Shown: positions 1 to 64,000 of the stretch, piece by piece | Layout of the letters: the number at the start of each line of letters is the position of its first letter | Position numbering within the stretch: position 1 is the stretch's first letter | DNA from: Gemmatimonadota bacterium | GTDB taxonomy: Bacteria; Latescibacterota; UBA2968; GCA-2709665 | NCBI GenBank assembly: GCA_028877215.1 | Contig: JAPPFJ010000024.1 | Span: 20,835 to 84,834 of the forward strand | Length of the DNA stretch: 64,000 bases | Reading direction: 5' to 3' | Program-made: the position numbers and the translations under genes | Notes under the pieces: model-generated | The model's input: the letters and a program-made list of their open reading frames with translations, nothing else | Databases searched by the model: none | What the model was told of the DNA's origin: nothing

Positions 1-263
1 ATGAGGTCACGTACCGGGCGAGGTTTTTGTTTCCGGATGAAGATGAACTTCCCAGCCGGATCAAGAAGATGGGTAAAAGCAGAGCGGGAGTGGAGACGAC
101 GATCACGGCTCGGTACGAGGGGGACCGGGAGGATGACTTCACGTATCTGCAGATTGACCTGAGCCACGTGCCTGCCGGAGTGCACCGCCTATCTGTAACG
201 GTCAAAGACATGCATACGGGTCAAATCGCAGCGCGTGAAACGTTGTTCCGTGTGATTGAGTGA
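1..263 (+). CDS. 3' end of a GWxTD/TPR-family paralog (G0, G3-subtype), truncated by the window edge
   Basis: The reading frame is open from position 3 to the TGA at 261-263. The translation EVTYRARFLFPDEDELPSRIKKM...TLFRVIE aligns along its whole length with the C-terminus of the 6056..8503 product (DEVTYRARFVFPDEDKLANRIKKM...ALFRVID). The DNA is also clearly alignable. Confidence 0.8.
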   Translation, partial: EVTYRARFLFPDEDELPSRIKKMGKSRAGVETTITARYEGDREDDFTYLQIDLSHVPAGVHRLSVTVKDMHTGQIAARETLFRVIE

Positions 264-362
264 AGGCCGTTCTTCGCAAAGCCATCCGCGGAATCCCGTC
301 TCAGGATCGAAACGAACAAGATGGGTGCTGGCAAACGCGCATAATAGCAGAAAACAGACACA

Positions 363-394
363 AAGACGCTTGCTCCTGAGGGTGTAAGCGTCTT
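363..394 (+). terminator. Possible hairpin downstream of G0
   Basis: AAGACGCTT, a 14-nt loop, then AAGCGTCTT gives a 9-bp perfect stem. The following T tract is weak (GGCTTTAT). Confidence 0.25.
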
Positions 395-743
395 GGCTTT
401 ATGAAAAAGAGGAGAAAAAGGCAGGATCTGGAGCCTACTACGGTTACCGCAATTCATCGACAAGAATCCAAGACTGGATTACCAAGTCTGCAGTATGTCC
501 GTGTCCCACAGATGTAGGGGTCTGTTTGTGCAGGAAATCCCGAGACTCAGCACTGGATTTATTGAACCCACCCGGCCTGGTGTGTGTCTTTGTACCGTGA
601 GAGGCTGAATCTGGTGCTCGGTTTGGGCGCAATCGCGCATGGTTCACGCTTTGTTCCCAATGTCATCGCAAAAGGTATGGAGTCGCCCAGGAGTCCAGAC
701 AACCCGATGGTTATCTTGTGGAGTACGAAGGGGAGGGTTCCAT

Positions 744-3260
744 ATGAACTGGTTCAAGCACTATTTGATTGCATCGATCACGATTGTCGTTTGTTTGGGC
801 GAAAGTCCGGCCGCAGGATCGACTGCAAAGGACATCTCACGGGTCGATAGCACGTATAAATCCGGGCTGGCCTATCTCGAATCCGGGAAATATGAGAATG
901 CCGAGAGGTGTTTTCAGGCGGCACTGGAGATCAACTCGAAACATGCGCCTTCTTACGTCGGGCTGGGTCATGTCTATTTGAAGAGAGATGAACTAGGGCT
1001 CGCTGAAGAGTCTTTCCGAGAGGCTCTCCGAAAGCGGAAGAACTACGCTCCAGCCCTGAACGGACTGGGTCTCGTGTTTCGCAATACAGAGAAAATGTTG
1101 GATTGGGCAATCAAGTATTTCCGAAGTGCGTACCAGGCGGACCGAGGGTATGTGGAAGCGTACTATAACCTGGCCCAAACGTATGGTGAGATTGGCAATA
1201 CAAAGGCACTGGATACGTATAAGAAACTGGTTAAGATGGTCCCGGATCACTCGGATGCATGGTTCCAGATTGGGAGAATTTACAAGAATAGAGGCTTGGG
1301 TCGGGCTCAAAATTCCCACGAAGCCGAGACAGCATTTCGGAGACAACTGCGAATTGATCGACACCATTCAGGGGCAAAATTGCAACTTGGTCAGTTGTTG
1401 AAAGAAGCAGGACGCACGGATGAAGCACTCGCGATGTTCAAGGCAGTCGTGGATACGCCCAATGCCTATCAGCGGCGCGCGTTCCTGGAACTGGCGGAGA
1501 TGTATCAGCGTGCGCGGAACCACGATCTGTTTGATGCGATACTGGATGCTTACCTGGAGGATCTGCCACCCGGCGAGCAGGCATTATACTACGATCCAAG
1601 CCTGGTGGTTATCAGGGATGAACTGTCCCGCTTCCAGGCGACGCCAGATGAAGAGCGTAAGGCGCAGTCTGAAAATTTCTGGGCGACTCGGGATCCTGCG
1701 CCGGTGACGGCGGCCAACGAACGGTGGATAGAGCACTGCCGCCGGGTGGCGTATGCACGGGAGCATTTTAGCGAGTACGAATTCCCCTGGGACGTACGTG
1801 GGGAGGTGTATGTACGTTATGGAAGGCCCGATCACATCAGTGCGTCGGAGAACATCCGATTTGAGACGGACCCAAAGGTTCTTGCAGTTAAGGACCGGCT
1901 GATGAGCCAGGCTGGCGAAGCCTTGTCTCACCTCCTTCTGAGCCGGCGCATGGTCAGCTTCTATAGGTCGATGAGTGGATCAGTAGAGAAGGGTATGGAC
2001 GACCGGAAGACACTATCTACAATTCTTGGTTACCCGGTATACCCCGTTCGAGGCGCCTGGGAATACTGGATTTACTCGAAAGTCGATGGTGGCGTGGAAG
2101 TGACTTTTGTACAGGAACACGGGCCAGGCCCGGGCCCCTACAAGTACGCAGAGGTGCCGCATGCGGGCTCCGCTATCTGGGTGGACGAGATCACAGGGCG
2201 AAACCCCGGCACCACCTTGTTGACTGACGGGCTAATGGATGAAATCCCTGATGCTTGGATCGATACTTCGATAGATACTTCGATGTCGACTGACGAGCCA
2301 ACGGATGAAATCCTTCATCCTTCGAACGATACTTCGATCAAGTCAAATTTGATATGGCAGCGAATGAACCCCGGTCTGGTGATGCATCGCGTGACGCGCA
2401 AGACGCCTGAGATTTACGAGCAGGATTTCGCGACTGCCCCCCTCGATTTCTTCTATGACTCGGCTCGATTCAAGGCAGATGACCGTTCGGTGAAACTGGA
2501 GGTGTACTATGGTATTCCCACGCCTGACCTTGACTACAAAGAAGGACCCGACGGAAGGCTGACGGCATACGTGAAGCGGGGGCTGGCGCTGTACGACGAG
2601 GCTGACAAGCTGGTATATCGGTCGAGCGAGGATATGGTGCTGTACGCGTCGGGACCGATCGACACCACCCAGATCGCATTTGTGCCGGAGATGGACCGTC
2701 TCTCTGTGGCACCCGGTACCTATCGGCTATCCGTGCAGATTCTGGACGCGTCTTCGGATAAGTCCCAGGTTTACAACCGAGAAGTGGTTCTACATCCATA
2801 TGGCGATGACTCGCTGAGGGTGAGTGATATCGAGATGGCGTCTTTGATCCGTCCAAGCCATGGCAGCAAATTCACAAAAGGTGAGATCGAGGTGGTACCC
2901 AATCCGAGCCTGTTCTATTTTTCCGGCCAGCCGGTGTTTGTCTATTACGAGGTGTACAATCTGAAGAGAGATGAATTCGGTGCGACAAAGTACCGGGTAT
3001 CGTACGAACTGCATTCGCTGAATAAGGGCAATCTGGCGGTCAGGGTGTTGAAGGCGCTTGGCAGGTTGGTCGGCGTCGACAGAAAGGCTGAGGTCGTGAC
3101 CGTGGAGTACGCGCACGAGGGAGACAAAGCCGATGAGTACGGATACCTGGAACTGGATATGTCGAAAACCGATCCGGGGCATCAGTTGTTGATCGTCAAG
3201 GTTTTTGATGAGCTTGCAGGTAGCCAGACATCCTCGGCGGTATCGTTTGCTATTCGATAA
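744..3260 (+). CDS. Secreted TPR-repeat protein with GWxTD-type domain (G1, subfamily A)
   Basis: The track ORF is 639..3260. The preferred start is the ATG at 744, preceded by GAAGGGGAGGG, giving the signal-like N-terminus MNWFKHYLIASITIVVCLGESPAAG. TPR-like repeats are present (HAPSYVGLGHVYLKR, APALNGLGLVF, AYYNLAQTY). The GWxTD-family signature context is FWATRDPAPVTAANERWIEHCRRVAYAREHF...PWDVRGEVYVRYGRPDH. The C-terminal YYEVYNL beta-rich region is shared by all paralogs. Confidence 0.85.
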   Translation: MNWFKHYLIASITIVVCLGESPAAGSTAKDISRVDSTYKSGLAYLESGKYENAERCFQAALEINSKHAPSYVGLGHVYLKRDELGLAEESFREALRKRKNYAPALNGLGLVFRNTEKMLDWAIKYFRSAYQADRGYVEAYYNLAQTYGEIGNTKALDTYKKLVKMVPDHSDAWFQIGRIYKNRGLGRAQNSHEAETAFRRQLRIDRHHSGAKLQLGQLLKEAGRTDEALAMFKAVVDTPNAYQRRAFLELAEMYQRARNHDLFDAILDAYLEDLPPGEQALYYDPSLVVIRDELSRFQATPDEERKAQSENFWATRDPAPVTAANERWIEHCRRVAYAREHFSEYEFPWDVRGEVYVRYGRPDHISASENIRFETDPKVLAVKDRLMSQAGEALSHLLLSRRMVSFYRSMSGSVEKGMDDRKTLSTILGYPVYPVRGAWEYWIYSKVDGGVEVTFVQEHGPGPGPYKYAEVPHAGSAIWVDEITGRNPGTTLLTDGLMDEIPDAWIDTSIDTSMSTDEPTDEILHPSNDTSIKSNLIWQRMNPGLVMHRVTRKTPEIYEQDFATAPLDFFYDSARFKADDRSVKLEVYYGIPTPDLDYKEGPDGRLTAYVKRGLALYDEADKLVYRSSEDMVLYASGPIDTTQIAFVPEMDRLSVAPGTYRLSVQILDASSDKSQVYNREVVLHPYGDDSLRVSDIEMASLIRPSHGSKFTKGEIEVVPNPSLFYFSGQPVFVYYEVYNLKRDEFGATKYRVSYELHSLNKGNLAVRVLKALGRLVGVDRKAEVVTVEYAHEGDKADEYGYLELDMSKTDPGHQLLIVKVFDELAGSQTSSAVSFAIR

Positions 3261-3370
3261 AACGACTCCAAAGACATGTTGCTTACGTCGATAGGCATCG
3301 CGCAATGCAATGACCGATCGATCGAGGACTGAATTTGCCCTTACGTCTATCAGGCATATAGGGGGACGTT

Positions 3371-5881
3371 ATGCGTTATCCATTCCTGAAGGTGATCTTG
3401 ATGATGCAAGCCCTGGCATGGCAGCCGATTTTTCTGATCGCTGCCGTACTGACAATACCCATCGCTTCGACGGACGCTCAATCCCGGGAGAACGCCAGCA
3501 AAATTGACTCCCTTTATCAAATGGGAATGCAACTGTCAGAACAAGATTCGTTGGCCGCGGCGGTCGGGCAATTTCAGGCTGTAATAAAGTTGAACAAGAA
3601 ACATGCCCCCGCGTTCGTGGGATTGGGCCATGTCTATCTGAAACGAGGTAACCTGAAGGATGCTGAGAAAGCCTTTCGAAAGGCTCTACGCAAACAGAAG
3701 GACTACCCGCCTGCCCTGAACGGATTGGGTCTGGTATTTCGGAATACCGACAAAATGCTGGATTGGGCGATCAAGTATTTCCGAAGTGCGTACCAGGCCG
3801 AACGCGGGTACGCGGAGGCGTACTATAATCTCGCGCAGACGTACCGCCAGATTGGTGACACGAAGGAACTGGATACGTACAAGAAACTAGTTAAGGTAGT
3901 CCCGGATCATTCCGATGCATGGTTTCAGATAGGGAGGATTTACAAGGATGGCCTCGCGGGTCGGTATCGAAATGCCGAGAAAGCGGAGGCCGCATATCGG
4001 CGGCAACTCAATGTAAATCCACAGCACTTCGGAGCACGGACGTATCTCGGCCAGGTGTTGAAAGAAGAAGGACGCACGGATGAAGCGTTGGCAATGCTGA
4101 AAGCCGTCGTGGATACGCCGAATGCCCATCAGCGGCGCGCCTTTCTGGAACTGGCAGAGGTCTATCAGCGTATCCGCAACTACGACCACTCAGAAGCACT
4201 TCTGGATGCTTTCCTGGAAGGTCTGGCACCGGACGAACAGGCCATATACTATGATTTGGGCCTGGTGGCGATCGGGCACGAGCTCATTCGCTCCCAGGAG
4301 ACACGGAAGGGCGAACGTAAGGCGCTATCCGAAGCCTTCTGGGCGTGTAGAGACCCGGCGCCGGTAACGGCAGCCAACGAACGGTGGATAGAGCACTGCC
4401 GCCGGGTGGCGTATGCACGCGAGAATTTCGGGAGGTTCGAATTCCCGTGGGATGCGCGCGGGGAGGTTTATGTGCGGTTTGGGGAGCCGGATCACATCAG
4501 TCGGTCGGACAATATACTGTTTGAGACGGAACCGAGGGTCGTTGCCGTGAAAGAGAGGCTGATGAACCAGGCGCGCAATGCGCTCGGGTCTCTGTTGCAG
4601 GCTCGCGAGGGTTGGGCAACTGCAGAGGCGATTAGCAAAGCCATCGGACCGATGAGTTCGACCCTCAGGGAGATTGGGGAAACCGGCTACTATCGCGACG
4701 CGACCAATACGAGTGGTGTTACGAAGTCTGAGGGTGCGAGTATAACGACTTCGGTCGACGAGGCTTACGCGCGTACCGGGGCATTGATGGGTGAAGGTAC
4801 GATCCGGGGTTGGCCAATCTATCCGGTTCTCGATAAGGTTTGGGAATACTGGATATATACCAATGTAGAACGAGGGATTGAGGTCACTTTCACCCAGCCA
4901 TATTTCCCTGGGCCCTACAAGTATGCAGACCCACCGATGTCTATCGGAGAACCTAAACCTATTATCTCGCAACTGTGGCAACGAACGAATCCTCGAGTTG
5001 TCGTGAACTGGGCAGCTGCGAAAACGCCATCGGTCTATCGACCGGATTTCGCCACGGCTCCACTGGATTTCTTCTATGATTCGGCCAGATTCAAAGGACC
5101 GGACGGCGCCGTGACGTTGGAGGTATATTTCGGCATTCCCGTACACGAACTTTCGTTTAGACCAGGCGAGCAGGGCAAGCCGACGGCATTCCTGAAGCGA
5201 GGATTTGCGCTGTTCGATGAAGACCGCCGTCGCGTTCACCGATCCTCTAGAGACATGGAGCTCTATTCCGAGAGGCCTCTTGATACCACGCAGTTAGCCT
5301 TTGTGCCGGCGATGGAACGGGTCTCAGTGACGCCGGGAAGATATCGAATGGACCTACAGATCCTGGATTTGACGTCGGAAAAATCTCAGGTCTACAACCA
5401 ACAGACACTTATGAATTCGTTTGAAGGTGAGACCGTAATGTTAAGCGATATCCAGTTGGCCGCATCGATCAGGCCGCATGGCGGCGGCGAGTATGTCAAG
5501 CGCGATCTCCAGGTGATCCCTAACCCGAGCCGCACGTTTCTGTTGAGTCAGTCGGTATTTCTATATTATGAGATTTACAATTTGAAGAAAGATGAACTCG
5601 GAGCAACCAGGTATAGCGTTTCCTATGAAATACGCGCCGATGGAAAGAGGCCTGTGAGGATAGACGTGATTGCGGCTCTAGGTAAACTTCTGGGCAGGCG
5701 CGAAGAGGGAGAGGCGATCAATATCGAGTATGACCACGTTGGTATCCAGGCAGATGACTATGGATATCTCGAATTGGATATGTCGAACACCGAGCCGGGG
5801 AACCAGACATTGGTCGTTCAAGTGACTGATAAGAATAGCGGCCAAAAGACAACGTCTACGGCGACGTTCACGATCCGATGA
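3371..5881 (+). CDS. Secreted TPR-repeat protein with GWxTD-type domain (G2, subfamily A)
   Basis: 836-aa ORF, colinear with G1. It shares FWACRDPAPVTAANERWIEHCRRVAYARENF...PWDARGEVYVRFGEPDH and has a hydrophobic N-terminus. Confidence 0.85.
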   Translation: MRYPFLKVILMMQALAWQPIFLIAAVLTIPIASTDAQSRENASKIDSLYQMGMQLSEQDSLAAAVGQFQAVIKLNKKHAPAFVGLGHVYLKRGNLKDAEKAFRKALRKQKDYPPALNGLGLVFRNTDKMLDWAIKYFRSAYQAERGYAEAYYNLAQTYRQIGDTKELDTYKKLVKVVPDHSDAWFQIGRIYKDGLAGRYRNAEKAEAAYRRQLNVNPQHFGARTYLGQVLKEEGRTDEALAMLKAVVDTPNAHQRRAFLELAEVYQRIRNYDHSEALLDAFLEGLAPDEQAIYYDLGLVAIGHELIRSQETRKGERKALSEAFWACRDPAPVTAANERWIEHCRRVAYARENFGRFEFPWDARGEVYVRFGEPDHISRSDNILFETEPRVVAVKERLMNQARNALGSLLQAREGWATAEAISKAIGPMSSTLREIGETGYYRDATNTSGVTKSEGASITTSVDEAYARTGALMGEGTIRGWPIYPVLDKVWEYWIYTNVERGIEVTFTQPYFPGPYKYADPPMSIGEPKPIISQLWQRTNPRVVVNWAAAKTPSVYRPDFATAPLDFFYDSARFKGPDGAVTLEVYFGIPVHELSFRPGEQGKPTAFLKRGFALFDEDRRRVHRSSRDMELYSERPLDTTQLAFVPAMERVSVTPGRYRMDLQILDLTSEKSQVYNQQTLMNSFEGETVMLSDIQLAASIRPHGGGEYVKRDLQVIPNPSRTFLLSQSVFLYYEIYNLKKDELGATRYSVSYEIRADGKRPVRIDVIAALGKLLGRREEGEAINIEYDHVGIQADDYGYLELDMSNTEPGNQTLVVQVTDKNSGQKTTSTATFTIR

Positions 5882-6055
5882 AAATACGCATCGAACATAT
5901 CGTCGTAACAGAGAGATTTACACCCCAGTTGGCTAATCACGGTACCGTATTACGAGACTGCGGGATCTGATCACAATCGACCGGACAATTGCTTCGGGCA
6001 TCGTGCGCGCCTGTTGCGACGGCCGACTGTATCAAAATTAACCGCTGCGGAGTTC

Positions 6056-8503
6056 ATGGGGCTTGTAGTGCCGAACCTGCGAAATATCGATAGGCTCAAA
6101 CGCCGCGCAAGGTTGACTCCAATGGCATTCGTGACATTGTGTCTCGGATTCTGTCTCGCTGCGCCGATTGCCGCGAGCGAGAAGCAGCTTGCCGAACGGC
6201 TCTACGAGACGGCGATGGCGCAAGCGGGAAATGTGACCGCCAAAGAGAGTATCAAAGCCTTCAAGCGGGTATTGAGGGCGGACCTGGACTTCGCACGAGC
6301 CCATTACGAAATCGCGAAGCTGTATATGTCCCTCGACACGTCGATGGATCGCTATAGCGCAATGAAGGCGGTCAATACGGCCATTCGTCTGAACAAAGAC
6401 AATGTCGCCTACCGTGTATTAAAGGCGGATATCCTGTGGACGCAGGGATTTTGGCACAATGCCGTAGCCGAGTACAAGGATGTCCTGAAACTGGATCCTG
6501 AAAACGCGAACGCAGCCTATATGATCGGCCATCATGGCGTCAAGAACTTTCTGAAAAATTACGATATGTCCATGATGAATATGGTATCCGGATTCAGTCG
6601 GAGAGAACGTACACGCACCAGACATTCGTGGAGAGATTTCGGCATTGAGGAACTGGATGAAGCCGTCACGTATCTGAAGACCTGCATTGAAGCAGATCCC
6701 ATGTTCAAGGATGCATATTTCCAGCTCGGGCTTGCCTGCCTGGAGACAAACCGGCCGGTCGAACTGATCCGGGTGGCAAACCTGCTTTTGGAGCGCGTCC
6801 CTGATGACAAGGATGCGTTGCTCTTCTGCGGGCTTGGATACCAGAGTTTGGGCGAAGAAGCGCAGGCGAATGAGTTCTATTCCCGTGCGCTGCAGAGGAT
6901 GGCGCCGGATGAGCGGGCGATGATGGAATCCGTAGACAGTATTGTTCCGGATGATGGCCGCGCAAAGTTCGAAGGCGTACCCGCCGGGTCCGAGGCATGC
7001 CGAGACGAGATTCAACCCTGGGTGGATAACGTCGAGCGGGTCCGGTTCTGGCAGCGACAGGATCCACTGTTCTTGACTGAATTCAATGAACGCCGCACGG
7101 AACACTACGGCCGGGTAGCTTACGCGAATCTGCGGTTCAGCCGGCCCTCGAAGGGTATTGCCGGTTGGCGGACGGATATGGGAAGAGTCTACATCAAACT
7201 GGGAAGATACCTCCACCGGGGGGTGCAGCGGCCGGAAACAGGTTCGGTCATTGCAATAGACAGGACCAGCACGTTCGGTAGATACCTGCCGGGACGGAGA
7301 ATGCCCTGGAAGCTCAGGATGCAGAAAGAGACGTGGTTCTACGAGGGATTTCGGGTCGATTTTCAGATATCCGATGGCTTCCACGGCTTCTCTCCGTCCC
7401 GGTTGCCGGATCGTACGCGGTATGTCGATCCCTATGGTCCGCAGAAATACAGCGTGCCCCACCTGGTCGCGAGCTTCAGGGACGGGGACAGCCTTCGCGT
7501 GGAACTGGCGTATGCGCTGCCGAAATTCAATCTGGCCGTATCGGATTCGGACAGGAACATAGGTCTGGAGAATGGTGTCTTTCTGTTCGACGAGCAATGG
7601 GACGAGGTTTATCGGAAGCGTTCGGATCTCAAACTGCAGTGGCCCGAGATATCCCCGAGCGGATATCCCGCTGCGGACAGCCTGCGAAAAAGCCATCTGG
7701 TATTTCAGATCGCATTCGGGCTTTCGCCCGGCGCCTACAATCTTGTGGGAGAGGTGCGGGACCGGAAACGGGGGTCAATCGGGACCTTTCGGCAGCTCCG
7801 CAAGTTCGAACCGTTGGACGCCTCGCTGTCTATGAGCGATCTGTTGCTGGCGGCCCGGATTGAAACGCGAACGCCGTTTCCGGAGGGGCGATCGGACCTG
7901 GACATTGTGGCAAATCCACTGCGGACCTACCACCGGTCCGAACCCGCGTTCATCTACCTGGAGGTGTATAACCTGGAGCGGGTCGAATTCGGGCGCACGG
8001 AGTACCAAATTGCTTATCGAATAGGACGGCCGGAGAGGAAGAAGATCGATCCGTACCTGTTCCTTGCGCAACGGCTGCCTGAGGGCGGGAGGCAATTGGA
8101 GGTCTCGCGTGATATCAGGACTGTGGAGACAGGCGTGCGCCGGCCGGAGCGAGCGGCCGAGGAGGAAGATGAGCCTCAAGAGGATTTGCCGGTCACGACG
8201 CCAGTCGTGGTCCCGGACTATTTCGACGGGCAAAAGAGGGATGAGGTCACGTACCGGGCGAGGTTTGTGTTTCCGGATGAGGATAAACTTGCCAACCGGA
8301 TCAAGAAGATGGACAGAAGCAAGGAGGGGGTGGAGACGACGATCACGGCACGCTATGAGGGCAACCGGGAGGACGACTTCACGTATCTGCAGATTGACCT
8401 GACCCACGTGCCTGCCGGCGTTCACCGCCTGTCAGTTAGCCTCAGGGACATGCATAGTGATCAGGTAGACTCACGCGACGCGTTGTTTCGTGTGATTGAT
8501 TGA
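6056..8503 (+). CDS. Secreted TPR-repeat GWxTD domain protein (G3, subfamily B, canonical GWxTD motif)
   Basis: The track ORF is 6014..8503. The ATG at 6056 keeps the positively charged n-region and the hydrophobic stretch (RLKRRARLTPMAFVTLCLGFCLAAPIAA). It contains FWQRQDPLFLTEFNERRTEHYGRVAYANLRF...GIAGWRTDMGRVYIKLG, which matches the GWxTD domain signature as I recall it (TIGR04514). Confidence 0.85.
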   Translation: MGLVVPNLRNIDRLKRRARLTPMAFVTLCLGFCLAAPIAASEKQLAERLYETAMAQAGNVTAKESIKAFKRVLRADLDFARAHYEIAKLYMSLDTSMDRYSAMKAVNTAIRLNKDNVAYRVLKADILWTQGFWHNAVAEYKDVLKLDPENANAAYMIGHHGVKNFLKNYDMSMMNMVSGFSRRERTRTRHSWRDFGIEELDEAVTYLKTCIEADPMFKDAYFQLGLACLETNRPVELIRVANLLLERVPDDKDALLFCGLGYQSLGEEAQANEFYSRALQRMAPDERAMMESVDSIVPDDGRAKFEGVPAGSEACRDEIQPWVDNVERVRFWQRQDPLFLTEFNERRTEHYGRVAYANLRFSRPSKGIAGWRTDMGRVYIKLGRYLHRGVQRPETGSVIAIDRTSTFGRYLPGRRMPWKLRMQKETWFYEGFRVDFQISDGFHGFSPSRLPDRTRYVDPYGPQKYSVPHLVASFRDGDSLRVELAYALPKFNLAVSDSDRNIGLENGVFLFDEQWDEVYRKRSDLKLQWPEISPSGYPAADSLRKSHLVFQIAFGLSPGAYNLVGEVRDRKRGSIGTFRQLRKFEPLDASLSMSDLLLAARIETRTPFPEGRSDLDIVANPLRTYHRSEPAFIYLEVYNLERVEFGRTEYQIAYRIGRPERKKIDPYLFLAQRLPEGGRQLEVSRDIRTVETGVRRPERAAEEEDEPQEDLPVTTPVVVPDYFDGQKRDEVTYRARFVFPDEDKLANRIKKMDRSKEGVETTITARYEGNREDDFTYLQIDLTHVPAGVHRLSVSLRDMHSDQVDSRDALFRVID

Positions 8504-8567
8504 AGATCAAGGCATCCAGGAAAGCCGGCAATAAGCTCTCTGCAAAATTCCAGGGTAGGTGACCTCG

Positions 8568-11072
8568 ATGATCCAAATATCATTGCATTCGGTTCTGATT
8601 GTAGGCATCGGATTACTGTATTGTGGCGATCCCACGGCCAAGGAGAATTCCACGGAAGCCGAAACGCGGGTCGCCAAGCTGCATCAGACGGGTTTGGAGA
8701 TGTTGGAACAGGGCCGGCTGGAAGAAGCCGCGAAACAATTACGAAGTGCTACTGAAATCAATCATAAACATGCGCCCTCGTACGTGGGATTGGGGCAAGT
8801 CTACTTGGAGCAGGATAGTCTAAAGGCCGCGGAGCAGGCCTTTTTGAAAGCCCGACATGCCAACGAAGGGTATGCGCCGGCCTATAACGGGTTGGGTCTG
8901 GTCTACTGGAAGAAGAAGACGGGACGGCTTTGGGCTATTCAGTATTTCCGAACTGCTTACCAACTTGATCGCAGGTACTCGGAGGCCTATTACAATGCTG
9001 CTGAGGTCTACCGTGAATTGGGCGATACGAAGGAACTGGATACGTATGAGAGATTGGTGGAAGCCTTTCCGGAACATCGGGATGCCTGGTTCCGAATTGG
9101 AGAAATACACCGAACGGGTGGAGCCGGACGGTATCCGAATTTAACTGAAGCCGAGGCAGCCTATCGTCAACAGCTCGCAGTGGATGTGAACCACCTGGCG
9201 GCGCGGTCCCGTTTAGCCGACGTCTTGGCGGTCCGTGGCAATATCGACGAGGCACTGGACCTGTTGGAGGGGTTTGAAGATACCTCAGGGGTGCATAGTC
9301 GCGAAGTTTTATTACAACAGGCCAGGATCCATCAAATTCGCCGTGACGCCGATAGGGCCGAGGCGCTCTATGAGGAATACATCGAATCATTGGATTGGGA
9401 GGAGCAACTGTGTTTTTTCGATCTCAGCCTCGTTCTGGATGGCGCGGAGCTGGACGGGTTCAGAGTTGCGCCGAAGTCGCAATGGAAGGAACTTTCAAAC
9501 GCGTTCTGGGCCGGGAAGGACCCCGCGCCGGTGACGGCGGCGAACGAACGCCGAAACGAACATTACCGTCGCGTTGCATTCTCCCGGGAGCTATATGGCG
9601 AACATTCTCACCCATGGGACGTCAGGGGCGAGGTCTATGTCCGGTACGGGGAACCGGATCACGTCAGCAAGTCGGACGATATTCAATTCGAGACGGCGCC
9701 CAGGGTGGTGGCGGTAAAAGAACGCCTGATCAATCAGGCAGGCGATGCGATTTTCGCGTTAACGAGGAGCAGGAATGACGAGATGCTTGAATATGTCGTG
9801 ACGGAAGCGTTCAATTACAATGACCCAAACCGGGAAATTCAAATAGGACCGATGAGTTCCAGGCAAAGAGAGATCGCGGAAACCGGCAATAGCCGCACTT
9901 ATACTGCAAAAGAAGAAGACCCGATGTCGGAAATGCGAAAGAGTGGAAGCAAACGGGACAAATTCGGAGCTCTTCAGGTTGCCTCGTCGAGCGTTCTTGG
10001 CTGGCCCGTGTACCCGGTTCCTGGCAAGGTCTGGGAATACTGGATCTACACCAAAGTTGGGCCTGGCATTGAAATCACCTTCGTACAGCCGTACCATCCC
10101 GGACCCTACACCTATGCGGATATGCCTCACGGGATTGGCGAGGGTGGCGGCAGCGTGTCTCGTTCCTGGCGGGAGATGAATCCTGCCGTTGTGGTAGAAC
10201 GGGCCGTAGCGAAATCCCCGGAGGTGTACAGGCAGGATTTCGCGACAGCCCCCCTGCATTTCTTCTATGACACGGCGCGATTCAAGAGAAACGACCGTTC
10301 CGTCGACCTGGAGGTGTACTATGGCGTTCCAACACGTGACATCACCTACGTCACGGGCAAGGACGGGCAGCATGTCGCATATTTGACGCGAGGCGTTGCG
10401 TTGTACAATGCGGACGATCAGCGGATCTACAGGTCGGCGGAAGAAATGGAACTCTATGGGAGCGGGAGCCCCGACACATCGCGGAACGCTTTCTTACCGT
10501 TTATGGACCGGATCTCGGCGACGCCGGGCAACTACCGGATGGCGATCCAGATTCTGGACACTTCATCCGGAAGATCGCAGGTCTACAATCAGCGGGTAAA
10601 ACTGACGGCCTTCGGCGGTGGTTACTTGCGTCTGAGTGACATACAGCTGTCGGCCTTCATCCGATCGGCGAGCGATGGCAGGTTCGTGAAGGGTGATATC
10701 GACGTTACGCCCAATCCCAGTCAGTCTTATCTGGCGGCACAACCGGTCTACATCTACTATGAGATTTACAATCTGAAGAAGGATGATTTCGGGGTGGTGC
10801 GTTATCGGGTCACCTATCAGGTTGAATCGATCGATCGTCAGCCCATCGCTGTCCGTATTCTGGGTGGACTGGGCAAGCTGCTCGGCGGACGGGAAGAGCG
10901 CGAAACGATCACGGTGAATTACGAACACGTCGGCCACCGGTCGGACGACCACGGTTATCTGGAGCTGGATATGACCAACAGCGAACAAGGCAGTTACATG
11001 CTAAGGGTCAAGGTCACGGACATAAAATCGGGCCAGAGTACGGTCGCATCCAAGGTGTTTACAATCAAGTAG
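8568..11072 (+). CDS. Secreted TPR-repeat protein with GWxTD-type domain (G4, subfamily A)
   Basis: The track ORF starts with GTG at 8559. The ATG at 8568 has AGGTGA 5 nt upstream. The protein is colinear with G1 and G2 (FWAGKDPAPVTAANERRNEHYRRVAFSRELY...PWDVRGEVYVRYGEPDH). Confidence 0.85.
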   Translation: MIQISLHSVLIVGIGLLYCGDPTAKENSTEAETRVAKLHQTGLEMLEQGRLEEAAKQLRSATEINHKHAPSYVGLGQVYLEQDSLKAAEQAFLKARHANEGYAPAYNGLGLVYWKKKTGRLWAIQYFRTAYQLDRRYSEAYYNAAEVYRELGDTKELDTYERLVEAFPEHRDAWFRIGEIHRTGGAGRYPNLTEAEAAYRQQLAVDVNHLAARSRLADVLAVRGNIDEALDLLEGFEDTSGVHSREVLLQQARIHQIRRDADRAEALYEEYIESLDWEEQLCFFDLSLVLDGAELDGFRVAPKSQWKELSNAFWAGKDPAPVTAANERRNEHYRRVAFSRELYGEHSHPWDVRGEVYVRYGEPDHVSKSDDIQFETAPRVVAVKERLINQAGDAIFALTRSRNDEMLEYVVTEAFNYNDPNREIQIGPMSSRQREIAETGNSRTYTAKEEDPMSEMRKSGSKRDKFGALQVASSSVLGWPVYPVPGKVWEYWIYTKVGPGIEITFVQPYHPGPYTYADMPHGIGEGGGSVSRSWREMNPAVVVERAVAKSPEVYRQDFATAPLHFFYDTARFKRNDRSVDLEVYYGVPTRDITYVTGKDGQHVAYLTRGVALYNADDQRIYRSAEEMELYGSGSPDTSRNAFLPFMDRISATPGNYRMAIQILDTSSGRSQVYNQRVKLTAFGGGYLRLSDIQLSAFIRSASDGRFVKGDIDVTPNPSQSYLAAQPVYIYYEIYNLKKDDFGVVRYRVTYQVESIDRQPIAVRILGGLGKLLGGREERETITVNYEHVGHRSDDHGYLELDMTNSEQGSYMLRVKVTDIKSGQSTVASKVFTIK

Positions 11073-11120
11073 CGGAATGGTCGCCTCCATAAGATGACGG
11101 TGTCTTGGATCTACACCACT

Positions 11121-11160
11121 CCCCCTGTTAACCAGGATACTTTGCAACAAGGGGTTTTTC
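11121..11160 (+). terminator. Possible intrinsic terminator after G4
   Basis: CCCCTGTT, a 16-nt loop, then AACAAGGGG gives 8 bp with one bulge. TTTTTC follows, about 50 nt after the G4 stop. Confidence 0.35.
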
Positions 11161-11337
11161 ATTATTGTGGCGAGATTGGGTTCGGGGAGTTTCGCCCTCC
11201 GGGCTCCATTCGATTTCGGTTTTTGTTGAACCCATGACACACGGTCGGTGTCTTTTACAAATGGTTGACAGGGCTGAAAATCGCATGAAACGGCCTGGTC
11301 GGTCCAAAGACGTATACGGCCAGGATTTCCGGTAGGC

Positions 11338-11362
11338 AGGGCACCCACAAGGGACGCCCCTA
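11338..11362. repeat. REP-like hairpin element, family GGGCGCCCACAAGGGACGCCCCTAC (copy 1, variant GGGCACCC)
   Basis: The same 25-26 nt sequence recurs at 24025, 24104 (inverted) and 27518. It self-folds as a GGGCGCCC / GGG(A)CGCCC stem with an ACAA loop. Confidence 0.8.
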
Positions 11363-11391
11363 CGAACCGGAGGTTGGACTATTAAGCTTGC

Positions 11392-11518
11392 CTAGGAGCC
11401 TGTCGGAATACCTATGCCAACATTTTATGGCATACAGTATATGGTGCAATTTAGAACATTAAAATCTATATATTGTATGTCGACTCGCCAAAATTGGGGT
11501 TCTCCGACAGACTCCTAG
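11392..11518. promoter_or_regulatory. AT-rich structured region upstream of Kelch gene K1, bounded by a 16-17 bp inverted repeat
   Basis: CTAGGAGCCTGTCGGAA at 11392-11408 pairs with TTCTCCGACAGACTCCTAG at 11500-11518 (one mismatch). They enclose about 90 bp of strongly AT-rich DNA that has its own TATGCCA/TGGCATA hairpin. Confidence 0.4.
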
Positions 11519-11621
11519 TTAATCAGTTAATGATATTCGAAAGAGACCGTGAGTCACCAGACTGCAGATTGTTATTGAATCCGCGATCATATTTTCAAAT
11601 GTGGAAGTGAAAGGGCGAGTA

Positions 11622-12701
11622 ATGACTGCAAGACTTCCTGCTGTGATCGCGATTATCTCAGGTCTCGCAGCATGCGGATCGAGTGCGCCAACACCGTCGG
11701 AACCACCGGCCGACCTGAAGGGGTTTGAATATGCCGGTAATCTGATTCAGAAGCGGTTCTGGCATACGGCGACTTTAATGAACGATGGCCGCGTTCTCGT
11801 TTCGGGCGGAGCGGCGACGGATCGCCCGGGTCATTCGTCTGCAGCGCTGTATCACGACAGCACGGAGCTGTTCGATCCTGAGACCGGTACCTCGTCGTCG
11901 ACGCGCAACATGTCGAGGGGCAGAGTTGGCGACAAGGGTATATTGCTGGCGGACGGTCGGGTGGTGATTCTGGGAGCGCACCTCGCTCCGGTGGAGATAT
12001 ACGATCCCCAATCAGATAGATTCTCCGCACACAACGCAACATTGGGAGATATCGGTACCGCGACGTTGCTACCGAATGGGAAGATACTTGCATATTGCCG
12101 ATCTGACATCGCTCTTTTCGACCCGGATACAGGGAATTTTGTGCGTCTTCCAGGGTCGTTTGGCAGTCGCGGAGGCCATACGGCGACCTTACTTCAGAAT
12201 GGGCGTATCCTCATTGTTGGCGGCGGCTACCGTGGAGGTTTGGGAAAAGTCGCGGAAATCTACGAACCGACGTCCAACACATTTACGAGCGTTGGGGAAT
12301 TATACAATGAACGTCGTGGACACAAAGCCGTCCTTCTCAATGACGGCAGGGTATTGGTTATTGGCGGCACTAAAGGCGATTTCACCTCTCCTGAGCCTGT
12401 AATGGAGGCCGAACTATACGACCCGGTTACCGGTACGTTCTCGCTGGTGGGCTCTCCTGGTATCATGCCGATATGGGCCGCCGCCGCCCTACACACAGGT
12501 AAAGTGTTTCTTATCTGCGGCGAAGATGGAAACGTCGTTATCTACGATCCCGCCTCCGGGTCGTTCATTCTCACGGGAGACAGCATTGGACCCAATCGAA
12601 AGTTCTATTCGACAACCGTCCTTAACGACGGTCGCGTTCTGGTCGCCGGAGGAATGAAAGACGGAGAAGCTACGGATCACGTTCTGGTTTACAAACCCTG
12701 A
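11622..12701 (+). CDS. Kelch-repeat beta-propeller lipoprotein (K1)
   Basis: The ATG at 11622 gives MTARLPAVIAIISGLAACGSS, with a canonical lipobox L-A-A-C. There are seven repeats of the H(T/K)A(T/V)LL.DGRVL(I/V).GG type, typical of Kelch/galactose-oxidase-like blades. Confidence 0.85.
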   Translation: MTARLPAVIAIISGLAACGSSAPTPSEPPADLKGFEYAGNLIQKRFWHTATLMNDGRVLVSGGAATDRPGHSSAALYHDSTELFDPETGTSSSTRNMSRGRVGDKGILLADGRVVILGAHLAPVEIYDPQSDRFSAHNATLGDIGTATLLPNGKILAYCRSDIALFDPDTGNFVRLPGSFGSRGGHTATLLQNGRILIVGGGYRGGLGKVAEIYEPTSNTFTSVGELYNERRGHKAVLLNDGRVLVIGGTKGDFTSPEPVMEAELYDPVTGTFSLVGSPGIMPIWAAAALHTGKVFLICGEDGNVVIYDPASGSFILTGDSIGPNRKFYSTTVLNDGRVLVAGGMKDGEATDHVLVYKP

Positions 12702-12713
12702 ACTGACGACACA

Positions 12714-12912
12714 GTTAGCCTCAATGCGAAAAAAACAGCAACGCGGCAACGCGATAAAACCCTCCGAAACGGGGCAATATCGACGTATAGAATGACGTTT
12801 TTTCCCTTCACGTCCAGTGACCTGGTGTATCCTGGTAATCCGCCGTTTAATCGCCTTTATTTACAAGCACATATTCGAATTAACGTCCCCAAAGACTTAC
12901 GAATCAAGGTTA
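12714..12912 (-). mobile_element. 199-bp MITE-like repeat, copy A (inverted relative to copy B)
   Basis: By hand alignment the reverse complement matches 18652..18850 at 196 of 199 positions. The three mismatches all lie near the outer end. It begins 13 nt after the K1 stop. Confidence 0.85.
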
Positions 12913-13147
12913 GTTATACACTCCCTAACGTGGTCGAAGTTCACTAAAGTCAGCTTCCATTGTCGCGATAGAAAATTCTCTGATGTAATTCGGAGTCGGA
13001 GTAGGAACACAACAAGACAGCGTATGATTACCTGGTTTCTGTCATTGGGCTAATCCGGCGGGCAGCACAGGCAGTGACTGCGCTTCGGTAAGCCAATTGC
13101 GATACCCCTGAGAATCACACGGCGGACGATTGCCATCCCCAAAGCGC

Positions 13148-13176
13148 TTGCACTGCCGGTTGAAACTGCATAACAT
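13148..13176 (+). promoter_or_regulatory. Sigma70-like promoter candidate upstream of G5
   Basis: TTGCAC, 17 nt, then TAACAT, about 78 nt upstream of the ATG at 13254. It is not known whether this lineage uses the consensus. Confidence 0.25.
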
Positions 13177-13253
13177 GCTGGATCGGAACGGGGTACGATG
13201 ACGAAGGTTTACGATAGCAGACACGACGTTTCGGTCCAGCAGAGGTCGATTGC

Positions 13254-16200
13254 ATGAAATCACGAGGCGGCTCTACGCGTGTGAAACGGCGGGTTCTGGT
13301 TCTCATTTCGGCCCTGGCGATTTCCGCCCTCTGTCCACTTGAGAATCTCGATGCGCAGGTTCGTCAGACCGCGGTATCGGCCTCCAGCGGTGGCGATACC
13401 GCGTGGGCGATCGGGCTGGAAACCGGTTCTTCCGCCATTACCGAAATCTGGGTCGAAACCCCGGGAAACCAGCCTCGCCATCTCGGCACCTTTCCCGGCC
13501 CGCCCGGGCGCCTCGAGTGGGTTGCTGGCGGGAAACGCCTTCGCTATCGCGAAACACCCTTACGGGTCCCCCTGCATACGCTTACCATGCTCCCGGAACG
13601 GTCCGTACCGCTGGTACCACCTGGTGTATGGGAGATCTCCATCCGGGACGGGTCGATTGCGCGATCGAAAAGTGCTGTCGGCGCGGAGGCTGGAACGCAG
13701 TCGGTTGCGGAGGCCGTAAACGCGCCGCAACCGAGTCGCGCCGCAAAGGCGGTGCTGTGGGGGGTCGCGGCGGTATTCAACGCCTCGGCCCTGGCCTATA
13801 CGACCGTGCACCGCTGGGAATTTCGATCGGCGGTGAAGCGTTACCGGCAAGCCTCCCGGTCGTGGGCGTCCCTGTATCTCAGATTCAAAAAGCATGGGCT
13901 CTACGAAGAGCCGGTCCTGTCCTACGCGGGGGCCCTGGCCGCAACCGCGAAGAAGGCCGGCGCAAAGCGCGGCGCCCGCTGGGTCTGCCAGGACCATCTG
14001 ACCGTAATCGGAGATGCCCTTCACGCCTATGAGCAGGCACACGAAAACCAGCGGCCTTCCGATCTGGCGGCGCTCAGGAACTGGATGGAAACCCATACGC
14101 TGACGCCGGCGGACTCTATCGTCATGAAGACGCTGTTTCGCTCGGCGATGGACTCCGATAAGAAGCGCCGGTTCAGCTACACACACGGATACCGTCCTGA
14201 AGCGGAGGACGGCGAAGCCGTTGTCACCAGCTTCTTCCACGACGGTTACCTGGTTGAAGCCGTCCGCAGCGGCGCGGGATATCGTACCGTCGACCGGCGC
14301 GTGGGCAAGGCGCAGGTCGATTCCCTCCTCAACCTCGGCACGGACCTCACCCCGATCGACCCGCCCAGGGCGATCTCCACCCTGGAAATCCTTGCCGGCG
14401 TGGCTCAGGACTACGCCCTCGGGCACAGCAGGCTCGGGTTTGCCTATCTGGAGGCCGAGAAGCTGGAACGCGCCATTAAGTCCTTCGAGCGCGCGATCGA
14501 ATGCGAACACACGCTGGCCGAGGCCTACTTCGGTCTGGGTCTCACCTTCCGCAAGTGGCCCAGGGGAAATTACGACGCCATACGCTATTTCCAGAAAGCC
14601 CTTCAGTACGACCGGGGCCACGTGGAGTCCCGGTTCAATATTGCCGATATCCGATATAAACTGGACGAACACGACGTACGGCGGGAAGTCAAGAAAGTAC
14701 TGGCAATTGATCCCCGCTACGCCCCCGCCTATCTGCTGATGGGAAAATGGGTGGAGGAATTCGAGAAGGACTACGAAAGAGCCGCGTTCTACTACGCGAA
14801 ATATATGGGCTTGCGACCCGGTGACCCGGAGGGGCGGAAGCGGCTGGGGTCGATTTATCTGAGAACGAAGGACTACGGCCGTATCCTGGAAGTCCTGGAG
14901 GATTACGCCGTACAGAACCCGGACGACAACCAGGTCCTGCCCATCCTCGCGCAGGCGTGCATGAAACTGGGGGCCTACGACAGGGCCGCCGCCTTTTTCA
15001 GAGACTATCTTGAAAGGGCCGATGCGGCCGAGAAGGGGCACTACCACGATATCCGGCTGGTTGCGCCGAAGGAGACGCTTGCGGCCTTCGAAAAGACGCC
15101 GCTGGAAGAACGATGGGACTTTGTGAAGAAATTCTGGGCGGACCAGGACCCTGACCTGACCACGGCGGCGAACGAGCGCCTCCTGGAGCACTATCGGCGG
15201 GTGTCGTTCGCCATGCAAAATTTCTCCGATGGCAGGCAGCCGTGGGACCAGCGCGGCGAAGTCTACATTCGTTTCGGCGAACCCGACCACCGCTCCACCT
15301 ACAAAGAGTTGAACTTCCAGCAGTCCATGGCGGTTCAGCGGGTCAAGGAACGTCTTTCCAGGACGCTCTACGGGGCTGCGCGCCCTCCTCGCCGCGGAAT
15401 CGGCCTTCGCGGCGCCAGCTCAACGTTCGTCGGTCCGGTCTACCCCGTGCGCAGCCTGGGCGGCAGGGGTCCCGGGGGGTCCTACAGACCGGTCACCGCG
15501 ACGTACGACGGCTCGATGGTCCCGTGGGAAACGTGGACGTACGTCGATGTGGGCAGCGGGATCGAGATTACCTTTACAGACGAGTTCAGCAACGGAAACT
15601 ACAACTACGCGCCCGAACCGCTGGATGCCCGGATTCCTGCCCGCCGGCTGGCCATGTTCACCCGCTACAGCCCCCGCAATATCTACCGCATGGCCGCGGC
15701 GGCACAGCCGAACTACTTCGTGAGGCCGAAAAACACGCTGCCGATGGAATTCTATTTCAATTCGGCCGATTTCAGGAGTGAAACGGATTTCCGGACGGCG
15801 CTGGAAGTCTACGTTGGGATACCGCGGCACCAGGGGCACTATATTGTCGATGACGACCGGACGGAAATTATGGTGGACAGGACCGTGGCGCTGCGGAATC
15901 CGACAACCGGCGCCGTCTACCGGAGCGAGGACAAGGTGCATTTCGCGGCGAAAGGGGACGTGACCGCGGAACGGACCGCGTTTGTGCCGGACCTCGCGCG
16001 CATGGACGTGCCCCCCGGGCGCTACCGGATGGAAGTGAAAATTAAGGATAACCTGTCCGTGCAGCACGGTCGGTATCGTCAGGACGTGGAGATCGAGTCC
16101 TATGAACAGGACAGCCTCCAGGTGAGCGACCTGGAACTGGCCTGGCGGATTTCCAGCCGCAAAGACGATGATAAATTCAACAAAGGCGCGCTTTGGGTCA

Positions 16201-16559
16201 TTCCAATGCCAACTCGGACCTACCGGGTGGGCCAGAATGTATTCGTCTACTACGAAATCTATAACCTGACAAGAGACGAATTCGGGCAGACGAACTACCA
16301 GATATCCTACACCGTCACGAAGAAGGGCGGCTTCAACCCCCTGGGTATCATTAAAAGCCTTATCAGGTGGAAGAAGGGCAAACGTGAAGAACTGGAAGTG
16401 ACGTACGAGATGCTGGGTGAGGATACCATGGAGGTCGAATACGTGGAACTCAAGCTGGAAAACCGCCCCGCGGGCAAGTACTTCCTGAACGTGACCGTCA
16501 TCGATATGAAAAGTGGTGAAATGGCCCAGAAAAAGGCCAGCTTTATTCTCGCGAAGTAG
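13254..16559 (+). CDS. Large secreted protein: N-terminal extension, TPR repeats and GWxTD-type domain (G5, subfamily C)
   Basis: 1101-aa ORF with signal-like MKSRGGSTRVKRRVLVLISALAISALCPL. TPR-like repeats are present. It contains FWADQDPDLTTAANERLLEHYRRVSFAMQNF...QPWDQRGEVYIRFGEPDH and the C-terminal VFVYYEIYNL region, as in the other paralogs. Confidence 0.85.
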   Translation: MKSRGGSTRVKRRVLVLISALAISALCPLENLDAQVRQTAVSASSGGDTAWAIGLETGSSAITEIWVETPGNQPRHLGTFPGPPGRLEWVAGGKRLRYRETPLRVPLHTLTMLPERSVPLVPPGVWEISIRDGSIARSKSAVGAEAGTQSVAEAVNAPQPSRAAKAVLWGVAAVFNASALAYTTVHRWEFRSAVKRYRQASRSWASLYLRFKKHGLYEEPVLSYAGALAATAKKAGAKRGARWVCQDHLTVIGDALHAYEQAHENQRPSDLAALRNWMETHTLTPADSIVMKTLFRSAMDSDKKRRFSYTHGYRPEAEDGEAVVTSFFHDGYLVEAVRSGAGYRTVDRRVGKAQVDSLLNLGTDLTPIDPPRAISTLEILAGVAQDYALGHSRLGFAYLEAEKLERAIKSFERAIECEHTLAEAYFGLGLTFRKWPRGNYDAIRYFQKALQYDRGHVESRFNIADIRYKLDEHDVRREVKKVLAIDPRYAPAYLLMGKWVEEFEKDYERAAFYYAKYMGLRPGDPEGRKRLGSIYLRTKDYGRILEVLEDYAVQNPDDNQVLPILAQACMKLGAYDRAAAFFRDYLERADAAEKGHYHDIRLVAPKETLAAFEKTPLEERWDFVKKFWADQDPDLTTAANERLLEHYRRVSFAMQNFSDGRQPWDQRGEVYIRFGEPDHRSTYKELNFQQSMAVQRVKERLSRTLYGAARPPRRGIGLRGASSTFVGPVYPVRSLGGRGPGGSYRPVTATYDGSMVPWETWTYVDVGSGIEITFTDEFSNGNYNYAPEPLDARIPARRLAMFTRYSPRNIYRMAAAAQPNYFVRPKNTLPMEFYFNSADFRSETDFRTALEVYVGIPRHQGHYIVDDDRTEIMVDRTVALRNPTTGAVYRSEDKVHFAAKGDVTAERTAFVPDLARMDVPPGRYRMEVKIKDNLSVQHGRYRQDVEIESYEQDSLQVSDLELAWRISSRKDDDKFNKGALWVIPMPTRTYRVGQNVFVYYEIYNLTRDEFGQTNYQISYTVTKKGGFNPLGIIKSLIRWKKGKREELEVTYEMLGEDTMEVEYVELKLENRPAGKYFLNVTVIDMKSGEMAQKKASFILAK

Positions 16560-16702
16560 AATTTTCCCCACCCAATTTTAGCTCGGCTGCCCGCCAAGAG
16601 ACAGATGATCCCGCAGCAACAGATGGGCCCGATCCGGTTCACGTCTGCCGCGAATACCCGCAACCACCCGACCATCCAATATCCTTTTACAGACGAGGAG
16701 AC

Positions 16703-18667
16703 GTGGAGGAGAAAATCTACGCTTTCGGCATGGACGGCTTTATCGTCCCAATGATGAAGCGTTTCGCCGCGGAAGGCGCGCTGCCCCACTTCGAGCGCAT
16801 GCAGCGCGAGGGCGCCGTCAATCAGACCCTTCCTTCTTTCCCGGTGTGGACCCCGACCAACTGGGCCACACTTTCGACGGGGGCGCACACGGGCACGCAC
16901 GGGGTTACGCGCTGGCGGGTGGAGGTTGCGCCGGGACAGCGGATCGACAGTTTCGACGGGCGGGCCAACAACGCCGAGCGAATATGGAATGCGCTGGAAC
17001 GGGCGGGCATGAAGAGTGTGGCCGTACACTACCCTGCCGCCCATCCGTCCGGGGTGAGGTCGGGCTATGTCGTGGACGGTTTCGGCCACCCCGGCCATCG
17101 CAGCACGGAGTTTGAGGTGGCTTCCTGCTAGGCCTATACCACCGACGCCTTGCCAGAGGGCGCCATCGAGATGGACCACGATGGCACAGCGGTGCGGCAG
17201 GCCCAACGCAGCGTCGAGCCGATTCCGCCGCTGAGACCGGCGCGGGAATGGCGCAACCTGCCCGAGAGTGGAGCGCCGCCGCTGGAGAGCCGCATTGAGG
17301 TGGCCGCCCGGCCGGGCGGGGACGTCTCAGCGTTCAACCTGCTCGCGGTGGACAGCGCGGGACGGGGCTACGACCGGGTGCTGGTTTGCCGGGACCGGAA
17401 TGGGTCGAATTGCATCGCTGAAGCCGGCGTGGAAGAATGGAGCGAATGGGCGGTGGAGGATTTCGCCATCGACGGGAGCAAACGTTCAGCGTCACTGCGC
17501 TTCAAGCTGATGGAACTGGCCGCTGACGGCAGCCGGCTCAAGCTCTATCGCACCCAGGCGACTTTTACCGGCGGCTTCACTGTCCCCGACGAGTTGGCCG
17601 GAGAACTTCTGGACCGCTTTGGGCCGTATCAGGAACACGCGTCGATGTTGCCCTATACCTCGGGCATGGCCGATTTCGATACCGCCCTCGAGGAATGCGA
17701 GTACCAGGGGATGTGGTTTGCCGAGGTCGCGCGCTACATGCTTCGGGAGCGGGATTGTTCCTTTTTTATCTGCCACTGGCACCTGTACGATTACCTCAAC
17801 CACATCCACCTGGGGGACGTCGACCCCGTGTGCCCCGGGTACGTCGCCGAGCGCGCCGAAGAGTACGTGGACTACTTCCGGCGGGCTTATCAGGTGGGCG
17901 ACCGTATCCTGGGACGGTTGTGGGAGGACGCGAACGCGCATACGTACGTGGGCGTGGTATCCGACCATGGGTGCTCGCCCGACGTCCGGGTGGCCAATAT
18001 CCGGCAGTTCTTGTACGAGCAGGACTTTCTGGCGCTCAAGCGCGGCGGCGAAGAGGACCTGGCTCGAGATCAGGTGCGCGAGGAGGACGTCGACTGGGAG
18101 CGCACGCGGGCCTATCTCAAGGATGACAAGGGGTTCGACATTTTCATCAACGCCGTTCCGGGACCTGAGTTCGACCGGATCGAGGCCGAGTTGCTGCTGG
18201 CGCTGCGCACGTGGGTCGACGAGGAAGTGGGACGCAATCCGGTGGCTATCGCCCTGCCACGACGGGACGCGTACATTCTCGGGCAATGGGGAGACCAGTG
18301 CGGCGACGTGGTCTTCGCCTGGGACCACGGGTACGTCAGCGGGTACTACGGCCAGTGGCGGGGTATTGCTGGTGGGGGCTGCGTAGGCGCGCCCAATGTG
18401 TTCGGGGCGCACCACGGGGGTTTTCTACCGACCCTGAGCGAGGTCTCGTCCAGCTTCGGTTCGTGGTTGATGGCAGGGCCGGGGGTGAAGCGCGGATACG
18501 AGCGGCCGGTGGACAAGCTGGGGTATATCCACGCCGCCGACGTCGTGCCGACCTTCTGCCGGATCCTGGGGGCCGAACCGCCGCGCCAGGCGCAGGGTGC
18601 GGTGGCGGGGGACTTGTTCGAAGGGCATGAAATGGTGCGCGAGCGAATGTCTAACCTTGATTCGTAA
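16703..18667 (+). pseudogene. Alkaline phosphatase / type I phosphodiesterase-nucleotide pyrophosphatase family gene interrupted by an in-frame TAG at 17129-17131
   Basis: Track ORFs 16703..17131 and 17150..18667 are in the same frame. The reading is ...EFEVASC-TAG-AYTTDALPEGAIEMDHDG. The N-terminal part has family-like motifs (IYAFGMDGF, LPSFPVWTPTNWATLSTGAHTGTHGV). The last five codons and the stop lie inside MITE copy B. Confidence 0.7.
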
Positions 18668-18850
18668 GTCTTTGGGGACGTTAATTCGAATATGTGCTTG
18701 TAAATAAAGGCGATTAAACGGCGGATTACCAGGATACACCAGGTCACTGGACGTGAAGGGAAAAAACGTCATTCTATACGTCGATATTGCCCCGTTTCGG
18801 AGGGTTTTATCGCGTCGCCGCGTTGCAGTTTTTTTCGGATTGAGGCTAAC
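18652..18850 (+). mobile_element. 199-bp MITE-like repeat, copy B
   Basis: Inverted, near-identical partner of 12714..12912. It overlaps the 3' end of the phosphatase-family gene and ends about 50 nt before the G6 start. Confidence 0.85.
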
Positions 18851-18900
18851 CCGGGCGCTTCTTCGTGAATCGAGTCGAAAACGACATGGGAGGTGTTGTG

Positions 18901-21900
18901 ATGCATTGGGTAAAGACCCTGCTCATAAGCGCATCTTGCATCGTGACGATGCAATGTCCAGTCGAATCCGCGCGAGGGGACTTCCACTTCGTGAGATCGG
19001 CGGACGGGGAGCACCTGGCCTTTGTCAGCAGACGTGGTGAGGGGGCGGTTTCGCTGTCCGAAATATGGCACGTCTCCCCGAAATACGAAAGCCCCAGGAA
19101 ACTGACGGCCTTTCCCGGCGAACCCGGAACCCTCCATTTTGCGCCTGGCGGGGACGAGCTGATCTACCTCGAGCGAAGCCTGCGGCGGGAAGCCTGGGGC
19201 TCGTATTTTTACGGGGGGCAGCCGCTCCCGATTACGCGAAACCGAGTCTGGCGGTTGCGCCTGGACGGCGCCGGAGAGGAGGCGTGGCCCCTTCCCGGAG
19301 ACCTGCAACCCCTCGAGATCGCGCTCTCTCCCGACGGACGGTCGCTGGCGATTGCCGGGTATCGGGGAAGTGAATTGGCCATGGTGTACCGCGGTCTATG
19401 GATCGTGAATGACCGCGGCGATATCAGGCATCTGTTTGCCGGCGATGTTGCGGGGCCGGTAGCGTGGTCAGCGGACGGGAACTCTGTCAGGTGCCGAATC
19501 AATGACGGAGCAGAGTCGATTCGCGTTCATGTAGACACGGGAGAGGCCGTCCCGATAGATATCAAAAAAGATATACCCATGATCGGGAAACGGAGTCATG
19601 AGCCTTTTCTGCTTACCCGAACGTCCCCTGGCATGCGCGAGGCCGACGGTGCGGATGCGGCCCTGGGCCTGATCGGTACCGGCCTGGATCTGTATATACG
19701 CGGACGGAACGCGCTGCACCGGGGAAACGAAGCAAGAGCGGAGAAGATGCTCGAGCAGTCCAGGCGCGCATTCAGGAAACTCTACGATGGGGCCGCGAAG
19801 TACGGACTGTCGAGGAAGAGTTGCACGAGATACATCGAAGTATGCGAAGACTGGATCGAAGCTGACACCGGGACGACAGACAGACACAACTGCCGGGAGC
19901 GTCTGACGGGGATGCTGCGGTTGATCGAGGGCTTCAAGCGCACCAGGGACGGCAGTGAACCCGCGGATCTCGGAGAACTACACCAGTGGGCAACAGCCAG
20001 GATTGTTGCAGAGACGCCCTCCGGGAACGAACGGGATGAATACAAAACCATCCTCGGCGTGCTGTTCTCCTGCCCGGTAAACAGGGACTACGCATTCCTC
20101 AGCGACTATCTCTATAGGCACGAAGGGTTGCCCGCCGCGCCGGACCTGGCATGTTTCTGGCACCGAGGCGAGCGGATCGACGGCATCGCCGGTCGCGCCG
20201 GCGGTCACACGAAAACCTCCATCCCGCGCGCGGCACAGGTGGACAGCCTGGCCGCCAGTGGACGCCGCGCCATGGACGGGGATGATCTGGATCGGGCTCG
20301 ACTGATCTTTCGCAGCGTGGCCCGTCAACGCCCCAGGGATCCCGATGCATACGTCAATCTGGGTCACATACTCTTGAAATTGAGACGATTCGAGGAATCG
20401 AAGGACGCGTTTCATCGTGCTCTGACCCTGGGGAGCAAGGCGCTGGGCCACCATGGCCTGGGAATGCTCTACGCGACGTGGCCGATGCAGCGGCACTTCG
20501 CGATTCACCATTTCACCGAAGCGCTGGTCAGGGACCGGAACTTTGTGGATGCGCGGTATCAGATGGCCAGAGTACGCTATGCGATGAAGCAGCGCGACGC
20601 CGAACTGGAAGCAAAGAGAGTCCTGAAAATGGACCCGGGCCACGCGGGCGCCTATCTGATGATCGCGGACTACTATCTGAACCTGTCCTGGGAATTCGAG
20701 AAGGCCGTCGTGTGGTATACGAAGTACCTCGCGCTTCGCCCGGAAGACGCGGACGCGCAGCGGCGGATGGGGGTTGCGTACCTGAAAGTCAGAGATTATT
20801 CCAGGATTATGGACCATCTGCTGGACTTCGTCAAAAGGCACCCCGAAGCCATCGAGTTGATGCCCATTATCGCCATTTCCGCCATCGAGCAGGACAAAGC
20901 GGATATGGCAATGGCGTTCTTCGAAGACTACATCTCCAAACTTGACCCGGAAGTGAAGGGATTGTACGAAGATATCTCGCTTGTCGCCTCCGGTGAGGAT
21001 CTCAGGGCATCTGATGAGACCCCGGGCCTGGATCGCGAGACGTATCTCAGACGATTCTGGAACGGGAAGGATCCGGACCTGTCCACACCGGTGAATGAAC
21101 GCCTGCTGGAACACTACCGAAGGGTCTGGTACGCACTGACCGAGTTTTCGGAAGGCAAACAACCGTGGGACGCGAGAGGCGACGTCTATGTCCGATTCGG
21201 GGAACCCGATCACCGGTCCCGGTCGGACGACCCCAACTTCAAACAGAGCCTGAAAGTGCAGCGGGTCAAGGAGCGGCTCGCTTACAACATCTACAAGGGC
21301 GACGTCCGCTCGCACACGTTTGTCGGACCCGTCTATCCCGTACGCAGCCTCAAACAGCTCGACGGCGCCTGGTACGAATTGAGAGAGGTTAAAATTGAGA
21401 ACTCGGAACCGTCGGCGTGTGAAATTGCCGGCGCGGCGGACCATGGAACACAGGCAGGCGATACGGAACCGAATCAGGACAGAGAAAGGGACCATTTCTT
21501 CGTGAATGACGATTCCGTGAAGTTAGGCATTTTGCCACTGGACGAAAGCCTGGGATTCGGCGACTATCACCCTGTTACCACCGGCGAAGACCGGAGCACC
21601 GTACCCTGGGAAACGTGGATCTATACCGGTGCGGGCGGCGGAATCGAAATCACCTTTACCGACGAGATTGGTTCCGGGATCTACGACTACGCTCCGGTAC
21701 CGCCAAACCAGGGGGATATCTCATTAGGTGAAACCGCGACGTTGAGCAGGCACGCGCCCCATTCCGTCTACCGGCGAGCAGCGCGTGTCACGCCCGATTT
21801 CTACACGCCACGACATGAAACGCCGCCGCTCGACTTCCACTATTCGCTTGCCGACTTCAGGGGAGAAGAGGGCCGCAGCCTCCTGGAAATCTACTACGGC

Positions 21901-22638
21901 GTCCCCATTCTTCCGGCGCATTACGTGCCGGAAGAGGATTTCACACGGCAGGTTCTGACGCACCACGCGGCGCTCATTTCGTCGTCTCAAGACACGGTCT
22001 ACCGTCGAACCGACGAGATGACCTACGAAGCCGCCGGAAACCAGGCAGGAGAAGGCCTGATGGTACCTGACGTGCTGAAACTGGACCTGCCGCCCGGCGC
22101 CTACCGACTGGAGGTAAAGTCGCAGGACCGGTTACGGGGACGAACGGGCATCTATCAGCAGCAGGTTGGCGTGGATCGCTATGGTGAGGAACGATTGCAG
22201 ATCAGCGATCTGGAGATGGCCTGGCAGGTTGGCGCGGCAAATCCGACCGGTAAGTTTGCCAAGGGAGATCTGAACGTCATTCCGATGCCTTCGCGGACGT
22301 ACAAAAAGGGTCAGAGCGTGTTCGTCTACTACGAAATCTACAACCTGGACAAAGACGCGTTCGGTCAGACGAACTTCAACGTTTCCCATACCATCACGTC
22401 CAGAGATACTCCCGGGCGGGCGGGAAACATCTCGCGCCTGTTCCGGTGGGGAACCGGCAGGCGCGAGGAGCTTGCCGTCACGTATGAACAGCTGGGCGCG
22501 TCGGCACAGGTCGAGGAATACGTGGAACTCGCGCTGGACGTCCAGGATCCTGGACGATATTCATTGAAGGTATCGATCAGCGACAGGAACAGCGGTGAGA
22601 GCGTGGAGAAAGACGTGGCTTTTGTGATTACGCCTTAG
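18901..22638 (+). CDS. Large secreted protein: beta-propeller-like N-terminal extension, TPR repeats and GWxTD-type domain (G6, subfamily C)
   Basis: The track ORF starts with GTG at 18865. The ATG at 18901 follows GGGAGG and gives MHWVKTLLISASCIVTMQC. The N-terminal region has PD40/TolB-like strings (SPDGRSLAIAG, WSADGNSV). It contains FWNGKDPDLSTPVNERLLEHYRRVWYALTEF...QPWDARGDVYVRFGEPDH and VFVYYEIYNL. Confidence 0.85.
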   Translation: MHWVKTLLISASCIVTMQCPVESARGDFHFVRSADGEHLAFVSRRGEGAVSLSEIWHVSPKYESPRKLTAFPGEPGTLHFAPGGDELIYLERSLRREAWGSYFYGGQPLPITRNRVWRLRLDGAGEEAWPLPGDLQPLEIALSPDGRSLAIAGYRGSELAMVYRGLWIVNDRGDIRHLFAGDVAGPVAWSADGNSVRCRINDGAESIRVHVDTGEAVPIDIKKDIPMIGKRSHEPFLLTRTSPGMREADGADAALGLIGTGLDLYIRGRNALHRGNEARAEKMLEQSRRAFRKLYDGAAKYGLSRKSCTRYIEVCEDWIEADTGTTDRHNCRERLTGMLRLIEGFKRTRDGSEPADLGELHQWATARIVAETPSGNERDEYKTILGVLFSCPVNRDYAFLSDYLYRHEGLPAAPDLACFWHRGERIDGIAGRAGGHTKTSIPRAAQVDSLAASGRRAMDGDDLDRARLIFRSVARQRPRDPDAYVNLGHILLKLRRFEESKDAFHRALTLGSKALGHHGLGMLYATWPMQRHFAIHHFTEALVRDRNFVDARYQMARVRYAMKQRDAELEAKRVLKMDPGHAGAYLMIADYYLNLSWEFEKAVVWYTKYLALRPEDADAQRRMGVAYLKVRDYSRIMDHLLDFVKRHPEAIELMPIIAISAIEQDKADMAMAFFEDYISKLDPEVKGLYEDISLVASGEDLRASDETPGLDRETYLRRFWNGKDPDLSTPVNERLLEHYRRVWYALTEFSEGKQPWDARGDVYVRFGEPDHRSRSDDPNFKQSLKVQRVKERLAYNIYKGDVRSHTFVGPVYPVRSLKQLDGAWYELREVKIENSEPSACEIAGAADHGTQAGDTEPNQDRERDHFFVNDDSVKLGILPLDESLGFGDYHPVTTGEDRSTVPWETWIYTGAGGGIEITFTDEIGSGIYDYAPVPPNQGDISLGETATLSRHAPHSVYRRAARVTPDFYTPRHETPPLDFHYSLADFRGEEGRSLLEIYYGVPILPAHYVPEEDFTRQVLTHHAALISSSQDTVYRRTDEMTYEAAGNQAGEGLMVPDVLKLDLPPGAYRLEVKSQDRLRGRTGIYQQQVGVDRYGEERLQISDLEMAWQVGAANPTGKFAKGDLNVIPMPSRTYKKGQSVFVYYEIYNLDKDAFGQTNFNVSHTITSRDTPGRAGNISRLFRWGTGRREELAVTYEQLGASAQVEEYVELALDVQDPGRYSLKVSISDRNSGESVEKDVAFVITP

Positions 22639-22672
22639 TAATGTCTGCTGGATCCAGGGCGAGAGGTTCCTT

Positions 22673-22797
22673 AAAGGCGGTTAGACGGGAGAAGAAATCC
22701 TTGCCCGGAATGTTACTCCTCCTTGCCTCCGGCACTAGAAGAAACCTCACAAGGCAGGTAATCTCTCCCCTCTTCCGGCTAACGTCTCCCCGCTTTT
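22673..22797 (-). repeat. Palindromic ~120-bp interspersed element (PAL family), copy 1
   Basis: The reverse complement aligns with copies at 43186, 47137, 55710 and 60952. The shared core is TGCCGGAGGCAAGGAGGAAT...CCGGGCAAGGATTTC, and the termini are AAAAGCGG...CCGCTTTT. Confidence 0.75.
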
Positions 22798-22883
22798 AAG
22801 GAACACGCCGTAGGCAGGGAATTTGGGGAGATGTGGATTTTGAATTTGGTTTTACCCGTTTATTTTCCCTGGAAGGACACCTG

Positions 22884-23966
22884 ATGACCGTCAGGATGAC
22901 TTCCGCACTGGCAATTGTCTCGAGCCTGATGGGCTGCGGTTCACCCGTGCCGATGTCTCCGGAGGCGACGAGCGAACTCGTTGGTTTTGAAGTTGCCGGT
23001 AAAATGACGGAAAGGCGGTTCTGGCACGCGTCGGTGTTGTTGCAGGATGGAACGGTCCTGATCACGGGTGGCGCCGCAACTCAAAATCCGGGCCAGGTGT
23101 CGACCTCACTCTTTCGCGCAAGCACGGAAGTGTTCGACCCTGAAACGGGAACCTCCAGTCGAAGGGGCAATCTGTCGCTGGCACGAGTACTCGACATGGG
23201 AATATTGTTGCCGGACGGCCGGGTCCTTCTTGCGGGAGCGGACCAGGCGCCTCCGGAGTTTTTCGATCCGCGGACCGGGCGGTTCACCCCTGAGCCTTAT
23301 CTTCCGGCATTCGCAAGGATCTGGTCGATCACGTTACTGCCCAATGGCAAGATCCTGACGTATTACTCTCTGGGTGTTGCCATCTTTGACACCGCCACGC
23401 GAGAGTTCACGTCACTTCCCGGGACGGTCGTCATTCGCGCGGGGCATACGGCAACCTTGCTGCGGGATGGGCGGGTTCTCATCGTTGGCGGCGTCAATGC
23501 CTCGGGCATCGTGAAAGCGTCCGAAATCTACGATCCGTCGTCCAATACGCTTACCCGCACCGGTGGCCTGAGATACGAACGGCAGGATCACAGAGCGATT
23601 CTCCTCCAGGATGGCAGCGTGCTGGTTATTGGCGGGACCACCGGGGACGAGGGGTCTGAAGAGCCGGTAACCGCCGCCGAGCGATACAACCCGGCAACGG
23701 GGACGTTTACATCAGAAGGGGATCCCGGATTTGAAGCGATTCATGCTGCCACGTTACTGCCATCGGGCGAAGTCTTCATTATCGGGGAAAGCGGCGAGGT
23801 CATACTCTACGATCCCGCCAACGGCGCGTTCGGTCCTACCGGAGACAGCATAGGCGAGAATCGCGCGTTTTATACGACAACGCTGCTTCGCGACGGCCGT
23901 GTGCTGATCGCTGGAGGCTTGAAGGACCTCCAGGCGACGGACCAGATTCTTATATACCGGCCGTAG
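22884..23966 (+). CDS. Kelch-repeat beta-propeller lipoprotein (K2)
   Basis: The ATG at 22884 follows GGAAGGA and gives MTVRMTSALAIVSSLMGCGSP (lipobox L-M-G-C). The protein is colinear with K1 (RFWHASVLLQDGTVLITGG, GHTATLLRDGRVLIVGG). Confidence 0.85.
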   Translation: MTVRMTSALAIVSSLMGCGSPVPMSPEATSELVGFEVAGKMTERRFWHASVLLQDGTVLITGGAATQNPGQVSTSLFRASTEVFDPETGTSSRRGNLSLARVLDMGILLPDGRVLLAGADQAPPEFFDPRTGRFTPEPYLPAFARIWSITLLPNGKILTYYSLGVAIFDTATREFTSLPGTVVIRAGHTATLLRDGRVLIVGGVNASGIVKASEIYDPSSNTLTRTGGLRYERQDHRAILLQDGSVLVIGGTTGDEGSEEPVTAAERYNPATGTFTSEGDPGFEAIHAATLLPSGEVFIIGESGEVILYDPANGAFGPTGDSIGENRAFYTTTLLRDGRVLIAGGLKDLQATDQILIYRP

Positions 23967-24016
23967 CAAAAGGCGGCGAGACGGAAGAGGGTAGACGGTA
24001 GAAGGGGAGGAAACGC
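23967..24016. repeat. Half copy of the PAL element
   Basis: AAAAGGCGGCGAGACGGAAGAGGGTAGACGGTAGAAGG matches only the terminal arm of the PAL family. It starts directly after the K2 stop codon. Confidence 0.5.
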
Positions 24017-24024
24017 CATTGGCC

Positions 24025-24129
24025 GGGCGCCCACAAGGGACGCCCCTACATCACCTATCATCCACGAATTGAAATCTCTGGGTTCCGCTCTCGAGTTTAC
24101 ATTTGTAGGGGCGTCCCTTGTGGGCGCCC
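24025..24129. repeat. Inverted pair of REP-like elements (26-bp perfect inverted repeat, 53-nt spacer)
   Basis: GGGCGCCCACAAGGGACGCCCCTACA at 24025-24050 has its exact reverse complement at 24104-24129. Confidence 0.85.
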
Positions 24130-24163
24130 GCCTTTCCCCGGTCCGCCAACGAGGCGCCGCCCC

Positions 24164-25732
24164 ATGGCAGGCTTCGGACGTACCCCGATTTCCCTCCCTC
24201 TTCGTCTCTTTCTAAGCGCGCTCGTGCCGGTTGTGTTAGGCTGGACAGACGCTCCCGCCGAGTCCGAAAAGAAATCACCAGCCGTCCCGTTCGGGGGACC
24301 CACGAGTACCGACTGGTACGGGGCTTTCGTGACGTGGGATGAGACATACGGGGACAGGTATCTGGACGGCCGCGACGGAGGGTCGTTCGCATGGGGTCCG
24401 TCGGCCTACGTGCAGCGGATGTACCTGAACCTGTATCAGACGTTCGGAGAAACCGTCTGGCTGGACAAACTGGTACGACATATCGATCGCATTCTGACCG
24501 CCCGGTCGGACTTGCCGCCGTACGAAGTCTACGATCCGCGATACGTCGACGGATACGGAGGATGGGGGCAGAACCGGTATAGCCAGTACAGGCCAGAATA
24601 TACCGAATGGTTTTCCGACGATGGATTGATTGTCAGCCCGATCCTGGCATTCGTGGAGCTGGTCTGGGAGGATCCGACCCTGCACGCGGCGTACAGGGCC
24701 AAAGCGGATGAGTACCTGCGCGTTGTTGAAGAGGATGTGATCGCCAAGTGGTACGCCAACTGGGCGCCGGACCCGGGTTGGACGGCGGACGACAGCAGCC
24801 GCTACGGCGAGGATGCGGGATACCACCTGTACGAATGGTCCGGGTGGAAGCGCCAGCCGCTGAATATGTACCTGTCGTTTGCGGATGCGCTGGTCACGCT
24901 CCGTCGCCTTTCCAGGTCGTCGTATTACAAGCCGCACAAAGCTGGTTTCGTACCGTTTTACGCTGACCAGAGCGAGCGGATGTTACGGTACTTCCACGAT
25001 CAGCTGCTGTACGATTCGGAAGCCGAGGCGTATACCTGGAAATACGGTCCGGAGAGCCACTGGCCCCACCTGATGGAGGACGTCGGGCATGCCTTTATCG
25101 ATATCCAGGCGGCGCTGCAGGGGGTTCGAAGCGGTCTGAGTTTCGCCCGGAAGGACCTTGATAGGATGGCCAATACGTTCGTCCACCACGTCTGGAACGG
25201 GAGCCTGGAGGAGCCTGCGTTCAGATACTACATAGGAGGTCCCGCAAGCAAGCTCGACGCGGAACGGGGCTGGAGTGGGTGGGGGTTTCTCTACCTGGCC
25301 AGGTACGACTACCGGATCTGGGAATCGATGGCGGCGTACTTCGAAAAAGAGATCTCGATTCAGGCATGGCCGGCTCACGTGGCGGCGACAGCCGCGATGC
25401 TGGGCATAGCAACGCAGGACTACGACAGGTGGCCCCCCGGCGCGCCGCTGCATCTTGAAGTCGCTCGCGATGGACAGGACGTACAGGTTTCCTGGCGCCG
25501 TCCGGAAACCGACGCCGACGGCACGGCGCTTACGGGGCTGAAAGGGTACATTGTGTACCGGGCGACCGCGACGGAAGGGCCGTTCGCCCCTCTGAACGAG
25601 ACGCCCCTGGACACGACACGCTACGTGGATCCGGGCGCGGCATCCGGATCGTTCCACTATCGGATCACCGCCGTGGACTACCGGCGGCCTTCGAACGAGG
25701 GTCCACCCTCCGCTGTGGTTTCGACGCCGTAA
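24164..25732 (+). CDS. Secreted protein with C-terminal fibronectin type III-like domain; N-terminal domain of unknown function
   Basis: 522-aa ORF with signal-like MAGFGRTPISLPLRLFLSALVPVVLGW. The C-terminus LHLEVARDGQDVQVSWRRPETDADGTALTGLKGYIVYRATATEGPF...FHYRITAVDYRRPSNEGPPS is FN3-like. Confidence 0.7.
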   Translation: MAGFGRTPISLPLRLFLSALVPVVLGWTDAPAESEKKSPAVPFGGPTSTDWYGAFVTWDETYGDRYLDGRDGGSFAWGPSAYVQRMYLNLYQTFGETVWLDKLVRHIDRILTARSDLPPYEVYDPRYVDGYGGWGQNRYSQYRPEYTEWFSDDGLIVSPILAFVELVWEDPTLHAAYRAKADEYLRVVEEDVIAKWYANWAPDPGWTADDSSRYGEDAGYHLYEWSGWKRQPLNMYLSFADALVTLRRLSRSSYYKPHKAGFVPFYADQSERMLRYFHDQLLYDSEAEAYTWKYGPESHWPHLMEDVGHAFIDIQAALQGVRSGLSFARKDLDRMANTFVHHVWNGSLEEPAFRYYIGGPASKLDAERGWSGWGFLYLARYDYRIWESMAAYFEKEISIQAWPAHVAATAAMLGIATQDYDRWPPGAPLHLEVARDGQDVQVSWRRPETDADGTALTGLKGYIVYRATATEGPFAPLNETPLDTTRYVDPGAASGSFHYRITAVDYRRPSNEGPPSAVVSTP

Positions 25733-25826
25733 CGCGGAGACCGGATGATCTGCGATGGCATGTCTGCCACGTCTGGATCGCATTTAAGATCGAAACCGCA
25801 TACGTCCAGGGCCTTTTCGGAAAGTC

Positions 25827-26144
25827 CTACTTGTCCAGGGCAGCGATACCGGCCAGCGCGATGGGGGGGCGGTCCGGGAATTCCGCTACCAGGCGCAACC
25901 TGCCCCCCATCGCTTCGACGTAGCCGCTGAGCGTGGAAAGCAGCAGGTCGCTGCGCTTTTCGATACGGGATACGTTTTCCTGGTTGATCCCAAGTTCCTT
26001 CGCTACGCGCACCTGCGTCCACTTTCGGGCCCTTCGCAGGTCTCGCAGCGACATCTCTTCGGCGATCAGCGCCCTGGCTCGTTCTTCCACTTTCCTCCGT
26101 CGCGCCTCAGGCAGCTTGTCAATTCTCTCAGTGAGCGTCTTCAT
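25827..26144 (-). CDS. XRE-family HTH antitoxin (HigA-like)
   Basis: 105 aa. The HTH is LRRARKWTQVRVAKELGINQENVSRIEKRSD, followed by LSTLSGYVEAMGGRLRLVAEFPD, typical of antitoxins paired with RelE/HigB-like toxins. It overlaps the upstream toxin gene by 4 nt (ATGA). Confidence 0.8.
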   Translation of the reverse strand: MKTLTERIDKLPEARRRKVEERARALIAEEMSLRDLRRARKWTQVRVAKELGINQENVSRIEKRSDLLLSTLSGYVEAMGGRLRLVAEFPDRPPIALAGIAALDK

Positions 26145-26509
26145 CTTGACCTCCTGCTATTTTGGAGCTGTTCCAATTCCATATTGAATCGTCTGTCCGC
26201 TTTCCTGATCAGCAGTTTGTAGAAACGGCGTTCGTCTATATCCGACTTGTCACCGGCAGCGAGCAATACAGCTTTTCGTTCGGTGTCAAAGGCAAATGCC
26301 ACCCTCCAGACTCCGCCGCAAGCTCTAAATCGAAGCTCCTTCATATTGGCGTGTTGCGAACCGTTCAACGTGTCCACTCTCGGACGCCCAATGAAAGGCC
26401 CGAATGTCGCAATAAGCGTTGCTTGTGCAAGCAACTCGTCCTGCACGTCGTTGGACAAAGCGTCGAATTCGGAGTCGAACGCCGGGTGGAAACTTACGTC
26501 CCAGTCCAT
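26141..26509 (-). CDS. RelE/ParE-superfamily (HigB/Gp49-like) toxin
   Basis: 122 aa. The MKELRFRACGGVWRVAFAFDTERKAVLLAAGDKSDIDERRFYKLLIRKADRRF pattern is typical of this toxin family. The toxin-first gene order is as in higBA. Confidence 0.75.
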   Translation of the reverse strand: MDWDVSFHPAFDSEFDALSNDVQDELLAQATLIATFGPFIGRPRVDTLNGSQHANMKELRFRACGGVWRVAFAFDTERKAVLLAAGDKSDIDERRFYKLLIRKADRRFNMELEQLQNSRRSR

Positions 26510-26835
26510 GGCTTAGAAATATGACTTAAAGATCATATATTGTCAAGTCAATTACCATTTCGCTGTATTACGCATGCAAACGGCAGGCCACATCGCCCGG
26601 TCTGTCAATGTTGCAACTCAGAGACCGATTGCATCACCGCGAAATTATCTTATATTTGCATAATATTTAGGTTATACGATCTTGATTATCGCGATATTGA
26701 ATAAATTCACGCCTCGAACTGCCAGTTTGGGGCATGAATGAGCTTACACCATGGTTTTCAGTTTCCAGGCCATTCAGAAAACGCAGTAACAGATCTACCG
26801 AGTAAGGTTCAACAGTTCGAGGAGGGAACGTCGGG

Positions 26836-27492
26836 ATGGAAAACCGTGAATCATCGGTGTCCGAAATGGTGTCCGGCGCCGCGCAGATAGAGGCGCTTGA
26901 CGAGGAAGTGGAGGGTCGCGCAGGAGATTACGATGTGTCCCGGGCTTTATCCGACCTGCGTTGCTCTCAGAAATTGACGCAGGAGGAACTGGCGGAACGG
27001 GCCGGCTGCACACAGAGCAAGATCTCGAGAATCGAAAACAGCAGTAACGATCGGCTCAAACTCGATGACCTGACGATGTACGCCCGCGCTTTCAATATGC
27101 AGGTTTCGATTGATTTCACACGGGAATCGTCTTCCGCAGACGCCACCGAACGCCTGGCGCGCCAGATCAGGAGCGGCCTCGTTGACGTGGCTGAAAGGGC
27201 GCGGCACCAAGGTGTTGCGGACGAAGGCGCGAAGAAGACTTACGAAGCATTCCTGTTTTCGATGCTTGAACTATTCATGGATGAACTGGAGGGCCTTCGC
27301 GCGCGCCGCAACGGCTCGCCGGAATCTGGAGAGACGACGAGGGCGGGTAACGGCAGGCCTATGGGTCCCGCGGGTCAGATAGAAACATCGAGCCGCGAGA
27401 AGAGGAACAACGGCTCTACCGTATTCAGGATATTCACGCCAATTGACATCAATGAAGAGAACGGCAGGACCGAATCCCAACGCGAGGGGTGA
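26836..27492 (+). CDS. XRE-family helix-turn-helix transcriptional regulator
   Basis: The ATG follows GAGGAGGG. The HTH is LRCSQKLTQEELAERAGCTQSKISRIENSS. It is divergent from the TA pair across an AT-rich 326-bp spacer. Confidence 0.75.
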   Translation: MENRESSVSEMVSGAAQIEALDEEVEGRAGDYDVSRALSDLRCSQKLTQEELAERAGCTQSKISRIENSSNDRLKLDDLTMYARAFNMQVSIDFTRESSSADATERLARQIRSGLVDVAERARHQGVADEGAKKTYEAFLFSMLELFMDELEGLRARRNGSPESGETTRAGNGRPMGPAGQIETSSREKRNNGSTVFRIFTPIDINEENGRTESQREG

Positions 27493-27517
27493 ACGGTACC
27501 CCAAGCCGCGAAAGGCC

Positions 27518-27543
27518 GGGCGCCCACAAGGGACGCCCCTGCA
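27518..27543. repeat. REP-like hairpin element (GGGCGCCCACAAGGGACGCCCCTGC)
   Basis: Same family as 11338 and 24025/24104. Confidence 0.8.
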
Positions 27544-27667
27544 AGAATTGGGGTAGTGAAGGGGAGGTTAAGGCGCTGCTCGTTTGCATGACGATTGGTG
27601 GGCCGTGTTCCTGGACAATGCTGAATCCATGCATTCTAAACAACGTCTCCGCAAGGTAGTCTAAGAG

Positions 27668-28762
27668 ATGACATCCAGAATCTTAACAGCGTTGTTTCTG
27701 ATCTCGAGCTTCTGGGCCTGTGGCGGCGATTCGGTCACGACGCCGGAGCAGCCAGCTCTTGAACGGGGTCTCCACGAGGTCGGTGTCATGACCCAGCCTC
27801 GGCTTCAACATTTCGCGACGTTAATGCAGAATGGCAAGGTCCTGATCGGGGGCGGATACGAGGAACCGCTCTCAACCCGTCGCATCAGCGCCGAAATATT
27901 CGATCCGTTGACCGGGTCCTCTTCGCCAACGGGCAATATGACCGTCAGTCGATCCACGGACAAGGGTATCCTGCTTGCCGACGGTCGCATCCTGATTATG
28001 CCCAGGTATCATGATTTTCCCGTTGAGATCTACGATCCTCATTCCGCTCGATTCGAAGCCCTGGCGAAAATTCCCTGGTATCCGCCCATTACCACTGCAA
28101 ATCTGCTTCAAAGCGGCAGGATATTCGTGACGACCCAGCAGCATGCGGCGGTCTTCGACCCTGCTGCGGGCGCCTTTACCTCCTTAGTCGCGATGGAGGA
28201 AACACGAAAAAACCATACGTCGACGTTGCTAAAGGACGGCCACGTGTTGATCGTCGGCGGGAGCACGGGGAATAACGAGTTGACCGGGCGGAATCTGATC
28301 TACCATCCCTCGTCAAATGGTTTTACGGAAGCCGGTCGTCTGCAGGTTGACCGCTGGGGCCATACGGCCTTGCTTCTCCATGACGGCAGAGTTCTGATCC
28401 TGGGCGGCCATACCGGTTCGGAACAGGCAATCCTTGCCGAGATGTACGACACCGAAACGGACACGTTCTCGCCGGTCGGAGTGGCCGCGATTTCGCCGCT
28501 GGCTGCCCTGCTGCTGCCGTCCGGCAGAGTGTTGCTCATCCACGTGCCCAACGGCAATATCGTACTTTACAATCCGGATACGCATGAATTATCTCCTACA
28601 GTGTACAGCATAGGACCGTGGCGAAGCGGTGCGACGGTTACGCTCCTTGAAGACAACCGGGTAATGATTGCCGGCGGCTGGAAATACAGGGACAGCTCGA
28701 CGCAAAGTGGGCAGGGTCAAGAGCGGGAGATGTCGGATCAGATTCTAATATTTGCCCCATAG
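27668..28762 (+). CDS. Kelch-repeat beta-propeller lipoprotein (K3), first of six tandem copies
   Basis: The N-terminus MTSRILTALFLISSFWACGGDSVTTPEQPALERGLHEVG is conserved among K3-K8, and seven Kelch-like blades are present. The Cys follows F-W-A, an atypical but plausible lipobox. Confidence 0.85.
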   Translation: MTSRILTALFLISSFWACGGDSVTTPEQPALERGLHEVGVMTQPRLQHFATLMQNGKVLIGGGYEEPLSTRRISAEIFDPLTGSSSPTGNMTVSRSTDKGILLADGRILIMPRYHDFPVEIYDPHSARFEALAKIPWYPPITTANLLQSGRIFVTTQQHAAVFDPAAGAFTSLVAMEETRKNHTSTLLKDGHVLIVGGSTGNNELTGRNLIYHPSSNGFTEAGRLQVDRWGHTALLLHDGRVLILGGHTGSEQAILAEMYDTETDTFSPVGVAAISPLAALLLPSGRVLLIHVPNGNIVLYNPDTHELSPTVYSIGPWRSGATVTLLEDNRVMIAGGWKYRDSSTQSGQGQEREMSDQILIFAP

Positions 28763-28792
28763 GGGATAAGGGTTCCGACATTGTAATATTCA

Positions 28793-28841
28793 GGAAGCCG
28801 GTTTGAGGGTGGGGCGGACATTCCTGTCTGCCCGCTTCGCC
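28793..28841 (+). repeat. Post-Kelch hairpin repeat, copy 1
   Basis: GGAAGCCGGTTTGAGGGTGGGGCGGACATTCCTGTCTGCCCG contains the stem GGGCGGACA / TGTCTGCCC (9 bp including one G-T pair) with a TTCC loop. It recurs after K4, K5, K6 and K8. Confidence 0.85.
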
Positions 28842-28893
28842 AGGCGCCTCTCGTAGAAGACTCACGGAAAGACAATAGAAATGGAGGAAGAAG

Positions 28894-30015
28894 ATGACAG
28901 CCCGAATCGCAATAGCATTGTTGGGGATCTCAAGCTTCTGGGCTTGCGGGAGCGACTCGGTGACGGCACCGGAGCCGCCGGCCCATGAAAGGGGTCTCCA
29001 CGAGGTTGGCGCGATGACCCGGCCGCGCTTTGAGCACGCAGCGACGTTATTACAAAGTGGAAAGGTCCTGATCGCCGGGGGCAACGCGGAAATGCCTCCT
29101 TCTGAACCTGGAGTACCTTTCAGGCCCAGCGGTCTTGTCAGCGCGGAGGTTTTCGATCCTGAAACCGGGGTCTCAACACCAACGGGAGACCTGACCGCAA
29201 GTCGATGGGACGACCACGGCATATTGCTTCCCGAAGGACGGGTCCTGATGATATCCAGATTTCTTAGACTCCCCATTGAGATGTACGACCCCCACTCCGG
29301 TAGATTCGATTCCGCAGCAAACGCGCCGTGGTCAAATGGAACGAGTACTGCCACCCTGTTGCCCAACGGAGAGGTCCTTTTAATCGGAGGGTCATCCGCG
29401 GGTCGCGCACGTGTCCTCGATCCCGCTTCAGGTACACTTTCCGACACATTCGCGATGGACCATCCCGGATATGGCCATACGGCCACTTTGCTGAAGGACG
29501 GCCGCGTGCTGATCGTTGGAGGAGCCCGCAGGGGAGTCGAGTTGACGGGACGGAATCTGATCTACGATCCCTCATCCGAAGCCTTTTCAAGAGCAGGCGA
29601 CCTGCAGTTCGACCGCGCACACCACAAGGCGGTGCTCCTTCAGGACGGCAGGGTGCTGATCGTCGGCGGCCACGTCGGAGACGGGCCTCGCGTACAGACG
29701 GCCGAGATCTACGATCCCGAAACAGACACCTTCTCGCCCGCCGGAACTTCCGCAATGCATCCGTTGGCCGCCCTGCTGCTGCCGTCCGGCAGGGTATTTT
29801 TCATTCATTCAGACAACGGTAATATCTCCCTTTATAATCCGGATACTCAAGTATTTTCGCCGCCTACAGGGTATAGTCTAGGTCCGTGGCGAAACGGGGC
29901 GACGGTAACGCTCCTCGATGACGGCCGCGTGCTTATCGCCGGCGGATTGAAGACGGCGGATGACAGTCATTCTCATGAGTCGATTTCGGATAAGATTTTC
30001 ATCTTCACGCCCTGA
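28894..30015 (+). CDS. Kelch-repeat beta-propeller lipoprotein (K4)
   Basis: MTARIAIALLGISSFWACGSDSV..., with the GGAGGAAGAAG RBS region. Colinear paralog of K3-K8. Confidence 0.85.
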   Translation: MTARIAIALLGISSFWACGSDSVTAPEPPAHERGLHEVGAMTRPRFEHAATLLQSGKVLIAGGNAEMPPSEPGVPFRPSGLVSAEVFDPETGVSTPTGDLTASRWDDHGILLPEGRVLMISRFLRLPIEMYDPHSGRFDSAANAPWSNGTSTATLLPNGEVLLIGGSSAGRARVLDPASGTLSDTFAMDHPGYGHTATLLKDGRVLIVGGARRGVELTGRNLIYDPSSEAFSRAGDLQFDRAHHKAVLLQDGRVLIVGGHVGDGPRVQTAEIYDPETDTFSPAGTSAMHPLAALLLPSGRVFFIHSDNGNISLYNPDTQVFSPPTGYSLGPWRNGATVTLLDDGRVLIAGGLKTADDSHSHESISDKIFIFTP

Positions 30016-30567
30016 GAGTTGCCGTTGACCGAACTGTCATGCTGAGGAAGCCGCCACGCAGGCGATGGGTCCGCGCACAGGTTCGTCTACAAAGGCCATA
30101 CGCTACATGTATAATCGAGGAGACGGGAGATTCTTCGACTCCGCTCAGAATGGCATGTTCTGTAATAACCATCAGCGACATGTGTCGGTGATACGTCGGC
30201 GTAAACCGTCATGCAGACGAAGCCGGTTTGAGGGTGGGGCGGACATTCCTGTCTGCCCGCCTCGCTCAGAACGATATGTTTTGCGATAACCATTGGCGAA
30301 GTGTCGAAAGGCTGTTGAATGGCGGGCATTTCGACATTTCGACACGCTCAATGCAGGCATGCTCAATGACCACGCGTTATTTAGTTCATCGGATGTCACT
30401 AGGCCGCTGAGAGGAGACCCAAAACCTGCCCAGCGCCGCTATCTGAGCCTGTCGAAGGTGCTGCCCTGAGCCTGCGGTCCCTGAGCTTGTCGAAGGGTCG
30501 TAGGGGCAGGCGACGGCTGATGCGGTGGGGGGATGTCAGTTCACTCGCAGTCGTGGAGGCAAACATT
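30016..30567. repeat. Repeat-rich spacer between K4 and K5, composed of several REP-like modules
   Basis: It contains three module types. One is the GCTCAGAA(T/C)G..ATGTT.TG..ATAACCAT module, present twice. The second is hairpin repeat copy 2 at 30218-30262. The third comprises GGCGGGCATTTCGACATTTCGACACGCTCAATGCAGGCATGCTCAATGACCACGC and CTGAGCCTGTCGAAGG / CCCTGAGCTTGTCGAAGGGTCG. Most modules recur at 35403-35760. Confidence 0.75.
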
Positions 30568-31704
30568 GTGAATGCCAGATTCTATTTTGCACTGTTAATC
30601 GTCTCGAGCTTCTGGGCTTGCGGAGGCGATTCGGTTACGACGCCGGAGCAGCCTGCCCTTGAACGGGGTCTCCACGAGGTCGGCAATCTGAGCCAGCCCC
30701 GGTATTGGCATGCCGCGACTTTGTTGCAGAACGGCAAGGTCCTGATCGCGGGCGGCCTCGAAGAACTGCCTGTCGTACTCGCGGGGCCGCCTCCCCCGGA
30801 TACCCCCATTCCCCAGCCGAAGCGTCTCATCAGCGCGGAAATATTCGACCCTGAGACCGGGATCTCAACGCCAACGGGAAACATGGCCGCAAGTCGCAGC
30901 GGGGACCACGGAATATTGCTTCCCGACGGCCGGGTCCTGATCATACCCGGAAATCCCAATCTCCCCATTGAGAGGTACGATGCTCATTCCGGCAGATTCA
31001 ACCCTGTGGCAGTTTTGCCTGGGAGAGTTGGGATTCTGACTGCCACTTTGCTTCTCGACGGAAAGGTCTTCTTGACCAGCACGTTATACGCGGGTGTCTT
31101 CGACCCGACTACAGGCCCATTCTCCCCCTTATTCAGGATGGATCCTTCCCGAATCGGCCATACGGCCACTTTGTTGAAGGACGGCAGGGTGTTGATCGTT
31201 GGAGGACAGAATGTCGGAGTGGACGCAGGGTTGCTGGGACGGAATCTTATCTATGATCCCTCGACCGAAGCCCTTTCGGAAGCAGGCAACTTGCAGTTCG
31301 ACCGCAGGAATCATAAGGCGGTGCTACTGGAGGACGGGAGGGTCCTGATCATAGGCGGCGGCGCCGCCGGCAGAGGGCCATTCGTGCAGACGGCAGAGAT
31401 CTACGACCCGGAAGCCAATACCTTTTCACCGGCCGGCGTCTCAACGATCGATCCCAGCGCCGCCCTTCTGCTGCCGTCCGGCAACGTGTTTCTTATCCGC
31501 TCGTACAACGGCGATATCGTACTGTATGATCCCGCCACGCACGCATTTTCCGGTACCGGATACAGCATCAGCCCGCGCAGGTCCTTTGCGACGGCCACGC
31601 TTCTTGAAGACGGCCGCGTGATGGTCGCCGGCGGAATCAAGTGGACGGCTGACAATCACGATTGGGAGTCGATTACGGATCAGATTTCCATTTTTACCCC
31701 GTGA
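30568..31704 (+). CDS. Kelch-repeat beta-propeller lipoprotein (K5)
   Basis: The track ORF starts at 30487, inside repeat DNA. Alignment with the paralog N-termini supports the GTG at 30568, after GTGGAGG, giving (M)NARFYFALLIVSSFWACGGDSV. Confidence 0.8.
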   Translation: MNARFYFALLIVSSFWACGGDSVTTPEQPALERGLHEVGNLSQPRYWHAATLLQNGKVLIAGGLEELPVVLAGPPPPDTPIPQPKRLISAEIFDPETGISTPTGNMAASRSGDHGILLPDGRVLIIPGNPNLPIERYDAHSGRFNPVAVLPGRVGILTATLLLDGKVFLTSTLYAGVFDPTTGPFSPLFRMDPSRIGHTATLLKDGRVLIVGGQNVGVDAGLLGRNLIYDPSTEALSEAGNLQFDRRNHKAVLLEDGRVLIIGGGAAGRGPFVQTAEIYDPEANTFSPAGVSTIDPSAALLLPSGNVFLIRSYNGDIVLYDPATHAFSGTGYSISPRRSFATATLLEDGRVMVAGGIKWTADNHDWESITDQISIFTP

Positions 31705-31730
31705 GACACACAGGAGTCACTACTGTCAAT

Positions 31731-31775
31731 AGGAAGAAGCCGGTTTGAGGGTGGGGCGGACATTCCTGTCTGCCG
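31731..31775 (+). repeat. Post-Kelch hairpin repeat, copy 3
   Basis: AGGAAGAAGCCGGTTTGAGGGTGGGGCGGACATTCCTGTCTGCC. Confidence 0.85.
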
Positions 31776-31835
31776 TTGTGTGAGCCCTGTCGAGTCGATG
31801 TCGTACCCTCAGTCCCCTGACGTGGAGTATAGAGA

Positions 31836-32951
31836 ATGACCACCAGAATCTTGTTTGCGCTGTTAATCCTCTCAAGCCTCTGGGCTTGCGGAGGCGATTC
31901 GGTAACGACGCCGGAACAGCCGACTTATGAAAGGGGTCTCCACGAGGTCGGCACGATGACCCGGCCGCGCTATATGCACGCGGCAACGCAATTGCAAAGT
32001 GGAAAGGTCCTGATTGCCGGGGGCAACGCGGCACTACCTCCTGCGGGAGAAGGTGTGTGGGAGATCGATGGTCTTGTCAGCGCGGAGATTTTCGATCCTG
32101 AAACCGGGATCTCAACGCCAACGGGAGACCTGACCGCCAGTCGCGAAGAGGACCACGGAATATTACTGCTTCCCGACGGTCGGGTCCTGATCACAACCGG
32201 GTTTGGTAGTCTCTCTATTGAGATTTACGATCCTCAATCCGGCAGATTCGACGACGTGGCAATCTTGCCCTGGAGAGTCAGGACTCAGACTGCGACCCTG
32301 CTGCCCAGCGGAGAGGTCTTTTTGACCAGCTACTTTCAAGCGGGTGTCTTCGATCCCAGTAAAGGTGCGTTTTCCGCCACATTCCGGATGTATCCTACCC
32401 GTGTTGGCCATACGGCGACTCTGTTGAAGGATGGCAGGGTGTTGATCGTTGGAGGAAAACTCTTCGGAGGGGAATGGTTGCTGGGACAGAATCTTATCTA
32501 TGATCCCTCGACCGAAGCCTTTTCGGAAGCAGGTAACCTGCAGTTCGACCGCGTACACCATAAAGCGGTGCTCCTTCAGGACGGCAGGGTACTGATCGCA
32601 GGCGGCTCCACCGATCCTGGGGCTCCCGTTCTGACGGCCGAGATTTACGACCCGGAAACCGATACTTTCTCAGCCGCTGGAACTTCTGCAATGAATCCAA
32701 GGGCCGCCCTTCTATTGCCGTCCGGCAAGGTATTCTTTATTCACTCAGACAACGGCAATATCTCCATATATAACCCGGATACCCGAGTATTTTCGCCGCC
32801 TACAGGGTACAGTATAGGTCCGTGGCGATACGGGGCGACGGTAACGCCTCTCGAAGACGGCCGCGTCGTTATCGCCGGCGGATTGAAGTGGTCGGATGAC
32901 AGTCATTTTTGGGAGTCGATTACGGATGAAATTCTCATTTTCACGCCCTGA
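31836..32951 (+). CDS. Kelch-repeat beta-propeller lipoprotein (K6)
   Basis: MTTRILFALLILSSLWACGGDSV...; colinear paralog. Confidence 0.85.
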   Translation: MTTRILFALLILSSLWACGGDSVTTPEQPTYERGLHEVGTMTRPRYMHAATQLQSGKVLIAGGNAALPPAGEGVWEIDGLVSAEIFDPETGISTPTGDLTASREEDHGILLLPDGRVLITTGFGSLSIEIYDPQSGRFDDVAILPWRVRTQTATLLPSGEVFLTSYFQAGVFDPSKGAFSATFRMYPTRVGHTATLLKDGRVLIVGGKLFGGEWLLGQNLIYDPSTEAFSEAGNLQFDRVHHKAVLLQDGRVLIAGGSTDPGAPVLTAEIYDPETDTFSAAGTSAMNPRAALLLPSGKVFFIHSDNGNISIYNPDTRVFSPPTGYSIGPWRYGATVTPLEDGRVVIAGGLKWSDDSHFWESITDEILIFTP

Positions 32952-32980
32952 GAGTAACCGTGCACCCGATCTGTCATGCC

Positions 32981-33031
32981 AAGGAAGCCCGGTATGAAGG
33001 TGGGGTAGACATTCCTGTCTGCCCGCTTCGC
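32981..33031 (+). repeat. Post-Kelch hairpin repeat, copy 4 (diverged)
   Basis: AAGGAAGCCCGGTATGAAGGTGGGGTAGACATTCCTGTCTGCCCGCTTCGCC. Confidence 0.8.
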
Positions 33032-33085
33032 CGACCCTATCGCGTAGATTTCGCGCTCACGGACCCTTGACGAGGAGGAGAAAAA

Positions 33086-34222
33086 ATGACTGCACGAATC
33101 TTGTTTGCCCTGTTTATCGTCTCAAGCTTCTGGGCCTGCGGAAGCGATTCGGTCACCACGTCGGCGCCGCCGGCCCTTGAAAGGGGTCTTCACGAGGTTG
33201 GCAATCTGAGCAAGCCCCGGTATTGGCATGCCGCGACATTATTGCAGGATGGGAAGGTCCTGATCGCCGGCGGCTACGCGGAATTGCTTCCCGTGCTCGA
33301 TGCGCCACCTCCCCCGAATACCGCCATTCCCCGGCCGGAGCGTCATGTCAGCGCAGAGTTGTTCGATCCTGTGACCGGGACCACTACCCCTACGGGAGAC
33401 ATGACCGTGAGTCGCAGCGGGGACCACGGAATAATGCTTGCCGACGGTCGAGTCATAATCATCCCCGGATCTGCGCGTCTTCCCATCGAGATGTACGATC
33501 CTGAGTCGGGCAGATTCGACTTTGTGGCAAACGTGCCTGGGGATGTGGGGATCCGGACTGCCACGCTACTGCCCAACGGAGAGGTCTTTTTGACCAGCAC
33601 GGTACACGCGGGTGTCTTTGACCCGGATACAGGTACATTTCCCGCCGTTTTCGCTATGGATCAGCCGCGATTCGGTCATACGGCGACTTTATTGAAGGAC
33701 GGCCGCGTGCTGATCGTTGGGGGGAAGACAGTGGGAAGGGACGCCGGGCTGGTCGGCAGAAACCTGATTTACGATCCCTCGTCCGAAGCTTTTTCAGAAG
33801 CAGGCGATCTGCAAATCGACCGACTGAATCACAAAGCAGTGCTTCTTCAGGACGGCGGAGTCCTGATCATTGGCGGTAGCGATGCCGATTTTCGGAAGTC
33901 CGTACAGACCTTGGAGATGTACGACCCTGAAACCAACACGTTTTCGCCAGTCGGCGTTTCGACAATTGAACCGCTGGCCGCGTGGTTGCTGCCTTCCGGC
34001 AGAGTGATGTTCATACGCTCGATTAACGGCGATATCGCACTATACAATCCCGCGACACATGAATTCTCTCCCACGGGACACAGCATAGGGTGGCGGTCGT
34101 CGCCTACGGTAACGCTGCTTGCAGACGGCCGCGTGATGATTGCCGGTGGTTCGAAGGATACCGGCAGTGGACACACGTTCAAGGAGGAGATTACGGATCA
34201 GATTCTGATCTTCACGCCTTAG
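33086..34222 (+). CDS. Kelch-repeat beta-propeller lipoprotein (K7)
   Basis: MTARILFALFIVSSFWACGSDSV...; GAGGAGGAG RBS; colinear paralog. Confidence 0.85.
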   Translation: MTARILFALFIVSSFWACGSDSVTTSAPPALERGLHEVGNLSKPRYWHAATLLQDGKVLIAGGYAELLPVLDAPPPPNTAIPRPERHVSAELFDPVTGTTTPTGDMTVSRSGDHGIMLADGRVIIIPGSARLPIEMYDPESGRFDFVANVPGDVGIRTATLLPNGEVFLTSTVHAGVFDPDTGTFPAVFAMDQPRFGHTATLLKDGRVLIVGGKTVGRDAGLVGRNLIYDPSSEAFSEAGDLQIDRLNHKAVLLQDGGVLIIGGSDADFRKSVQTLEMYDPETNTFSPVGVSTIEPLAAWLLPSGRVMFIRSINGDIALYNPATHEFSPTGHSIGWRSSPTVTLLADGRVMIAGGSKDTGSGHTFKEEITDQILIFTP

Positions 34223-34265
34223 AGACGCGCTTAGAGACATTAGGTCTAAACCCGGGGGAAAGAAT

Positions 34266-35402
34266 ATGACCACCAGAATCCTGTTCGCGTTGTTCGTCGT
34301 CACGAGCGTATGGGCCTGTGGCGGCGATTCGGTGACCACGTCGGCGCCGCCGACCCTTGAACGGGGTCTCCACGAGGTTGGCAATCTGAGCAAGCCCCGG
34401 TATTGGCACGCCGCGACGTTATTGCCGAACGGCAAGGTTCTGATCGCCGGCGGCCTGGCGGAGCCGCCAACAGAGGTCCAGGACCCGTCTCCGGGCGGTA
34501 CTGTCATCTGGCGGCCCTCGGGTTCTCTCGCCAGCGCGGAGGTGTTCGATCCTGAAACGGGTATCTCTACGCCAACCGGAGATATGACCGCCAGACGATA
34601 CAACGACAATGGATTCTTGCTTCCCGACGGTCGCGTCCTGATCATGCCCGGAAATGGAATTCTCCCCATAGAGATGTACGATCCTCATTCCGGCAGATTC
34701 GACGCCGTGGCAGGGATGCCGTCCAATGTAAACATCACGACTGCAACACTGCTACCCAGCGGAGAGGTCTTTGTGACCAGTTGGGACCACACGGGTGTTT
34801 TCGATCCGGATACCCGCGCGTTTCACTCCATCTTTAAGAGGGAGGAAACTCGAAGACTCCATACAGCGACGCTGTTGAAGGATGGACGCGTTCTGGTCGT
34901 TGGAGGAGTGCGTCGCGGATTTGAAGACGGTTTGGTTGGACGGAACGTCATTTACGATCCCTCGTCCAGGGGCGTATCCGAAGCCGGTAATCTGCAGTTC
35001 GACCGCACAAACCATAAGGCGGTGCTTCTCCAGGACGGCAAGGTCCTGATCGTTGGGGGGCACACCGAAACAGGGACTTTCTTGCAGACGGCCGAGACAT
35101 ATGACCCTGAAACGAACACGTTTTCGCCGGCCGGCGTTTCTACCATCGACCCGAGCGCCGCCGTGCTGTTGCCGTCCGGCGACGTGCTCCTCATCCGATC
35201 GTATAACGGCGATATCGCGCTATATAATCCCGACACGCATGTATTTTCACCTACAGGACACAGCATTGGATGGCGGTCGTTGCCTACGGTTACGCTGCTC
35301 GCGGACGGACGCATTATGATTGCCGGCGGATCGAAGGATGCCGACAATGGGCATTCGGTCAAGGAGGAAATTTCGGATCAGATCCTGATCTTCACGCCCT
35401 GA
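34266..35402 (+). CDS. Kelch-repeat beta-propeller lipoprotein (K8)
   Basis: MTTRILFALFVVTSVWACGGDSV...; only 43 nt after K7; colinear paralog. Confidence 0.85.
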   Translation: MTTRILFALFVVTSVWACGGDSVTTSAPPTLERGLHEVGNLSKPRYWHAATLLPNGKVLIAGGLAEPPTEVQDPSPGGTVIWRPSGSLASAEVFDPETGISTPTGDMTARRYNDNGFLLPDGRVLIMPGNGILPIEMYDPHSGRFDAVAGMPSNVNITTATLLPSGEVFVTSWDHTGVFDPDTRAFHSIFKREETRRLHTATLLKDGRVLVVGGVRRGFEDGLVGRNVIYDPSSRGVSEAGNLQFDRTNHKAVLLQDGKVLIVGGHTETGTFLQTAETYDPETNTFSPAGVSTIDPSAAVLLPSGDVLLIRSYNGDIALYNPDTHVFSPTGHSIGWRSLPTVTLLADGRIMIAGGSKDADNGHSVKEEISDQILIFTP

Positions 35403-35760
35403 GAGTTACCGCGTACCCGATCTGTCATGTTGAGGTAGCCGGTTTGAGGGTGGGGCGGACATTCCTGTCTGCCCGTATCGCTATCCATCTCTGTTTGCCG
35501 GTAGGATCGGAATCGGTCTACAGTTACCCTCGCCCGATATGCAAACGACTATTGTTGCCTGCTCCCCGAGCCGCTCCCTGAGATTGCGGTCCCTGAGCTT
35601 GTCGAAGGGTCGAAGGGTCGGCGCGGGGATAGCGAAGCGCGGGCATTTCGACATTTCGACAAGCTCAATGCAGGCATGCTCAATGACCACGCTTCGGTAT
35701 GCGATCTTCGCTACGCTCAGAATGACATGATTTGCAATAACCGGGGTCGAAATGTATACT
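35403..35760. repeat. Repeat-rich spacer after K8, homologous in modules to 30016-30567
   Basis: It contains hairpin repeat copy 5 (35431-35476), CCCTGAGCTTGTCGAAGGGTCGAAGGGTCG, GCGGGCATTTCGACATTTCGACAAGCTCAATGCAGGCATGCTCAATGACCACGC and CGCTACGCTCAGAATGACATGATTTGCAATAACC. Confidence 0.75.
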
Positions 35761-35831
35761 TCATTCGCTAGCGCGAACAGGTATACTGAGGAAGCCGGTG
35801 TCTAGTTTACAGAATTGGAGAGGACCGCAAT

Positions 35832-36368
35832 ATGCAACTGAGGTTTGGATGGAAATCCTGGGTGTTGATGGGCATCGCGGTGGTGCTGGCGGGTGTCGCG
35901 CTGGGGCAGATGCTCGTGGAGACGCCGGAGCCGGAGAACGCACTGCCCGTGGGCCCGGCCGCACCCGACTTCGCGTTGGACAGTCCGGACGGCTCGGTTG
36001 TCCGGTTATCCGATAATAAGGACCGTGTTGTCCTGATCAACTTCTGGGCGACCTGGTGCGTACCGTGCCTGTACGAATTGCCGCATATTCAGAAGTTGCA
36101 CGAACGGTATCGCAACAAGGGCTTGACGGTGCTTGCCATCAACTCCGACTTCGACCGGGCGCGCGTGGAGCCGTTTGTCCGGAAAAACGGCTACACGTTT
36201 CCGGTGCTGTTCGCCGATCCCGGCGTTCAATCCGACTACGACGTCCGGAGCATTCCAACCACCTATCTGGTCGACAGGAAAGGCCGTCTCAGGTTCGCGC
36301 AAACGGGCTACGGCCCCGACACCGAAACGGAACTGGACTGGGCACTCGAACAGCTATTGGGAAAGTAG
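35832..36368 (+). CDS. TlpA/ResA-family thiol-disulfide oxidoreductase (thioredoxin fold), membrane anchored
   Basis: It has an N-terminal hydrophobic segment. FWATWCVPCLYELPHIQKL carries the CxxC motif (WCVPC), and YTFPVL...YDVRSIPTTYLVDRKG is typical of the family. Confidence 0.85.
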   Translation: MQLRFGWKSWVLMGIAVVLAGVALGQMLVETPEPENALPVGPAAPDFALDSPDGSVVRLSDNKDRVVLINFWATWCVPCLYELPHIQKLHERYRNKGLTVLAINSDFDRARVEPFVRKNGYTFPVLFADPGVQSDYDVRSIPTTYLVDRKGRLRFAQTGYGPDTETELDWALEQLLGK

Positions 36369-36544
36369 ATAGCAGGCTGGTTTTTTCGAAGCTTGGAGGG
36401 GAGGGGCGAGCGCGGGTTTTGCTCCGGACAAGAGCAACTTTGCGTGAGGAAGGTTTTCCGGGACGGGCCCATATTTCGGCAGTTCTTTGGACCCTTCCCG
36501 GTATCCGACAGGATAATTTATAGTTCGTTTTGTTTTTAACGCTT

Positions 36545-37246
36545 CTACGGCGCCGGCGTGGATGGTGGAAGAATAACCGCCACCGCGTCCGCGGTCTCGT
36601 CGACGCGATCGAACAGGTCCACCGCCTGCTGTCTGTTCATCTGGAAGTCGATGGTGACCGTTTCGGTGGGCATGAACGCGCCCTGCGCAAAAACCGACAC
36701 GCGTTTGTCGTTCACGGGATTCCAGATTTCTACGACCCTGCCTTCGAACTCGCTCCCGTAGGCCGCGTACGCCACGTTGCTTCGAGGTCTGTTTCCGCTG
36801 GGAACGCCGACCCGGACCCGCTTGCCAAGATACTGAAACGGAGACTGTAATCCGTGCGCCCGGCCGCGAAGATCGGCGATCAGCGGATTTTCGGCGATCG
36901 CGGCTTCGAGTCGCGCCTTCCGCTCTTCAATGGTTTCGCTCCCGCCCTGCGGCGCATCCGGCATTTCTTCCGCCAGGCGCCCGGCAATGGCGCTGTTCCT
37001 GTAGTGATAGACGTCCTTCGCAGTCAACCACCCCAGCGTTGCTTGTCTGGCGAAGTCCCTGCTCCAGATCGAGTCCAGGACGGCATCGTGCGCCACCATT
37101 TTGTCTTCGATCCGCATCTGAATGGCGTTCTCGGCATCGTAGTTGATCGTAACATTGATCGGGGCGATGTACGCGATATATGCCAGGTACGCGCAGCCCG
37201 CCGCCAGAACGACCTCGATGACTGTACGGATGTGTGAACTCGACAT
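36545..37246 (-). CDS. Membrane-anchored hypothetical protein
   Basis: 233-aa ORF with an N-terminal TM segment (VIEVVLAAGCAYLAYIAYIA). Its composition looks coding compared with the overlapping + strand ORFs. No family was recognised. Confidence 0.55.
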   Translation of the reverse strand: MSSSHIRTVIEVVLAAGCAYLAYIAYIAPINVTINYDAENAIQMRIEDKMVAHDAVLDSIWSRDFARQATLGWLTAKDVYHYRNSAIAGRLAEEMPDAPQGGSETIEERKARLEAAIAENPLIADLRGRAHGLQSPFQYLGKRVRVGVPSGNRPRSNVAYAAYGSEFEGRVVEIWNPVNDKRVSVFAQGAFMPTETVTIDFQMNRQQAVDLFDRVDETADAVAVILPPSTPAP

Positions 37247-37598
37247 TTCTTCCCTCCTCTTTCCGACGGTTCTTTGTCAGTTCAGTCAACTGTGGTTTTG
37301 GCGCCAGCCGTCAAGATGCCGGGCAAGCGCTCGTGTCCTGTCCCAAAAATTCCTCACCATTCGATCGCAGATTCATCCCGTCTCGCTGCGTTCCCCTCGC
37401 TCGCCGACCTTACGCAGGTCGCCTGCGCTCCGGCGCCTTGCGAGCCAGGCGACTCGGCGGTCGAATTCAGGCAACTTATTTCCGGGACAGAACACTGGGA
37501 GCAACGGTTTTCATTCGTTTCAGGGCTCCTTTCTCCGACGGGCATCCGTCAGCTTTTATATGATCCGATTTTCTCCTGCCGTACCATTACAACTGTCT

Positions 37599-38459
37599 TC
37601 ACTTTCTTCCGGAATACGCCCGTCCCACTTCCGCCACGGCCTCCCGGCCTCCGGAGCAGATCATCACCCCTTCATCTATCATCTCCCTGATGTTTTCCTC
37701 GTTCGCGCCGTTCAGGAAGAACAGACCGGCGTCCTTGCAGGCCGCCATCACGCGGGCCCGGGCGGCCCGGATTTCAGGCGGGTAGGGCGGATCGTGCCGA
37801 TCGGCGTGGCCAAACGACATTCCCATATCCCCGGGGCCCCACTCGCCGAACGCGAGCCCCTGTACTTTTGCCGTGTCTTCAGCGTTGGCCAGCGCACGTT
37901 TGTTCTCGATCTTCACGCCCAGCATCAACTCGCCGCCTGGCCTCAGCGGCCACGGGTCGGCCTTCTCCAGGTAATCAGCGGCGGACACGCCCCAGATCTG
38001 CGCGGCCCAGCCCTGACCCCCGGCGCCGCGCCGCCCGTCACCGTGTCCATCGGCCGGTTTCCGGAACGGATACCTGCAACTTTCCACGAAAGCGCGGACT
38101 CCCTCCGGGTCCTCGGCATGGCACAGGAGTATCCCGTGCACGCCCCGCGCCAGCGCCTGTTTGAACATCCACGCATTGGCCCGGACCGCCGCTTCGCTCG
38201 AACCCTCCACCGGCAGATCCACGATGACGGCCGGCGTCCGGTGCCCGCTGGCCGTGGGACCGCCGTCGACCAGTCCCCGCATGAATGCACCCAGTCCCGG
38301 CATATCGAACGCGCCGTGCTCGATGCTGACGTTGATGTAGTCGGCCCACGTCCCGGACATGTCCCGGCCCGTCTCGTACGACAGCTCGGAGACGCCGACA
38401 TAATATATCGGCTGACCCTGTTCAAGGAGTTCGATGGCCTTGTTGATTCGATTCGGCAA
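37599..38459 (-). CDS. HpcH/HpaI-family aldolase
   Basis: Colinear with HpaI-type aldolases: VSIEHGAF, GILLCHAEDPEGVRAFVESCRYPF, GVKIENKRALANAEDTAKVQGLAFGEWGPGDMGMSFG. Confidence 0.75.
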   Translation of the reverse strand: MPNRINKAIELLEQGQPIYYVGVSELSYETGRDMSGTWADYINVSIEHGAFDMPGLGAFMRGLVDGGPTASGHRTPAVIVDLPVEGSSEAAVRANAWMFKQALARGVHGILLCHAEDPEGVRAFVESCRYPFRKPADGHGDGRRGAGGQGWAAQIWGVSAADYLEKADPWPLRPGGELMLGVKIENKRALANAEDTAKVQGLAFGEWGPGDMGMSFGHADRHDPPYPPEIRAARARVMAACKDAGLFFLNGANEENIREMIDEGVMICSGGREAVAEVGRAYSGRK

Positions 38460-38473
38460 CTTTCACCTCGGAT

Positions 38474-38672
38474 TTAACCTTGATTCATCGTTTTTCGGTG
38501 ACGTTAGTTCGTATATGTGCGAATTGATAAAGGCGATTAAACTGCTGATTACCAGGATACACCAGGTCAGCGGACGTGAACGGAAAAAATGTCCTTCATG
38601 ACGACAATTTCGGCCTGTTTCGGAAGGTTTCGTCGTGGCGCTGCGTTACGGTTTTTGCGGGACAAAGGTTAA
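38474..38672 (+). mobile_element. 199-bp MITE-like repeat, diverged copy C
   Basis: It aligns end to end with copy B, sharing the core AAAGGCGATTAAAC.GC.GATTACCAGGATACACCAGGTCA..GGACGTGAA.GGAAAAAA. It has terminal inverted repeats TTAACCTTG ... CAAAGGTTAA. Confidence 0.7.
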
Positions 38673-38839
38673 AGAGTCGGACGCGACGTAACGCGCTAAA
38701 ATAAAGTGGACACCAGGAAATAGCAAAGGTTCATGGAGCCGGCGTTAAGGAGCGCGGAGTTGACCGGAACCAACACAGGCGTGGGTGAAATGCAGGAAAA
38801 ATGTGCCGGGAAAGGGTCGCGGGACCCGGGGGATCGGTC

Positions 38840-38868
38840 TTGACTCCGCTCTCACGCCCGCTTATTTT
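38840..38868 (+). promoter_or_regulatory. Sigma70-like promoter candidate
   Basis: TTGACT, 17 nt, then TATTTT, about 160 nt upstream of the oxidoreductase gene at 39028. Confidence 0.25.
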
Positions 38869-39027
38869 CCCCACCCCTTGTTCCGGATGCCGAAGCTGGG
38901 ACAACCCGATCCCGTGCTTTACAACGTCAAGAGCGATTGCTTTCAAACACCGCTACCGCCTGAAAAACACCGACTGCCAACTGACGGTTCGAAAATCCTC
39001 ACGTAGAAAAACCCGGAGGGAGAAATA

Positions 39028-40038
39028 ATGCTCGGCGTTGCGATCCAGGGCGCGGGAAACGTCTCCACTGAACACATCAAGGCGTACCTTAACAACCCCA
39101 ACACCCGATTGGTCGCTATCGGAAGCCGAACGCTCGAGAGCGCCCGGCGAAAAGCGGTGGAACTCGGCGTTGAGTGCGACCTCTACGACAACTACGACAG
39201 GCTTCTCGAGCATCCGGCCGTCGACGTGGTTTCCATCTGTACCCCGCCAGACCTCCACGCCGGAGAAGCCATTGCTGCCGCGCGCGCAGGCAAACACCTC
39301 CTGATCGAAAAGCCGGTGGCCACGAATCACGAAGAGCTGGACGAGATGCACCGGGCCGTGGAGAGCGCGGGCGTGAAGACGGTAATCGGCTTCGTGCTTC
39401 GATGGAATCCCCTCATCATTTCCATGAAACAGGCTGTCGAGAAGGGTTGGGTCGGCGTACCACTGCTCGTCCAGGCCGACTACTGGCACGGGCCCACCAA
39501 CGCCCGCCCCGGGAGATTCAGCCGCGACGGCTGGAACCCGATGGTCAACGGCGCCATCGTACACGGCGGCTGCCACGCGCTCGACGCCGCCCGATATATC
39601 CTGGACAACGACGAGGTCACCCGGGTGACGGGTGTCTCTCCAGGACATCGCACGCACGAGAACGACTACCGATCCACGACGGTCGCCACGGTGGCGTTCG
39701 CGGGGGGCGCCGCGGGTAAATTCTCCGGTTCCACGGCGTTCTTCATGCCCTACGTCTTCAACATCGAGGTCTTCGGCACCGAAGGCGTGATCCGGAACAA
39801 CCGGTTCTACACCCGACAGCTTTCCGGCCAGGACGCCTTCGGCAGTTTTCCCACCGTGTTGCCGGACAGTGGCGCGGTTTCCCACCATCCGTTCCAGGAA
39901 ATGATCGACCACCTCGTCGATTGTATCCTCAACGACGTGGAATCGCACGGCAACCTCGCCGTAGCCGTCAACACCCACGCCGCGTGTTTCGCCGCGGAAG
40001 AATCGGCCGAAAGCGGTTCCACGCCGATTCTCTTGTGA
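39028..40038 (+). CDS. Gfo/Idh/MocA-family oxidoreductase
   Basis: GGAGGGAG RBS. The N-terminal Rossmann segment is GVAIQGAGNVSTEHIKAY...VAIGSR, followed by EKPVATNHEELDEM, typical of the family. Confidence 0.85.
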   Translation: MLGVAIQGAGNVSTEHIKAYLNNPNTRLVAIGSRTLESARRKAVELGVECDLYDNYDRLLEHPAVDVVSICTPPDLHAGEAIAAARAGKHLLIEKPVATNHEELDEMHRAVESAGVKTVIGFVLRWNPLIISMKQAVEKGWVGVPLLVQADYWHGPTNARPGRFSRDGWNPMVNGAIVHGGCHALDAARYILDNDEVTRVTGVSPGHRTHENDYRSTTVATVAFAGGAAGKFSGSTAFFMPYVFNIEVFGTEGVIRNNRFYTRQLSGQDAFGSFPTVLPDSGAVSHHPFQEMIDHLVDCILNDVESHGNLAVAVNTHAACFAAEESAESGSTPILL

Positions 40039-40070
40039 CGAGACTCGCGGTTACCGGACAGGTATACACA

Positions 40071-41066
40071 ATGGCAGAATGTGTGAGAGTCGCGCTGGCT
40101 GGTTGCGGCGGACTGGGGCGCACCCACGCCAGAAACGTGGAAGCGATGGAGGGTGTGAGACTCGTCGCCGTTTGCGACGTGGTGGGGGAATCCGCGGCTC
40201 AGCTTGCCGCGCAACTGGCATCCGGCCCGCAGCCGTACACGGACCATCGCGCCATGCTGGCTGCCGAGAATCCTGACGCCGTGTTGGTGGTGACGCCCAA
40301 CCACACGCACAGCCGCATCGGTACGGACGCGGCGCTGGCGGGCGCCCACGTCTTCTGCGAAAAACCCATGGCGCTGACCGTTGGCGACTGCGATGCGATG
40401 ATCCGTGCCGCGGAACAGTCAGGCGTTTACCTGATGATCGGCTATGTGCTCCGTTTTCAGGCCGTCTATATGGAAATGAAGCGCCGTGTGGACCGGGGGG
40501 ACATTGGTGAAATCACGCTGGCGCATGCGGTGCGTCTGGGAACCGGCGCGCCAGGGGGCGTTGGCGGATGGCAGACACGAAGGGAAACCTACGGTGGGAT
40601 GTTTTCGATGTACAGCCACGAACTCGACCAGCTCGCCTGGCTGGCCGGTGAAATCCATGCGGTCAATGCCGTGATGAAATATGGAGAGGACCAGGAGAAC
40701 GAAGTCGAGGAAAGCATCTTCATCGGCATCGAATTCGCCTCAGGCGCCATCGGCTCACTGAGCAGCAGCCGGGTCTATCCGGTCAACAGCTACGAACTCG
40801 GCGTTGCCGGCACAAATGGCGCGCTTAAGCTCAACGCACCGGGCGGCCCCATCACGTTCGCCCGGCACGGCGGGAGTTCAGCCTCCATCGAGGTGCCCGG
40901 GAACAACGGGCTGGTGGACGAGATCGCACACTTTATCGGTTGCATTCAACGGGGAAATGCGCCGCGATCGGATGGCAGTGACGGGCGGCGCGTGGTCGCC
41001 GTGGCCCTGGCCGCCCACGAATCCGCCCGGACCGGAAAGCGCGTGGAAGTTCCGATGATGACCTGA
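40071..41066 (+). CDS. Gfo/Idh/MocA-family oxidoreductase
   Basis: The track ORF starts at 39921, overlapping the previous gene. The ATG at 40071 gives MAECVRVALAGCGGLGRTHARN..., and CEKPMALTVGDCDAMI is typical of the family. Confidence 0.85.
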   Translation: MAECVRVALAGCGGLGRTHARNVEAMEGVRLVAVCDVVGESAAQLAAQLASGPQPYTDHRAMLAAENPDAVLVVTPNHTHSRIGTDAALAGAHVFCEKPMALTVGDCDAMIRAAEQSGVYLMIGYVLRFQAVYMEMKRRVDRGDIGEITLAHAVRLGTGAPGGVGGWQTRRETYGGMFSMYSHELDQLAWLAGEIHAVNAVMKYGEDQENEVEESIFIGIEFASGAIGSLSSSRVYPVNSYELGVAGTNGALKLNAPGGPITFARHGGSSASIEVPGNNGLVDEIAHFIGCIQRGNAPRSDGSDGRRVVAVALAAHESARTGKRVEVPMMT

Positions 41067-41092
41067 GAAACCTTCTTTAACTCGGATACCTT

Positions 41093-42844
41093 CTATCCCG
41101 CCGCGGGACGCATATCCTCCAGAACGAGCTGCACCTGAGTCCGGCCGTTCCAGGTGTTGGATTCAATCGCGCAGGCCACGTCCACGCGATCGCCCCGGCG
41201 AAGCCGACCGGCCAGTTCGCCCTTGCCCCACCAGACAGCGTCGCATATCCGCGGACGCCACCGCGCTGCGCCGTCCGCACGGCCGGCGGAAGACGCTGTA
41301 TCCAGGTTCATCTTGAGGTGCGCCCCTTTTCCCACCGCTGTGACTCGATCAACCGTGCAGTCCTGTACCATGAAAAGCGGCGCTTCGTTTCCCGAACCGA
41401 ACGGCGACAGGGCAGATAGCGCCGCGACCGTTTCCAGGGAGATCTCCTCCGGCCGAAGCGTGGCATCCAGCTCGAGCCGGGTTCTTAGGTCTTCGTCCGA
41501 AATCCGCTCCGCCGCATCGGCCTCCATCCGGGTCTTGAACGCTTCGAAATTCTCCAGCGACCCCGTAAAGCCGCCTGCATCCGCGTGACCGCCGTATTCG
41601 GTCAGTAAGTCCGCACAGCGAAAAATCGCTTCCGCCATATTGTAGCCCGCGCCCGATCGGGCCGATCCCGTGAAGCTGCCATCCCCGCGGACCTCGGAGC
41701 AGGCGATGCCCGGCCTGCCGTATTGCTCGGCCAGGCGCCCGGCAATCAACCCCACCACGCCGAGGTGCCAGCTTTCGCCTTTCGCAACGAGAATCCGGTG
41801 CTTGTCCAGCCCCAGGGATTCCACCTGCTCCCCGGCCTGTTTCACGCCCACGAGCTCAAGCTCTCGCCGCCGCCGGTTGAGCCCGTTCAGCCGCTCCGCC
41901 AGGCGGGCGGCCTGACCGGCCTCCGGGGCGCGAAGCAGATCCAGCGCCAGATCAGCGGATTCCAGTCGCCCGGCGCTGTTGATGCGCGGGCCCAGGAAGA
42001 ACCCGATCGCCGTCGTATCCACGGGACGGGTATCGGCGCCGGCGACGGCCTTCAGGGCCTGAAGCCCCGGACGCTGCGTCCGATCCAGAATCTGCATTCC
42101 CCTGCGGGTGAGCAGACGGTTCTCACCCAGCATGGGCGCGATATCCGCCACGGTTCCGAGTGCGACCAGGTCCAGCAGCGAATTGAGATACGACCTGCGC
42201 TCAGATGCATCGATCAGAGAATCCGAAAGCGCCTGCACGGCTTTGAACGCCACGCCCACGGCCGCGAGCCCCTTGAACGCGTACCTGCAATCCGGGCGGT
42301 TGGGGTTGACCACCGCGCTGGCGTCGGGCAGCCGGCCGTGAGGCTCGTGATGATCGGTCACCAGAACATCGATGCCCGCCGCGTTTGCCGTCTCAACCGC
42401 CTTGAACGAGGAGATGCCGTTGTCGGCCGTAACGATGACGCGCGCGCCCGCTTCGACCGCCCGCTGAACGCCGGCCGGTTTCATGCCGTATCCGTCCCGG
42501 TAGCGGTCCGGCAGGATGGACACGACGTCGGCGCCCACCCTGTCCAGAAAATCCATAAACACGGCCGTGCTTGTCACGCCGTCCACGTCGTAGTCACCGA
42601 ATACGACAATGCGCTCGCCGCATCGTACCGCCTTCACAATCCGCTCGGTAAGCCGGTCCATGTCCTTCATCGTAAACGGATCCTGGAGTACTCCGGGAGA
42701 ATCCTCGATATCGTCGGCCGTCAGACCGCGATTCGCCAGCACCACGTCCACGAGCGGCCCGGACGAACCGTCCGCGCCGGAATCCGAATCCCTGTGGTGT
42801 CTGAGCGTCCAGACCGGGTATTTCTGCATTAAAACCTCAAGCAA
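41093..42844 (-). CDS. recJ: Single-stranded-DNA-specific exonuclease RecJ
   Basis: 583 aa with DHH-family motifs (VVFGDYDVDGVTSTAV, VTADNGISS, VTDHHEP) and a DHHA1-like GGHADAGG motif. Confidence 0.9.
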   Translation of the reverse strand: MLEVLMQKYPVWTLRHHRDSDSGADGSSGPLVDVVLANRGLTADDIEDSPGVLQDPFTMKDMDRLTERIVKAVRCGERIVVFGDYDVDGVTSTAVFMDFLDRVGADVVSILPDRYRDGYGMKPAGVQRAVEAGARVIVTADNGISSFKAVETANAAGIDVLVTDHHEPHGRLPDASAVVNPNRPDCRYAFKGLAAVGVAFKAVQALSDSLIDASERRSYLNSLLDLVALGTVADIAPMLGENRLLTRRGMQILDRTQRPGLQALKAVAGADTRPVDTTAIGFFLGPRINSAGRLESADLALDLLRAPEAGQAARLAERLNGLNRRRRELELVGVKQAGEQVESLGLDKHRILVAKGESWHLGVVGLIAGRLAEQYGRPGIACSEVRGDGSFTGSARSGAGYNMAEAIFRCADLLTEYGGHADAGGFTGSLENFEAFKTRMEADAAERISDEDLRTRLELDATLRPEEISLETVAALSALSPFGSGNEAPLFMVQDCTVDRVTAVGKGAHLKMNLDTASSAGRADGAARWRPRICDAVWWGKGELAGRLRRGDRVDVACAIESNTWNGRTQVQLVLEDMRPAAG

Positions 42845-42914
42845 TGAATTGGTCTCCCCATGGGAGCGTCGATTAATATATCATGAGTTTTCGCGTCGGG
42901 CAAAAGGCATGTGG

Positions 42915-43045
42915 CTGTCAGCTAAAACCAGAAAACCTTCGGTCTCGCGATTGCAATACGCAATATCCGTGCCGCGGGACCTCTCCCCCCGGGCCCGCAG
43001 ACCTCTCTCCCCTGCCCTCTCTCCCACCGGGAGAGAGGGGGCGAG
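42915..43045 (+). repeat. Composite REP-like cluster (CTGTCAGCTAAAA module plus GCAGACCTCTCTCCCCTGCCCTCTCTCC...GGGAGAGAGGG hairpin)
   Basis: The same module order recurs at 46685-46806 in the same orientation. The hairpin is CCCTCTCTCC / GGAGAGAGGG. Confidence 0.7.
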
Positions 43046-43185
43046 ACTGAACGCGGCCTTGCCGGCCATCCGAAAATCCATGTTCAATGGGACAACGCTG
43101 TTCCGGCAACATTGCGTTCCCTGTACATCCGCCCATCACCGTTCCCCCTTCCTTCAGGAAGGGGCAAGGGGGTAGGTTCAGTGAA

Positions 43186-43303
43186 GGACAGGAGAGGAGA
43201 GGGATCGTCTGCCGTAAAGAGCTTCTTCTCATGCCGGAGGCAAGGAGGAATAGATCACCGGGCAAGGATTTCATCTACCGTCTAACGTCTACCCTCTCCC
43301 TGC
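43186..43303 (+). repeat. PAL element, copy 2
   Basis: GAGAGGGATCGTCTGCCGTAAAGAGCTTCTTCTCATGCCGGAGGCAAGGAGGAATAGATCACCGGGCAAGGATTTCATCTACCGTCTAACGTCTACCCTCTCC. Confidence 0.75.
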
Positions 43304-43461
43304 CTTCAGGCGACCGGCCGGTCGACCCTATAGATTTGGGGTCCCGGCGAATGAAAATGCCTTTGAGTTAAATATAATTCTTGGTGCCTCGGGCGATTTG
43401 GGTATATTTGTCACCCTGAGGTGCGACTCTGATTCAACCCGCAATCGAGACGGTTCCCGGT

Positions 43462-43833
43462 TTGCCAAGAATTCTTCTCGCGGAAGACGGTCCAACGGCC
43501 ATGACCCTTGCCGGCGGGCTTTTCGATCACCGAAACGTCGAACTGGACGTGGTCACCGACGGGCGCAGCGCCCTGGAGACCCTCGCGGCAAATCCCAGGG
43601 CGTACGCACTCGTCATTCTCGCATACGATCTGCCGGAAATCACCGGACCGGATTGCATTCGTTTCATCAGGAAAATGCTCGCCCGTCTACCATTGCTGGT
43701 CCTTATCGAAAACCCGGCTCCGGAGCACCTGGACGAACTCGCCGCGCAAGGCATCTCGGGCGGCCAGATTCTGGAAAAACCGGCGACCCCCGAATCCCTA
43801 GCGGACCGGGTCGGAAAAATGCTCAGGCTTTAG
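43462..43833 (+). CDS. Stand-alone response regulator receiver domain protein (CheY-like)
   Basis: A TTG start gives (M)PRILLAEDGPTAMTLAGGLF...VILAYDLPEITGPDCIRFIRK...PLLVLIE, which has the acidic pocket and phospho-acceptor Asp context. Confidence 0.75.
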   Translation: MPRILLAEDGPTAMTLAGGLFDHRNVELDVVTDGRSALETLAANPRAYALVILAYDLPEITGPDCIRFIRKMLARLPLLVLIENPAPEHLDELAAQGISGGQILEKPATPESLADRVGKMLRL

Positions 43834-43928
43834 AACGGCGACGATTTTTGAAACAAATGTAACCCTTGAGAATCATATTAACCAGCGAACGGACAGTTCC
43901 TGTCAGCGCAATTTCAAAAGGAGTTTTC

Positions 43929-44324
43929 ATGTCGCGCCACTTTGAAACCGTAAAGGCCTTTCTTCAGGACCTCGAGCTGGTCATTGAAGAAGAAGATTCC
44001 GATGAGGAACTGGTGGTCGTCACCGACGAAGACCGGGGGATCCACCGGCTTATCGTCGACTGTGAAGATCCCATTCTCATCCTGGAACAGGCCATCATGC
44101 CGATCCCCGGGAATCCGGGCGACCTCTACAAGCGCCTGCTGGAATTGAACCGGACGCTCATCCACGGGGCCTTCGCCATCGACGAGGAAACCGGGACCGT
44201 CCTGTTCCGGGACACCCTTCTTCTGGATACGCTGGACAGGGCGGAAATCGAAGGCGCCGTCAACGCGCTGGGCCTCGCCCTTGGTGAAAACGCCGAAGAA
44301 CTCTTGAGTTACAGCAGGCAATAG
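43929..44324 (+). CDS. YbjN/YjfI (DUF2170)-like small acidic protein associated with PspA
   Basis: The ATG at 43929 gives MSRHFETVKAFLQDLELVIEEEDSDEELVVV.... It is chaperone-like in size and pattern and lies immediately upstream of pspA, as yjfI does relative to yjfJ. Confidence 0.6.
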   Translation: MSRHFETVKAFLQDLELVIEEEDSDEELVVVTDEDRGIHRLIVDCEDPILILEQAIMPIPGNPGDLYKRLLELNRTLIHGAFAIDEETGTVLFRDTLLLDTLDRAEIEGAVNALGLALGENAEELLSYSRQ

Positions 44325-44412
44325 TGAGAACACAGGTCGGAATCCCGAAGATGCAATCCGTTACGATCCACGATCTCCGGCCTTCGGGTCCCGCATCAGA
44401 TAGGAGCATAAC

Positions 44413-45114
44413 ATGGGAATTTTTCAACGCATTTTTCGCGTCGGTCAGGCTGAAGTTCACGCCGCCATCGACAAACTCGAAGATCCGATTCGCCTCACGG
44501 AACAGGGCATCCGGGACCTCAAGAAAGACCTGAGTAACGCGATGACCAGCCTGGCCGAAGTCAAGGGTCATGGCATTCGCCTGCGGAAACAGGCGTCGGA
44601 CAGCAAGAAGGCCGCGGAGGACTACGAACGCAAGGCCATGGCGTTGCTTCAGAGGGCCCAGAAAGACCAGATTGATGCGGCCGAAGCCGACCGCCTGGCC
44701 GGCGAAGCGCTTGCCCGAAAGGAAGAGAACGTAAACCGGGCCGCCACGCTCAGCGAGAACGCCCGCAAACAGGAGGAAATGGCCGCTCAGCTGCAGACCC
44801 AGGTGGATAAACTCAAGTCCTCCATCGCAGGGTACGAAAACGACCTGGTGACGCTGCGCGCCCGGGCCCGTACGGCCGCTGCAACGAAGAAGATCAACAA
44901 GCAACTGGCGAAAGTGGACTCCACCGGAACGCTTGCCATGCTCGAACGCATGAAGGAGCGGGTGGAAGAAGACGAGTCTCTCTCGGAGGCGTACGGTGAG
45001 GTGGCCGACGCGTCGAAGAGCGTGGACGAGGAGATCGACGCCGCGCTTAAGGAAAAGAATCCGGGCGCGGACAAGCTGGCCGAGCTCAAGAGCAAGATGG
45101 GAATTCAGGCGTAA
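44413..45114 (+). CDS. pspA: PspA/IM30-family protein
   Basis: MGIFQRIFRVGQAEVHAAIDKLEDPIRLTEQGIRDLKKDL... is the canonical PspA N-terminus, followed by a long coiled coil. Confidence 0.9.
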   Translation: MGIFQRIFRVGQAEVHAAIDKLEDPIRLTEQGIRDLKKDLSNAMTSLAEVKGHGIRLRKQASDSKKAAEDYERKAMALLQRAQKDQIDAAEADRLAGEALARKEENVNRAATLSENARKQEEMAAQLQTQVDKLKSSIAGYENDLVTLRARARTAAATKKINKQLAKVDSTGTLAMLERMKERVEEDESLSEAYGEVADASKSVDEEIDAALKEKNPGADKLAELKSKMGIQA

Positions 45115-45167
45115 GTGCGGCACTTCGCGGACCGGAATCCGGTATCCGGCGCGGCAGGGGCGAACCT

Positions 45168-45701
45168 GTGAACTGGAATCCATTCAAGAAAAAGACCGAT
45201 GAAGTCGACCCCGTGGTCGACTTCACGCTTTCCGACCTTAAGCCCGGATACGTGGTCGACTATGACCTGAAGACCTGGAAGGTGACGGCGCAGAACCATT
45301 ACGATTTTGATGGAGACCGCGTGGATGAATGGGAGCTGACTTGCGCCGACGAAGTGATGTACCTGGACCGCGAGGAGGACGACGCGATCTGCTGGACCAT
45401 CTCGCGCAAGGTCCCCGTGTCCCGGATCGACGGCGACCCCATGTCCCATATCCAGGAACACGAAGACCCGCCCGAAGAGGTAACCTGCAACAGCGTCACC
45501 TATTACGCGGAATCTTCCGATGCCGGTGAGTTCTACCGGAACGGCGAAGGTCCCCCGCGGGAACTGATTACCTGGGAGTACCTGGACGATTCCGAACGGA
45601 AGACGTTAACGATCGAACAGTGGGGCGAGGACGACTTCGAAGCCTCCATCGGCGAAATCGTCGAGGAATACCAGTTTACGGACATCCTGCCTACGGAATA
45701 G
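45168..45701 (+). CDS. DUF4178 domain protein
   Basis: GTG start. LKPGYVVDYDLKTWKVTAQNHYDFDGDRVDEWELTC... is the DUF4178 pattern that commonly follows PspA genes. Confidence 0.7.
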   Translation: MNWNPFKKKTDEVDPVVDFTLSDLKPGYVVDYDLKTWKVTAQNHYDFDGDRVDEWELTCADEVMYLDREEDDAICWTISRKVPVSRIDGDPMSHIQEHEDPPEEVTCNSVTYYAESSDAGEFYRNGEGPPRELITWEYLDDSERKTLTIEQWGEDDFEASIGEIVEEYQFTDILPTE

Positions 45702-45721
45702 GCGATTTTGGACGAATGAGA

Positions 45722-45761
45722 CAGGGCGGACGACATAACGTCGTCCGCCCTGTTTCGCTTT
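45722..45761 (+). terminator. Intrinsic terminator of the psp operon
   Basis: CAGGGCGGACGAC, loop ATAAC, then GTCGTCCGCCCTG gives a 13-bp perfect stem followed by TTTCGCTTT. It begins 21 nt after the DUF4178 stop. Confidence 0.75.
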
Positions 45762-45986
45762 AGAAGCTGTCTTAAAATTCCCAGCGGTCTTCGCACGGCT
45801 GCAAAAGCGCCGGTCGACGTTGGTCAAATCCACCCGTCTTACGAGATCGAGGCTGCGCTTGCTCGCCTCTCATAGGCGGATTTTCCCGTCGGCGCTACGC
45901 GCCCCTCGCGCCTCATAACCGCCACTTTTTCGCTCGCGCTCGGGAACTCACCGGTAATTTCAAAACAGCTTCTTAGTATATTCCGA

Positions 45987-46658
45987 TCAGACCAGAAACT
46001 GCAAACGACTCGCCTGACCGGCTCGTATTTTCGCGCAGTGATCCTCGAGGTTCAGCATATCGATAAGGCTCCTGCCTCTTTCCATCTCCGCAAGGAGTCG
46101 CGCCTCTTTCCTCTGCACCTCTTCCGCAACGGGAATGATCTCCGAAATCTCCTCGGAGGATGCCACGATGAGGCCGTCGTCGTCGCCAAAGACGATCTCG
46201 CCCGGATGAACGCGCACCCCGCCGCACGTTACGGGGACCTGTGTCTCGAAGAGCCTGTCCGTCGTGCCGGCAACCGGGTTGACCGACCGGGCGTAATACG
46301 GTAGCTGCTGTTGTCGGATCGCCGCCGTATCCCTGCACGGTCCGTCGTTCACAATCCCGGCCAGCCCCTTGCGCCGCGCCTCGGTGGGAAACAGTTCCCC
46401 GGTCAATGCCTTCCGGCTCCCCTGGGAGTCGATTACCAGGACCTCTCCGGGCAAGGCGTCGCGAAGGGCGACGATCACGGTCAGAAAGTCCTCGCGGCAG
46501 GTCAGCGTATGCGCCCGCCCGATCAGCCTCAATCCCGGCGAGACGGGGCGGATGGCGGGGTCTACGGCCCTGACCGGCTTATCGAGCGCCTTGTATCCAT
46601 CGCAGACACAGGCCGTATCCAGCCGGGAAAGGCGTCGTCTGATTTCGTCGAAGTCCAT
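45987..46658 (-). CDS. RraA-family protein (RNase E regulator / HMG-CHA aldolase family)
   Basis: 223 aa with DTACVCDGYKAL and GELFPTEARRKGLAGIVNDGPCRDTAAI, typical of RraA-like proteins. Confidence 0.8.
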   Translation of the reverse strand: MDFDEIRRRLSRLDTACVCDGYKALDKPVRAVDPAIRPVSPGLRLIGRAHTLTCREDFLTVIVALRDALPGEVLVIDSQGSRKALTGELFPTEARRKGLAGIVNDGPCRDTAAIRQQQLPYYARSVNPVAGTTDRLFETQVPVTCGGVRVHPGEIVFGDDDGLIVASSEEISEIIPVAEEVQRKEARLLAEMERGRSLIDMLNLEDHCAKIRAGQASRLQFLV

Positions 46659-46684
46659 TTTATAAACCTTTCAAAAACAATGTG

Positions 46685-46806
46685 AGCTATCAGCTGTCAG
46701 CGATCAGCCGTCAGCTAAAAGCGAAAGGCAAAGTCAAGAGCAACCCCAGCTCCCAGCCCCGCAGACCTCTCTCCCCGGCCCTCTCTCCTAAAGGAAAGAG
46801 GGAGCA
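46685..46806 (+). repeat. Composite REP-like cluster, second copy
   Basis: CAGCTGTCAGCGATCAGCCGTCAGCTAAAAGC ... GCAGACCTCTCTCCCCGGCCCTCTCTCCTAAAGGAAAGAGGGAG; compare 42915-43045. Confidence 0.7.
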
Positions 46807-46999
46807 CGGCCAGGTCTCGCGCAATAGCAGATTTTTCCGTTCGAGCGACTGGGGGTACGGGGGGTTTTTCCGTGCTGATCCGTCCATCGCATTGGTATTG
46901 GCACTGCTGAAGGGTTGGTAGGCCACACAAGTCCCGTTTATGCCTCCGGAGTGATTCACGGAAAAACCGGCCCCCTGCCGAAGGGCGCGTTTCTTTTTG

Positions 47000-47031
47000 G
47001 TCCTTTTTCTTACGCGCGTAAGAAAAAGGAC
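47000..47031. repeat. Perfect 32-bp palindrome in an AT-rich spacer
   Basis: GTCCTTTTTCTTACGCGCGTAAGAAAAAGGAC is its own reverse complement. Confidence 0.9.
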
Positions 47032-47136
47032 GTAAATAAATAAAAACAAAGGTTTTATAAGAAAAGAGTCGACCCGCAAAACGACAAACCCGTTTTTTGC
47101 CTTTCTATATAAAATCGTGCATACGGTGTGTTCCTC

Positions 47137-47268
47137 AAAAGCGGGAAGACGTGAGAGGTTAGAGATTTCCTGCCCTGTGAGGTTTCCTCTCGTGCCGGAG
47201 GCAACGAGGAATAACATACCCGGCAATGATCTCATCTACCGTCTTACGTCTACCGTCTCACCGCTCTT
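47137..47268 (+). repeat. PAL element, copy 3
   Basis: AAAAGCGGGAAGACGTGAGAGGTTAGAG...GTGCCGGAGGCAACGAGGAATAACATACCCGGCAATGATCTCATCTACCGTCTTACGTCTACCGTCTCACCGCTCTT. It abuts the stop codon of the spermidine-synthase-like gene. Confidence 0.75.
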
Positions 47269-48872
47269 CACCATCCCCATTCACTCTCCCGGTAGTACCT
47301 GTCCACCACCGGCGCCAGTTCGGTATTCACCTCCACGTCTTCCATCCCATCGAACATGCCCTTCCAGAAATGCAGCATGCCCGCCATCGCCTCGTGGTTC
47401 AGGAAGACCGTTTCGACTTCCGAAAAGCGAAGCGCCATCGCTCGCTGCTTCAGGTCAGGTTCCGAAATGACCTCTTCCTTCATGGCCAGGTGCCACCCCC
47501 ATTGTCCCATCGTCGGGATCGAATTGTGGTAGGGCAACACGTGGAACCCTGCGGCCTTCATGGTCCTGTACACGCAGAGAAACGCCCGCCTGGCGTGGAG
47601 TGGGCTTGAACTCTGCGTCACGAGTGTCCCGTGTTGCGAGAGATGCCTTTTACACGCCGTGTAGAATTCCTTCGAATACAACCGGGCGAGATCCGGACCC
47701 TTCGGATCCGGCAAATCAACAAGAATGACATCGTAGATTCCCGCGTCGTCCGCCAGAAACCGGCCCGCGTCCCGGGTGACCACGTCCACCCGTACATCTT
47801 CCAGCGCTCCGTCATTCGCTTCCACGAACACCGGATGCGTCCGCGCGAGCCGGATCATCTCAGGGTCCAGGTCCACCAGCGTGACCTGTTTTACGTCGTT
47901 GTATTTCAAGACTTCCCGCAGCGCCAGTCCGTCCCCCCCGCCGAGAATCAGCACCCGCTCCCTGGATGCAGCCAGTTCCATAGCGGGATGCACGAGCGGC
48001 TCGTGGTACCGTTCTTCGTCGTACGTGCTGAACTGCATTCCGCCGTTCAGGTACAACCATTGGTACCCTTTCCACTGTGTCATCACGATCCGCTGGTATG
48101 GGGTCTGCGCCTCGTATATCACCCGGTCCCGATACCGGCTCTGCTCGCCGAACCGCACGATGGGCTTCATAAACACGCCCAGCGCAACAAGCCCCACCGC
48201 GGTCATCCAGAACGCAGCAATGAGCGCGGCCGGCCTGGCGAGCAGGCTTCGGTATCGCCACAGGAGCGCGGATGCAACCGCAAAGTTCACCGTCCCCAGC
48301 GCGATGGGCGTATAGGTCAGCCCCAGCTTCGGCAGCGCGAAAAACGCAAACAGCAAGCCGCCCGCCAGCGCGCCGAAATAGTCCTTCTCCATGACGGACG
48401 CGATATTGGTCCGCAGCTCCTCGTACGCGTCGTTCATCCGCGTTACCAGGGGAATTTCAAGCCCGATCAGAAGTCCGATCGCGCCGGCATAAGCATAAAT
48501 AATGGCGCCCGCCTCCTGGACGAACGCCGTTCCCCAATAGGCCGCTGCGGCGGATGTCGCGCACAGCGCCGAGAGGATGAATTCAACCGCGATGAACCGG
48601 TCCAGCAACCGCTCCGCAAGATGTCGGCTCAGCCGGCTTCCGAGCCCCATCGCAAAGAACATCAGCGACAATACCAGCGTCCACTGCAGCGTCGGGTTTC
48701 CGAGCAGGTAGCTGGCCAGCGTGGAGAGCACGAATTCCGCGACGATTCCCGCCAGCCCCGTCGCGAACAGACACGCCTTCAACAGGCGGCCGCTTCCCGA
48801 TCCTCCCGCCGATGCGGGAGGGGGCGCTCCTCTGCCTCCATTGTCTTCGGGGGCGCTGTCTCTTGCGGCCAT
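47268..48872 (-). CDS. speE: Membrane-fused polyamine aminopropyltransferase (spermidine synthase-like)
   Basis: The N-terminal half is polytopic membrane. The C-terminal half carries VLILGGGDGLALREVLKY..VKQVTLVDLDPEMIRLA and DVILVDLPDP, typical of SpeE-type methyltransferase-fold enzymes. The symbol is given by family only. Confidence 0.8.
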   Translation of the reverse strand: MAARDSAPEDNGGRGAPPPASAGGSGSGRLLKACLFATGLAGIVAEFVLSTLASYLLGNPTLQWTLVLSLMFFAMGLGSRLSRHLAERLLDRFIAVEFILSALCATSAAAAYWGTAFVQEAGAIIYAYAGAIGLLIGLEIPLVTRMNDAYEELRTNIASVMEKDYFGALAGGLLFAFFALPKLGLTYTPIALGTVNFAVASALLWRYRSLLARPAALIAAFWMTAVGLVALGVFMKPIVRFGEQSRYRDRVIYEAQTPYQRIVMTQWKGYQWLYLNGGMQFSTYDEERYHEPLVHPAMELAASRERVLILGGGDGLALREVLKYNDVKQVTLVDLDPEMIRLARTHPVFVEANDGALEDVRVDVVTRDAGRFLADDAGIYDVILVDLPDPKGPDLARLYSKEFYTACKRHLSQHGTLVTQSSSPLHARRAFLCVYRTMKAAGFHVLPYHNSIPTMGQWGWHLAMKEEVISEPDLKQRAMALRFSEVETVFLNHEAMAGMLHFWKGMFDGMEDVEVNTELAPVVDRYYRESEWGW

Positions 48873-48893
48873 ACCCTTTTCTTCTGCCCCGCG

Positions 48894-49694
48894 CTACACC
48901 GTTTTGCACGTCAACCCGCCATCCACGACGAGTTCTGCGCCGGTGACGTATTTCGCCTCGTCCGAAGCCAGATACAGGGCGGCATAGGCCACGTCCCAGG
49001 CATCGCCCATCCTGCCCATCGGACACTGGTTGTCGCGAATCTGAATCATCTTCTCGACGTCGCCCTGTGCGTAGAATTCGGCCAGGGATTTCGCCACCAT
49101 GGGCGTATTCATGAATCCGGGCAGTATGGAGTTGGCGCGGATGTTCTTCCCGGCATACTGCATCGCGATACTCTGAGTGAGCTGATTCACCCCACCCTTG
49201 GTCGCGCTGTAGGAAACGTAGGGCACGCCCAGCCAGCGGATCGACGTGATCGAAGAGATATTCACAATCGCGCCTCCGCCCTGGCGTTCCATATGGGGTA
49301 GTACATGCTTGCAGGTCAGAAACATGCTCTTGAGATTCACGTCGACCACGCGGTCCCAGGTTTCCTCGCTGAGTTCAACGCATCCGCCCACCTGGAGAAC
49401 GCCGACGTTATTGTGCAGAATATCAATACGGCCATAGGTATCAAGGCACCGCGCGACGAGGGCTTCCACATCTTCGGACCGCGACACATCCGCCTCGTGG
49501 GCCGTACAGTCTCCTCCCTCGCCCGCGATGATGTCCCGGGTCTCCTCCGCAGACTCCGGATTGACGTCCACTGCAAGAACGCGGGCGCCTTCCCGCGCGA
49601 AGAGAACGGCCGCCGCCTTGCCGTTGCCCCAACCGGGTCCGACAGAACCGGCGCCCGTTACGATTGCGACCTTGTCCTTGAGGCGAGTTCCCAT
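48894..49694 (-). CDS. SDR-family oxidoreductase
   Basis: VAIVTGAGSVGPGWGNG (TGxxxGxG-type), NNVG and YSATKGG (YxxxK). Confidence 0.85.
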   Translation of the reverse strand: MGTRLKDKVAIVTGAGSVGPGWGNGKAAAVLFAREGARVLAVDVNPESAEETRDIIAGEGGDCTAHEADVSRSEDVEALVARCLDTYGRIDILHNNVGVLQVGGCVELSEETWDRVVDVNLKSMFLTCKHVLPHMERQGGGAIVNISSITSIRWLGVPYVSYSATKGGVNQLTQSIAMQYAGKNIRANSILPGFMNTPMVAKSLAEFYAQGDVEKMIQIRDNQCPMGRMGDAWDVAYAALYLASDEAKYVTGAELVVDGGLTCKTV

Positions 49695-49706
49695 TGCAAC
49701 GGCTTC

Positions 49707-50552
49707 CTACAACGCCCATACGATCAGCAGGGACGCTGCCACGTACGAAGACGCTTCGATGAATCCGGCGCCCAGGTGCGGTTTCTCAGGATCCGAAATC
49801 TCGGCCGCGAGATTCAGGCCCGGCAACAGGATTTTGTCCGTGGCGACACGTACCACGAGCAGCAGAACGAGTCCGATAACCACCTCCAGCGCGAAGCCCT
49901 GCAGGCTGGTCGCCCAGGAAATGAAGTCTCCGGACACCGCGTGCCGCACCACAATGCCGATGCCCACCAGCGCGCCGGCGAATGCCACGCCGGCAGCGGC
50001 GTTGTCCCTTTCGATTTCCGTATGCAGATCGTACGGCGTCGCCCAGTTGTAGACAATGCCCGCCAGCACCAGCGCCGCCTGTCCCAGCACCCAGAAAGCG
50101 ATGGTTGTGCCCAGACCGCCGAGTTCGCCGGACACCGCCCCGTAGATCACCAGACCCGTTGCGATGTACGAGGCGCAGACCACGGCTCCGGTGCCTGCAT
50201 TCTGGTCGCGTACGATCTCGTCCCGGATCGAAAACTGGTGAAGGATCAGCCGGTCATTGATGATCCGCGAGAGATTCATCAGCACGATCGACAACGGGCC
50301 GTAGATGAGTACGTCGACCAGGTCGACCTCCAGCCCATGCGAGGGGCCGGAAATCACCCCTCCGATGGCCATGACCAGGCCCAGAAAGTACCCTGCCATC
50401 GCCACCGAAAGAGCCGTGTTGTCCTTCTCCACCAGCTCTTCCTTCAATCGGTAGCTCGGCGTGGTCCAGTCGTATACGAGCTTGCCAATCCAGAATAACA
50501 CATATGCGCAGACCAGGTAGATCCCGGTTTCCAGCAAACTGTCCCACATCAT
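49707..50552 (-). CDS. DUF350-repeat integral membrane protein (YjfL-like)
   Basis: 281 aa with repeated units such as GKLVYDWTTPSYRLKEELVEKDNTALSVAMAGYFLGL and GIVYNWATPYDLHTEIERDNAAAGVAFAGALVGI, typical of DUF350. Confidence 0.75.
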   Translation of the reverse strand: MMWDSLLETGIYLVCAYVLFWIGKLVYDWTTPSYRLKEELVEKDNTALSVAMAGYFLGLVMAIGGVISGPSHGLEVDLVDVLIYGPLSIVLMNLSRIINDRLILHQFSIRDEIVRDQNAGTGAVVCASYIATGLVIYGAVSGELGGLGTTIAFWVLGQAALVLAGIVYNWATPYDLHTEIERDNAAAGVAFAGALVGIGIVVRHAVSGDFISWATSLQGFALEVVIGLVLLLVVRVATDKILLPGLNLAAEISDPEKPHLGAGFIEASSYVAASLLIVWAL

Positions 50553-51229
50553 TTTCCAAACCTCCCTCTGCTGCGGCTGCCGAAGCCCGACCTGTTGCGG
50601 CCGGACCGGTCCCTGACCCTCTGGGAAAAGGACCGCTGCCTGTTTGCAATGGCCTGTCTCCGGCGCTGGTAAAACGCCGGCCTCTGCTTCTTTGTGATCG
50701 ACCCTTCGGTGCCGTACTCACGGTTGCGCCCGTAATACGGTCGGCGCCGATCGCGGTTGTTGCGATAGTCGTCGTAGTCATTGCGGTAGATCTGTCCCCC
50801 GTAGCCCCCGCCCATCAAACTCCGCATCATCGCGTACTGTCCGTAGAAGACCCAGAAACTCCCGCCGCCGCCCCAGTGTCCGTAATGCGGGTTCCCCACG
50901 TAGTGGTATCCGGGCGGATGGGGGGTTTTGTTCACCCCTTCGTCCGACTTGGCGACCAATGCCATGCCGAGAAAGGCCGCGTACCGACGATAGACCTCCA
51001 CCGGTACCTCGATCCATTCGGTTGTGCCCCGACGCTCTCCCTGGACGACCGTGTACCTGTGGTAATAGTTGGTGAAAAAGGTGCCGTCCTCCCTCATATC
51101 CTCAAGTATGATCATATACGCGGGCGCGTTCGCCAGGCTCTTCTGCATTTCCTTAACGGGGTCCCTGGCGCCGCACCCGGCAATCCAGAGTGCGGCAAAC
51201 GCAATTGCAGGCCATCGCATCTGTGGCAT
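50549..51229 (-). CDS. Lipoprotein with Arg/Tyr/Gly-rich tail, possibly DUF1190 (YjfM)-like
   Basis: The start was chosen at the ATG 6 nt after AGGAG, giving MPQMRWPAIAFAALWIAGCG (lipobox I-A-G-C). The segment FWVFYGQYAMMRSLMGGGYGG resembles the [20 protein letters not shown] segment of E. coli YjfM as I recall it. It overlaps the DUF350 gene by 4 nt. Confidence 0.6.
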   Translation of the reverse strand: MPQMRWPAIAFAALWIAGCGARDPVKEMQKSLANAPAYMIILEDMREDGTFFTNYYHRYTVVQGERRGTTEWIEVPVEVYRRYAAFLGMALVAKSDEGVNKTPHPPGYHYVGNPHYGHWGGGGSFWVFYGQYAMMRSLMGGGYGGQIYRNDYDDYRNNRDRRRPYYGRNREYGTEGSITKKQRPAFYQRRRQAIANRQRSFSQRVRDRSGRNRSGFGSRSRGRFGK

Positions 51230-51307
51230 TGGCATCTCCTTGGCGCAACGTAACGGGCACATCGGGTGCTTGGTCTAATGGTAGAAAGATAGCCCGGCGC
51301 CAACGGC

Positions 51308-54300
51308 ATGTCAAGGTGCTTGCCCGTGTACCGGAGGGGTTGCTATATTGTGCCGGGAACACCGCGGGTATGGCAGGATTTCATCTTCATTGAATCGATT
51401 CACGTCGATATTTTAAAAGGATACCAGACCTTGGCTTTCGCCGTCGACACGTCGCCTCAGCCTGACCGCCACCCGCCGATCACGCCTGCTGACGGCACCA
51501 ACGCGATCCAGAATCCCCCGGCCATGGTCTGGCGCGCGGACGACAGGGCCGCCACATACAGCGTGGAGATTGGCAGGCGTCCCGATTTCAGGGGTGAAAT
51601 CTTCCGATTCGCCGGCATCGACATGCCGTTCTTCAACCCGCCGGTCGAACTCGACCGCGGAACGTGGTACTGGCGTTACTTCGCGGTAACATCAGAGGGT
51701 AAACGGTCCCTGTCCGGCCCCGTGCGGAGTTTTCGCGTCACGCCCGAATCCGTACCGCTTGCAGTGCCCCCGACGGAGCGCATCCTCGACGCGATGCCGG
51801 AACACCCCCGCATCTTTGTAACCCCTGAGAACCTGGAGGAGTTCCGCGCCCGCAGGCATGGTCCCGGTCGTGAGGCCTGGCGCCACCTCGAACACCGGGC
51901 CGACGCCCTGGTTCAGAGCGAACCGCCCGAGTTGAACCTGCAGTCCGTGCCCGCGAACCTGGACGAACGCCGCGGTCAGGTCTTTCATCTGAGAGACGGC
52001 CGCACCACGTTCCCGGCGGACTTTCAGATCGCCGAACTCAAGAGGGGCGCCGATACTGTCAATGCGCTCTCTTTCGCGTATCTGATCTCGGGCGACGAAA
52101 AGTATGCCGCGGCCGCGCGGGGCTGGATGGCTTTTCTGGCTCATTTCCGCGTGGACGTCCACCTCGAGGACCGCGGGCAGCACGATACCGTCGTCTACTG
52201 CTACGAGTTCGGCCTCAAGGGGATGGCATTGGCATACGACCGGCTGAACCACCTGCTTGAATCGGAGGAACGCGCAAGCGCCCTGGCGCACATCGAATTC
52301 CACTGCGACGCCGCTTACCGATGGCTCAGAGATGGACTTCAGATCCACCTGAATTATCAGAATTCCCACGGGCAACAGTGCATGCACGCGCTGCTTCCCA
52401 CGGTCCTTGCCGTGGCTGACGAATCCGCGCGTACGCGGGAGTGGGCCGACTACCTCATCCGCCAGTACGCCAACCGTGTTGCGTGGGGAAGCAGCGACGG
52501 CGGGTATACCGAAGGTCAGAAATACGGCCATAAAGTGCAGTTCATCCTCGAGGCACTGGCCGCGCTCAAGTCCGCGACGGGTCTGGACGTCTTCCGCGAA
52601 CCCCGGTGGCAGAATACCGGCTCGTTCTGGTTGTATTGCATGTCCCTCAATTACTGGTGGAACCACTGGGGCGACTGCTATTCCCTGATCGATCCCAATT
52701 TCGGCAGCGATGCGGATACGTACGTTTCCGCTTTTCTGGCCGCGATGACCGGGGATCCCACGGTCAAGTGGTGGAGCGATTCACGGGTCTGCAACCCGGT
52801 GCATCTCCCGCTCCAGTATCTCTCCGACAGCGGCGTCAGGCCCAGGCCGCCGGTTGATGTCGCGCAGGCCCGCCTGTTCCCCGACGTCGGCCAGCTCGCG
52901 GCGTACGACAGGTTCTACGATCACGGAAGCAGCCGCATCTTCTTCAGAAGCAGCCAGTGGGGCGATCACAGCCACGCACACCAGGACCAGAACGGATTCG
53001 TCATCCACGCCGGCGGCGAGATCCTCTGCTGCGACGCGGGATATTACACCTATTACGGGGACACGTACCACGCCCAATGGACCCGGACGACACAGGCGCA
53101 TAACTCCATCCTCGTCGACGGCGAAAGCCAGCGCCGGGGCATCGCCCACAAGGGAGAGATAACCGCTTTTTTCAATACGCCGGACGCCTGCTTCTTCACC
53201 GGCGACGCTTCCGGCGCGTACGGGGAGTTGCTCGAGAAATTCCAACGGTGTGTTCTCTTTATCCGCCCGGACGTCTTTGTCGTCTGCGACGCCCTTGAAG
53301 CGTCTGAACCGCGGGAATTCTCCTGGACGCTCAACACCTTCGAACGCGCGGATATGGACGAGGTCAGTCAATCCATGACCATCCGTCAGCGGAACCGGCG
53401 GCTCCTGGTCCGGCACCTGGCGGACGGTATACTGAGGTACTCACAGAACAACGACCGGCCGTTTCCCTTGAAGACGCGCGACTGGTGCCGGGTTACCGAA
53501 GCCTTCCCCCAACAGTGGAACATCCGGGCTACGACTGAGAAGAGGACCAGCGAGCAAATCCTGTCGGTCCTGCATACGTACAAGGATACGGACGGCACGG
53601 AAGTCGATAATATCCGCCGCCTGGAGACTGACGGGGCCGATGGCGTCAGCTTTCAGTCCGGGAACCGCTCCGAATGCGTCCTGTTTCGAAACCGGGAGGA
53701 CGGTACCATTGAAGGGGCGGGAATAGAATCGGACGGCAGGGTCGTCAACGTCAGCCATATCGGGAACCGGCTCGATCGCTGGCTGCTTCACGGTGGCGCC
53801 CGGCTCAGCCTGGATGGTGAGATTCTCCTGACCGCCGACGTGGAATGCGACGCGGCGGCAAGCTACAACCGCCATAGCGCAGGTACGCAGGTCCAGGTCC
53901 GGCATCGGAAGCCGGTGCGTCTCTCCATCCGCCTTCCGCACGCGCCGGGCTCGGTGTTCGTCTCCCCGCCGGAGCGTCCGCGGGACCCGAGTCCCATCGA
54001 TTTCACGTGGCGTGACGGAAGGGTCGAAGTCGACCTGGTGGACGCGGGCGAGTCCGTCCTGTGGATCGACCCGGTCGCGGATCTGACGAAGCCCCCGGAA
54101 CCGCTTCACCTGACGCTTCCCGACGGTGACGGCCGGCAGACTGTGGTCCTGCAGACGGCCATCGCAGACAATGGGGATATCATCGCCTTCGAAGAATTCA
54201 CGCCGTGCGTGCCGGGTGTCTATGAACTCGTCGCTGAAGGCGCGGAACTGCTTATTCAGGACCGGTGGGACCCGGACGTGAACGTGTACGGGAAGGGCCA

Positions 54301-54859
54301 GGTAAAGGCCTGCCTTAGAGAGGGAACGGAAGTCTTCGTGCGCTTTCCGCCTGACGGCCGACCGGATCTTCGGGCATTCCTTGTTGAGAGCCACCGGGGC
54401 AGACTCATCAACCTGCTCTGCAACGGCGGTTTCGAAGCCGGCATCGTGGATTACCCGCCGCGTTACTGGAACGTGCAGCACTCCCGCACGCACGATCTCA
54501 GCTGGCCCGCGTGGAGCGTCGAGGATGCCGCAGAGGGAGACGCCTGCCTCAAATTTACGAGGGACACGGATCCCATGTCGCTCAAAAGCCGTCCGATGCG
54601 CCTGCGCAAGGCCGGCCGTTATCACCTGCGATTCAAGGCGCGCGGCACGGCCACCCATGCCCGCGTGTCCGTGTCCGGACAGCAGGGTACCCGTATCGAC
54701 GTCCCCGTCAGACCTGCCCAGGCGTGGACCGGATACGGGGCGGAGCTGGACGTCCAACCGGGGTACACAACCGTGTCCGTCGTGTTCGATTCAGGCGGAG
54801 AACCCGATCAGGTCCTGTGGATGGACGATATGGAATTCGGGTATATTGCGCAGGACTGA
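51308..54859 (+). CDS. Heparinase II/III-like (DUF4962-type) polysaccharide-lyase family protein with C-terminal carbohydrate-binding-like domain
   Basis: 1183-aa ORF containing GDHSHAHQDQNGFVIHAGGEILCCDAGYYTYYGDTYHAQWTRTTQAHNSILVDG (heparinase II/III C-domain pattern). The N-terminal HPPITPADGT...YSVEIGRRPDF is DUF4962-like, and the C-terminal CNGGFEAG...WMDDMEFG is CBM-like. The start is uncertain (alternative TTG at 51431). Confidence 0.75.
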   Translation: MSRCLPVYRRGCYIVPGTPRVWQDFIFIESIHVDILKGYQTLAFAVDTSPQPDRHPPITPADGTNAIQNPPAMVWRADDRAATYSVEIGRRPDFRGEIFRFAGIDMPFFNPPVELDRGTWYWRYFAVTSEGKRSLSGPVRSFRVTPESVPLAVPPTERILDAMPEHPRIFVTPENLEEFRARRHGPGREAWRHLEHRADALVQSEPPELNLQSVPANLDERRGQVFHLRDGRTTFPADFQIAELKRGADTVNALSFAYLISGDEKYAAAARGWMAFLAHFRVDVHLEDRGQHDTVVYCYEFGLKGMALAYDRLNHLLESEERASALAHIEFHCDAAYRWLRDGLQIHLNYQNSHGQQCMHALLPTVLAVADESARTREWADYLIRQYANRVAWGSSDGGYTEGQKYGHKVQFILEALAALKSATGLDVFREPRWQNTGSFWLYCMSLNYWWNHWGDCYSLIDPNFGSDADTYVSAFLAAMTGDPTVKWWSDSRVCNPVHLPLQYLSDSGVRPRPPVDVAQARLFPDVGQLAAYDRFYDHGSSRIFFRSSQWGDHSHAHQDQNGFVIHAGGEILCCDAGYYTYYGDTYHAQWTRTTQAHNSILVDGESQRRGIAHKGEITAFFNTPDACFFTGDASGAYGELLEKFQRCVLFIRPDVFVVCDALEASEPREFSWTLNTFERADMDEVSQSMTIRQRNRRLLVRHLADGILRYSQNNDRPFPLKTRDWCRVTEAFPQQWNIRATTEKRTSEQILSVLHTYKDTDGTEVDNIRRLETDGADGVSFQSGNRSECVLFRNREDGTIEGAGIESDGRVVNVSHIGNRLDRWLLHGGARLSLDGEILLTADVECDAAASYNRHSAGTQVQVRHRKPVRLSIRLPHAPGSVFVSPPERPRDPSPIDFTWRDGRVEVDLVDAGESVLWIDPVADLTKPPEPLHLTLPDGDGRQTVVLQTAIADNGDIIAFEEFTPCVPGVYELVAEGAELLIQDRWDPDVNVYGKGQVKACLREGTEVFVRFPPDGRPDLRAFLVESHRGRLINLLCNGGFEAGIVDYPPRYWNVQHSRTHDLSWPAWSVEDAAEGDACLKFTRDTDPMSLKSRPMRLRKAGRYHLRFKARGTATHARVSVSGQQGTRIDVPVRPAQAWTGYGAELDVQPGYTTVSVVFDSGGEPDQVLWMDDMEFGYIAQD

Positions 54860-54940
54860 ACACGAATCGCGGCCGGCGCCGTAACGGGGCACTTCCTGTT
54901 GTGCGTCAGGGATCCTCGACATCACGCACGGAGGTGCAAA

Positions 54941-55732
54941 TTGGACACGCAAGTACTGTTTGAGATCTGCGTCGGTTCCGCGCAGGGAGCCATCGCCGCC
55001 CAGGAAGGCGGGGCCCTCCGGGTGGAGTTGTGCGACAATCTGATCGAAGGCGGCACCACGCCCAGCGCCGGGGCCATTAAGGTTGCCCGCAAGCATATCG
55101 ACATCGGGCTCAACGTAATCGTCCGGCCGCGGGGAGGCGACTTCTGCTATTCCGACGTCGAGTTTGAAACGATGGCGCGGGACGTCGATACGGCGGCCGA
55201 AAGTGGCGCCGACGGGATTGTGATCGGCCTTCTGAATCCGGACGGATCGATCGACGTGGAGCGCACGGGCGCTTTCGTCGAACGTATCCGCCCGCTTCCG
55301 GTGACGTTCCACCGGGCGTTCGATATGACCGCCGATCCCCTCCGGTCACTGGACGAACTGATTTCGCTGGGCGTGGACAGGGTGCTCACATCGGGCCAGG
55401 AAATCTCGGCGCTGGAAGGGATCGATCTCATCGCGGAGCTGATCGAGAAGGCCGCCGGACGAATCGTAATCATGCCCGGAGGCGGTATTACCGAACGCAA
55501 CGTCGCGAAAGTCGTGGCCGGCACCGGCGCCCGCGAGATCCACGTCGCTGCGGGCGGCAGCGTTCCCAGCCGGATGACGTTTCGCAACCCGAACGCCTTC
55601 ATGGGCGGCGAGCTTCGTCCCCCGGAATTTTCACACGATGTCACCGATGCCAGCCGCGTCAACGCGTTCATTCAGGCCGTTGCCCCGCCCATGCAACCCA
55701 ACCCCTGGGAAGAGGGAAGACGTGAGACGTGA
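54941..55732 (+). CDS. cutC: Copper homeostasis protein CutC family
   Basis: The TTG at 54941 lies 5 nt after GGAGGT. (M)DTQVLFEICVGSAQGAIAAQEGGALRVELCDNLIEGGTTPSAG...VIVRPRGGDFCYS...VTFHRAFD is colinear with CutC. The 3' end and stop lie inside PAL copy 4. Confidence 0.85.
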   Translation: MDTQVLFEICVGSAQGAIAAQEGGALRVELCDNLIEGGTTPSAGAIKVARKHIDIGLNVIVRPRGGDFCYSDVEFETMARDVDTAAESGADGIVIGLLNPDGSIDVERTGAFVERIRPLPVTFHRAFDMTADPLRSLDELISLGVDRVLTSGQEISALEGIDLIAELIEKAAGRIVIMPGGGITERNVAKVVAGTGAREIHVAAGGSVPSRMTFRNPNAFMGGELRPPEFSHDVTDASRVNAFIQAVAPPMQPNPWEEGRRET

Positions 55733-55832
55733 GAGATTACCTGCCCTGTGGAGTTTCTTTTCCTGCCGGAGGCAAGAAGGAATAACATACCGGGCGATGA
55801 TTTCTTCTAACCTCTCACCTCTTACGTCTACC
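55710..55832 (+). repeat. PAL element, copy 4
   Basis: GAAGACGTGAGACGTGAGAGATTACCTGCCCTGTGGAGTTTCTTTTCCTGCCGGAGGCAAGAAGGAATAACATACCGGGCGATGATTTCTTCTAACCTCTCACCTCTTACGTCTAC. The arms are mutually complementary. Confidence 0.75.
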
Positions 55833-55908
55833 CGATCTTGCATCACATCACTTCATGCCTCATCGTGTCGTTAGGACGCGTAGGCTCATTCACCAAGGAG
55901 ACCTTGCC

Positions 55909-56535
55909 ATGCGCATCATCGCGATCGGTTGCGAGTACACCGGAAAAACAACCCTTTTCGACGGCCTCATGCAATGGGGGCGCGAACGGGGCATCGTCCA
56001 TCACCTGGACGATCACTTCAGCATTCCCGACTGCCAGATGCTCAAGACCGAAGGCGACCAGCGGATCATGCTGGGTCTGCCGGAAGCCATCAAGGAACGT
56101 TACCAGCGGTTCCAGCTCGCCTACCACGTCCGGCTGATCAACAAATATGAACACATTCTGCTGGGCGGGTTTCACATCGAGGAAAACATCTACGGTCCCA
56201 GGTACTATTACCCCGCTGTGGGCCGGCTCTCCGAAACGCCGAGAGCCTGGGAAGCCGAAATGCCCCGGGACACCATCCTGGTCCATCTCAAAGCCCGCCC
56301 CGACGTCATCGAGAGACGCATGGAAGAGGACCGCCATACGTATCACATTGTCCCAATGGAAGACATCCAGGATATTCTGGACGAATTCCAGGCGGAGTAC
56401 GGCGCCTGCTGGATCAGGCGCAGGTTTGAAATCGATACGTCCGATCTGACCCCGGACGGCCTCCTCCAGGCCTTTCTGGACGGCTCCGTCCCCTTCCTCA
56501 ACGACCGCGATATGCTTACCAGAATGAATACGTAA
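55909..56535 (+). CDS. P-loop NTPase (AAA/NadR-kinase-like)
   Basis: The ATG at 55909 follows AAGGAG. MRIIAIGCEYTGKTTLFDGL carries a Walker A-like GxxxxGKT motif. Confidence 0.65.
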   Translation: MRIIAIGCEYTGKTTLFDGLMQWGRERGIVHHLDDHFSIPDCQMLKTEGDQRIMLGLPEAIKERYQRFQLAYHVRLINKYEHILLGGFHIEENIYGPRYYYPAVGRLSETPRAWEAEMPRDTILVHLKARPDVIERRMEEDRHTYHIVPMEDIQDILDEFQAEYGACWIRRRFEIDTSDLTPDGLLQAFLDGSVPFLNDRDMLTRMNT

Positions 56536-56593
56536 GTGCGAACACGGGCAACCTGCGCACTGATCAAGGGCCGGTTGCGACTTCCCGGATTCC

Positions 56594-56622
56594 TTGACAG
56601 TGCATGGGGGTTTGCGTACTAT
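56594..56622 (+). promoter_or_regulatory. Near-consensus sigma70-type promoter
   Basis: TTGACA (56594-56599), a 17-nt spacer, then TACTAT (56617-56622), directly upstream of the small-gene islet. Confidence 0.45.
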
Positions 56623-56852
56623 TGTCAGATCATCCCAACAGACACATTCGTGCGGCCATTGCATACGCCCTGGAACACGGGTGGACGTTCCGAAAAGCGG
56701 GGCCACGCGCCCACACCTGGGGCCGTCTGTTTTGCCCGCTACGGGATCGGAGCGGCTGTGTCAGGGCTGTTTACTCAACGCCAAGGAGTCCTGAAGACCA
56801 TGCCAGAGTAATCCGACGGTCCGTTGCGAGGTGTCCGCATTACTTAATGTAG
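56622..56852 (+). CDS. Small conserved hypothetical protein (Cys/His-containing)
   Basis: The frame of track ORF 56604..56852 was used. Its product ...HIRAAIAYALEHGWTFRKAGPRAHTWGRLFCP...GCVRAVYSTPRSPEDHARVIRRSVARCPH looks like a real small protein family. The start is unresolved: the ATG at 56604 lies within the putative promoter, and the TTG at 56622 overlaps the -10. Confidence 0.45.
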   Translation: MSDHPNRHIRAAIAYALEHGWTFRKAGPRAHTWGRLFCPLRDRSGCVRAVYSTPRSPEDHARVIRRSVARCPHYLM

Positions 56853-56878
56853 GTGGTAGGTTGGAAAGGACTTTTGCA

Positions 56879-57133
56879 ATGGCAAAGTACGAATTTGCCT
56901 TGATACTAAAGGGTCAATTTGAATTGACCGAAGAAATCGCGGACGAATTGTTCGAGGCCGGATGCGACGACGGAACGCCCGGAGTGTGCGACGGAGTCTT
57001 CTCGATTGATTTTTGCCGTGAGGGTGTTTCCCTCGAAGCGACGATTCTTTCAGCGATCGCAAATGTCAAATCGGCAGGTTACGCCGTAGACCGAGCGGAA
57101 ATCGAAGCAGATGCCATTGCGCATACCGTGTGA
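56879..57133 (+). CDS. Small acidic hypothetical protein
   Basis: The ATG at 56879 follows GGAAAGGA. The product is MAKYEFALILKGQFELTEEIADELFEAGCDDGTPGVCDGVFSIDFCREG.... Confidence 0.5.
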   Translation: MAKYEFALILKGQFELTEEIADELFEAGCDDGTPGVCDGVFSIDFCREGVSLEATILSAIANVKSAGYAVDRAEIEADAIAHTV

Positions 57134-57307
57134 CGAAGTGTCCGCGAGTAGGTCGACAAATGCAAATGACGGTGAAAGTCCTTCAAGGCTGTCGCTTGTA
57201 TTAATTCGGACACAGTCCGAGCAGGGGCTTGGGCAATGGTTGTACGTCGAATGTCGTTCGAATTCCAAACTTGACTGGTCACCGTCGTATGGAACTGCAG
57301 CGAAAAC

Positions 57308-57538
57308 ATGGAAGATACATCTATAGAAAAAGACATCCTTGAAGAGACTCACAAGTTGAACGTGTCACAGCAGAAACGGGTGCTGGAGTTTGCCCGTTCA
57401 TTGTCACACGTCCAATCGGCAGGAATTCAAGGGAAATACCTGTTGAGGTTCGCTGGTGCGATCGACAAGGACAACCTTGAAGAAATAGCTCAAGCGATCG
57501 AAACGGGGTGCGAACGAGCAGATTGCAATGAATGGTAG
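57308..57538 (+). CDS. Antitoxin-like small protein (VapB/DUF2281-like pattern), with no cognate toxin gene adjacent
   Basis: 76 aa. The KRVLEFARSL motif and the C-terminal ...ETGCERADCNEW resemble antitoxins that normally precede PIN-domain toxins. The next gene is unrelated. Confidence 0.5.
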   Translation: MEDTSIEKDILEETHKLNVSQQKRVLEFARSLSHVQSAGIQGKYLLRFAGAIDKDNLEEIAQAIETGCERADCNEW

Positions 57539-57556
57539 ACTGAGAAAGGAAGTCAT

Positions 57557-58852
57557 GTGGACCTGAGTCGCCAACCGCCGCGCCGGCCTTCCAATGACTC
57601 GATCGCCGGAATCATCAACCTTGCCCGGATGACGGACAAGGCCCGCGCGTATAACAACCGTACGCTGGGTGAATTCCTGTACGGCGACGATTCGGGCCTG
57701 GACAAGATCCTGCTGGAATTTCTGGAGGTCTCGCACGACGACTTTGCCGATGCCGCCGGGCGCTATGGCGATTCGGATCTCGCGCGCTGGATACGTGAGG
57801 TTTCGGACCGGACGGACGAGGAGATCGACGCTTTCAATCAGTACCATCTCCAGCGCGAGCCGGACGACGAAGCGGGCAAACAGCGGCTGAAGGACCGCAT
57901 CGAGAAGTTCGCGCCCGGTCGAACCGACATCGTCACCGTATTCCAGTCCATCGAACTGGACGACTGGGCGAACTTCAGAGACGTGGATCTCACGAAAAGG
58001 GCTCCCAGGTCACCCTACCGCCGGGACGTCGCGGGGGTCTTCGGTCTGGCGCGAATGGCGGACAAGGCCCGCGCGGAACAGGCCGGAACGTCCGGAGAGT
58101 ATGTCTACAACTGCCCGATAGACCAGGCGATCACGGACTTTCTGGGATTCTCCGCGGAGGACTTTCAGGAAGCTGCCTACCAGAATCCGAACGACCTGGA
58201 ACTCGGGGACTGGGTCCGGGAACACACCCGCGCACACTCAGGCGACATATCGCAATTCAACCATCGAATATCCGGAAAAGGTCCGGAGAACATCAAGGAA
58301 TGCGCGGTCTTCAAGGCGGCGCTGGCGAATGCGGCGCCGAAACGCACCGACATCACCACGTGGTTCGACCTGCTCGACGTGGACGACGAGGTGTCTTTCG
58401 GCGTTGTAGATCTCACCCGCCATCCGCCGAGAAGCCCTTATGACGATTCCGTGGGCGGTCTCTTCGGCCTGGCCCGGATGATCGACAAGGGCAGGGCGGC
58501 AATCCACGATCTGCTGGGTCAGTACAAATACGCGGAAGATTCCGGCCTGGACAAGAAGATCGCGGAATTTTTCGGGTTTTCCATGGGCGACTTTACCGAT
58601 CTCATCAGGGCGGGCCGTACTGACGAAGAGATCCTTGCGTGGCTCAAAAGGAACCATGGCAAATCCGGCTCCGAGATCAGCGACTTCAACCGTGATATCG
58701 GCACCATCGAACCCTGGAACGAAAAGCGGCGCGCCTGGTTCCGCGGGGTTCTTGCAGGTCTGGATGAATCCCGTACCGATGTGACGACGTATATGGCCCT
58801 TATCGTACTGGACGACACCATCCACTTTGCCCGCCGGAAGACGGCGATTTGA
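57557..58852 (+). CDS. Protein composed of three tandem DUF5069-like domains
   Basis: The GTG start follows GAAAGGAAG. Three roughly 140-aa repeats each begin DL(S/T)(R/K)..PR.P.......G...LARM.DK.RA (residues about 1, 145 and 290). Confidence 0.7.
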   Translation: MDLSRQPPRRPSNDSIAGIINLARMTDKARAYNNRTLGEFLYGDDSGLDKILLEFLEVSHDDFADAAGRYGDSDLARWIREVSDRTDEEIDAFNQYHLQREPDDEAGKQRLKDRIEKFAPGRTDIVTVFQSIELDDWANFRDVDLTKRAPRSPYRRDVAGVFGLARMADKARAEQAGTSGEYVYNCPIDQAITDFLGFSAEDFQEAAYQNPNDLELGDWVREHTRAHSGDISQFNHRISGKGPENIKECAVFKAALANAAPKRTDITTWFDLLDVDDEVSFGVVDLTRHPPRSPYDDSVGGLFGLARMIDKGRAAIHDLLGQYKYAEDSGLDKKIAEFFGFSMGDFTDLIRAGRTDEEILAWLKRNHGKSGSEISDFNRDIGTIEPWNEKRRAWFRGVLAGLDESRTDVTTYMALIVLDDTIHFARRKTAI

Positions 58853-58925
58853 ACTTGATCCCGGCGGCCGAATATAGGCGATCTGTTTCCCGGACAAAAC
58901 TTCACGTCTCAATAGGAGAATCGGC

Positions 58926-59678
58926 ATGTCAAACCAGGAAGTCGCGCTGGCCAAATTCACCCGCAGAGAATTCCGGGAAGCCCTGGAAGCCGGTCGGTTC
59001 GGTACCGCCATCATACCCACCGGCAGCAATGAGCAGCACCTCGAGCACCTGGCCATGGAATACGACATCCGCGCGTCGACTTATGTGGCTACCGAAGCCG
59101 CCGGGAGGCTCTACCCCAATGTTGTCGTGAACGTACCGATGGCGGTCGGTATCTCCGAACATCACATGATCCATAAGGGGACCGTAACCGCTAAGCCCGG
59201 AAGCTGGCTGTCCGTACTTTTCGACGCCGTTGAGAGCCTGGTGCGACACGGGGTCGAAAACGTGCTGATTCTCAATGGACACGGAGGCAACGAAGCGCCC
59301 ATGATGGGCATCCTCCGGCAGTGGCAGCTCTTCTTTCAGCTCACCGCGCCGGACGCCAACGTGCAGTTTCATTCCTACTGGAACCTGAGTCGTGAGATCG
59401 CCGAGCAACACTGCACGAGCCGGGTGCCCGGCCATGCAGGCGAGTACGAAACCGCCATGGCCATGGTTATCTGTCCGGAGAACATCCGGCACGATGCAAT
59501 GCACGACCAGGAAAACCAGGAGCCCATGAAGGCGACCGAAGAATTGGGGAAAATTCTGGTTGAAGCCGCGGTCGGGAAAACCGTGGAATACCTCGAGGGC
59601 ATGATCGAGGCAACTAACCACGAGATACAGCCACACGTCTATTCGAAGGAAATGTACGCCGCGCAGGAGAAGAAATAA
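58926..59678 (+). CDS. Creatininase-family amidohydrolase
   Basis: AIIPTGSNEQHLEHL, ISEHH and LILNGHGGN are motifs typical of the creatininase family. Confidence 0.8.
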   Translation: MSNQEVALAKFTRREFREALEAGRFGTAIIPTGSNEQHLEHLAMEYDIRASTYVATEAAGRLYPNVVVNVPMAVGISEHHMIHKGTVTAKPGSWLSVLFDAVESLVRHGVENVLILNGHGGNEAPMMGILRQWQLFFQLTAPDANVQFHSYWNLSREIAEQHCTSRVPGHAGEYETAMAMVICPENIRHDAMHDQENQEPMKATEELGKILVEAAVGKTVEYLEGMIEATNHEIQPHVYSKEMYAAQEKK

Positions 59679-59714
59679 CCCTCCTGAATCGTGAACTGCC
59701 GGAAAGGATGAATC

Positions 59715-60953
59715 ATGACCGTTGAACGTGCAAGATACGGCGCGGATGCCGCCGCGGGGCTTGCCGGCACGCTGCCGCAGCCCTTTCCGCGCACCATCGG
59801 ACCCAACGCGACGACCTATCTCCAGGAGGTGGTCGACTCCGGTCTGACGTGCAACATGATCGGGCGATTTGAAGACGCGTTCGCGGAAGAAATGGGCGCG
59901 GAACACTGCATTGCCACGCCCGGCTGCACCCCCGCTCTGGCCGTTCTGGCCTGCGCGCTGGACTTCGAACCCGGTGATGAGATCATCGTCAGTTCAGCGA
60001 CGGACTATGGCACCGTGCAGGGTATCATCAGGGAGAGCTACATCCCCGTTTTCGCGGACACGGACGCCGGTACCATGATCAGCAGCGCGGCCACGATAGA
60101 ACCCTGTATAACAGACCGCACACGTGCGATTCTGGTTGTGCACATGACCGGTACGATTTGCGATATGGACCCCATTGTCGAACTCGCCGGCAAACACGGT
60201 CTCTTCCTCTATGAAGACGTCTGCCAGGCCGTCTTCGGGGAATACAGGGGACGGCTGGCCGGGTCTCTCTCCGATGCGGGCGCATTCTCCTTCGACTCGG
60301 AGAAAACCATGGGTTCGGACGTTGGCGGCTGTGTGGTGACCAACGACGATGATCTGGCCGAACGCATGCGTTTCATCGGCCACAGCCGCGGCGGCCAGAT
60401 GCTCGAGGGGTTCGGAAGGCAGCATGTCGTGCCCGGATTCGCCCACCGCATGCCCCAGTGCACGGCTGCGGTCACCCTGGCGCAACTCGAGATCATCCGA
60501 CCCAACGTGGAACAGCGCGACCGGATGATCCGCCTGCTCACCGAAAAACTGGATGAAATCCCGGGCATCACACCGCTTCCCATCCCGGACTATATGAACG
60601 TCTATTCCTGCTGGATGACCGGGTTCAGCGTCGATGCGGAGGCGTTCACCTGCACTCCCGACGCATTCGCGCAGCAGGTCGCGGACGCGGGTATCCCTGG
60701 CGCGGGCACAGGTCGTTATTACCTGATGCCCCCGGCTCTGCCGTTTCTCACCGAAAAAGCGGAAAAGAAGCTGCACCCCTATTCCATGCCGCCGGCTTCC
60801 AGAGAATACACGTACAGCGGGGATACGTGTCCCAATGCACAGCGCTTTCTGGAATCCTTCGTACGCTGGACGTCATTCTGCGAACGCTATGAACCCGAAC
60901 ACTGTGACCTCGCCGCACAAATCGTCAGGGAAGTGGCGGATCGAAATCGCTAA
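59715..60953 (+). CDS. DegT/DnrJ/EryC1/StrS-family PLP-dependent aminotransferase
   Basis: FEDAFAEEMGAEHCIATPGCTPAL, TRAILVVHMTG, YEDVCQA and FSFDSEKTMGS (PLP-Lys context) are colinear with the family. Confidence 0.8.
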   Translation: MTVERARYGADAAAGLAGTLPQPFPRTIGPNATTYLQEVVDSGLTCNMIGRFEDAFAEEMGAEHCIATPGCTPALAVLACALDFEPGDEIIVSSATDYGTVQGIIRESYIPVFADTDAGTMISSAATIEPCITDRTRAILVVHMTGTICDMDPIVELAGKHGLFLYEDVCQAVFGEYRGRLAGSLSDAGAFSFDSEKTMGSDVGGCVVTNDDDLAERMRFIGHSRGGQMLEGFGRQHVVPGFAHRMPQCTAAVTLAQLEIIRPNVEQRDRMIRLLTEKLDEIPGITPLPIPDYMNVYSCWMTGFSVDAEAFTCTPDAFAQQVADAGIPGAGTGRYYLMPPALPFLTEKAEKKLHPYSMPPASREYTYSGDTCPNAQRFLESFVRWTSFCERYEPEHCDLAAQIVREVADRNR

Positions 60954-61089
60954 AAGCGGTAGACGAAAGCCGGGAGAGGGTAGAGATCGCATGCCGTGTA
61001 AGGTTTCTTCTCATGCCGCAGGCGAGTCGGAGGGACATATCGGCAAGGATTTCTTCTCCCGTCTCCCGTCTCCCGTCTAACCGCCTTTT
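60952..61089 (+). repeat. PAL element, copy 5
   Basis: AAAAGCGGTAGACGAAAGCCGGGAGAGGGTAGAG...CATGCCGCAGGCGAGTCGGAGGGACATATCGGCAAGGATTTCTTCTCCCGTCTCCCGTCTCCCGTCTAACCGCCTTTT. It overlaps the TAA stop of the aminotransferase gene. Confidence 0.75.
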
Positions 61090-61107
61090 GGGTTCCAGGA
61101 GGTTCAG

Positions 61108-62163
61108 ATGTCAGGCACACGATACCGTGAAATCGAAGTCACCGGCTCGCCGTTTGAGATGGGGCGGCAGATCGGCGAGGCTGCCCGCGAGGAAGTGCGG
61201 GGCTTTGCGGATATCGCCCTCGAACGCGTGAACAAGAGTGTCAGCGTCCCGGTGGAAAGGGCGATGGGCGTCGCCCGGGACTGCATCCCGTACGTGGAGC
61301 GGTACGCACCCCACATGCTCGACGAGATGCGCGGCACGTCCGAGTCCTCCGGCGTCTCGCTGGACGATCTCATGATGCTCCAGATCCGCAATCAACTTCA
61401 GGCGGAAGCGGATTCGGGCTGCACTTCATTTTCACTTACCGCCCCCGCCGGACACGGCAATATTGTGGGCCAGAACTGGGACAACGACCCCGGGCTCAAC
61501 CCCTATACGATCGTCCTCACCCGCCGTCCGGAAGGAAAGCCCGCCATCCTGAACATTACCCAGGCCGGCATCATCGCCTACATCGGCCTGAACAGCGAGG
61601 GTATCGGGCTTTGCTTGAATACGCTACCCGCGCCCTCCCGTCCCGTGGGTGTGCCGCACTACTTCACGGTCCGCGGCATTTACGAAACGGCCACTATGGA
61701 AGACGCCGTGCAGGCGGTGCGAGGGGCGAGGCGCGCCATCCCCGCCAACATCATTCTCTCCACACCGCAAGGGCCCGCGGACCTGGAAGTGACCCTGGAA
61801 AACGTGCACGTGATCCGGGACGACGGCGTTGGCCTGGTGACCCATACAAACCACTGCGAGCATCCGGAACTGGCGCACAACAACGACGTCTTCCCCGAAC
61901 TCATCCAGTCGGGCGGCCGAAAAATCCGGATCCAGAAACTCTTCAATGAAATGGAACGCCCCTTTGCAATCGAAAGCCTGAAAGCCGCCCTGAGCGATCA
62001 CGAAGACCATCCCACCTCCATCTGCCGCCATCCCAACGATCATCCCACGACGGGGTACTGGGCGACCACGTTTTCCGTGATCATCGAAACCGATGCAGGC
62101 CGCATGCACGTGAGCAAAAACAACCCCTGCCAAAACCCGTACGAGACCTATTTGCTGAACTGA
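61108..62163 (+). CDS. C45-family peptidase / acyl-CoA:6-APA acyltransferase-like protein
   Basis: 351 aa. The GCTSFS nucleophile context and overall colinearity (GSPFEMGRQIGEA..., GQNWD) fit the family. Confidence 0.75.
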   Translation: MSGTRYREIEVTGSPFEMGRQIGEAAREEVRGFADIALERVNKSVSVPVERAMGVARDCIPYVERYAPHMLDEMRGTSESSGVSLDDLMMLQIRNQLQAEADSGCTSFSLTAPAGHGNIVGQNWDNDPGLNPYTIVLTRRPEGKPAILNITQAGIIAYIGLNSEGIGLCLNTLPAPSRPVGVPHYFTVRGIYETATMEDAVQAVRGARRAIPANIILSTPQGPADLEVTLENVHVIRDDGVGLVTHTNHCEHPELAHNNDVFPELIQSGGRKIRIQKLFNEMERPFAIESLKAALSDHEDHPTSICRHPNDHPTTGYWATTFSVIIETDAGRMHVSKNNPCQNPYETYLLN

Positions 62164-62205
62164 TCGGTTTGCGCTCTTGTGCGCTGTCTTTCGGGAACCG
62201 CCCGC

Positions 62206-64000
62206 ATGCCTCTCACGTCCAAACAGATCGCGCACGCGCTCTCGCGAAAGCTCCTGCGCAAGCGGCATACCCGCATTATGATGGATTATTATGCGGAAAA
62301 GCTGCCGCGTCTGGAACCGCCCGCGTCCCCCGCACAGTGGAAAAGCCGAACCGCCAGGATTCGCAGGGACCTCCTGAAGAAAGTCTTCCTGACCGGACTC
62401 GATCCGGACGTCAACGATCGTCCGCCGGACGTCCGCTGGCGGGGCGTTCTCAAGGGTAACGGCTACCGCATCCGGAAACTCCATTACGAAGGGTATCCGG
62501 GCATGCGGATCCCCGCGCTGCTGTACGAGCCCGAGAATCTGCGAGAAAAGGCACCGGCCGTACTCAACCCCAACGGTCACCATCGGGGCGGCAAGGCCAT
62601 GGACTACAAGCAGGCGCGGTGTATCAATCTGGCCAAACGCGGCATGCTCGCCCTGAACTTCGAATTCATCGGCATGGGCGAACTGCAGGGCTCTCTCAAC
62701 CATATGCAGCAGGCCCACGTCGACCTTTGCGGCGTCGCGGGCGTCAGCGCCATGTACCTGGCGATGAAACGCGGTCTGGACGTCCTGCTCGCTCACGAAC
62801 ACGCAGACCCCGACAGGGTGGCCATGACCGGTCTCTCGGGCGGCGGATGGCAGACGGCCGTACTCACGGCAATCGATGAACGCATTGGCGTGTCCGTGCC
62901 GGTTTCGGGACACTCTCCGATCTGGCATCGCGCGACCAGGCGATGGCAGGACCACGGCGACCTGGAACAGACGCCCGTCGATCTCTGCACCGTGGCGGAT
63001 TACGACACCCTCACCGCCATGTTTGCGCCCCGTCCGGCGCTGCTTGTACACAGCGTCAATGACAGCATATTTCGCCCGGAATTCATGCGGCCGGCCCTGT
63101 ATACGCCCGCCCGAAAGGTCTATGAGAGATTCGGCGCGTCCGATCGCATCGGTTTTTACGCCAATGAAGACCCGGGCACCCACAACTACGAGAAAGACAT
63201 CCGCGAGCGGCTATATGAACTCCTGAAGAAATCCTGGGACCTGGACATCTGCACCGAGGACATTCCGTGCGACGACGAGATACGCACCGAGTGGGAACTC
63301 AACGTGGGGCTGCCGCCGGGCAATCCCACGTTCCTCTCAATCGCCGCCGATCTCGCCGGACGCCTGCCCGTGAGACGGTCGACCGCCGATTCAAGGCAGC
63401 ATGACCGGAAGCGTCTTGCCAGGGTCCTGCGCCTGCCGTCCGCGTACACCGTGGAATCGCGAGCCGCCCTCAAGTCACGAACGCTGGCGGGGGTAAGCAT
63501 TTCGCATCATCTTCTGAAAATGGGCCGGTGGAACGTACCCGTCACGGAATTCGATCCGCAGGATTCGAACGACGTTCTTCTCATACTCCCGGAAAATGGC
63601 CGGGCCGGTACGGCGAGGGCTGTAAAGAACGCGCTCAAGGCGGGCAAACGCGTTTTCGCAGCCGACCTGCTTGCGTTTGGCGAACAGGTTATCGCGGATG
63701 GCGAGTATCACTACCTGTTTATGGAATGCATCGCCGCCGCCGGCGACCGTCCCCTGGGTATCTGTACGGCGCAGTTGCTGGCCCTCCGGCGCTGGATCGA
63801 GTCGAGATCCGGCATGCGTTCCATGGACATAAACACCCAGGGCCTTTCCACCGGCCTCATTGCACTGTGCGCGGCAGCCCTGCGGCCCCGTGGCGTCGAC
63901 GCATTGCGCGCCAACCTTCCCGACACGCTCCGCCGGCTTGTAGACTGGAGCGTGGACTACACGCAGGAGCCGGTTTCGTTCTGTTTCGGCCTGCTCGAGC
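62206..64000 (+). CDS. Alpha/beta hydrolase-fold protein (acetyl-esterase/dienelactone-hydrolase-like), 3' end beyond the window
   Basis: This ORF is not in the track because it runs off the edge. From the ATG at 62206 it translates MPLTSKQIAHALSRK... with no stop through position 64000. It contains RVAMTGLSGGGWQT (GxSxG nucleophile elbow). The listed 519-aa minus-strand ORF 61624..63183 is its antisense shadow. Confidence 0.7.
   Translation, partial: MPLTSKQIAHALSRKLLRKRHTRIMMDYYAEKLPRLEPPASPAQWKSRTARIRRDLLKKVFLTGLDPDVNDRPPDVRWRGVLKGNGYRIRKLHYEGYPGMRIPALLYEPENLREKAPAVLNPNGHHRGGKAMDYKQARCINLAKRGMLALNFEFIGMGELQGSLNHMQQAHVDLCGVAGVSAMYLAMKRGLDVLLAHEHADPDRVAMTGLSGGGWQTAVLTAIDERIGVSVPVSGHSPIWHRATRRWQDHGDLEQTPVDLCTVADYDTLTAMFAPRPALLVHSVNDSIFRPEFMRPALYTPARKVYERFGASDRIGFYANEDPGTHNYEKDIRERLYELLKKSWDLDICTEDIPCDDEIRTEWELNVGLPPGNPTFLSIAADLAGRLPVRRSTADSRQHDRKRLARVLRLPSAYTVESRAALKSRTLAGVSISHHLLKMGRWNVPVTEFDPQDSNDVLLILPENGRAGTARAVKNALKAGKRVFAADLLAFGEQVIADGEYHYLFMECIAAAGDRPLGICTAQLLALRRWIESRSGMRSMDINTQGLSTGLIALCAAALRPRGVDALRANLPDTLRRLVDWSVDYTQEPVSFCFGLLE

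Follow-up and report, generated by a model that had tools for sequence, protein, structure and literature searches.

GWxTD proteins (TIGR04514; PF20094) carry a domain of unknown function, for which a search of the literature and databases found no experiment, solved structure or paper. Exported TPR solenoids also occur in a group of envelope-assembly lipoproteins and scaffolds, i.e., PilW/PilF, PEP-CTERM PrsT, BamD, LapB and CpoB/YbgF. In OGT and SPINDLY, a TPR superhelix delivers substrates to a conserved globular C-terminal domain. Other systems to which the present locus can be compared are RbmA (the biofilm matrix scaffold of Vibrio cholerae, with tandem FnIII domains), the C-terminal β-barrel pair of transglutaminases, arrestin/VPS26, the cohesin–dockerin scaffoldins, and the repeat-protein expansions of sponge symbionts, for which Robbins et al. 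2021 mapped TPR among the eukaryote-like repeat classes across symbiont genomes and mentioned Latescibacteria (PMC8163846).

The stretch of DNA analysed here (the window, 64,000 nucleotides) contains a chromosomal tandem array whose genes are ancient paralogs from a single family that has expanded within a Latescibacterota clade. By ORF calling, the forward strand carries six complete and one partial gene for proteins with a signal peptide, TPR, GWxTD domain and double β-sandwich (Table 1). These are the seven large same-strand ORFs listed in a first-pass annotation, in which the starts given for G3, G4 and G6 (6056, 8568 and 18901) are in-frame ATGs inside the ORFs; the longest ORF of G1 begins at 639. 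The window is part of a 112-kb ENA scaffold (L059) with three further copies just upstream, and there the array totals ten genes within ~32 kb. The full G0 gene encodes 809 aa (L059 7091–9520) and is 61% identical to G3, and its fragment in the window is 76% identical to the G3 C-terminus over 86 aa. One of the upstream copies, the G1-like U1, consists of two overlapping ORFs, split within a long loop (loop 2).

Table 1. Positions of array genes, their domains and loops, and neighbouring genes in the window.
Feature	Position	Strand	Description
G0, subfamily B	3-263	+	last 86 codons and stop; from translation
G1, subfamily A, 838 aa	744-3260	+	signal peptide, TPR, GWxTD (PWDVRG), two β-sandwiches
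G1 TIGR04514 match	1605-1850	+	NCBIfam
G1 loop 2, 55-nt direct duplication, 66-nt spacing	2218-2338	+	repeat family D14, 84% identity
G2, subfamily A, 836 aa	3371-5881	+	ORF, TIGR04514, Pfam TPR
G2 TIGR04514 match	4289-4510	+	NCBIfam
Replaced segment, ~3.9 kb	~3600-7500	+	most of G2 and first half of G3
G3, subfamily B, 791-829 aa by start choice	6014/6056-8503	+	ORF, TIGR04514
G3 TIGR04514 match	7043-7213	+	NCBIfam
G4, subfamily A, 834-837 aa	8559/8568-11072	+	ORF, TIGR04514, AlphaFold model
G4 TIGR04514 match	9423-9677	+	NCBIfam
G4 loop 1	about 9759-9998	+	residues 410-474
Kel1, Kelch β-propeller lipoprotein	11601-12701	+	lipobox LAAC; Pfam Kelch; candidate partner gene
G5, subfamily C, 1101 aa	13254-16559	+	N-terminal extension ~350 aa
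G5 TIGR04514 match	15045-15305	+	NCBIfam
PDE1, alkaline-phosphatase-superfamily phosphodiesterase-like	16703-18667	+	interrupted by TAG at 17129-17131
G6, subfamily C, 1245-1257 aa	18865/18901-22638	+	N-terminal extension ~450 aa
G6 TIGR04514 match	20965-21231	+	NCBIfam
Kel2, Kelch lipoprotein	22833-23966	+	lipobox LMGC; Pfam Kelch, N-terminus

By profile search, the array genes belong to the already known GWxTD domain family, and NCBI and JGI already label close homologs “GWxTD domain-containing protein”. All six complete proteins score above the cutoff of TIGR04514 (GWxTD_dom; 48.9–60.5 bits, cutoff 28) and above the gathering threshold of Pfam TPR, in agreement with the earlier family call; with Pfam PF20094, every paralog either scores below gathering or has no match. 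Pairwise E-values between paralogs range from 0 to 1e-18, and therefore chance similarity is ruled out. Pairwise identity supports the three subfamilies proposed previously: G1, G2 and G4 (A) are 44–52% identical over their full length, G0 and G3 form B, and G5 and G6 (C) are 34% identical; A and C share ~30% identity, and B shares 20–27% with the rest. A higher-order duplication, proposed from the order B-A-A-B-A in the window, may underlie the array: on the source contig the order is A-A-B-A-A-B-A, but corresponding members are unequally similar (74%, 59%, 61% identity). The quoted motifs FW..DP....NER..EH, VY(V/I)(R/K).G.P and (V/A)F.Y(Y/L)E(V/I)YNL were all found. The claim that B keeps GWRTD holds for G3, in which loop 1 is short, but not for G0, which has GWQTD on the source contig; in the window its motif is invisible because only the last 86 aa are present. 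The array proteins differ from described GWxTD proteins in several ways: the literal GWxTD is found only in B, with PWDxRG in A and C; the domain in A and C is split by a paralog-specific insertion of up to ~100 residues; and there is a TPR solenoid before the domain and two β-sandwiches after it. The “PD40-like” strings reported for C come down to one marginal Pfam match, in G6 only (22.2 vs 20.9 bits). Export had also been proposed, and is plausible from the charged-then-hydrophobic N-termini of the six complete proteins; judged by eye and by hydrophobicity (maximum Kyte–Doolittle over 15 residues 1.75–2.49), each array protein probably has a Sec signal peptide.

The AlphaFold model of G4 (pLDDT 83) comprises a TPR solenoid (residues 30–290; ~7–8 repeats in array proteins), the GWxTD domain (295–552), interrupted by loop 1, which is the sole long low-confidence stretch, and two Ig/FnIII-like β-sandwiches (569–836). 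Modelled without TPR, the GWxTD part loses confidence, although the alignment of that run was also shallower. In a set of 127 proteins (the six window paralogs and 121 cluster representatives at 50% identity), W317, H335, R338 and G364 are 100% conserved, and conservation is 91% or higher for D321, R331, E334, D354, R356, R362, E493, W495 and Y497, as well as for S693, E735, Y737 and D821. Such dense invariant charged residues would be equally compatible with a binding pocket and with the active site of an enzyme.

In whole-chain structure comparison, OGT and SPINDLY match best (330–440 aligned TPR columns) and share the domain order, with TPR ahead of a conserved globular domain; but only the TPR part is matched, and the array proteins are exported and have no glycosyltransferase domain. 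PilF (2ho1) is also among the structural matches. The TPR envelope-assembly proteins give partial HMM matches over the TPR region, down to E = 1e-22, but with scores far under the equivalog cutoffs (PrsT 79.8 vs 312; PilW 77.8 vs 154), and they lack the GWxTD domain and C-terminal β-sandwiches. The C-terminal 270 residues have Foldseek matches to RbmA, transglutaminases, arrestin and VPS26 (E = 3.5e-8 to 1e-5), but with TM-scores of 0.12–0.35, rmsd of 11–21 Å and identity of 6–12%; the resemblance is a generic tandem Ig-like one that gives no evidence of homology, and the transglutaminase core is absent from the array proteins. As in cohesin–dockerin systems, the GWxTD proteins terminate in β-sandwiches, and the FGE-like proteins of a related locus (L002) open with a signal peptide and a dockerin-looking double EF-hand; however, Dockerin_1 matches these only at E = 0.025, below threshold, the Kelch proteins of the window lack this module, and no paralog has a cohesin match in Pfam. 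The sponge-symbiont expansions differ in that the defining part of the array is GWxTD, not a eukaryote-like repeat, and in that Latescibacterota genomes with no established habitat carry such arrays as well. The architecture fits the binding or scaffolding role suggested in the first-pass annotation.

The diversifying selection proposed for these genes is not supported by comparison of orthologs. Orthologs are 73–99% identical (77–98% for G4) whereas paralogs are 25–52% identical and, as the tree also indicates, the paralog lineages are older than speciation. The dN/dS of ortholog pairs is 0.07–0.38, and for G4 against four diverged orthologs it is 0.06–0.47 in each domain, also in loop 1. Loop lengths do differ among paralogs, as claimed, but among G4 orthologs loop 1 is gap-free and fixed in length and the loops are 76–96% identical; because of the low dN/dS and lack of gaps, the loops are paralog-specific and conserved rather than hypervariable. 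These values indicate that purifying selection maintains each paralog lineage, and diversification works on array content, via duplication, gene conversion and cassette replacement. In the near-identical contig L054, the orthologs of G1 and G5 are 99.4% and 99.0% identical (dN/dS 0.07 for G5), whereas G2 and the gene that occupies its slot there, which is of a different paralog type, share only 63% identity (dS 1.25); in the tree, G2 clusters with L006_9425 and L001_9869. Per 200 nt, DNA identity to L054 drops from 99–100% to 39–89% over the replaced segment, and is back to 100% at ~7557. Gene-conversion mosaics are seen in the array, and gene order is reshuffled from genome to genome. G1 has a unique insertion of ~50 aa, and the D14 duplication in its loop 2 shows how such loops grow.

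Kelch genes hold the Kel1 position also in L001, L006, L054, L055 and L057, the pair of a G6-type gene followed by a Kel2-type Kelch gene recurs in four more loci (L002, L003, L006, L057), and all eight Kelch proteins of the window have lipoboxes. Kelch or FGE-sulfatase-like genes are present in all array loci examined (L001–L004, L006, L007, L019, L054–L057, L059) and in 0 of 16 single-copy loci, a linkage that comes from one clade and is phylogenetically non-independent. Two distant family members are fused C-terminally to FGE-sulfatase domains. Such neighbours are absent at the conserved single-copy ortholog and at members from other phyla, thus the core function cannot depend on Kelch or FGE partners. 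Nor is every interleaved gene a partner, because PDE1 lacks a signal peptide and is in decay: its counterpart in L054 is intact (656 aa, PF01663 match), and that in L057 is a 175-aa fragment.

The idea that misassembly produced the array, or that its genes are decaying pseudogenes without current function, is hardly credible and already largely refuted. The source is a metagenome scaffold, U1 is split, a nonsense codon interrupts the PDE gene nearby, and the diverged G2/G3 segment could in principle reflect strain mixing during assembly; against this, six long ORFs are intact and under purifying selection, the paralogs are too diverged for collapse or chimeras because their DNA is only 60–85% identical, the gene order is the same in two independent assemblies (NCBI and ENA), and comparable arrays lie on 5–6 Mb records that were deposited as single chromosomes. 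Nor is the dosage “very unusual”, as had been thought: at least six further Latescibacterota genomes have such arrays, multi-copy arrays and several B-type copies per genome are the rule in the clade, and the dosage is therefore typical of it. Relatives occur in Latescibacterota, Gemmatimonadota, KSB1, Chlorobiota, Bacteroidota and Melioribacter bins.

It is improbable that the proteins are surface-exposed adhesins, matrix proteins or antigens on which recognition by phage, predator or host imposes diversifying, frequency-dependent selection, with the loops as variable epitopes. The segment swapped between otherwise 99–100% identical strains, the mosaics, the loop enlarged by tandem duplication and the resemblance to RbmA would suit such a role, as would the scaffold name (ROBB21-1_SAMN13943213), which matches the sponge metagenome study and suggests that the host is probably a sponge symbiont; that study ascribes to repeat proteins a putative part in host association (PMC8163846). 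However, the low dN/dS, the constant loops and the old paralog lineages conserved across genomes argue against it, TM-scores to RbmA are just 0.15–0.35, and an NCBIfam search at E ≤ 0.01 found neither surface-anchoring nor sorting signals (T9SS CTD, PEP-CTERM) in the paralogs. Somewhat unlikely, too, is that GWxTD is an enzyme (a hydrolase, lyase or protein-modifying enzyme) acting on a polymer or protein of the envelope or the extracellular space, fed with substrate by TPR in the manner of OGT and SPINDLY, the paralogs differing in substrate. This would account for the invariance of D321, R331, E334, H335, R338, D354, R356, R362 and E493 across clusters of <50% identity, and for the confident modelling of GWxTD only together with TPR. 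Polymer-degrading genes abound in the host lineage, e.g. a heparinase II/III-like gene at 51308–54859 of the window, and sponge Latescibacteria show an enrichment of glycoside hydrolases (PMC8163846). Yet similarity to a catalytic family was not found in Pfam, NCBIfam or PDB sequences, and GWxTD has no recognisable catalytic motif.

We tentatively favour the possibility that the array proteins are a cell-envelope adaptor family with paralog-specific partners, a reading in which both localisation and binding are inferred. They would serve as adaptors or scaffolds in the periplasm, in the outer membrane or at the surface; the invariant GWxTD pocket would perform a step common to all copies, e.g. 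binding of a shared ligand or anchor, and the TPR surface together with the paralog-specific loops would choose different partners. The likeliest partners would be small exported proteins co-amplified with the array, candidates being the Kelch β-propeller lipoproteins here and the FGE-sulfatase-fold proteins in relatives.

Positions 1-22638 of the window carry, on the plus strand, six long ORFs, all intact, and the 3′ end of another (G0-G6), and the start codons that the first-pass annotation had named for them are in-frame ATGs inside these ORFs. The sequence motifs it quoted are all found in the paralogs. Its assignment of the proteins to the GWxTD family holds by HMM search: NCBIfam model TIGR04514 (GWxTD_dom, cutoff 28 bits) is passed by all six complete proteins (G1 59.1, G2 50.2, G3 53.5, G4 50.5, G5 60.5 and G6 48.9 bits). 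The gathering threshold of Pfam PF20094 (26.9 bits) is not reached by G1 (23.9), G4 (20.5) or G5 (23.2), and G2, G3 and G6 have no PF20094 match at E <= 1e-3; several close homologs of the paralogs carry a precomputed PF20094 match, and close homologs are already named GWxTD in public annotation. On sequence grounds, with membership taken by the NCBIfam criterion, the genes are a clade-specific expansion within a known domain family. The TPR repeats are likewise borne out, by multiple Pfam TPR families above gathering in each of the six complete proteins and by paired helices at 26-287 in the G4 model, and consensus TPR structures are the best matches. The literal GWxTD motif is confined to subfamily B (GWRTD in G3, and GWQTD in the full-length G0, outside the window); in the A and C paralogs it is replaced by PWDxRG, the residues of which predominate in an alignment of 127 relatives of G4 (W353 87%, D354 96%, R356 99%, G357 99%).

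The division into three subfamilies, A (G1, G2, G4), B (G0, G3) and C (G5, G6), was recovered both by pairwise BLASTP and by a neighbour-joining tree that included relatives. By BLASTP, the A members are 44-52% identical over their full length, the C members 34% identical, and the G0 fragment and G3 76% identical over 86 amino acids; A and C share about 30% identity, and B shares a patchy 20-27% with the other paralogs. In each of the six complete proteins a basic N-terminus leads into a run of hydrophobic residues (KD 1.75-2.49), compatible with a Sec signal peptide; these putative signal peptides were called by hydrophobicity. For a T9SS C-terminal domain or PEP-CTERM there was no NCBIfam match at E <= 0.01 in the paralogs, an absence that is weak evidence.

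Features of the window, of its source scaffold (L059) and of related loci (L002, L004, L056)
Feature	Location	Strand	Remarks
G0	3-263	+	last 86 codons
G1	744-3260	+	intact ORF
55-nt direct duplication	2218-2338		G1 loop 2
G2	3371-5881	+	intact ORF
G3	6014/6056-8503	+	intact ORF
G4	8559/8568-11072	+	intact ORF
20-nt motif CCCACAAGGGACGCCCCTAC	11344-11363; 24030-24049; 24105-24124 (-); 27523-27542		intergenic
Kel1	11601-12701		interleaved Kelch beta-propeller gene
About 200-nt element	12714-12923 (+); 18641-18850 (-); 38475-38656 (-)		sharply bounded
G5	13254-16559	+	intact ORF
PDE1	16703-18667		in-frame TAG at 17129-17131
G6	18865/18901-22638	+	intact ORF
Kel2	22833-23966		interleaved Kelch beta-propeller gene
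ORF	24164-25732		522 aa
HTH_3/XRE-type regulator	26836-27492		218 aa
Six tandem Kelch lipoprotein genes	27668-35402		just beyond array; 364-405 aa
Ordinary chromosomal context	36000-64000		RecJ, spermidine synthase-like gene, SDR, DUF350, DUF5069, DegT aminotransferase, AAT-family acyltransferase
DUF4962 + heparinase II/III-like protein	51308-54859		1183 aa
U1	L059 1856-4296		G1-like, 74% identical; two overlapping ORFs (490 and 323 aa)
U2	source scaffold, upstream of window		811 aa; 70% identical to G1
Full-length G0	source scaffold		809 aa; 61% identical to G3
Tandem FGE-like genes	L002 12789-17527; L056 12900-20328; L004		about 344 aa
Nuclease and helicase genes	L002 1-2968		OLD-family ATPase/TOPRIM, then UvrD-type

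In the AlphaFold2 model of G4 (mean pLDDT 83, built on 66 homologs), a TPR solenoid at about 30-290 is followed by a helical and hairpin GWxTD region at 295-552 and a pair of beta-sandwiches at 569-836; residues 410-474 are a single long low-confidence insertion, which is the first of the variable loops noticed earlier (loop 1). A whole-chain Foldseek search with G4 returned TPR proteins only (consensus TPR, OGT, SPINDLY). When residues 290-837 were modelled alone, from a shallower alignment, pLDDT in the GWxTD part was under 50 and the beta-sandwiches stayed confident, so that only the latter were searchable by Foldseek. Their matches (RbmA, transglutaminase C-terminal barrels and arrestin/VPS26; TM-scores 0.12-0.35) have good E-values but poor TM-scores, and thus suggest a generic tandem Ig/FnIII-like pair; RbmA itself, a tandem FnIII matrix scaffold, matched at E = 7e-8 but with TM-scores of 0.15-0.35 and an rmsd of about 11 A. 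A PDB search by sequence with a single protein gave TPR matches only, a PDB profile search with the non-TPR part gave no related entry, and for the N-terminal extension of G6 a sequence search brought up no relative in the PDB. The 127-protein alignment (121 representatives of 50%-identity clusters, those closest to G4, and the six window paralogs) has W317, H335, R338 and G364 invariant, D321, R331, E334, D354, R356, R362, E493, W495 and Y497 conserved in at least 91%, and the beta-sandwich residues S693, E735, Y737, L739 and D821 in at least 98%. Judged from this alignment, the conserved residues point to one shared functional site, for binding or catalysis.

Against 1.84 billion representative proteins, the non-TPR part of G4 matched 4461 clusters (50% identity) at E <= 1e-3 and 1584 at E <= 1e-10, and related loci occur in KSB1, Chlorobiota, Bacteroidota, Melioribacter and Gemmatimonadota bins. 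A literature search found no paper on the GWxTD family, and nothing relevant on Latescibacteria with TPR/Kelch or with dockerin. The dosage, which had been thought very unusual, is not unusual for the clade, as there are multi-copy arrays in related Latescibacterota genomes: OZ244744 has at least seven to eight copies over two overlapping loci, OZ241917 at least six in one 22-kb locus and others elsewhere, and OZ242180 an array in the order B-A-B-Kelch-C-PDE-C-Kelch; B-type proteins number four or more in each of several genomes. Sixteen further Latescibacterota loci (about a dozen genomes, three of them with arrays) hold a single A-like copy each, 46-48% identical, in a conserved, unrelated neighbourhood. 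This neighbourhood (aldo-keto reductase, 761-aa repeat lipoprotein, inositol-phosphate synthase) has no functional theme, and the repeat lipoprotein is unrelated to the GWxTD family.

G1 is encoded identically on the ENA scaffold ROBB21-1_SAMN13943213_METAG-scaffold_372 (112 kb), to which the window is identical across the 13,260 nt compared. Upstream of the window this scaffold carries a MacB/FtsX-type permease and three further family genes, which bring the array to ten members over about 32 kb, arranged A-A-B-A-A-B-A-(Kelch)-C-(PDE)-C. That an A-A-B block was cleanly duplicated is unsupported, since the member identities are unequal and gene conversion is present. The organism belongs to the Latescibacterota by its relatives, and some records carry the label Gemmatimonadota. 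By its name the scaffold corresponds to the sponge-microbiome study of Robbins et al. 2021 (PMC8163846), and on that basis the sample would be of sponge origin. An assembly artefact, which the first-pass annotation had raised as a danger to its reading, is hardly credible as the source of the array: paralog DNA is 60-85% identical in its best-conserved blocks, far too low for collapsed repeats or chimeras, and the order G1-G2-G3-G4-Kelch-G5-PDE-G6 recurs at 93-99.7% DNA identity in two independent assemblies (NCBI JAPOYY010000140.1 and an ENA scaffold from a different sample). Four records that were deposited as single chromosomes, each of 5-6 Mb (OZ244744, OZ250150, OZ241917, OZ242180), bear comparable arrays.

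Orthologs are 73-99% identical and paralogs 25-52%, so the paralogs predate the species splits. The tandem array of probably exported TPR-GWxTD-double-beta-sandwich proteins is real, ancient and clade-typical. The earlier suggestion of diversifying selection finds no support at the level of the single gene, as dN/dS is low in orthologs: 0.06-0.47 in every G4 domain (four diverged orthologs) and, against the near-identical contig L054 (Nei-Gojobori), 0.38 for G1, 0.15 for G4 and 0.07 for G5. Loop 1 of G4 is gap-free and 76-81% identical among the four diverged orthologs (96% in a near-identical fifth), with dN/dS of 0.17-0.23; the loops are thus fixed, paralog-specific features, which fits subfunctionalisation and not ongoing diversifying selection.

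Each paralog lineage is under purifying selection, and diversification takes place at the level of the array. Between the window and L054, G1, G4 and G5 are 99.4%, 97.7% and 99.0% identical, G2 only 63% (dS 1.25) and the first half of G3 52-92%; at the DNA level, an identity of 99-100% gives way to 39-89% from about 3600 to about 7500 and is then back at 100%. The two G2 genes fall in different A sub-lineages of the tree, both of which occur in OZ244744, and this argues for cassette replacement and not fast point divergence. The gene upstream of G1 is B-type in the window and C-type in L054; U1 matches G1 exactly over its first 50 residues; and the G2 of L054 is 86-98% identical to G1 in its TPR part and 8-44% in its C-terminal half. 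The break in U1 lies in loop 2, which contains repeats and in G1 bears the 55-nt duplication, and array gene order varies among genomes. These signs of change come from metagenome assemblies, and strain mixing within a contig may contribute to them.

The eight Kelch genes are a second paralog expansion in the island. The six tandem proteins are 56-71% identical to each other and 39-45% identical to the two interleaved ones (Kel1, Kel2), and all eight have a lipobox (e.g. SFWAC among the six). In related arrays, four to six tandem genes for FGE-sulfatase-fold proteins stand at the Kelch positions. In these FGE-like proteins a signal peptide is accompanied by a dockerin-like double EF-hand at the N-terminus (DANGIVDFGDF...DLDGSGSVDFSDF); Dockerin_1 reached only E = 0.025 on an FGE-like neighbour from a related contig. 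Paired cysteines are the mark of true formylglycine-generating enzymes, and the FGE-like proteins lack this catalytic pair; on this ground a formylglycine-generating role was rejected. Kelch or FGE-like genes are present in every array locus examined and absent from all 16 single-copy loci and all loci of other phyla, and a G6-type gene followed by a Kelch gene recurs in the related loci L002/L003, L006 and L057. In two distant family members an FGE-sulfatase domain is fused to the C-terminus, in one of them together with a PEGA domain, and one of the two genes is followed by a Tricorn_N-like propeller gene.

The phosphodiesterase-like PDE1, between G5 and G6, has no signal peptide; the codon that is the in-frame TAG here reads CAG in L054, and the ortholog of PDE1 is intact (656 aa) in L054 and in L055, also near-identical, and is reduced in L057 to a fragment of 175 aa. 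Decay of the gene seems to be under way in several genomes, and because of this and the missing signal peptide it was left out of the list of partners; a sulfatase-maturation link via PDE1, a pseudogene here, was rejected on the same grounds. In L002, the nuclease and helicase genes, about 2 kb upstream of that array, resemble a Gabija-type defence pair.

The ends of the 200-nt element are complementary (TTA(A/G)CCT...AGGTTA(A/G)), and two copies, 97% complementary, form an inverted pair around G5 and PDE1, 5.7 kb apart. L054 and L055 lack the right copy, which in the window takes the place of the last codons of PDE1. Other Latescibacterota genomes have copies that are 84-92% identical, and the element is also found in loci L014, L015 and L017 at about 17.3-17.8 kb. 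No part of the window, this element included, has a match in Rfam, and a fold of the element is supported by one compensatory pair only; it may represent a mobile, MITE-like element or an RNA of a new type. There are four copies of the 20-nt motif where chance predicts none; they lie in the gaps that follow G4, Kel2 and the HTH gene, and two of them are an inverted pair with starts 75 nt apart. The 522-aa ORF has a signal-peptide-like N-terminus, is unrelated to PDE1 and had no match in Pfam, NCBIfam-level or PADLOC searches. The HTH regulator, between the GWxTD/Kelch part and the six-gene Kelch array, matches the PADLOC HTH and capH models through its HTH domain only.

Tentatively, we favour the reading that the paralogs are cell-envelope adaptors or scaffolds, in which the common GWxTD site would do one job shared by all copies and the TPR surface, together with the paralog-specific loops, would choose different partners, most plausibly the co-amplified exported Kelch or FGE-fold proteins. 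The conserved site would suit catalysis as well as binding, and a TPR-guided enzyme is a rather unlikely alternative. Surface adhesins or antigens under diversifying selection are unlikely: the low dN/dS of the orthologs speaks against such selection. We hold it somewhat more doubtful still that the paralogs and the co-amplified small exported proteins work together on the cell envelope as a modular dock-and-cargo system. There, each paralog would hold a different cargo (Kelch lipoproteins here, dockerin-like FGE-fold proteins in relatives) via its TPR surface, its specific loop and cohesin-like C-terminal beta-sandwiches, and cassette exchange between strains would re-tool the displayed cargo, e.g. 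for host or polymer recognition by a sponge symbiont.

Known systems differ from the array. PrsT, the PEP-CTERM TPR lipoprotein, scored at best 79.8 against an equivalog cutoff of 312, and PilW 77.8 against 154, in both cases through TPR stretches only; MamA, LapB, Tgl and GltE scored below these two and under their equivalog cutoffs, again through TPR stretches only. Unlike cohesin-type scaffoldins, none of the paralogs has a cohesin by Pfam search. A role in anti-phage defence was rejected, as the one PADLOC match among the paralogs, that of G1 to PrimPol (E 2.6e-4), is at the TPR level.

The finding overturns nothing known, and the function of the GWxTD paralogs is one that we infer. For the GWxTD family it offers leads: a repeated genomic link, and two fusions, to FGE-sulfatase-fold/beta-propeller proteins; a short list of invariant polar residues for mutation; and loops that are paralog-specific, conserved among orthologs and could set partner specificity. 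The dock-and-cargo system, if true, would be the first function for this large family. The locus clearly exemplifies a multigene array in which cassette replacement and gene conversion bring diversification, with each gene under purifying selection.

Follow-up and report, generated by a model that had tools for sequence, protein, structure and literature searches.

The window analysed here, a 64,000-nucleotide stretch of contig JAPPFJ010000024.1 (GenBank assembly GCA_028877215.1), carries two gene families whose products are both extracytoplasmic by sequence: the G proteins, which have signal peptides and combine a TPR region with a GWxTD domain, and the K proteins, which are Kelch lipoproteins with lipoboxes. 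The 15 codirectional genes counted in the preliminary description are all found on the forward strand within 35.4 kb, namely eight K genes and seven G genes, the first of which (G0, 3-260) is cut by the window edge. G0 is the C-terminal end of a G3-like TPR-GWxTD gene that starts upstream of the window and encodes 809 aa on the contig, and in frame 3 it translates to a sequence with 76% identity to the C-terminus of G3. It is followed by G1 (744-3260; 838 aa in the public gene calls), encoding an exported protein with TPR, GWxTD and tandem beta-sandwich parts, and by the paralogues G2 (3371-5881; 836 aa), G3 (6122-8503; 793 aa by gene call), which belongs to a deep clade of its own, and G4 (8568-11072; 834 aa). 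Two longer paralogues carry an additional N-terminal region: G5 (13281-16559; 1092 aa), with an extra domain, and G6 (18865-22638; approximately 1245-1257 aa), where the region is PD40-like. As two more G genes and one split G gene lie 5' of the window on the same contig, the array is larger than the window shows.

Two K genes directly follow a G gene on the same strand, as described earlier, and both spacers are long. K1 (11622-12701, forward strand; 359 aa; orthogroup KB) lies 549 nt behind G4, and K2 (22896-23966, forward strand; orthogroup KC) lies 194-257 nt behind G6, depending on the start codon chosen; the K2 ORF opens at 22833, with a likely start at 22884 or 22896. The remaining six K genes form a tandem array at 27668-35402 on the forward strand, comprising K3 (27668-28762), K4 (28894-30015), K5 (30568-31704), K6 (31836-32951), K7 (33086-34222) and K8 (34266-35402), all of which are Kelch lipoprotein genes of orthogroup KE sharing 56-71% identity. 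The K2-to-K3 distance of 3,701 nt agrees with the 3.7 kb reported before.

Several other genes and features lie between the members of the two families. X1 (17150-18667, forward strand) encodes a type I phosphodiesterase/nucleotide pyrophosphatase-like protein (PF01663, E = 5.9e-8) and is an accessory gene, largely or wholly absent at this position in the related loci L008 and L050 by nucleotide comparison. X2 (24164-25732, forward strand) encodes an exported protein of 522 aa that has no Pfam or NCBIfam match and is kept 3' of K2-type genes, being conserved in L006, L081, L166 and L167. In the same four loci, X3 (26836-27492, forward strand), an XRE-family gene with HTH_31 and HTH_3 matches, is likewise positioned before the Kelch array, here directly 5' of K3-K8, and is a candidate regulator of this array. 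A toxin-antitoxin-like pair with Pfam matches to a Gp49/HigB-like toxin and an HTH protein (25827-26509, reverse strand) separates X2 from X3. PADLOC models of anti-phage defence gave no match to G4, G6, K1, K4, X1 or X2, and X3 matched generic HTH models only. The spacers of the cluster hold repeats and REP-like elements, among them a 200-nt repeat between K1 and G5 (12714-12913, forward strand) with an inverted copy at 18651-18850 (98.5% identity).

The G proteins belong with the GWxTD family (TIGR04514/PF20094), from which they also differ in several respects. The TIGR04514 scan took in five of the six complete proteins (G2, 52% identical to G1, was left out) and all five exceed the NCBIfam cut-off of 28 bits, with scores of 48.9-60.5 (G1, 59; G3, 53.5; G4, 50.5; G5, 60.5; G6, 48.9), while matches to Pfam PF20094 reach 19-24 bits, just under the cut-off of 26.9. 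They share the helix-rich core of the family, including an invariant W..DP...NE..EH..RV and a conserved ...W.xRG.VY.RYG.PD motif, but all aligned members have P-W-D-x-R-G where the literal GWxTD motif is expected, and they are extended by a TPR solenoid at the N-terminus and by two beta-sandwich domains at the C-terminus. The predicted layout runs from a Sec signal peptide through the TPR solenoid, supported by matches to TPR families in profile searches, and the GWxTD domain to two Ig/FnIII-like beta-sandwiches; the PD40 match in G6 scores 22.2 bits. An AF2 model of G4 places the TPR solenoid at residues 30-320, followed by the GWxTD region and an all-beta C-terminus. This C-terminus (pLDDT 85-97) is modelled as two soluble beta-sandwiches that match Ig/FnIII-like domains and resemble the C-terminal domains of FXIII/TG2 as well as RbmA and Bap. 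No mention of GWxTD was found in the literature searched.

By sequence, the K proteins are predicted lipid-anchored, seven-bladed Kelch propellers. Kelch_6, Kelch_1 and Kelch_4 were above Pfam cut-offs among K1, K2 and K3 (all three models for K1, Kelch_4 and Kelch_6 for K2), sequence matches in the PDB are to Kelch propellers only, and the family alignment contains seven blades of the ...LL.DGRVL..GG type, which fits a closed propeller. All eight begin with a signal peptide that closes with a lipobox-like A/G-C followed by G, and across the family alignment the Cys is near-invariant and precedes G-[SG]. The lipoboxes of K1 (GLAAC, then G) and K2 (SLMGC, then G) are canonical, whereas in those of K3-K8 ([FLV]WAC) position -2 is a Trp, which is atypical. 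The NanM and GlxA models match K far below their cut-offs, and an assignment as radical copper oxidase (galactose oxidase/GlxA) was rejected: NF052501 scores reach 39-62 bits where the cut-off is 800, and K is a bare propeller of approximately 340 residues, without the additional C-terminal domain from which the oxidases draw copper ligands.

From gene neighbourhood, the preliminary description had proposed that the two families work together and had taken a lack of co-occurrence in other genomes as evidence to the contrary. The families do co-occur. The K subfamily was recovered from approximately 17 further genomes or contigs, giving 56 distinct K genes, every one of which shares its strand with the neighbouring G genes. 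Genes of this subfamily are confined to the interior or 3' end of G arrays and to tandem K arrays joined to such a cluster. In this census the gene immediately before K is a G gene in 29 cases and, within tandem arrays, another K gene in 16; of the other 11 K genes, six follow neither family (five of these are the first gene of an array) and five are at a contig edge. Outside tandem arrays, K directly follows G with a sole exception, which sits behind a transposase (IS insertion). Among K-anchored loci, 10 of 11, including every informative one, are in a G neighbourhood (L078, L079, L160, L162, L164, L165, L166 and the metagenome loci L080-L082), compared with 0 of 75 loci at which other organisms encode generic Kelch relatives, none of which has a GWxTD neighbour (Fisher p = 3e-12, for loci that are not phylogenetically independent, as the linked genomes seem to be one clade). 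G-K and G-K-G units recur across the locus maps, and G-to-K gaps of 12, 13, 13, 13, 14, 38 and 46 nt in at least five genomes, along with one of 21 nt in L164, fit co-transcription, some of the short junctions even having overlapping ORFs. One genome has an isolated G-K pair among unrelated flanking genes, and OZ250150 has the cluster divided between two sites that lie 800 kb apart, each retaining G and K. Adjacency thus survives rearrangement, splitting of the cluster and reduction to a single pair. The genetic linkage of G and K is real and conserved.

The linkage is also one-sided and non-exclusive. Among G-anchored loci, K lies within 10 kb in 13 of 76, always on the same strand, whereas 45 of 76 are single G genes without K; most G genes have no K neighbour, and there are G arrays (the G1116-G777-G8xx type) without K. 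The six-gene K3-K8 array, in turn, lies behind the XRE regulator gene with no interleaved G. Other families are found inside G arrays as well, including MacB-like genes, a 536-aa lipoprotein and other lipoproteins, and tandemly interleaved FGE-sulfatase genes. Among 147 representative G-module proteins we found no G-Kelch fusion, the only fused domain being a C-terminal FGE-sulfatase domain in two proteins. The suggestion that the two families work together gains support from the neighbourhood conserved in other genomes, but the linkage is asymmetric and K is not the sole family interleaved with G.

Two features of the earlier picture need to be revised. 'Co-amplification' is misleading since the paralogues are old (24-52% identity among G, 39-71% among K), most have orthologues elsewhere (those of G1 in L005, L007 and L008 are 89-96% identical), and the sole expansion of variable copy number, the K3-K8 type with one, at least two, four or six copies depending on the genome, arose without G. 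The pairs G4-K1 and G6-K2, regarded as cognate, are not fixed either: K1 orthologues (71-77% identity) follow genes of four G orthogroups (G4, G5b, G5c or G6-like), and the same slot is taken by different K types in different genomes. In OZ242358, a close relative, a different K type replaces G4 and K1 between flanks that are 92% identical, and G4 lies within a 4.6-kb segment absent from that genome. Other associations recur: K2 orthologues (72-87%) likewise follow G6 orthologues, the G3 orthogroup has a KD-type Kelch gene directly 3' in relatives, and G5 in relatives always has a K gene before it. In neighbour-joining trees without support values, and with gene calls that are ORF-based, G6 and G6b are sister clades; a K gene lies behind both (orthogroup KC for G6, KA for G6b), which fits duplication of a G-K unit. 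Movement of K between different G neighbours did not break the G-K linkage. G2 is a mosaic relative to its OZ242358 counterpart, with approximately 92% nucleotide identity in the N-terminal part and approximately 65% in the C-terminal half, indicating recombination within the array, and divergence has been faster in the K proteins (72-81%) than in the housekeeping proteins of the flanks (85-89%).

TPR scaffolds and beta-propellers are combined in several envelope machines, including BamD/BamB, TolB/CpoB (YbgF) and the type IX secretion protein PorE, a single lipoprotein from the same superphylum that contains TPR, propeller and beta-sandwich. The G-K cluster resembles these in the domains it would bring together, a TPR scaffold and a propeller (lipo)protein of the periplasm or outer membrane, but its propeller is of the Kelch rather than the PQQ, WD40 or TolB type. 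G was rejected as a member of the Tol-Pal, BAM or PorE systems, matching them at the TPR level only and far below cut-offs (PorE, E = 0.0018; BamD, E = 0.004; YbgF, E = 1.6e-6), and no OmpA_C, Pal, TolQRA or BamA partner genes are among the genes of the window cluster. In the FCB superphylum, SusC/SusD-like pairs are amplified two-gene outer-membrane units and, like the G-K cluster, have many paralogues per genome, join a lipoprotein to a second envelope protein and diversify by duplication. The window cluster differs in having neither a TonB-dependent barrel nor a SusD fold, and G and K are not in a 1:1 ratio.

A possible, though less probable, alternative to joint function is that the cluster serves as a nursery for paralogous exported repeat proteins, whose genes, with other secreted-protein genes, are held together only by descent and by unequal or homologous recombination between G copies. 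A single clade of moderate depth seems to contain all genomes with the linkage (housekeeping proteins share approximately 85-89% identity with those of the one relative compared, and nucleotide identity reaches 92%), so that inherited synteny could account for much of the pattern and the counts lack phylogenetic independence. Recombination among G paralogues, for which the mosaic G2 speaks, would keep K beside G without selection. The repeats and REP-like elements of the spacers, the interleaving of unrelated families (FGE-sulfatase, MacB-like, phosphodiesterase, the 536-aa lipoprotein, transposase and the toxin-antitoxin pair), the many G genes without K and the K3-K8 expansion without G also agree with such a nursery. 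Yet gene order outside operons usually decays at this divergence, and K has stayed by G except after an IS insertion. Shared transcripts, as suggested by the short gaps and overlapping ORFs, the strand kept in all 56 K genes, the isolated pair and the retention of both families in each half of the split cluster likewise speak against this alternative.

Two further explanations assign the families more specific roles. The Slam proteins of Proteobacteria consist of TPR and a DUF560 barrel and are encoded beside their surface-lipoprotein substrates; by analogy, the TPR-bearing G proteins could deliver or display the neighbouring lipoproteins (K, the 536-aa protein and others). TPR genes immediately 5' of lipoprotein genes, a conserved neighbourhood of the kind that predicts partnership, weak TPR_Slam (PF24575) matches in G3 and many homologues, and several interleaved lipoprotein families with K types interchangeable at one slot would fit. 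G itself was rejected as a Slam, however: Pfam searches and the AF2 model revealed no DUF560 or other membrane beta-barrel, and its C-terminus is two soluble beta-sandwiches whose final residue is not aromatic. For a translocon, the presence of as many as nine G copies in one cluster would be unusual, K3-K8 have no dedicated G, and K is a Kelch propeller rather than a TbpB/fHbp-type lipoprotein, making this the least probable of the readings. We also consider it highly improbable that G and K capture host or algal (sulfated) glycans in a system resembling those for polysaccharide utilisation, alongside FGE-sulfatase-domain proteins, TonB-dependent receptors and ABC-type permeases. FGE-sulfatase arrays and MacB-like permeases do lie between G genes, joined in distant relatives by a SusC-like TonB-dependent receptor and an outer-membrane protein, and Kelch propellers include sugar-acting enzymes (NanM, galactose oxidase). 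However, the receptor-containing arrangement occurs only in distant genomes showing no K, genes for a glycoside hydrolase, a sulfatase, SusD or a TonB-dependent receptor were not found in the window cluster, and K scores far below the cut-offs of the NanM and GlxA models. Glycoside hydrolase enrichment has been reported for sponge Latescibacteria of class UBA2968 (PMC8163846), which would favour glycan capture.

At least two relatives with the cluster, RHO2_bin_5 and RHO3_bin_7, are sponge metagenome-assembled genomes of GTDB family GCA-2709665 (PMC8163846, supplementary file 9). Eukaryote-like repeat proteins (TPR, ankyrin, LRR and WD40) are expanded in sponge symbionts including Latescibacterota, with TPR reportedly the predominant repeat class in sponge Latescibacterota genomes (PMC8163846, PMC12993501). 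In the two sponge genomes named above, at least, lineage and habitat match, and exported repeat proteins such as G and K could contact the host; these surveys counted domains genome-wide, however, and no mention of Kelch or of a clustered G-K arrangement was found in either.

Our preferred reading, to which we assign a probability of approximately 55%, is that the region belongs to a conserved supercluster of envelope genes in one Candidatus Latescibacterota clade and that G and K work together; the two-component envelope arrangement is plausible. The two families would be expressed together and serve one extracytoplasmic process. Most likely, K would be a propeller anchored in the membrane and G its peripheral scaffold partner; the TPR part of G would make protein contacts and its Ig-like domains would face outward. 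Diversity would arise as paralogues duplicate, gene conversion acts among the G copies and K genes are exchanged like cassettes at fixed slots. G also appears to be a general scaffold that may pair with other partner modules, for example FGE-sulfatase-domain proteins, as the fusion of this domain to the G module in some organisms suggests. We found no publication on the G-K cluster, and our results point to a previously undescribed envelope module, for which the sponge-symbiont setting and the slot variability make ligand or host-surface recognition the likeliest role.

Genes for TPR-GWxTD proteins (G) and for Kelch lipoproteins (K) are linked in one clade of Latescibacterota, and the linkage is conserved, strand-consistent, often tight and one-way, in that K implies G. 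In the window, every large, well-supported gene between 1 and 35.4 kb lies on the plus strand. These include G0 (3-260, C-terminal end only), G1 (744-3260), G2 (3371-5881), G3 (6122-8503), G4 (8568-11072), G5 (13281-16559) and G6 (18865-22638), seven genes for TPR proteins in which the GWxTD domain is recognized as well: the five proteins tested reach 48.9-60.5 bits with TIGR04514, whose cut-off is 28, and scores with the Pfam model PF20094 lie slightly below its cut-off. The Kelch lipoproteins are encoded by K1 (11622-12701), K2 (about 22896-23966) and the tandem array K3-K8 (27668-35402), also on the plus strand; each has about 360-380 residues, Kelch repeats above the Pfam cut-offs and a signal peptide with a lipobox-type cysteine followed by G-[SG] (all eight proteins). 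K1 follows G4 and K2 follows G6, as originally described, and the K array starts 3,701 nt 3' of K2. On the source contig (ENA ERZ23495471, scaffold_372, 112 kb), the array extends 5' of the window with a G1-like gene in two pieces, a G of 811 aa and a full-length G0. The split gene (L163:3-1669), with which the G array begins, consists of a TPR portion and a separate C-terminal portion of 323 aa; either it is a pseudogene with a frameshift or the assembly is wrong there.

Several other genes accompany the two families. X1 (17150-18667, plus strand), a phosphodiesterase-like gene within the array in which no obvious signal peptide was seen, is largely or wholly missing from this position in two relatives (L008 and L050) and is thus probably an accessory passenger. 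X2 encodes an exported protein that matches no family, and between X2 and X3 lie overlapping minus-strand genes for a Gp49/HigB-like toxin and an HTH antitoxin (25827-26144 and 26141-26509); loci L166 and L167 retain an HTH gene at this position. X3 (26836-27492, plus strand), an XRE-family HTH gene directly 5' of K3, is a candidate regulator of the Kelch array: an XRE HTH gene directly precedes the tandem array formed by K genes of the K3-K8 type (orthogroup KE) in the window and in L006, L081, L166 and L167. X3 is only 66% identical between genomes, compared with 78-89% for neighbouring genes. The window has no Rfam match and no tRNA was found in it, none of the G, K, X1 and X2 genes matches a PADLOC defence-system model, and promoter and terminator scans of 8000-27900 gave counts not above those of shuffled sequence.

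Homologues of G4 carry the labels Latescibacteria or Gemmatimonadota in public records. A G-anchored scan using one genome per GTDB species yielded 76 loci, mostly from Candidatus Latescibacterota and many on closed chromosomes of 5-6 Mb. We know of no cultured representative of this phylum. The clusters of RHO2_bin_5 and RHO3_bin_7 closely resemble the window, with G1, G3, G5 and X1 at 70-93% identity; both genomes were assembled from metagenomes of the sponge Rhopaloeides odorabile, and the supplement of PMC8163846 places them in Latescibacterota; UBA2968; UBA2968; GCA-2709665. From its sample label, the window too would come from a sponge. TPRs have been reported as a dominant ‘eukaryote-like’ repeat class of sponge Latescibacterota in studies that do not describe the G-K cluster (PMC8163846, PMC12993501).

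Within these 76 loci, a K-family gene lies within 10 kb of a G gene in 13, every time on the same strand. Open reading frame and HMM maps reveal two recurring units, a G3-type G (about 810-860 aa) followed by a K and a G5-type G (about 1100-1150 aa), and a G6-type G (about 1245-1294 aa) followed by a K, so that both G-K junctions of the window have counterparts in at least eight other genomes. Starting from K gives the same picture: all seven K homologues looked up on long contigs are in G neighbourhoods, with gene orders such as G-K-G-K-G (L162) and G-K-x-G-K-G...G-G-K (L164), and L165 is a lone G-K pair with unrelated genes on either side. Scanning metagenomes with the K alignment returned mainly generic Kelch proteins of 33-42% identity from soil and other sources, and a GWxTD gene is absent from all 75 of these generic loci; in the five Latescibacterota-type metagenome loci, G is present wherever the flank suffices. 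A G neighbour is found in 10 of 11 K-anchored loci and in 0 of 75 generic Kelch loci (Fisher p = 3e-12, for loci that are not phylogenetically independent), which bears out the cross-genome co-occurrence predicted earlier. A census of 56 distinct K genes, all on the strand of their G neighbours, places a G gene directly upstream of 29, another K of a tandem array upstream of 16 and a transposase upstream of one; five are the first gene of an X3-led array, and five adjoin an uninformative contig edge. With refined start codons, five of the gaps between G and K measure 12-14 nt and four listed ones 38-46 nt, the junction of L160/L161 being counted twice among these four; the others span 160-770 nt.

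The linkage is neither symmetric nor exclusive. In 45 G-anchored loci, a single G without any K lies in ordinary metabolic surroundings, and its neighbours (glycerate kinase-like, LysR, aldo-keto reductase, an SLBB/Tcp10_C protein and a MacB-like permease) give no functional clue. G1116-G777-G8xx is a conserved three-gene G array that lacks K. In distant Latescibacterota (L064-L066, L071 and L072), a conserved set of three genes lies between paired G genes and encodes a SusC-like TonB-dependent receptor of 1047 aa, an unknown protein of 722 aa and an outer-membrane-protein-like product of 360 aa; Kelch genes are absent from these loci. The G arrays of K-bearing genomes also hold MacB/FtsX-like permeases, a 536-aa lipoprotein and tandem arrays of two to five FGE-sulfatase-domain genes between G genes (L002:12967-18762, L073:6080-8505 and L160:2753-6106). 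In OZ241917, five such genes lie directly 3' of the G4 orthologue, the place taken by K1 in the window. By eye, the FGE-sulfatase-domain genes of relatives have dockerin-like N-terminal repeats. In two representative proteins, P0354 and P0355, TPRs and the GWxTD/Ig module are fused to a C-terminal FGE-sulfatase domain, with an additional PEGA domain in P0354, and these fusions suggest that the G module works with the FGE-sulfatase fold. No G-Kelch fusion occurs among 147 representative G-module proteins.

Both families are predicted from their sequences to be extracytoplasmic. The AF2 model of G4 comprises a TPR solenoid (residues 30-320), a helical or mixed GWxTD region with a low-confidence insert and, in the last 270 residues, two beta-sandwich domains (pLDDT 85-97). 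For the full model, the Foldseek matches were dominated by TPR proteins, and for the GWxTD region plus C-terminus they were generic tandem Ig/FnIII-like domains with low TM-scores; the latter resembles, again at low TM-scores, the C-terminal domains of factor XIII/TG2, the Vibrio matrix protein RbmA and Bap. Neither PDB sequence searches nor Foldseek detected a solved relative of the GWxTD core, and PDB sequence matches are confined to the TPR part of G and, for K, to generic Kelch propellers. The K proteins are bare Kelch propellers with seven blades. An enzymatic identity as NanM or copper oxidase was rejected, as K fails the family model scores.

Both families are old rather than the product of a recent burst. 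The G copies share 24-52% identity and form the clades {G1, G2, G4}, {G5, G6} and {G0, G3}; among the K proteins, identity is 53% between K1 and K2, 56-71% within K3-K8 and about 40-45% between the two K groups. A neighbour-joining tree of K proteins resolves five orthogroups, each with a typical G context: KA (no window member) after G6b, a G type of relatives; KB (K1) in a variable context; KC (K2) after G6; KD (no window member) between a G3-type G and G5; and KE (K3-K8) either as a single gene between G5c and G5b, two further G types, or as an X3-led array. G6 and G6b are sister clades with closely related downstream K groups, which fits duplication of a G-K unit. A strict mirror-tree co-phylogeny of K with the upstream G was rejected, since only the G6/G6b-KC/KA pairs conform. 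The gene upstream of the K1 orthologue is G4 in the window, G5b in OZ250150, G5c in L164 and G6-like in L165. Of the two-component module put forward in the preliminary description, the cross-genome co-occurrence stands; co-amplification is not supported by paralogues of this age, and fixed cognate pairs are contradicted by the different G types that K1 orthologues follow.

Between genomes, K genes are swapped in the manner of cassettes, and their copy number varies. Some genomes have a lone KE-type gene between G5c and G5b; in the lineage of the window, genes of this type form X3-led tandem arrays, with six copies in the window and L167, four in OZ250150 and at least two in L081. In OZ250150 the cluster is divided between two sites about 800 kb apart that both retain G and K, one of which (G6-K2-X2-X3-KE) is syntenic to the window up to RecJ, and its K proteins are 72-81% identical to those of the window, compared with 85-89% for flanking housekeeping proteins. 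In OZ242358 (L005), between flanks of about 92% nucleotide identity, a 1.4-kb segment with a KD-type K replaces the 4.6-kb G4+K1 segment. Relative to the same genome, G2 is a mosaic (4573-5722), with about 92% identity over its first 1.2 kb and about 65% in its C-terminal half, a sign that G paralogues have undergone gene conversion or recombination with one another.

The long spacers of the window bear inserted repeats, a REP-like 20-mer between G4 and K1 and a 200-nt repeat between K1 and G5. The latter forms a 98.5% identical inverted pair flanking G5-X1 (12714-12913, plus strand; 18651-18850, minus strand), and a weaker copy lies at 38475-38656. In OZ242358 it is found only after X1; the copy at 12714, lying inside the G4+K1 segment that differs from this genome, may therefore be the trace of a recombination or insertion event. 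Four copies of the 20-mer CCCACAAGGGACGCCCCTAC are present where none is expected by chance (11344-11363, 24030-24049, 24105-24124 on the minus strand and 27523-27542); they lie 5' of K1, X2 and K3, and two of them, 75 nt apart, form an inverted pair 3' of K2. A role as a shared K operator was rejected, as relatives have similar copies, often in inverted pairs, at unrelated sites, and the 20-mer looks like a genome-wide REP-like element. In the K array, the spacers share a conserved element of about 50 nt (28794-28840, 31733-31774, 32973-33031 and 35424-35482), and several pieces of the 552-nt K4-K5 spacer (30016-30567) recur in the 3' flank of K8. This suggests growth of the array through duplication of a block that took in its end.

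We consider it somewhat probable (roughly 0.55) that G and K are functionally linked in the envelope. Judging from gene order, the two would be co-expressed and act jointly there, with K as an anchored propeller and G as a scaffold also able to pair with other partner modules. The main rival, clearly the weaker of the two, is that the genes are merely syntenic, inherited together and held together by recombination within the array. Recombination of this kind is what the G2 mosaic indicates, and the genomes with the linkage are related; set beside this are short G-to-K gaps and a shared strand throughout the census. Readings of the cluster as an export factor or as a glycan-capture system both appear very improbable.

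For the functional linkage of G and K, the sponge habitat and the variability of the K slot make a role in ligand or host recognition plausible. A fuller and rather speculative version makes G and K a recognition system of the cell surface, specific to this lineage of sponge-associated Latescibacterota: a TPR-GWxTD-Ig scaffold would present a lipid-anchored Kelch propeller or pair with it. Cassette-wise swapping of the propeller between strains and copy-number changes in the X3-controlled array would together adjust how the bacterium binds host cells or matrix, or how it escapes host phagocytosis or phages, and G would serve as a general docking scaffold for alternative modules such as Kelch or the FGE-sulfatase fold.

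The term ‘GWxTD’ is absent from the searchable literature, as is the combination of Latescibacterota (Latescibacter) with Kelch, and the G-K arrangement is undescribed, although its component domain families are known and its logic, a TPR scaffold beside a lipoprotein partner, is familiar. In public data, the C-terminal module of G matches 4,298 clusters at 50% identity. GWxTD is thus a large family of no known function, for which the strict and conserved genetic partnership with the Kelch lipoprotein subfamily and the FGE-sulfatase fusion are the first testable leads, and the speculative recognition system with G as docking scaffold, if true, would provide the first functional handle on the domain. 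If the synteny is only inherited, the cluster is still an example of exported-protein arrays that diversify via gene conversion and cassette replacement. The ‘eukaryote-like’ TPR expansions of sponge symbionts become concrete candidates, with a defined cluster and a variable slot that can be traced in sponge metatranscriptomes, proteomes and strain-resolved metagenomes.

Follow-up and report, generated by a model that had tools for sequence, protein, structure and literature searches.

A tandem array of diversified Kelch propeller genes in a Latescibacterota genome

The stretch of 64,000 nucleotides analysed here (the window) comes from a sponge-associated Gemmatimonadota bacterium placed by GTDB in the Latescibacterota, and it contains eight intact Kelch genes, six of them in a head-to-tail array. 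Old tandem and block duplications, which took flanking non-coding DNA along, gave rise to these paralogs. They persist as separate orthologous lineages under purifying selection, with gain and loss of copies between species and occasional replacement of a cassette between species by homologous recombination at its conserved edges. A conserved scaffold of strands and short A-B ('DG') and C-D ('DP.TG') turns contrasts with the long loops of the opposite face, B-C and D-A, which diverge among the paralogs and include a Pro-rich insert in blade 1. In the reading preferred here, with a probability of about 0.6, the gene products are a diversified family of binding propellers anchored in the cell envelope, with GWxTD proteins as possible partners and host matrix components or glycans as ligands.

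The Kelch genes and their fold

The eight Kelch open reading frames reported in the initial annotation were all found, on the + strand and with lengths of 359–378 amino acids (Table 1). In the Pfam search it had proposed, all eight proteins exceeded the gathering cut-offs of Kelch_6, Kelch_4 and Kelch_1. Every gene starts with a codon of its own, and purine-rich Shine-Dalgarno-like sequences precede most of them, most clearly K4–K7. For K5, the TTG at 30487 offered by the ORF lister was rejected in favour of the GTG (there is no ATG), and the gene as predicted in an independent assembly begins at the same base. The XRE-type HTH gene occupies the same position next to the array in related genomes.

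Table 1. Positions in the window of the Kelch (K) genes, their neighbours and the array's non-coding elements
Feature	Position	Strand	Description
G1–G4	639–3260, 3371–5881, 6014–8503, 8559–11072	+	four tandem TPR-GWxTD genes, followed by K1
K1	11622–12701	+	359 aa; outlying copy, downstream of GWxTD gene G4; ORF, Pfam Kelch
G5	13254–16559	+	TPR-GWxTD, 1101 aa; TIGR04514, 60.5 bits
G6	18865–22638	+	TPR-GWxTD, 1257 aa, directly 5' of K2; TIGR04514, 48.9 bits; synteny
K2	22884–23966	+	360 aa; outlying copy, 3' of GWxTD gene G6; ORF, Pfam Kelch
XRE-type HTH protein	26836–27492	+	218 aa, directly 5' of array; Pfam HTH_3, HTH_31
K3	27668–28762	+	364 aa; array gene 1, pre-lipoprotein candidate; ORF, Pfam Kelch_6 E=2e-22
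Hairpin repeat copy 1	28783–28841	+	62 nt 5' of K4 start; repeat family D15
K4 cassette block	28794–30019	+	hairpin repeat, 5' leader, CDS, 4 nt past stop; near-identical between species
K4	28894–30015	+	373 aa; ORF, Pfam Kelch
K4–K5 spacer	30016–30567	+	long; four sequence modules recur after K8 (35403–35835)
Hairpin repeat copy 2	30208–30266	+	within K4–K5 spacer
K5	30568–31704	+	378 aa; GTG start with GGAGG ribosome-binding site
Hairpin repeat copy 3	31725–31783	+	K5/K6 intergenic
K6	31836–32951	+	371 aa; ORF, Pfam Kelch
Hairpin repeat copy 4	32974–33032	+	K6/K7 intergenic
K7	33086–34222	+	378 aa; AlphaFold2-modelled copy; exact match to NCBI protein OYM47_13040
K8	34266–35402	+	378 aa; ORF, Pfam Kelch
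Hairpin repeat copy 5	35424–35482	+	after K8, array end

The Kelch propeller fold proposed from the sequence is confirmed by the Pfam matches and by an AlphaFold2 model of K7 (pLDDT 89.4, pTM 0.85), which has seven four-stranded blades (28 strands in all) and a closing strand at the N-terminus, after residues 1–29 that are signal helix or disordered. The claim of seven motif-bearing blades per ORF therefore stands for the number of blades, as modelled in K7, and not for the motif: only four or five blades have H..LL.DG.VL..GG in full, and blades 2, 3 and 6 have a degenerate form of it. Alignment A1 bore out the common N-terminus as well as the C-terminal strand I(T/S)D(Q/K)I.IFTP.

A profile search of the PDB matched designed Kelch proteins, GlxA, galactose oxidase and KLHL/KEAP1, and the best natural sequence matches were radical copper oxidases (4unm, 6ryv, 1gof). 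The top Foldseek matches of K7 were the Kelch domains of NS1-BP, KLHL17/20 and KEAP1, with E of about 1e-14 to 1e-16. That GlxA and galactose oxidase rank with the best PDB matches, in both sequence and fold, speaks for a family of periplasmic Kelch enzymes, either radical copper oxidases or NanM-like mutarotases, in which the paralogs would be isozymes for host-derived sugars. So do weak matches to Glyoxal_oxid_N (E 1e-4 to 1e-7), to the NCBIfam GlxA model NF052501 (39–56 bits) and to NANM (E about 1e-3), and the reported abundance of glycan-degrading enzymes in sponge Latescibacterota (PMC8163846). However, these scores are far under the curated cut-offs (Glyoxal_oxid_N, 37.5 bits; GlxA, 800; NANM, 45), and the proteins consist of a propeller only, with none of the additional domains found in GlxA and galactose oxidase. 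Mature K2–K8 have no Cys besides that of the lipobox and so cannot form the Tyr-Cys cofactor on which radical copper oxidases depend. The face expected to hold an active site is also the least conserved part of the K proteins, and an enzymatic function is unlikely.

Age, spread and exchange of the cassettes

The K paralogs have 65–79% nucleotide identity and a dS of 0.46–1.07, with a gene-wide omega of 0.16–0.42 between paralogs and 0.12–0.51 between orthologs (for K3 and its ortholog in L006, dS is 0.185 and omega 0.17). These values indicate old paralogs under purifying selection and, with the separate start codon of each gene, speak for every copy being functional. Orthogroups K2–K8 were recovered in six other Latescibacterota-type genomes, and genomes of this lineage have several Kelch loci each. 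The syntenic arrays vary from 4 to 6 or more genes among related species, in agreement with the copy-number expansion first suggested. Each paralog is closer to its orthologs elsewhere than to the other paralogs at home, which shows that the paralogs have been kept distinct and not homogenised.

The 3' flank described as common to the tandem copies, GAGAGT..CCG...CTGTCATG, is found after K4, K6 and K8 and in weaker form after K5, but it is absent after K3 and K7. It continues into a conserved hairpin repeat with five copies in the array, whose core is GGGGCGGACA-ttcc-TGTCTGCCC; none of 100 shuffles gave a match, and the element belongs to no Rfam family. Two changes in the left arm of copy 4 keep the pairing as G.U and A-U (+ strand). 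The 43-nt gap between K7 and K8 has no hairpin. The modules of the K4–K5 spacer have 100%, 98%, 93% and 86% identity to those after K8. With hairpin repeats and spacer modules common to the units, the inclusion of non-coding DNA in the duplication unit was upheld.

One cassette has a different history. K4 is about 99.1% identical in nucleotide sequence to K4 of L003 and L004 (dS 0.014), while seven flanking genes have a dS of 0.47–0.88, so that K4 must have been exchanged between species recently. The near-identical block has 98.9% identity to L003 over 1226 bp, with flanks at 71–85%; by sliding-window identity and junction alignments, its left edge is in the hairpin repeat and its right edge 4 nt after the stop codon. 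K5 has a dS of 0.12 to L003, 4–7 times below background. These patterns show whole-cassette replacement between species, for K4 and in part for K5, with breakpoints at the cassette edges.

The window is from a short-read metagenome-assembled genome (MAG), and the exact stretch of about 40 nt shared at cassette edges could in principle mislead an assembler, so that the tandem array or the near-identical K4 would be an assembly or binning artefact, a collapsed or chimeric join through the repeat. This explanation, which for the array the initial annotation had itself raised in the form of an assembly duplication, is largely refuted. An independent assembly made from this sample matches 13,122 bp, the array included, at 100% identity, and the six array genes, K4 included, are in the same order at 99.0–99.5% identity in another sample and another MAG; the array is therefore not an assembly artefact. 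Its copies are also 21–35% diverged, and the low divergence of K4 recurs between the long, megabase-scale contigs of L003 and L004, where its dS is 0.007 against 0.14–0.30 for other Kelch genes.

Recombination among the cassettes had been proposed on the grounds of their conserved ends. It takes place as the replacement between species described above; ongoing gene conversion within the genome is not supported, since a shared-tract permutation test of 15 pairs found no conversion tract significant after correction (best p = 0.0065). This bears on whether the array could serve antigenic or phase variation, with one expressed copy and the others as donors that recombine with it through the conserved 5' and 3' cassette ends. 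The head-to-tail order, the conserved N-terminal coding sequence and C-terminal strand, the common intergenic repeats and the variable exposed face would suit such a system. However, every copy has a start codon, a full signal peptide and an omega below 1, and most have a Shine-Dalgarno-like sequence. The paralogs are 21–35% diverged, and orthologs of each are kept in other species. In two strains, from different samples, the six genes are in identical order at 99% identity, and there is no recombinase or invertase among the neighbouring genes scanned. Antigenic or phase variation is highly improbable.

Anchoring, variable face and GWxTD neighbours

All 42 family members examined begin with M-x-x-R, followed by a hydrophobic stretch and a Cys at about position 18. 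The lipoboxes of K1 (L-A-A-C) and K2 (L-M-G-C) are canonical, and K1/K2-type members pass both the PROSITE-style and the G+LPP pattern; from these motifs, the lipid anchoring of K1 and K2 is well supported. K3–K8 have an atypical lipobox, (F/L/V)-W-A-C, and fail both patterns owing to the Trp at -2, so that the lipid-anchored family of the initial annotation holds on these patterns for K1 and K2 only. We infer lipidation of K3–K8 from their alignment to K1 and K2, and all eight propellers are probably membrane-anchored. Each precursor consists of a 17-residue signal peptide ending in Cys, a flexible Ser/Thr/Pro-rich linker of about 15 residues, and the seven-bladed propeller, closed by an N-terminal strand that joins the last blade. 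Cleavage by signal peptidase II and lipidation of the Cys would tether the propeller to the membrane, on the periplasmic side or at the cell surface.

The check proposed for a variable face shows that most of the variation falls on one loop face. The B-C loops have a column entropy of 1.59 bits and the D-A loops one of 1.20, the two being put on one face from the canonical topology of Kelch domains and from the DSSP string, not from coordinates; the values of the scaffold are 0.53 bits for A-B turns, 0.82 for C-D turns and 0.70 for strands. Omega of the variable face is 0.12–1.03 in orthologs and 0.34–1.06 in paralogs, compared with 0.07–0.29 for the scaffold. The Pro-rich insert, placed originally after blade 1 in K4, K5, K7 and K8, is in fact within the B-C loop of blade 1, and K6 has it too; in the alignment, K5, K7 and K8 have a long form of it, K4 and K6 a shorter one, and K3 none. 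Since the B-C and D-A loops differ between paralogs, each paralog presents a different putative binding surface. The ligands of the KEAP1, KLHL and NS1-BP Kelch domains bind this same loop face. Long loops are more variable than short ones in proteins generally, and with face omega below 1 in most pairs, relaxed constraint accounts for much of the loop variability.

The window has six GWxTD genes to its eight Kelch genes. G1 matches TIGR04514 with 59.0 bits (cut-off 28), as well as Pfam TPR and GWxTD_dom, and its C-terminal half models as tandem beta-sandwiches. The domain scan of G3 gave TPR only. G1–G4 all contain the motif FW..DP..NER..EH (by regex) and G2–G4 align with G1 (alignment A3); G2 and G4 were assigned by that motif and alignment, not by domain scan. 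The order G6 then K2 is kept in L001–L006, L014, L017 and L018. Kelch genes are located 16–70 nt 3' of G6-like genes in L012, L016, L017 and L018, and adjoin G5/G6-like genes in L012, L013 and L016. None of the six array genes is adjacent to a GWxTD gene. This synteny suggests that the propellers possibly work with GWxTD proteins, and they would then cooperate with the neighbouring secreted TPR-GWxTD-beta-sandwich proteins.

The same pairs could be read differently. BamB is a beta-propeller lipoprotein that works alongside the TPR lipoprotein BamD, and by analogy the K proteins might be housekeeping assembly or tethering factors for TPR-GWxTD proteins, facing the periplasm and unrelated to the host. 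The closely spaced G-then-K pairs at several loci, in two paralogous versions per genome, and the numbers of G and K genes in the window are in line with such a role. It is unlikely, as the six array genes are unpaired with G genes, neither rapid evolution of a binding face nor the exchange of single cassettes between species is expected of a chaperone-like factor, and BamB is an eight-bladed propeller of a family separate from Kelch. For the preferred binding propellers, the ligands would be matrix components or glycans of a sponge host.

Habitat and comparison with known systems

The contig of the window is also found in an ENA record named ROBB21-1, and among relatives are MAGs with the names RHO2 and RHO3, as well as Latescibacterota MAGs. 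Eukaryotic-like repeat families of sponge symbionts have been proposed to mediate host contact (Robbins 2021 sponge study, PMC8163846; PMC12993501). Like these ankyrin, TPR, LRR, WD40, NHL and Sel1 families, the K expansion adjoins an expanded TPR family; unlike them, Kelch is not among the eukaryotic-like families listed for sponge Latescibacterota (PMC8163846, PMC12993501), and its host role is a proposal. Kelch relatives with 30–38% identity are common in soil bacteria, where they lack GWxTD neighbours. The family is therefore not symbiosis-specific, and bacterial ancestry is indicated rather than recent acquisition from a eukaryote.

The hairpin element resembles REP-type palindromes in being short, GC-rich, intergenic and present in many copies on both strands, with stem changes that preserve pairing. 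It differs from them in that its exact 26-nt core also occurs in 65 metagenome contigs from unrelated environments.

The K proteins belong to the same Pfam repeat family as KEAP1, KLHL and NS1-BP, which are their best structural matches and whose ligand face corresponds to the variable face of the K proteins. Those proteins are six-bladed, cytosolic and fused to BTB/BACK domains, while the K proteins are single-domain and seven-bladed, with a signal peptide and a lipobox, at an identity of about 17–21%. The seven blades of the H..LL.DG.VL..GG type are shared with galactose oxidase, glyoxal oxidase and Streptomyces GlxA; the missing Tyr-Cys Cys, the lack of additional domains and the low scores set the K proteins apart from these radical copper oxidases.

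Tandem families of variable surface lipoproteins are known from Borrelia and Mycoplasma. As in those families, the K paralogs are clustered, the signal peptide and lipobox are conserved while the mature parts diverge, and alleles are exchanged between lineages. In contrast to them, nothing in the K array points to switching, to silent cassettes or to conversion within the genome, and its paralogs are stable orthogroups across species. As gene-family expansions go, the K array is of a familiar type.

Kelch genes of the array and their products

A mechanical listing of ORFs recovered the six head-to-tail genes (K3–K8) and the two outlying copies (K1 and K2) claimed in the initial annotation, all on the + strand. 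Every one of the eight proteins exceeds the gathering cut-offs of three Pfam models, Kelch_6 (52.7–79.7 bits, cut-off 25.3), Kelch_4 (54.7–83.5 bits, cut-off 21.6) and Kelch_1 (41.5–61 bits, cut-off 20.1). Each copy is complete and has its own start codon. That of K5 is a GTG nine bases 3' of a GGAGG, with no ATG present, and the gene call of an independent assembly uses the same start base. The common N-terminus and C-terminal strand described for the array copies are evident in the protein alignment of the Kelch copies (A1), in which Cys18-Gly19 is invariant. K3 is 59–61% identical in protein sequence to the other array copies and 43–45% identical to K1 and K2.

Features of the locus, with positions in the window
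Feature	Position	Strand	Remarks
TPR-GWxTD genes (G1–G6)	639–11072, 13254–16559, 18865–22638		six genes within 23 kb
K1	11622	+	follows G4
K2	22884	+	follows G6
Kelch array (K3–K8)	27668–35402	+	six genes, head to tail
K5 start codon	30568	+	GTG
522-aa protein	24164–25732		between K2 and the array
Small HTH and Gp49/HigB-like proteins	25827–26144, 26141–26509	-	between K2 and the array; 4-nt overlap
C-terminal end of HTH protein upstream of array	27420–27450		...STVFRIFTPID
K4 near-identical block	28794–30019		1226 bp
Hairpin cores	28808–28832, 30233–30257, 31750–31774, 32999–33023, 35449–35473		five copies, all inside the array
Second repeat	11339–11361		upstream of K1
Second repeat	24025–24047		after K2
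Second repeat, inverted copy	24107–24129	-	just before the next gene
Second repeat	27518–27540		upstream of K3
K4-K5 spacer	30016–30567		four modules
Region 3' of K8	35403–35835		same four modules, different order
Imperfect inverted repeat	35579–35682		46 nt; formed by one shared element

An AlphaFold2 model of K7 (57-sequence alignment; pLDDT 89.4, pTM 0.85) has a signal helix at residues 2–14, disorder to residue 29, and seven four-stranded blades, of which blade 7 is completed by an N-terminal strand (34–40). The predicted structure is a closed propeller of four-stranded antiparallel blades, and the propeller proposed from the sequence is thus upheld by both the Pfam matches of all eight proteins and the seven-bladed model. 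Foldseek matched the model to Kelch domains of solved structure (NS1-BP, KLHL17/20 and KEAP1; probability 1.00) and also to the GlxA propeller of Streptomyces; searching PDB sequences with a profile led to the same families.

Enzymatic identities for such a propeller were rejected. A radical copper oxidase (galactose oxidase or GlxA) was considered, but the proteins score far below the cut-offs for NCBIfam NF052501 (GlxA; 39.3–55.5 bits, cut-off 800) and Glyoxal_oxid_N (20.9–30.5 bits, cut-off 37.5). Mature K2–K8 contain no Cys – the lipobox Cys18 is the sole invariant Cys of the family – so the Tyr-Cys cofactor of these oxidases cannot form. Likewise, scores for the N-acetylneuraminate epimerase NanM are far below the curated cut-offs (PF24996, 16–19.7 bits against 45; NF010730, 15 bits against 416). 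An anti-phage defence system was also rejected, there being no meaningful match to PADLOC models: none for K2, K7, the 522-aa neighbour or a phosphodiesterase-like protein, one weak, zero-stretch match for G1 (PrimPol, E 3e-4), and only generic HTH matches for the HTH protein.

The Kelch proteins begin with a short, typical signal peptide. A lipobox was sought as a positively charged n-region and a hydrophobic h-region followed by [LVI][ASTVI][GAS]C, the Cys falling roughly between positions 15 and 35. The proposed lipid anchoring is best supported for K1 (LAAC) and K2 (LMGC), whose canonical lipoboxes pass both the PROSITE-like and the G+LPPv2 patterns. K3–K8 fit neither pattern, solely because of a Trp at -2 in their (F/L/V)-W-A-C motif. 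This is the most frequent form of the lipobox (29 of 42 family members) and is also found in most K3–K8 orthologs; from homology and the position of the Cys, it is reasonable to regard K3–K8 as putative lipoproteins too.

The possibility that the array is an assembly duplication, raised in the initial annotation, was ruled out. The 13,122 bp spanning K2–K8 are 100% identical in an ENA assembly made independently from that sample, and a different sample and another MAG have the six array genes in unchanged order at 99.0–99.5% identity. The array copies have a pairwise DNA identity of 65–79% and dS of 0.46–1.07, so they are old duplicates, beyond collapse or invention by an assembler. The source contig carries the locus tags OYM47_13040 and OYM47_13045 and belongs to a MAG that NCBI assigns to Gemmatimonadota. 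Among complete genomes, the closest (at most 95% DNA identity here) bear the label Candidatus Latescibacterota; the two labels conflict, and one is probably mistaken. There are no tRNAs in the window, and promoter and terminator scans gave no excess over the shuffled expectation.

Variation on one loop face

Ligands of Kelch domains are bound by the face formed by the B-C and D-A loops (links between blade strands), a face named top or bottom inconsistently in papers; here it was assigned by loop label. Loops were labelled from the DSSP strands of the K7 model, and entropy was calculated for 34 sequences of the array type, drawn from seven genomes. Column entropy was highest in the B-C loops (1.59 bits) and the D-A loops (1.20 bits), followed by the C-D turns (0.82 bits), the strands (0.70 bits) and the A-B turns (0.53 bits). 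With codons partitioned by the same labels, omega (dN/dS) on the B-C/D-A face was 0.12–1.03 in ortholog pairs and 0.34–1.06 in paralog pairs, versus 0.07–0.29 in the scaffold. Values near 1 on this face were confined to the K4/K6 clade. The clustering of differences in the loops, noted earlier, is borne out by both measures, on a face defined by the loop labels. The Pro-rich insert reported earlier is present, though it forms the B-C loop within blade 1 and does not lie after that blade.

History of the array and exchange of the K4 cassette

Relatives were collected by scanning a single genome from each species. The closest are complete or near-complete Candidatus Latescibacterota MAGs and MAGs named RHO2 and RHO3. 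Homologs of more than 55% identity all fall within a narrow lineage; distant homologs are common in soil MAGs, with more than 500 weaker relatives (30–38% identity) in soil Acidobacteriota, Chloroflexota and Verrucomicrobiota. The neighbourhood is kept in six related genomes – G6, K2, the 522-aa protein, the HTH protein, the Kelch array and a thioredoxin-like protein – with arrays of 4 to 6 or more genes. In a neighbour-joining tree, the orthogroups K2, K3, K4, K5, K6, K7 and K8 cut across species, which means that the duplications are older than the species and that the copies have stayed distinct. Gene order varies, from K3-K6-K5-K7-K8 in the related locus L006 to K4-K5-K6-K8 in L003, and the K7 orthogroup is found in the window and L006 only. 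Long N-termini of two proteins of relatives, P0026 and P0051, were rejected as read-through or gene-caller artefacts (internal signal peptide or translated hairpin): their VGRTFLSAR or GQTFLSAR is the translated intergenic hairpin repeat. An HTH-Kelch fusion (P0094, 591 aa) was rejected as a read-through with the internal signal peptide still inside.

Gene conversion among the cassettes of one genome, as the initial annotation supposed, was not found. In a GENECONV-style permutation over 588 polymorphic sites, no shared tract among the six window copies was significant (best p 0.0065, before correction for 15 pairs). A cassette system for antigenic or phase variation was rejected on the same result, together with the complete copies, their individual start codons and an omega below 1.

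The idea that the unit of duplication included non-coding DNA fared better. Four modules of the K4-K5 spacer recur in a different order in the region 3' of K8, at 100%, 98%, 93% and 86% identity, and because of this recurrence the history of the array fits growth by block duplications that would have carried 3' flanking DNA. One shared element forms an imperfect inverted repeat of 46 nt, with a weak, chance-level Rfam match. The HTH protein upstream of the array has an end resembling the Kelch C-terminal strand ...QILIFTP (about 13 of 17 bases in DNA, by eye); the likeness may be fortuitous, or it may be left over from the 3' end of a Kelch gene.

K4 has a different recent history from its surroundings. 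Compared with the related loci L003 and L004, K4 has a dS of 0.014 and a nucleotide identity of 99.1%, against a background dS of 0.47–0.88 in seven flanking genes and 0.81 in K2. The near-identical block runs from the intergenic hairpin repeat to four bases past the stop codon, and identity collapses on either side of it. The signal recurs between L003 and L004 (contigs of 5.9 and 5.4 Mb), where dS is 0.007 in K4 and 0.14–0.30 in other Kelch genes, so it is not an artefact of the source MAG. K5 has a dS of 0.12 to L003 and 0.105 to a further locus, L014, about 3–7x below background. The nearest genome overall (L006, flank dS 0.10–0.29) has no gene of the K4 type; a K6-type gene fills that slot. 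On these alignments the K4 cassette has been exchanged, and the simplest reading would be that homologous recombination recently replaced single cassettes across species.

The intergenic hairpin has a core, GGTGGGGCGGACA-TTCC-TGTCTGCCC, with a 9-bp stem. A longer repeat of about 75 nt, centred on this core, is present in 45 copies across the window and its relatives. Most copies lie about 62 nt upstream of Kelch starts, single-copy loci included; some are on the opposite strand, away from Kelch genes. Variants of the left arm keep pairing, as G.U or A-U, on the + strand only. The exact 26-mer core occurs in 65 metagenome contigs (L083–L147) from sediments, soils and digesters, often beside stem-covarying variants such as GGCAGGCAAGAATGCCTGCCCCACC; the flanks of these contigs are unrelated and contain no Kelch or GWxTD genes. 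The 26-mer was absent from 60 loci of other phyla, no Rfam family matched the intergenic element, whether at gathering scores or with E allowed to reach 5, and none of the papers searched contained the hairpin sequence. It is treated as a REP-like element, and its presence alone is no evidence for co-duplicated non-coding DNA. A second conserved hairpin-like repeat, GGGCGCCCACAAGGGACGCCCCT, occurs four times, with none expected by chance.

An integron-like cassette array was considered, given the structured repeat after each gene, and was rejected: the cassettes are paralogs, the scanned neighbours are without an integrase, no GTTRRRY or RYYYAAC ends were seen by eye, and the repeat is also found singly elsewhere. 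A bolder reading would make the Kelch genes exchangeable cassettes and the flanking hairpins recombination handles, each cassette being bounded by the hairpin that precedes its start by about 62 nt, with a further copy at the array end. Co-resident symbiont species of sponges could then trade individual host-binding propellers, so that the community would share a repertoire of surface ligands, with K4 as the latest sweep, through at least three species. The hairpin itself might also act as an RNA or DNA element that has yet to be described; its core is widespread, and its stem covaries across environmental bacteria. Taken as a whole, this reading is improbable.

GWxTD neighbours and the sponge setting

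The six TPR-GWxTD proteins of the window (829–1257 aa) are paralogs. G1, G5 and G6 match TIGR04514 (59.0, 60.5 and 48.9 bits, cut-off 28), and matches to Pfam GWxTD_dom (PF20094) are just below the cut-off (23.2–23.8 against 26.9 bits); most copies have PWD.RG where the name-giving GW.TD is expected. At other loci of related genomes, Kelch genes lie 16–70 nt downstream of G6-like genes or between G5-like genes, and this recurring placement suggests that Kelch and GWxTD proteins may be a functional pair. An HMM built from G1–G6 found no GWxTD genes beside the distant Kelch relatives in other phyla. A literature search found no papers on the GWxTD domain, and no solved homolog was found beyond the TPR part. 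The model of the C-terminal half of G1 (pLDDT 78) has a helical region followed by tandem beta-sandwiches; a structural search with it gave only generic tandem beta-sandwich matches (TM up to 0.37), a likeness to adhesin and matrix-protein domains that is generic only.

Two further features lie between K2 and the array. The overlapping HTH and Gp49/HigB-like genes look like a toxin-antitoxin pair, and the toxin gene has no gene call in the second-sample strain. The 522-aa protein is kept in all the related genomes and had no Pfam, NCBIfam or PADLOC match; by eye, it has a signal-peptide-like N-terminus and about 90 fibronectin-III-like residues at its C-terminus.

The source contig also turns up in records of sponge metagenomes under the name ROBB21-1, and some of the relatives are MAGs with RHO names. 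The habitat is judged to be a marine sponge from the record names and the study of Robbins et al. Most likely, the locus encodes a repertoire of membrane-tethered propellers that would bind through their variable loop face, where specificity would reside, and that would probably act in the envelope together with the GWxTD proteins. The analysis demonstrates the Kelch family and, in the model, its fold, as well as the age and conservation of the copies, the variable face and the cassette exchange; that K3–K8 are lipidated, that the propellers bind ligands or partner with GWxTD proteins, and that they have any part in host contact is inferred.

Sponge symbionts are uncultured, and families of repeat proteins are the main candidates for the means by which hosts recognise and tolerate them. 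The locus is an expanded family of repeat-domain envelope proteins, a familiar kind of system, and tandem families of diverged paralogs built on a widespread domain are unremarkable in bacterial genomes. It adds a well-defined candidate family, a putatively lipid-anchored Kelch propeller with one variable face, links that family to uncharacterised GWxTD proteins, and provides a specific, datable example of one surface-protein cassette passing between symbiont species. Of these findings, the K4 exchange and the widely distributed hairpin most deserve to be pursued.

Nothing relevant was found in a literature search for Kelch lipoprotein arrays or for Kelch proteins in sponge Latescibacterota. 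Where surveys of sponge Latescibacterota list eukaryotic-like proteins, they give TPR, ankyrin, LRR, NHL, Sel1 and WD40, and Kelch is not among them (PMC8163846, Robbins 2021; PMC12993501). The present family is like the eukaryotic-like proteins of sponge symbionts in being a repeat domain typical of eukaryotes, Kelch, in a sponge-associated bacterium, with the host taken from record names.
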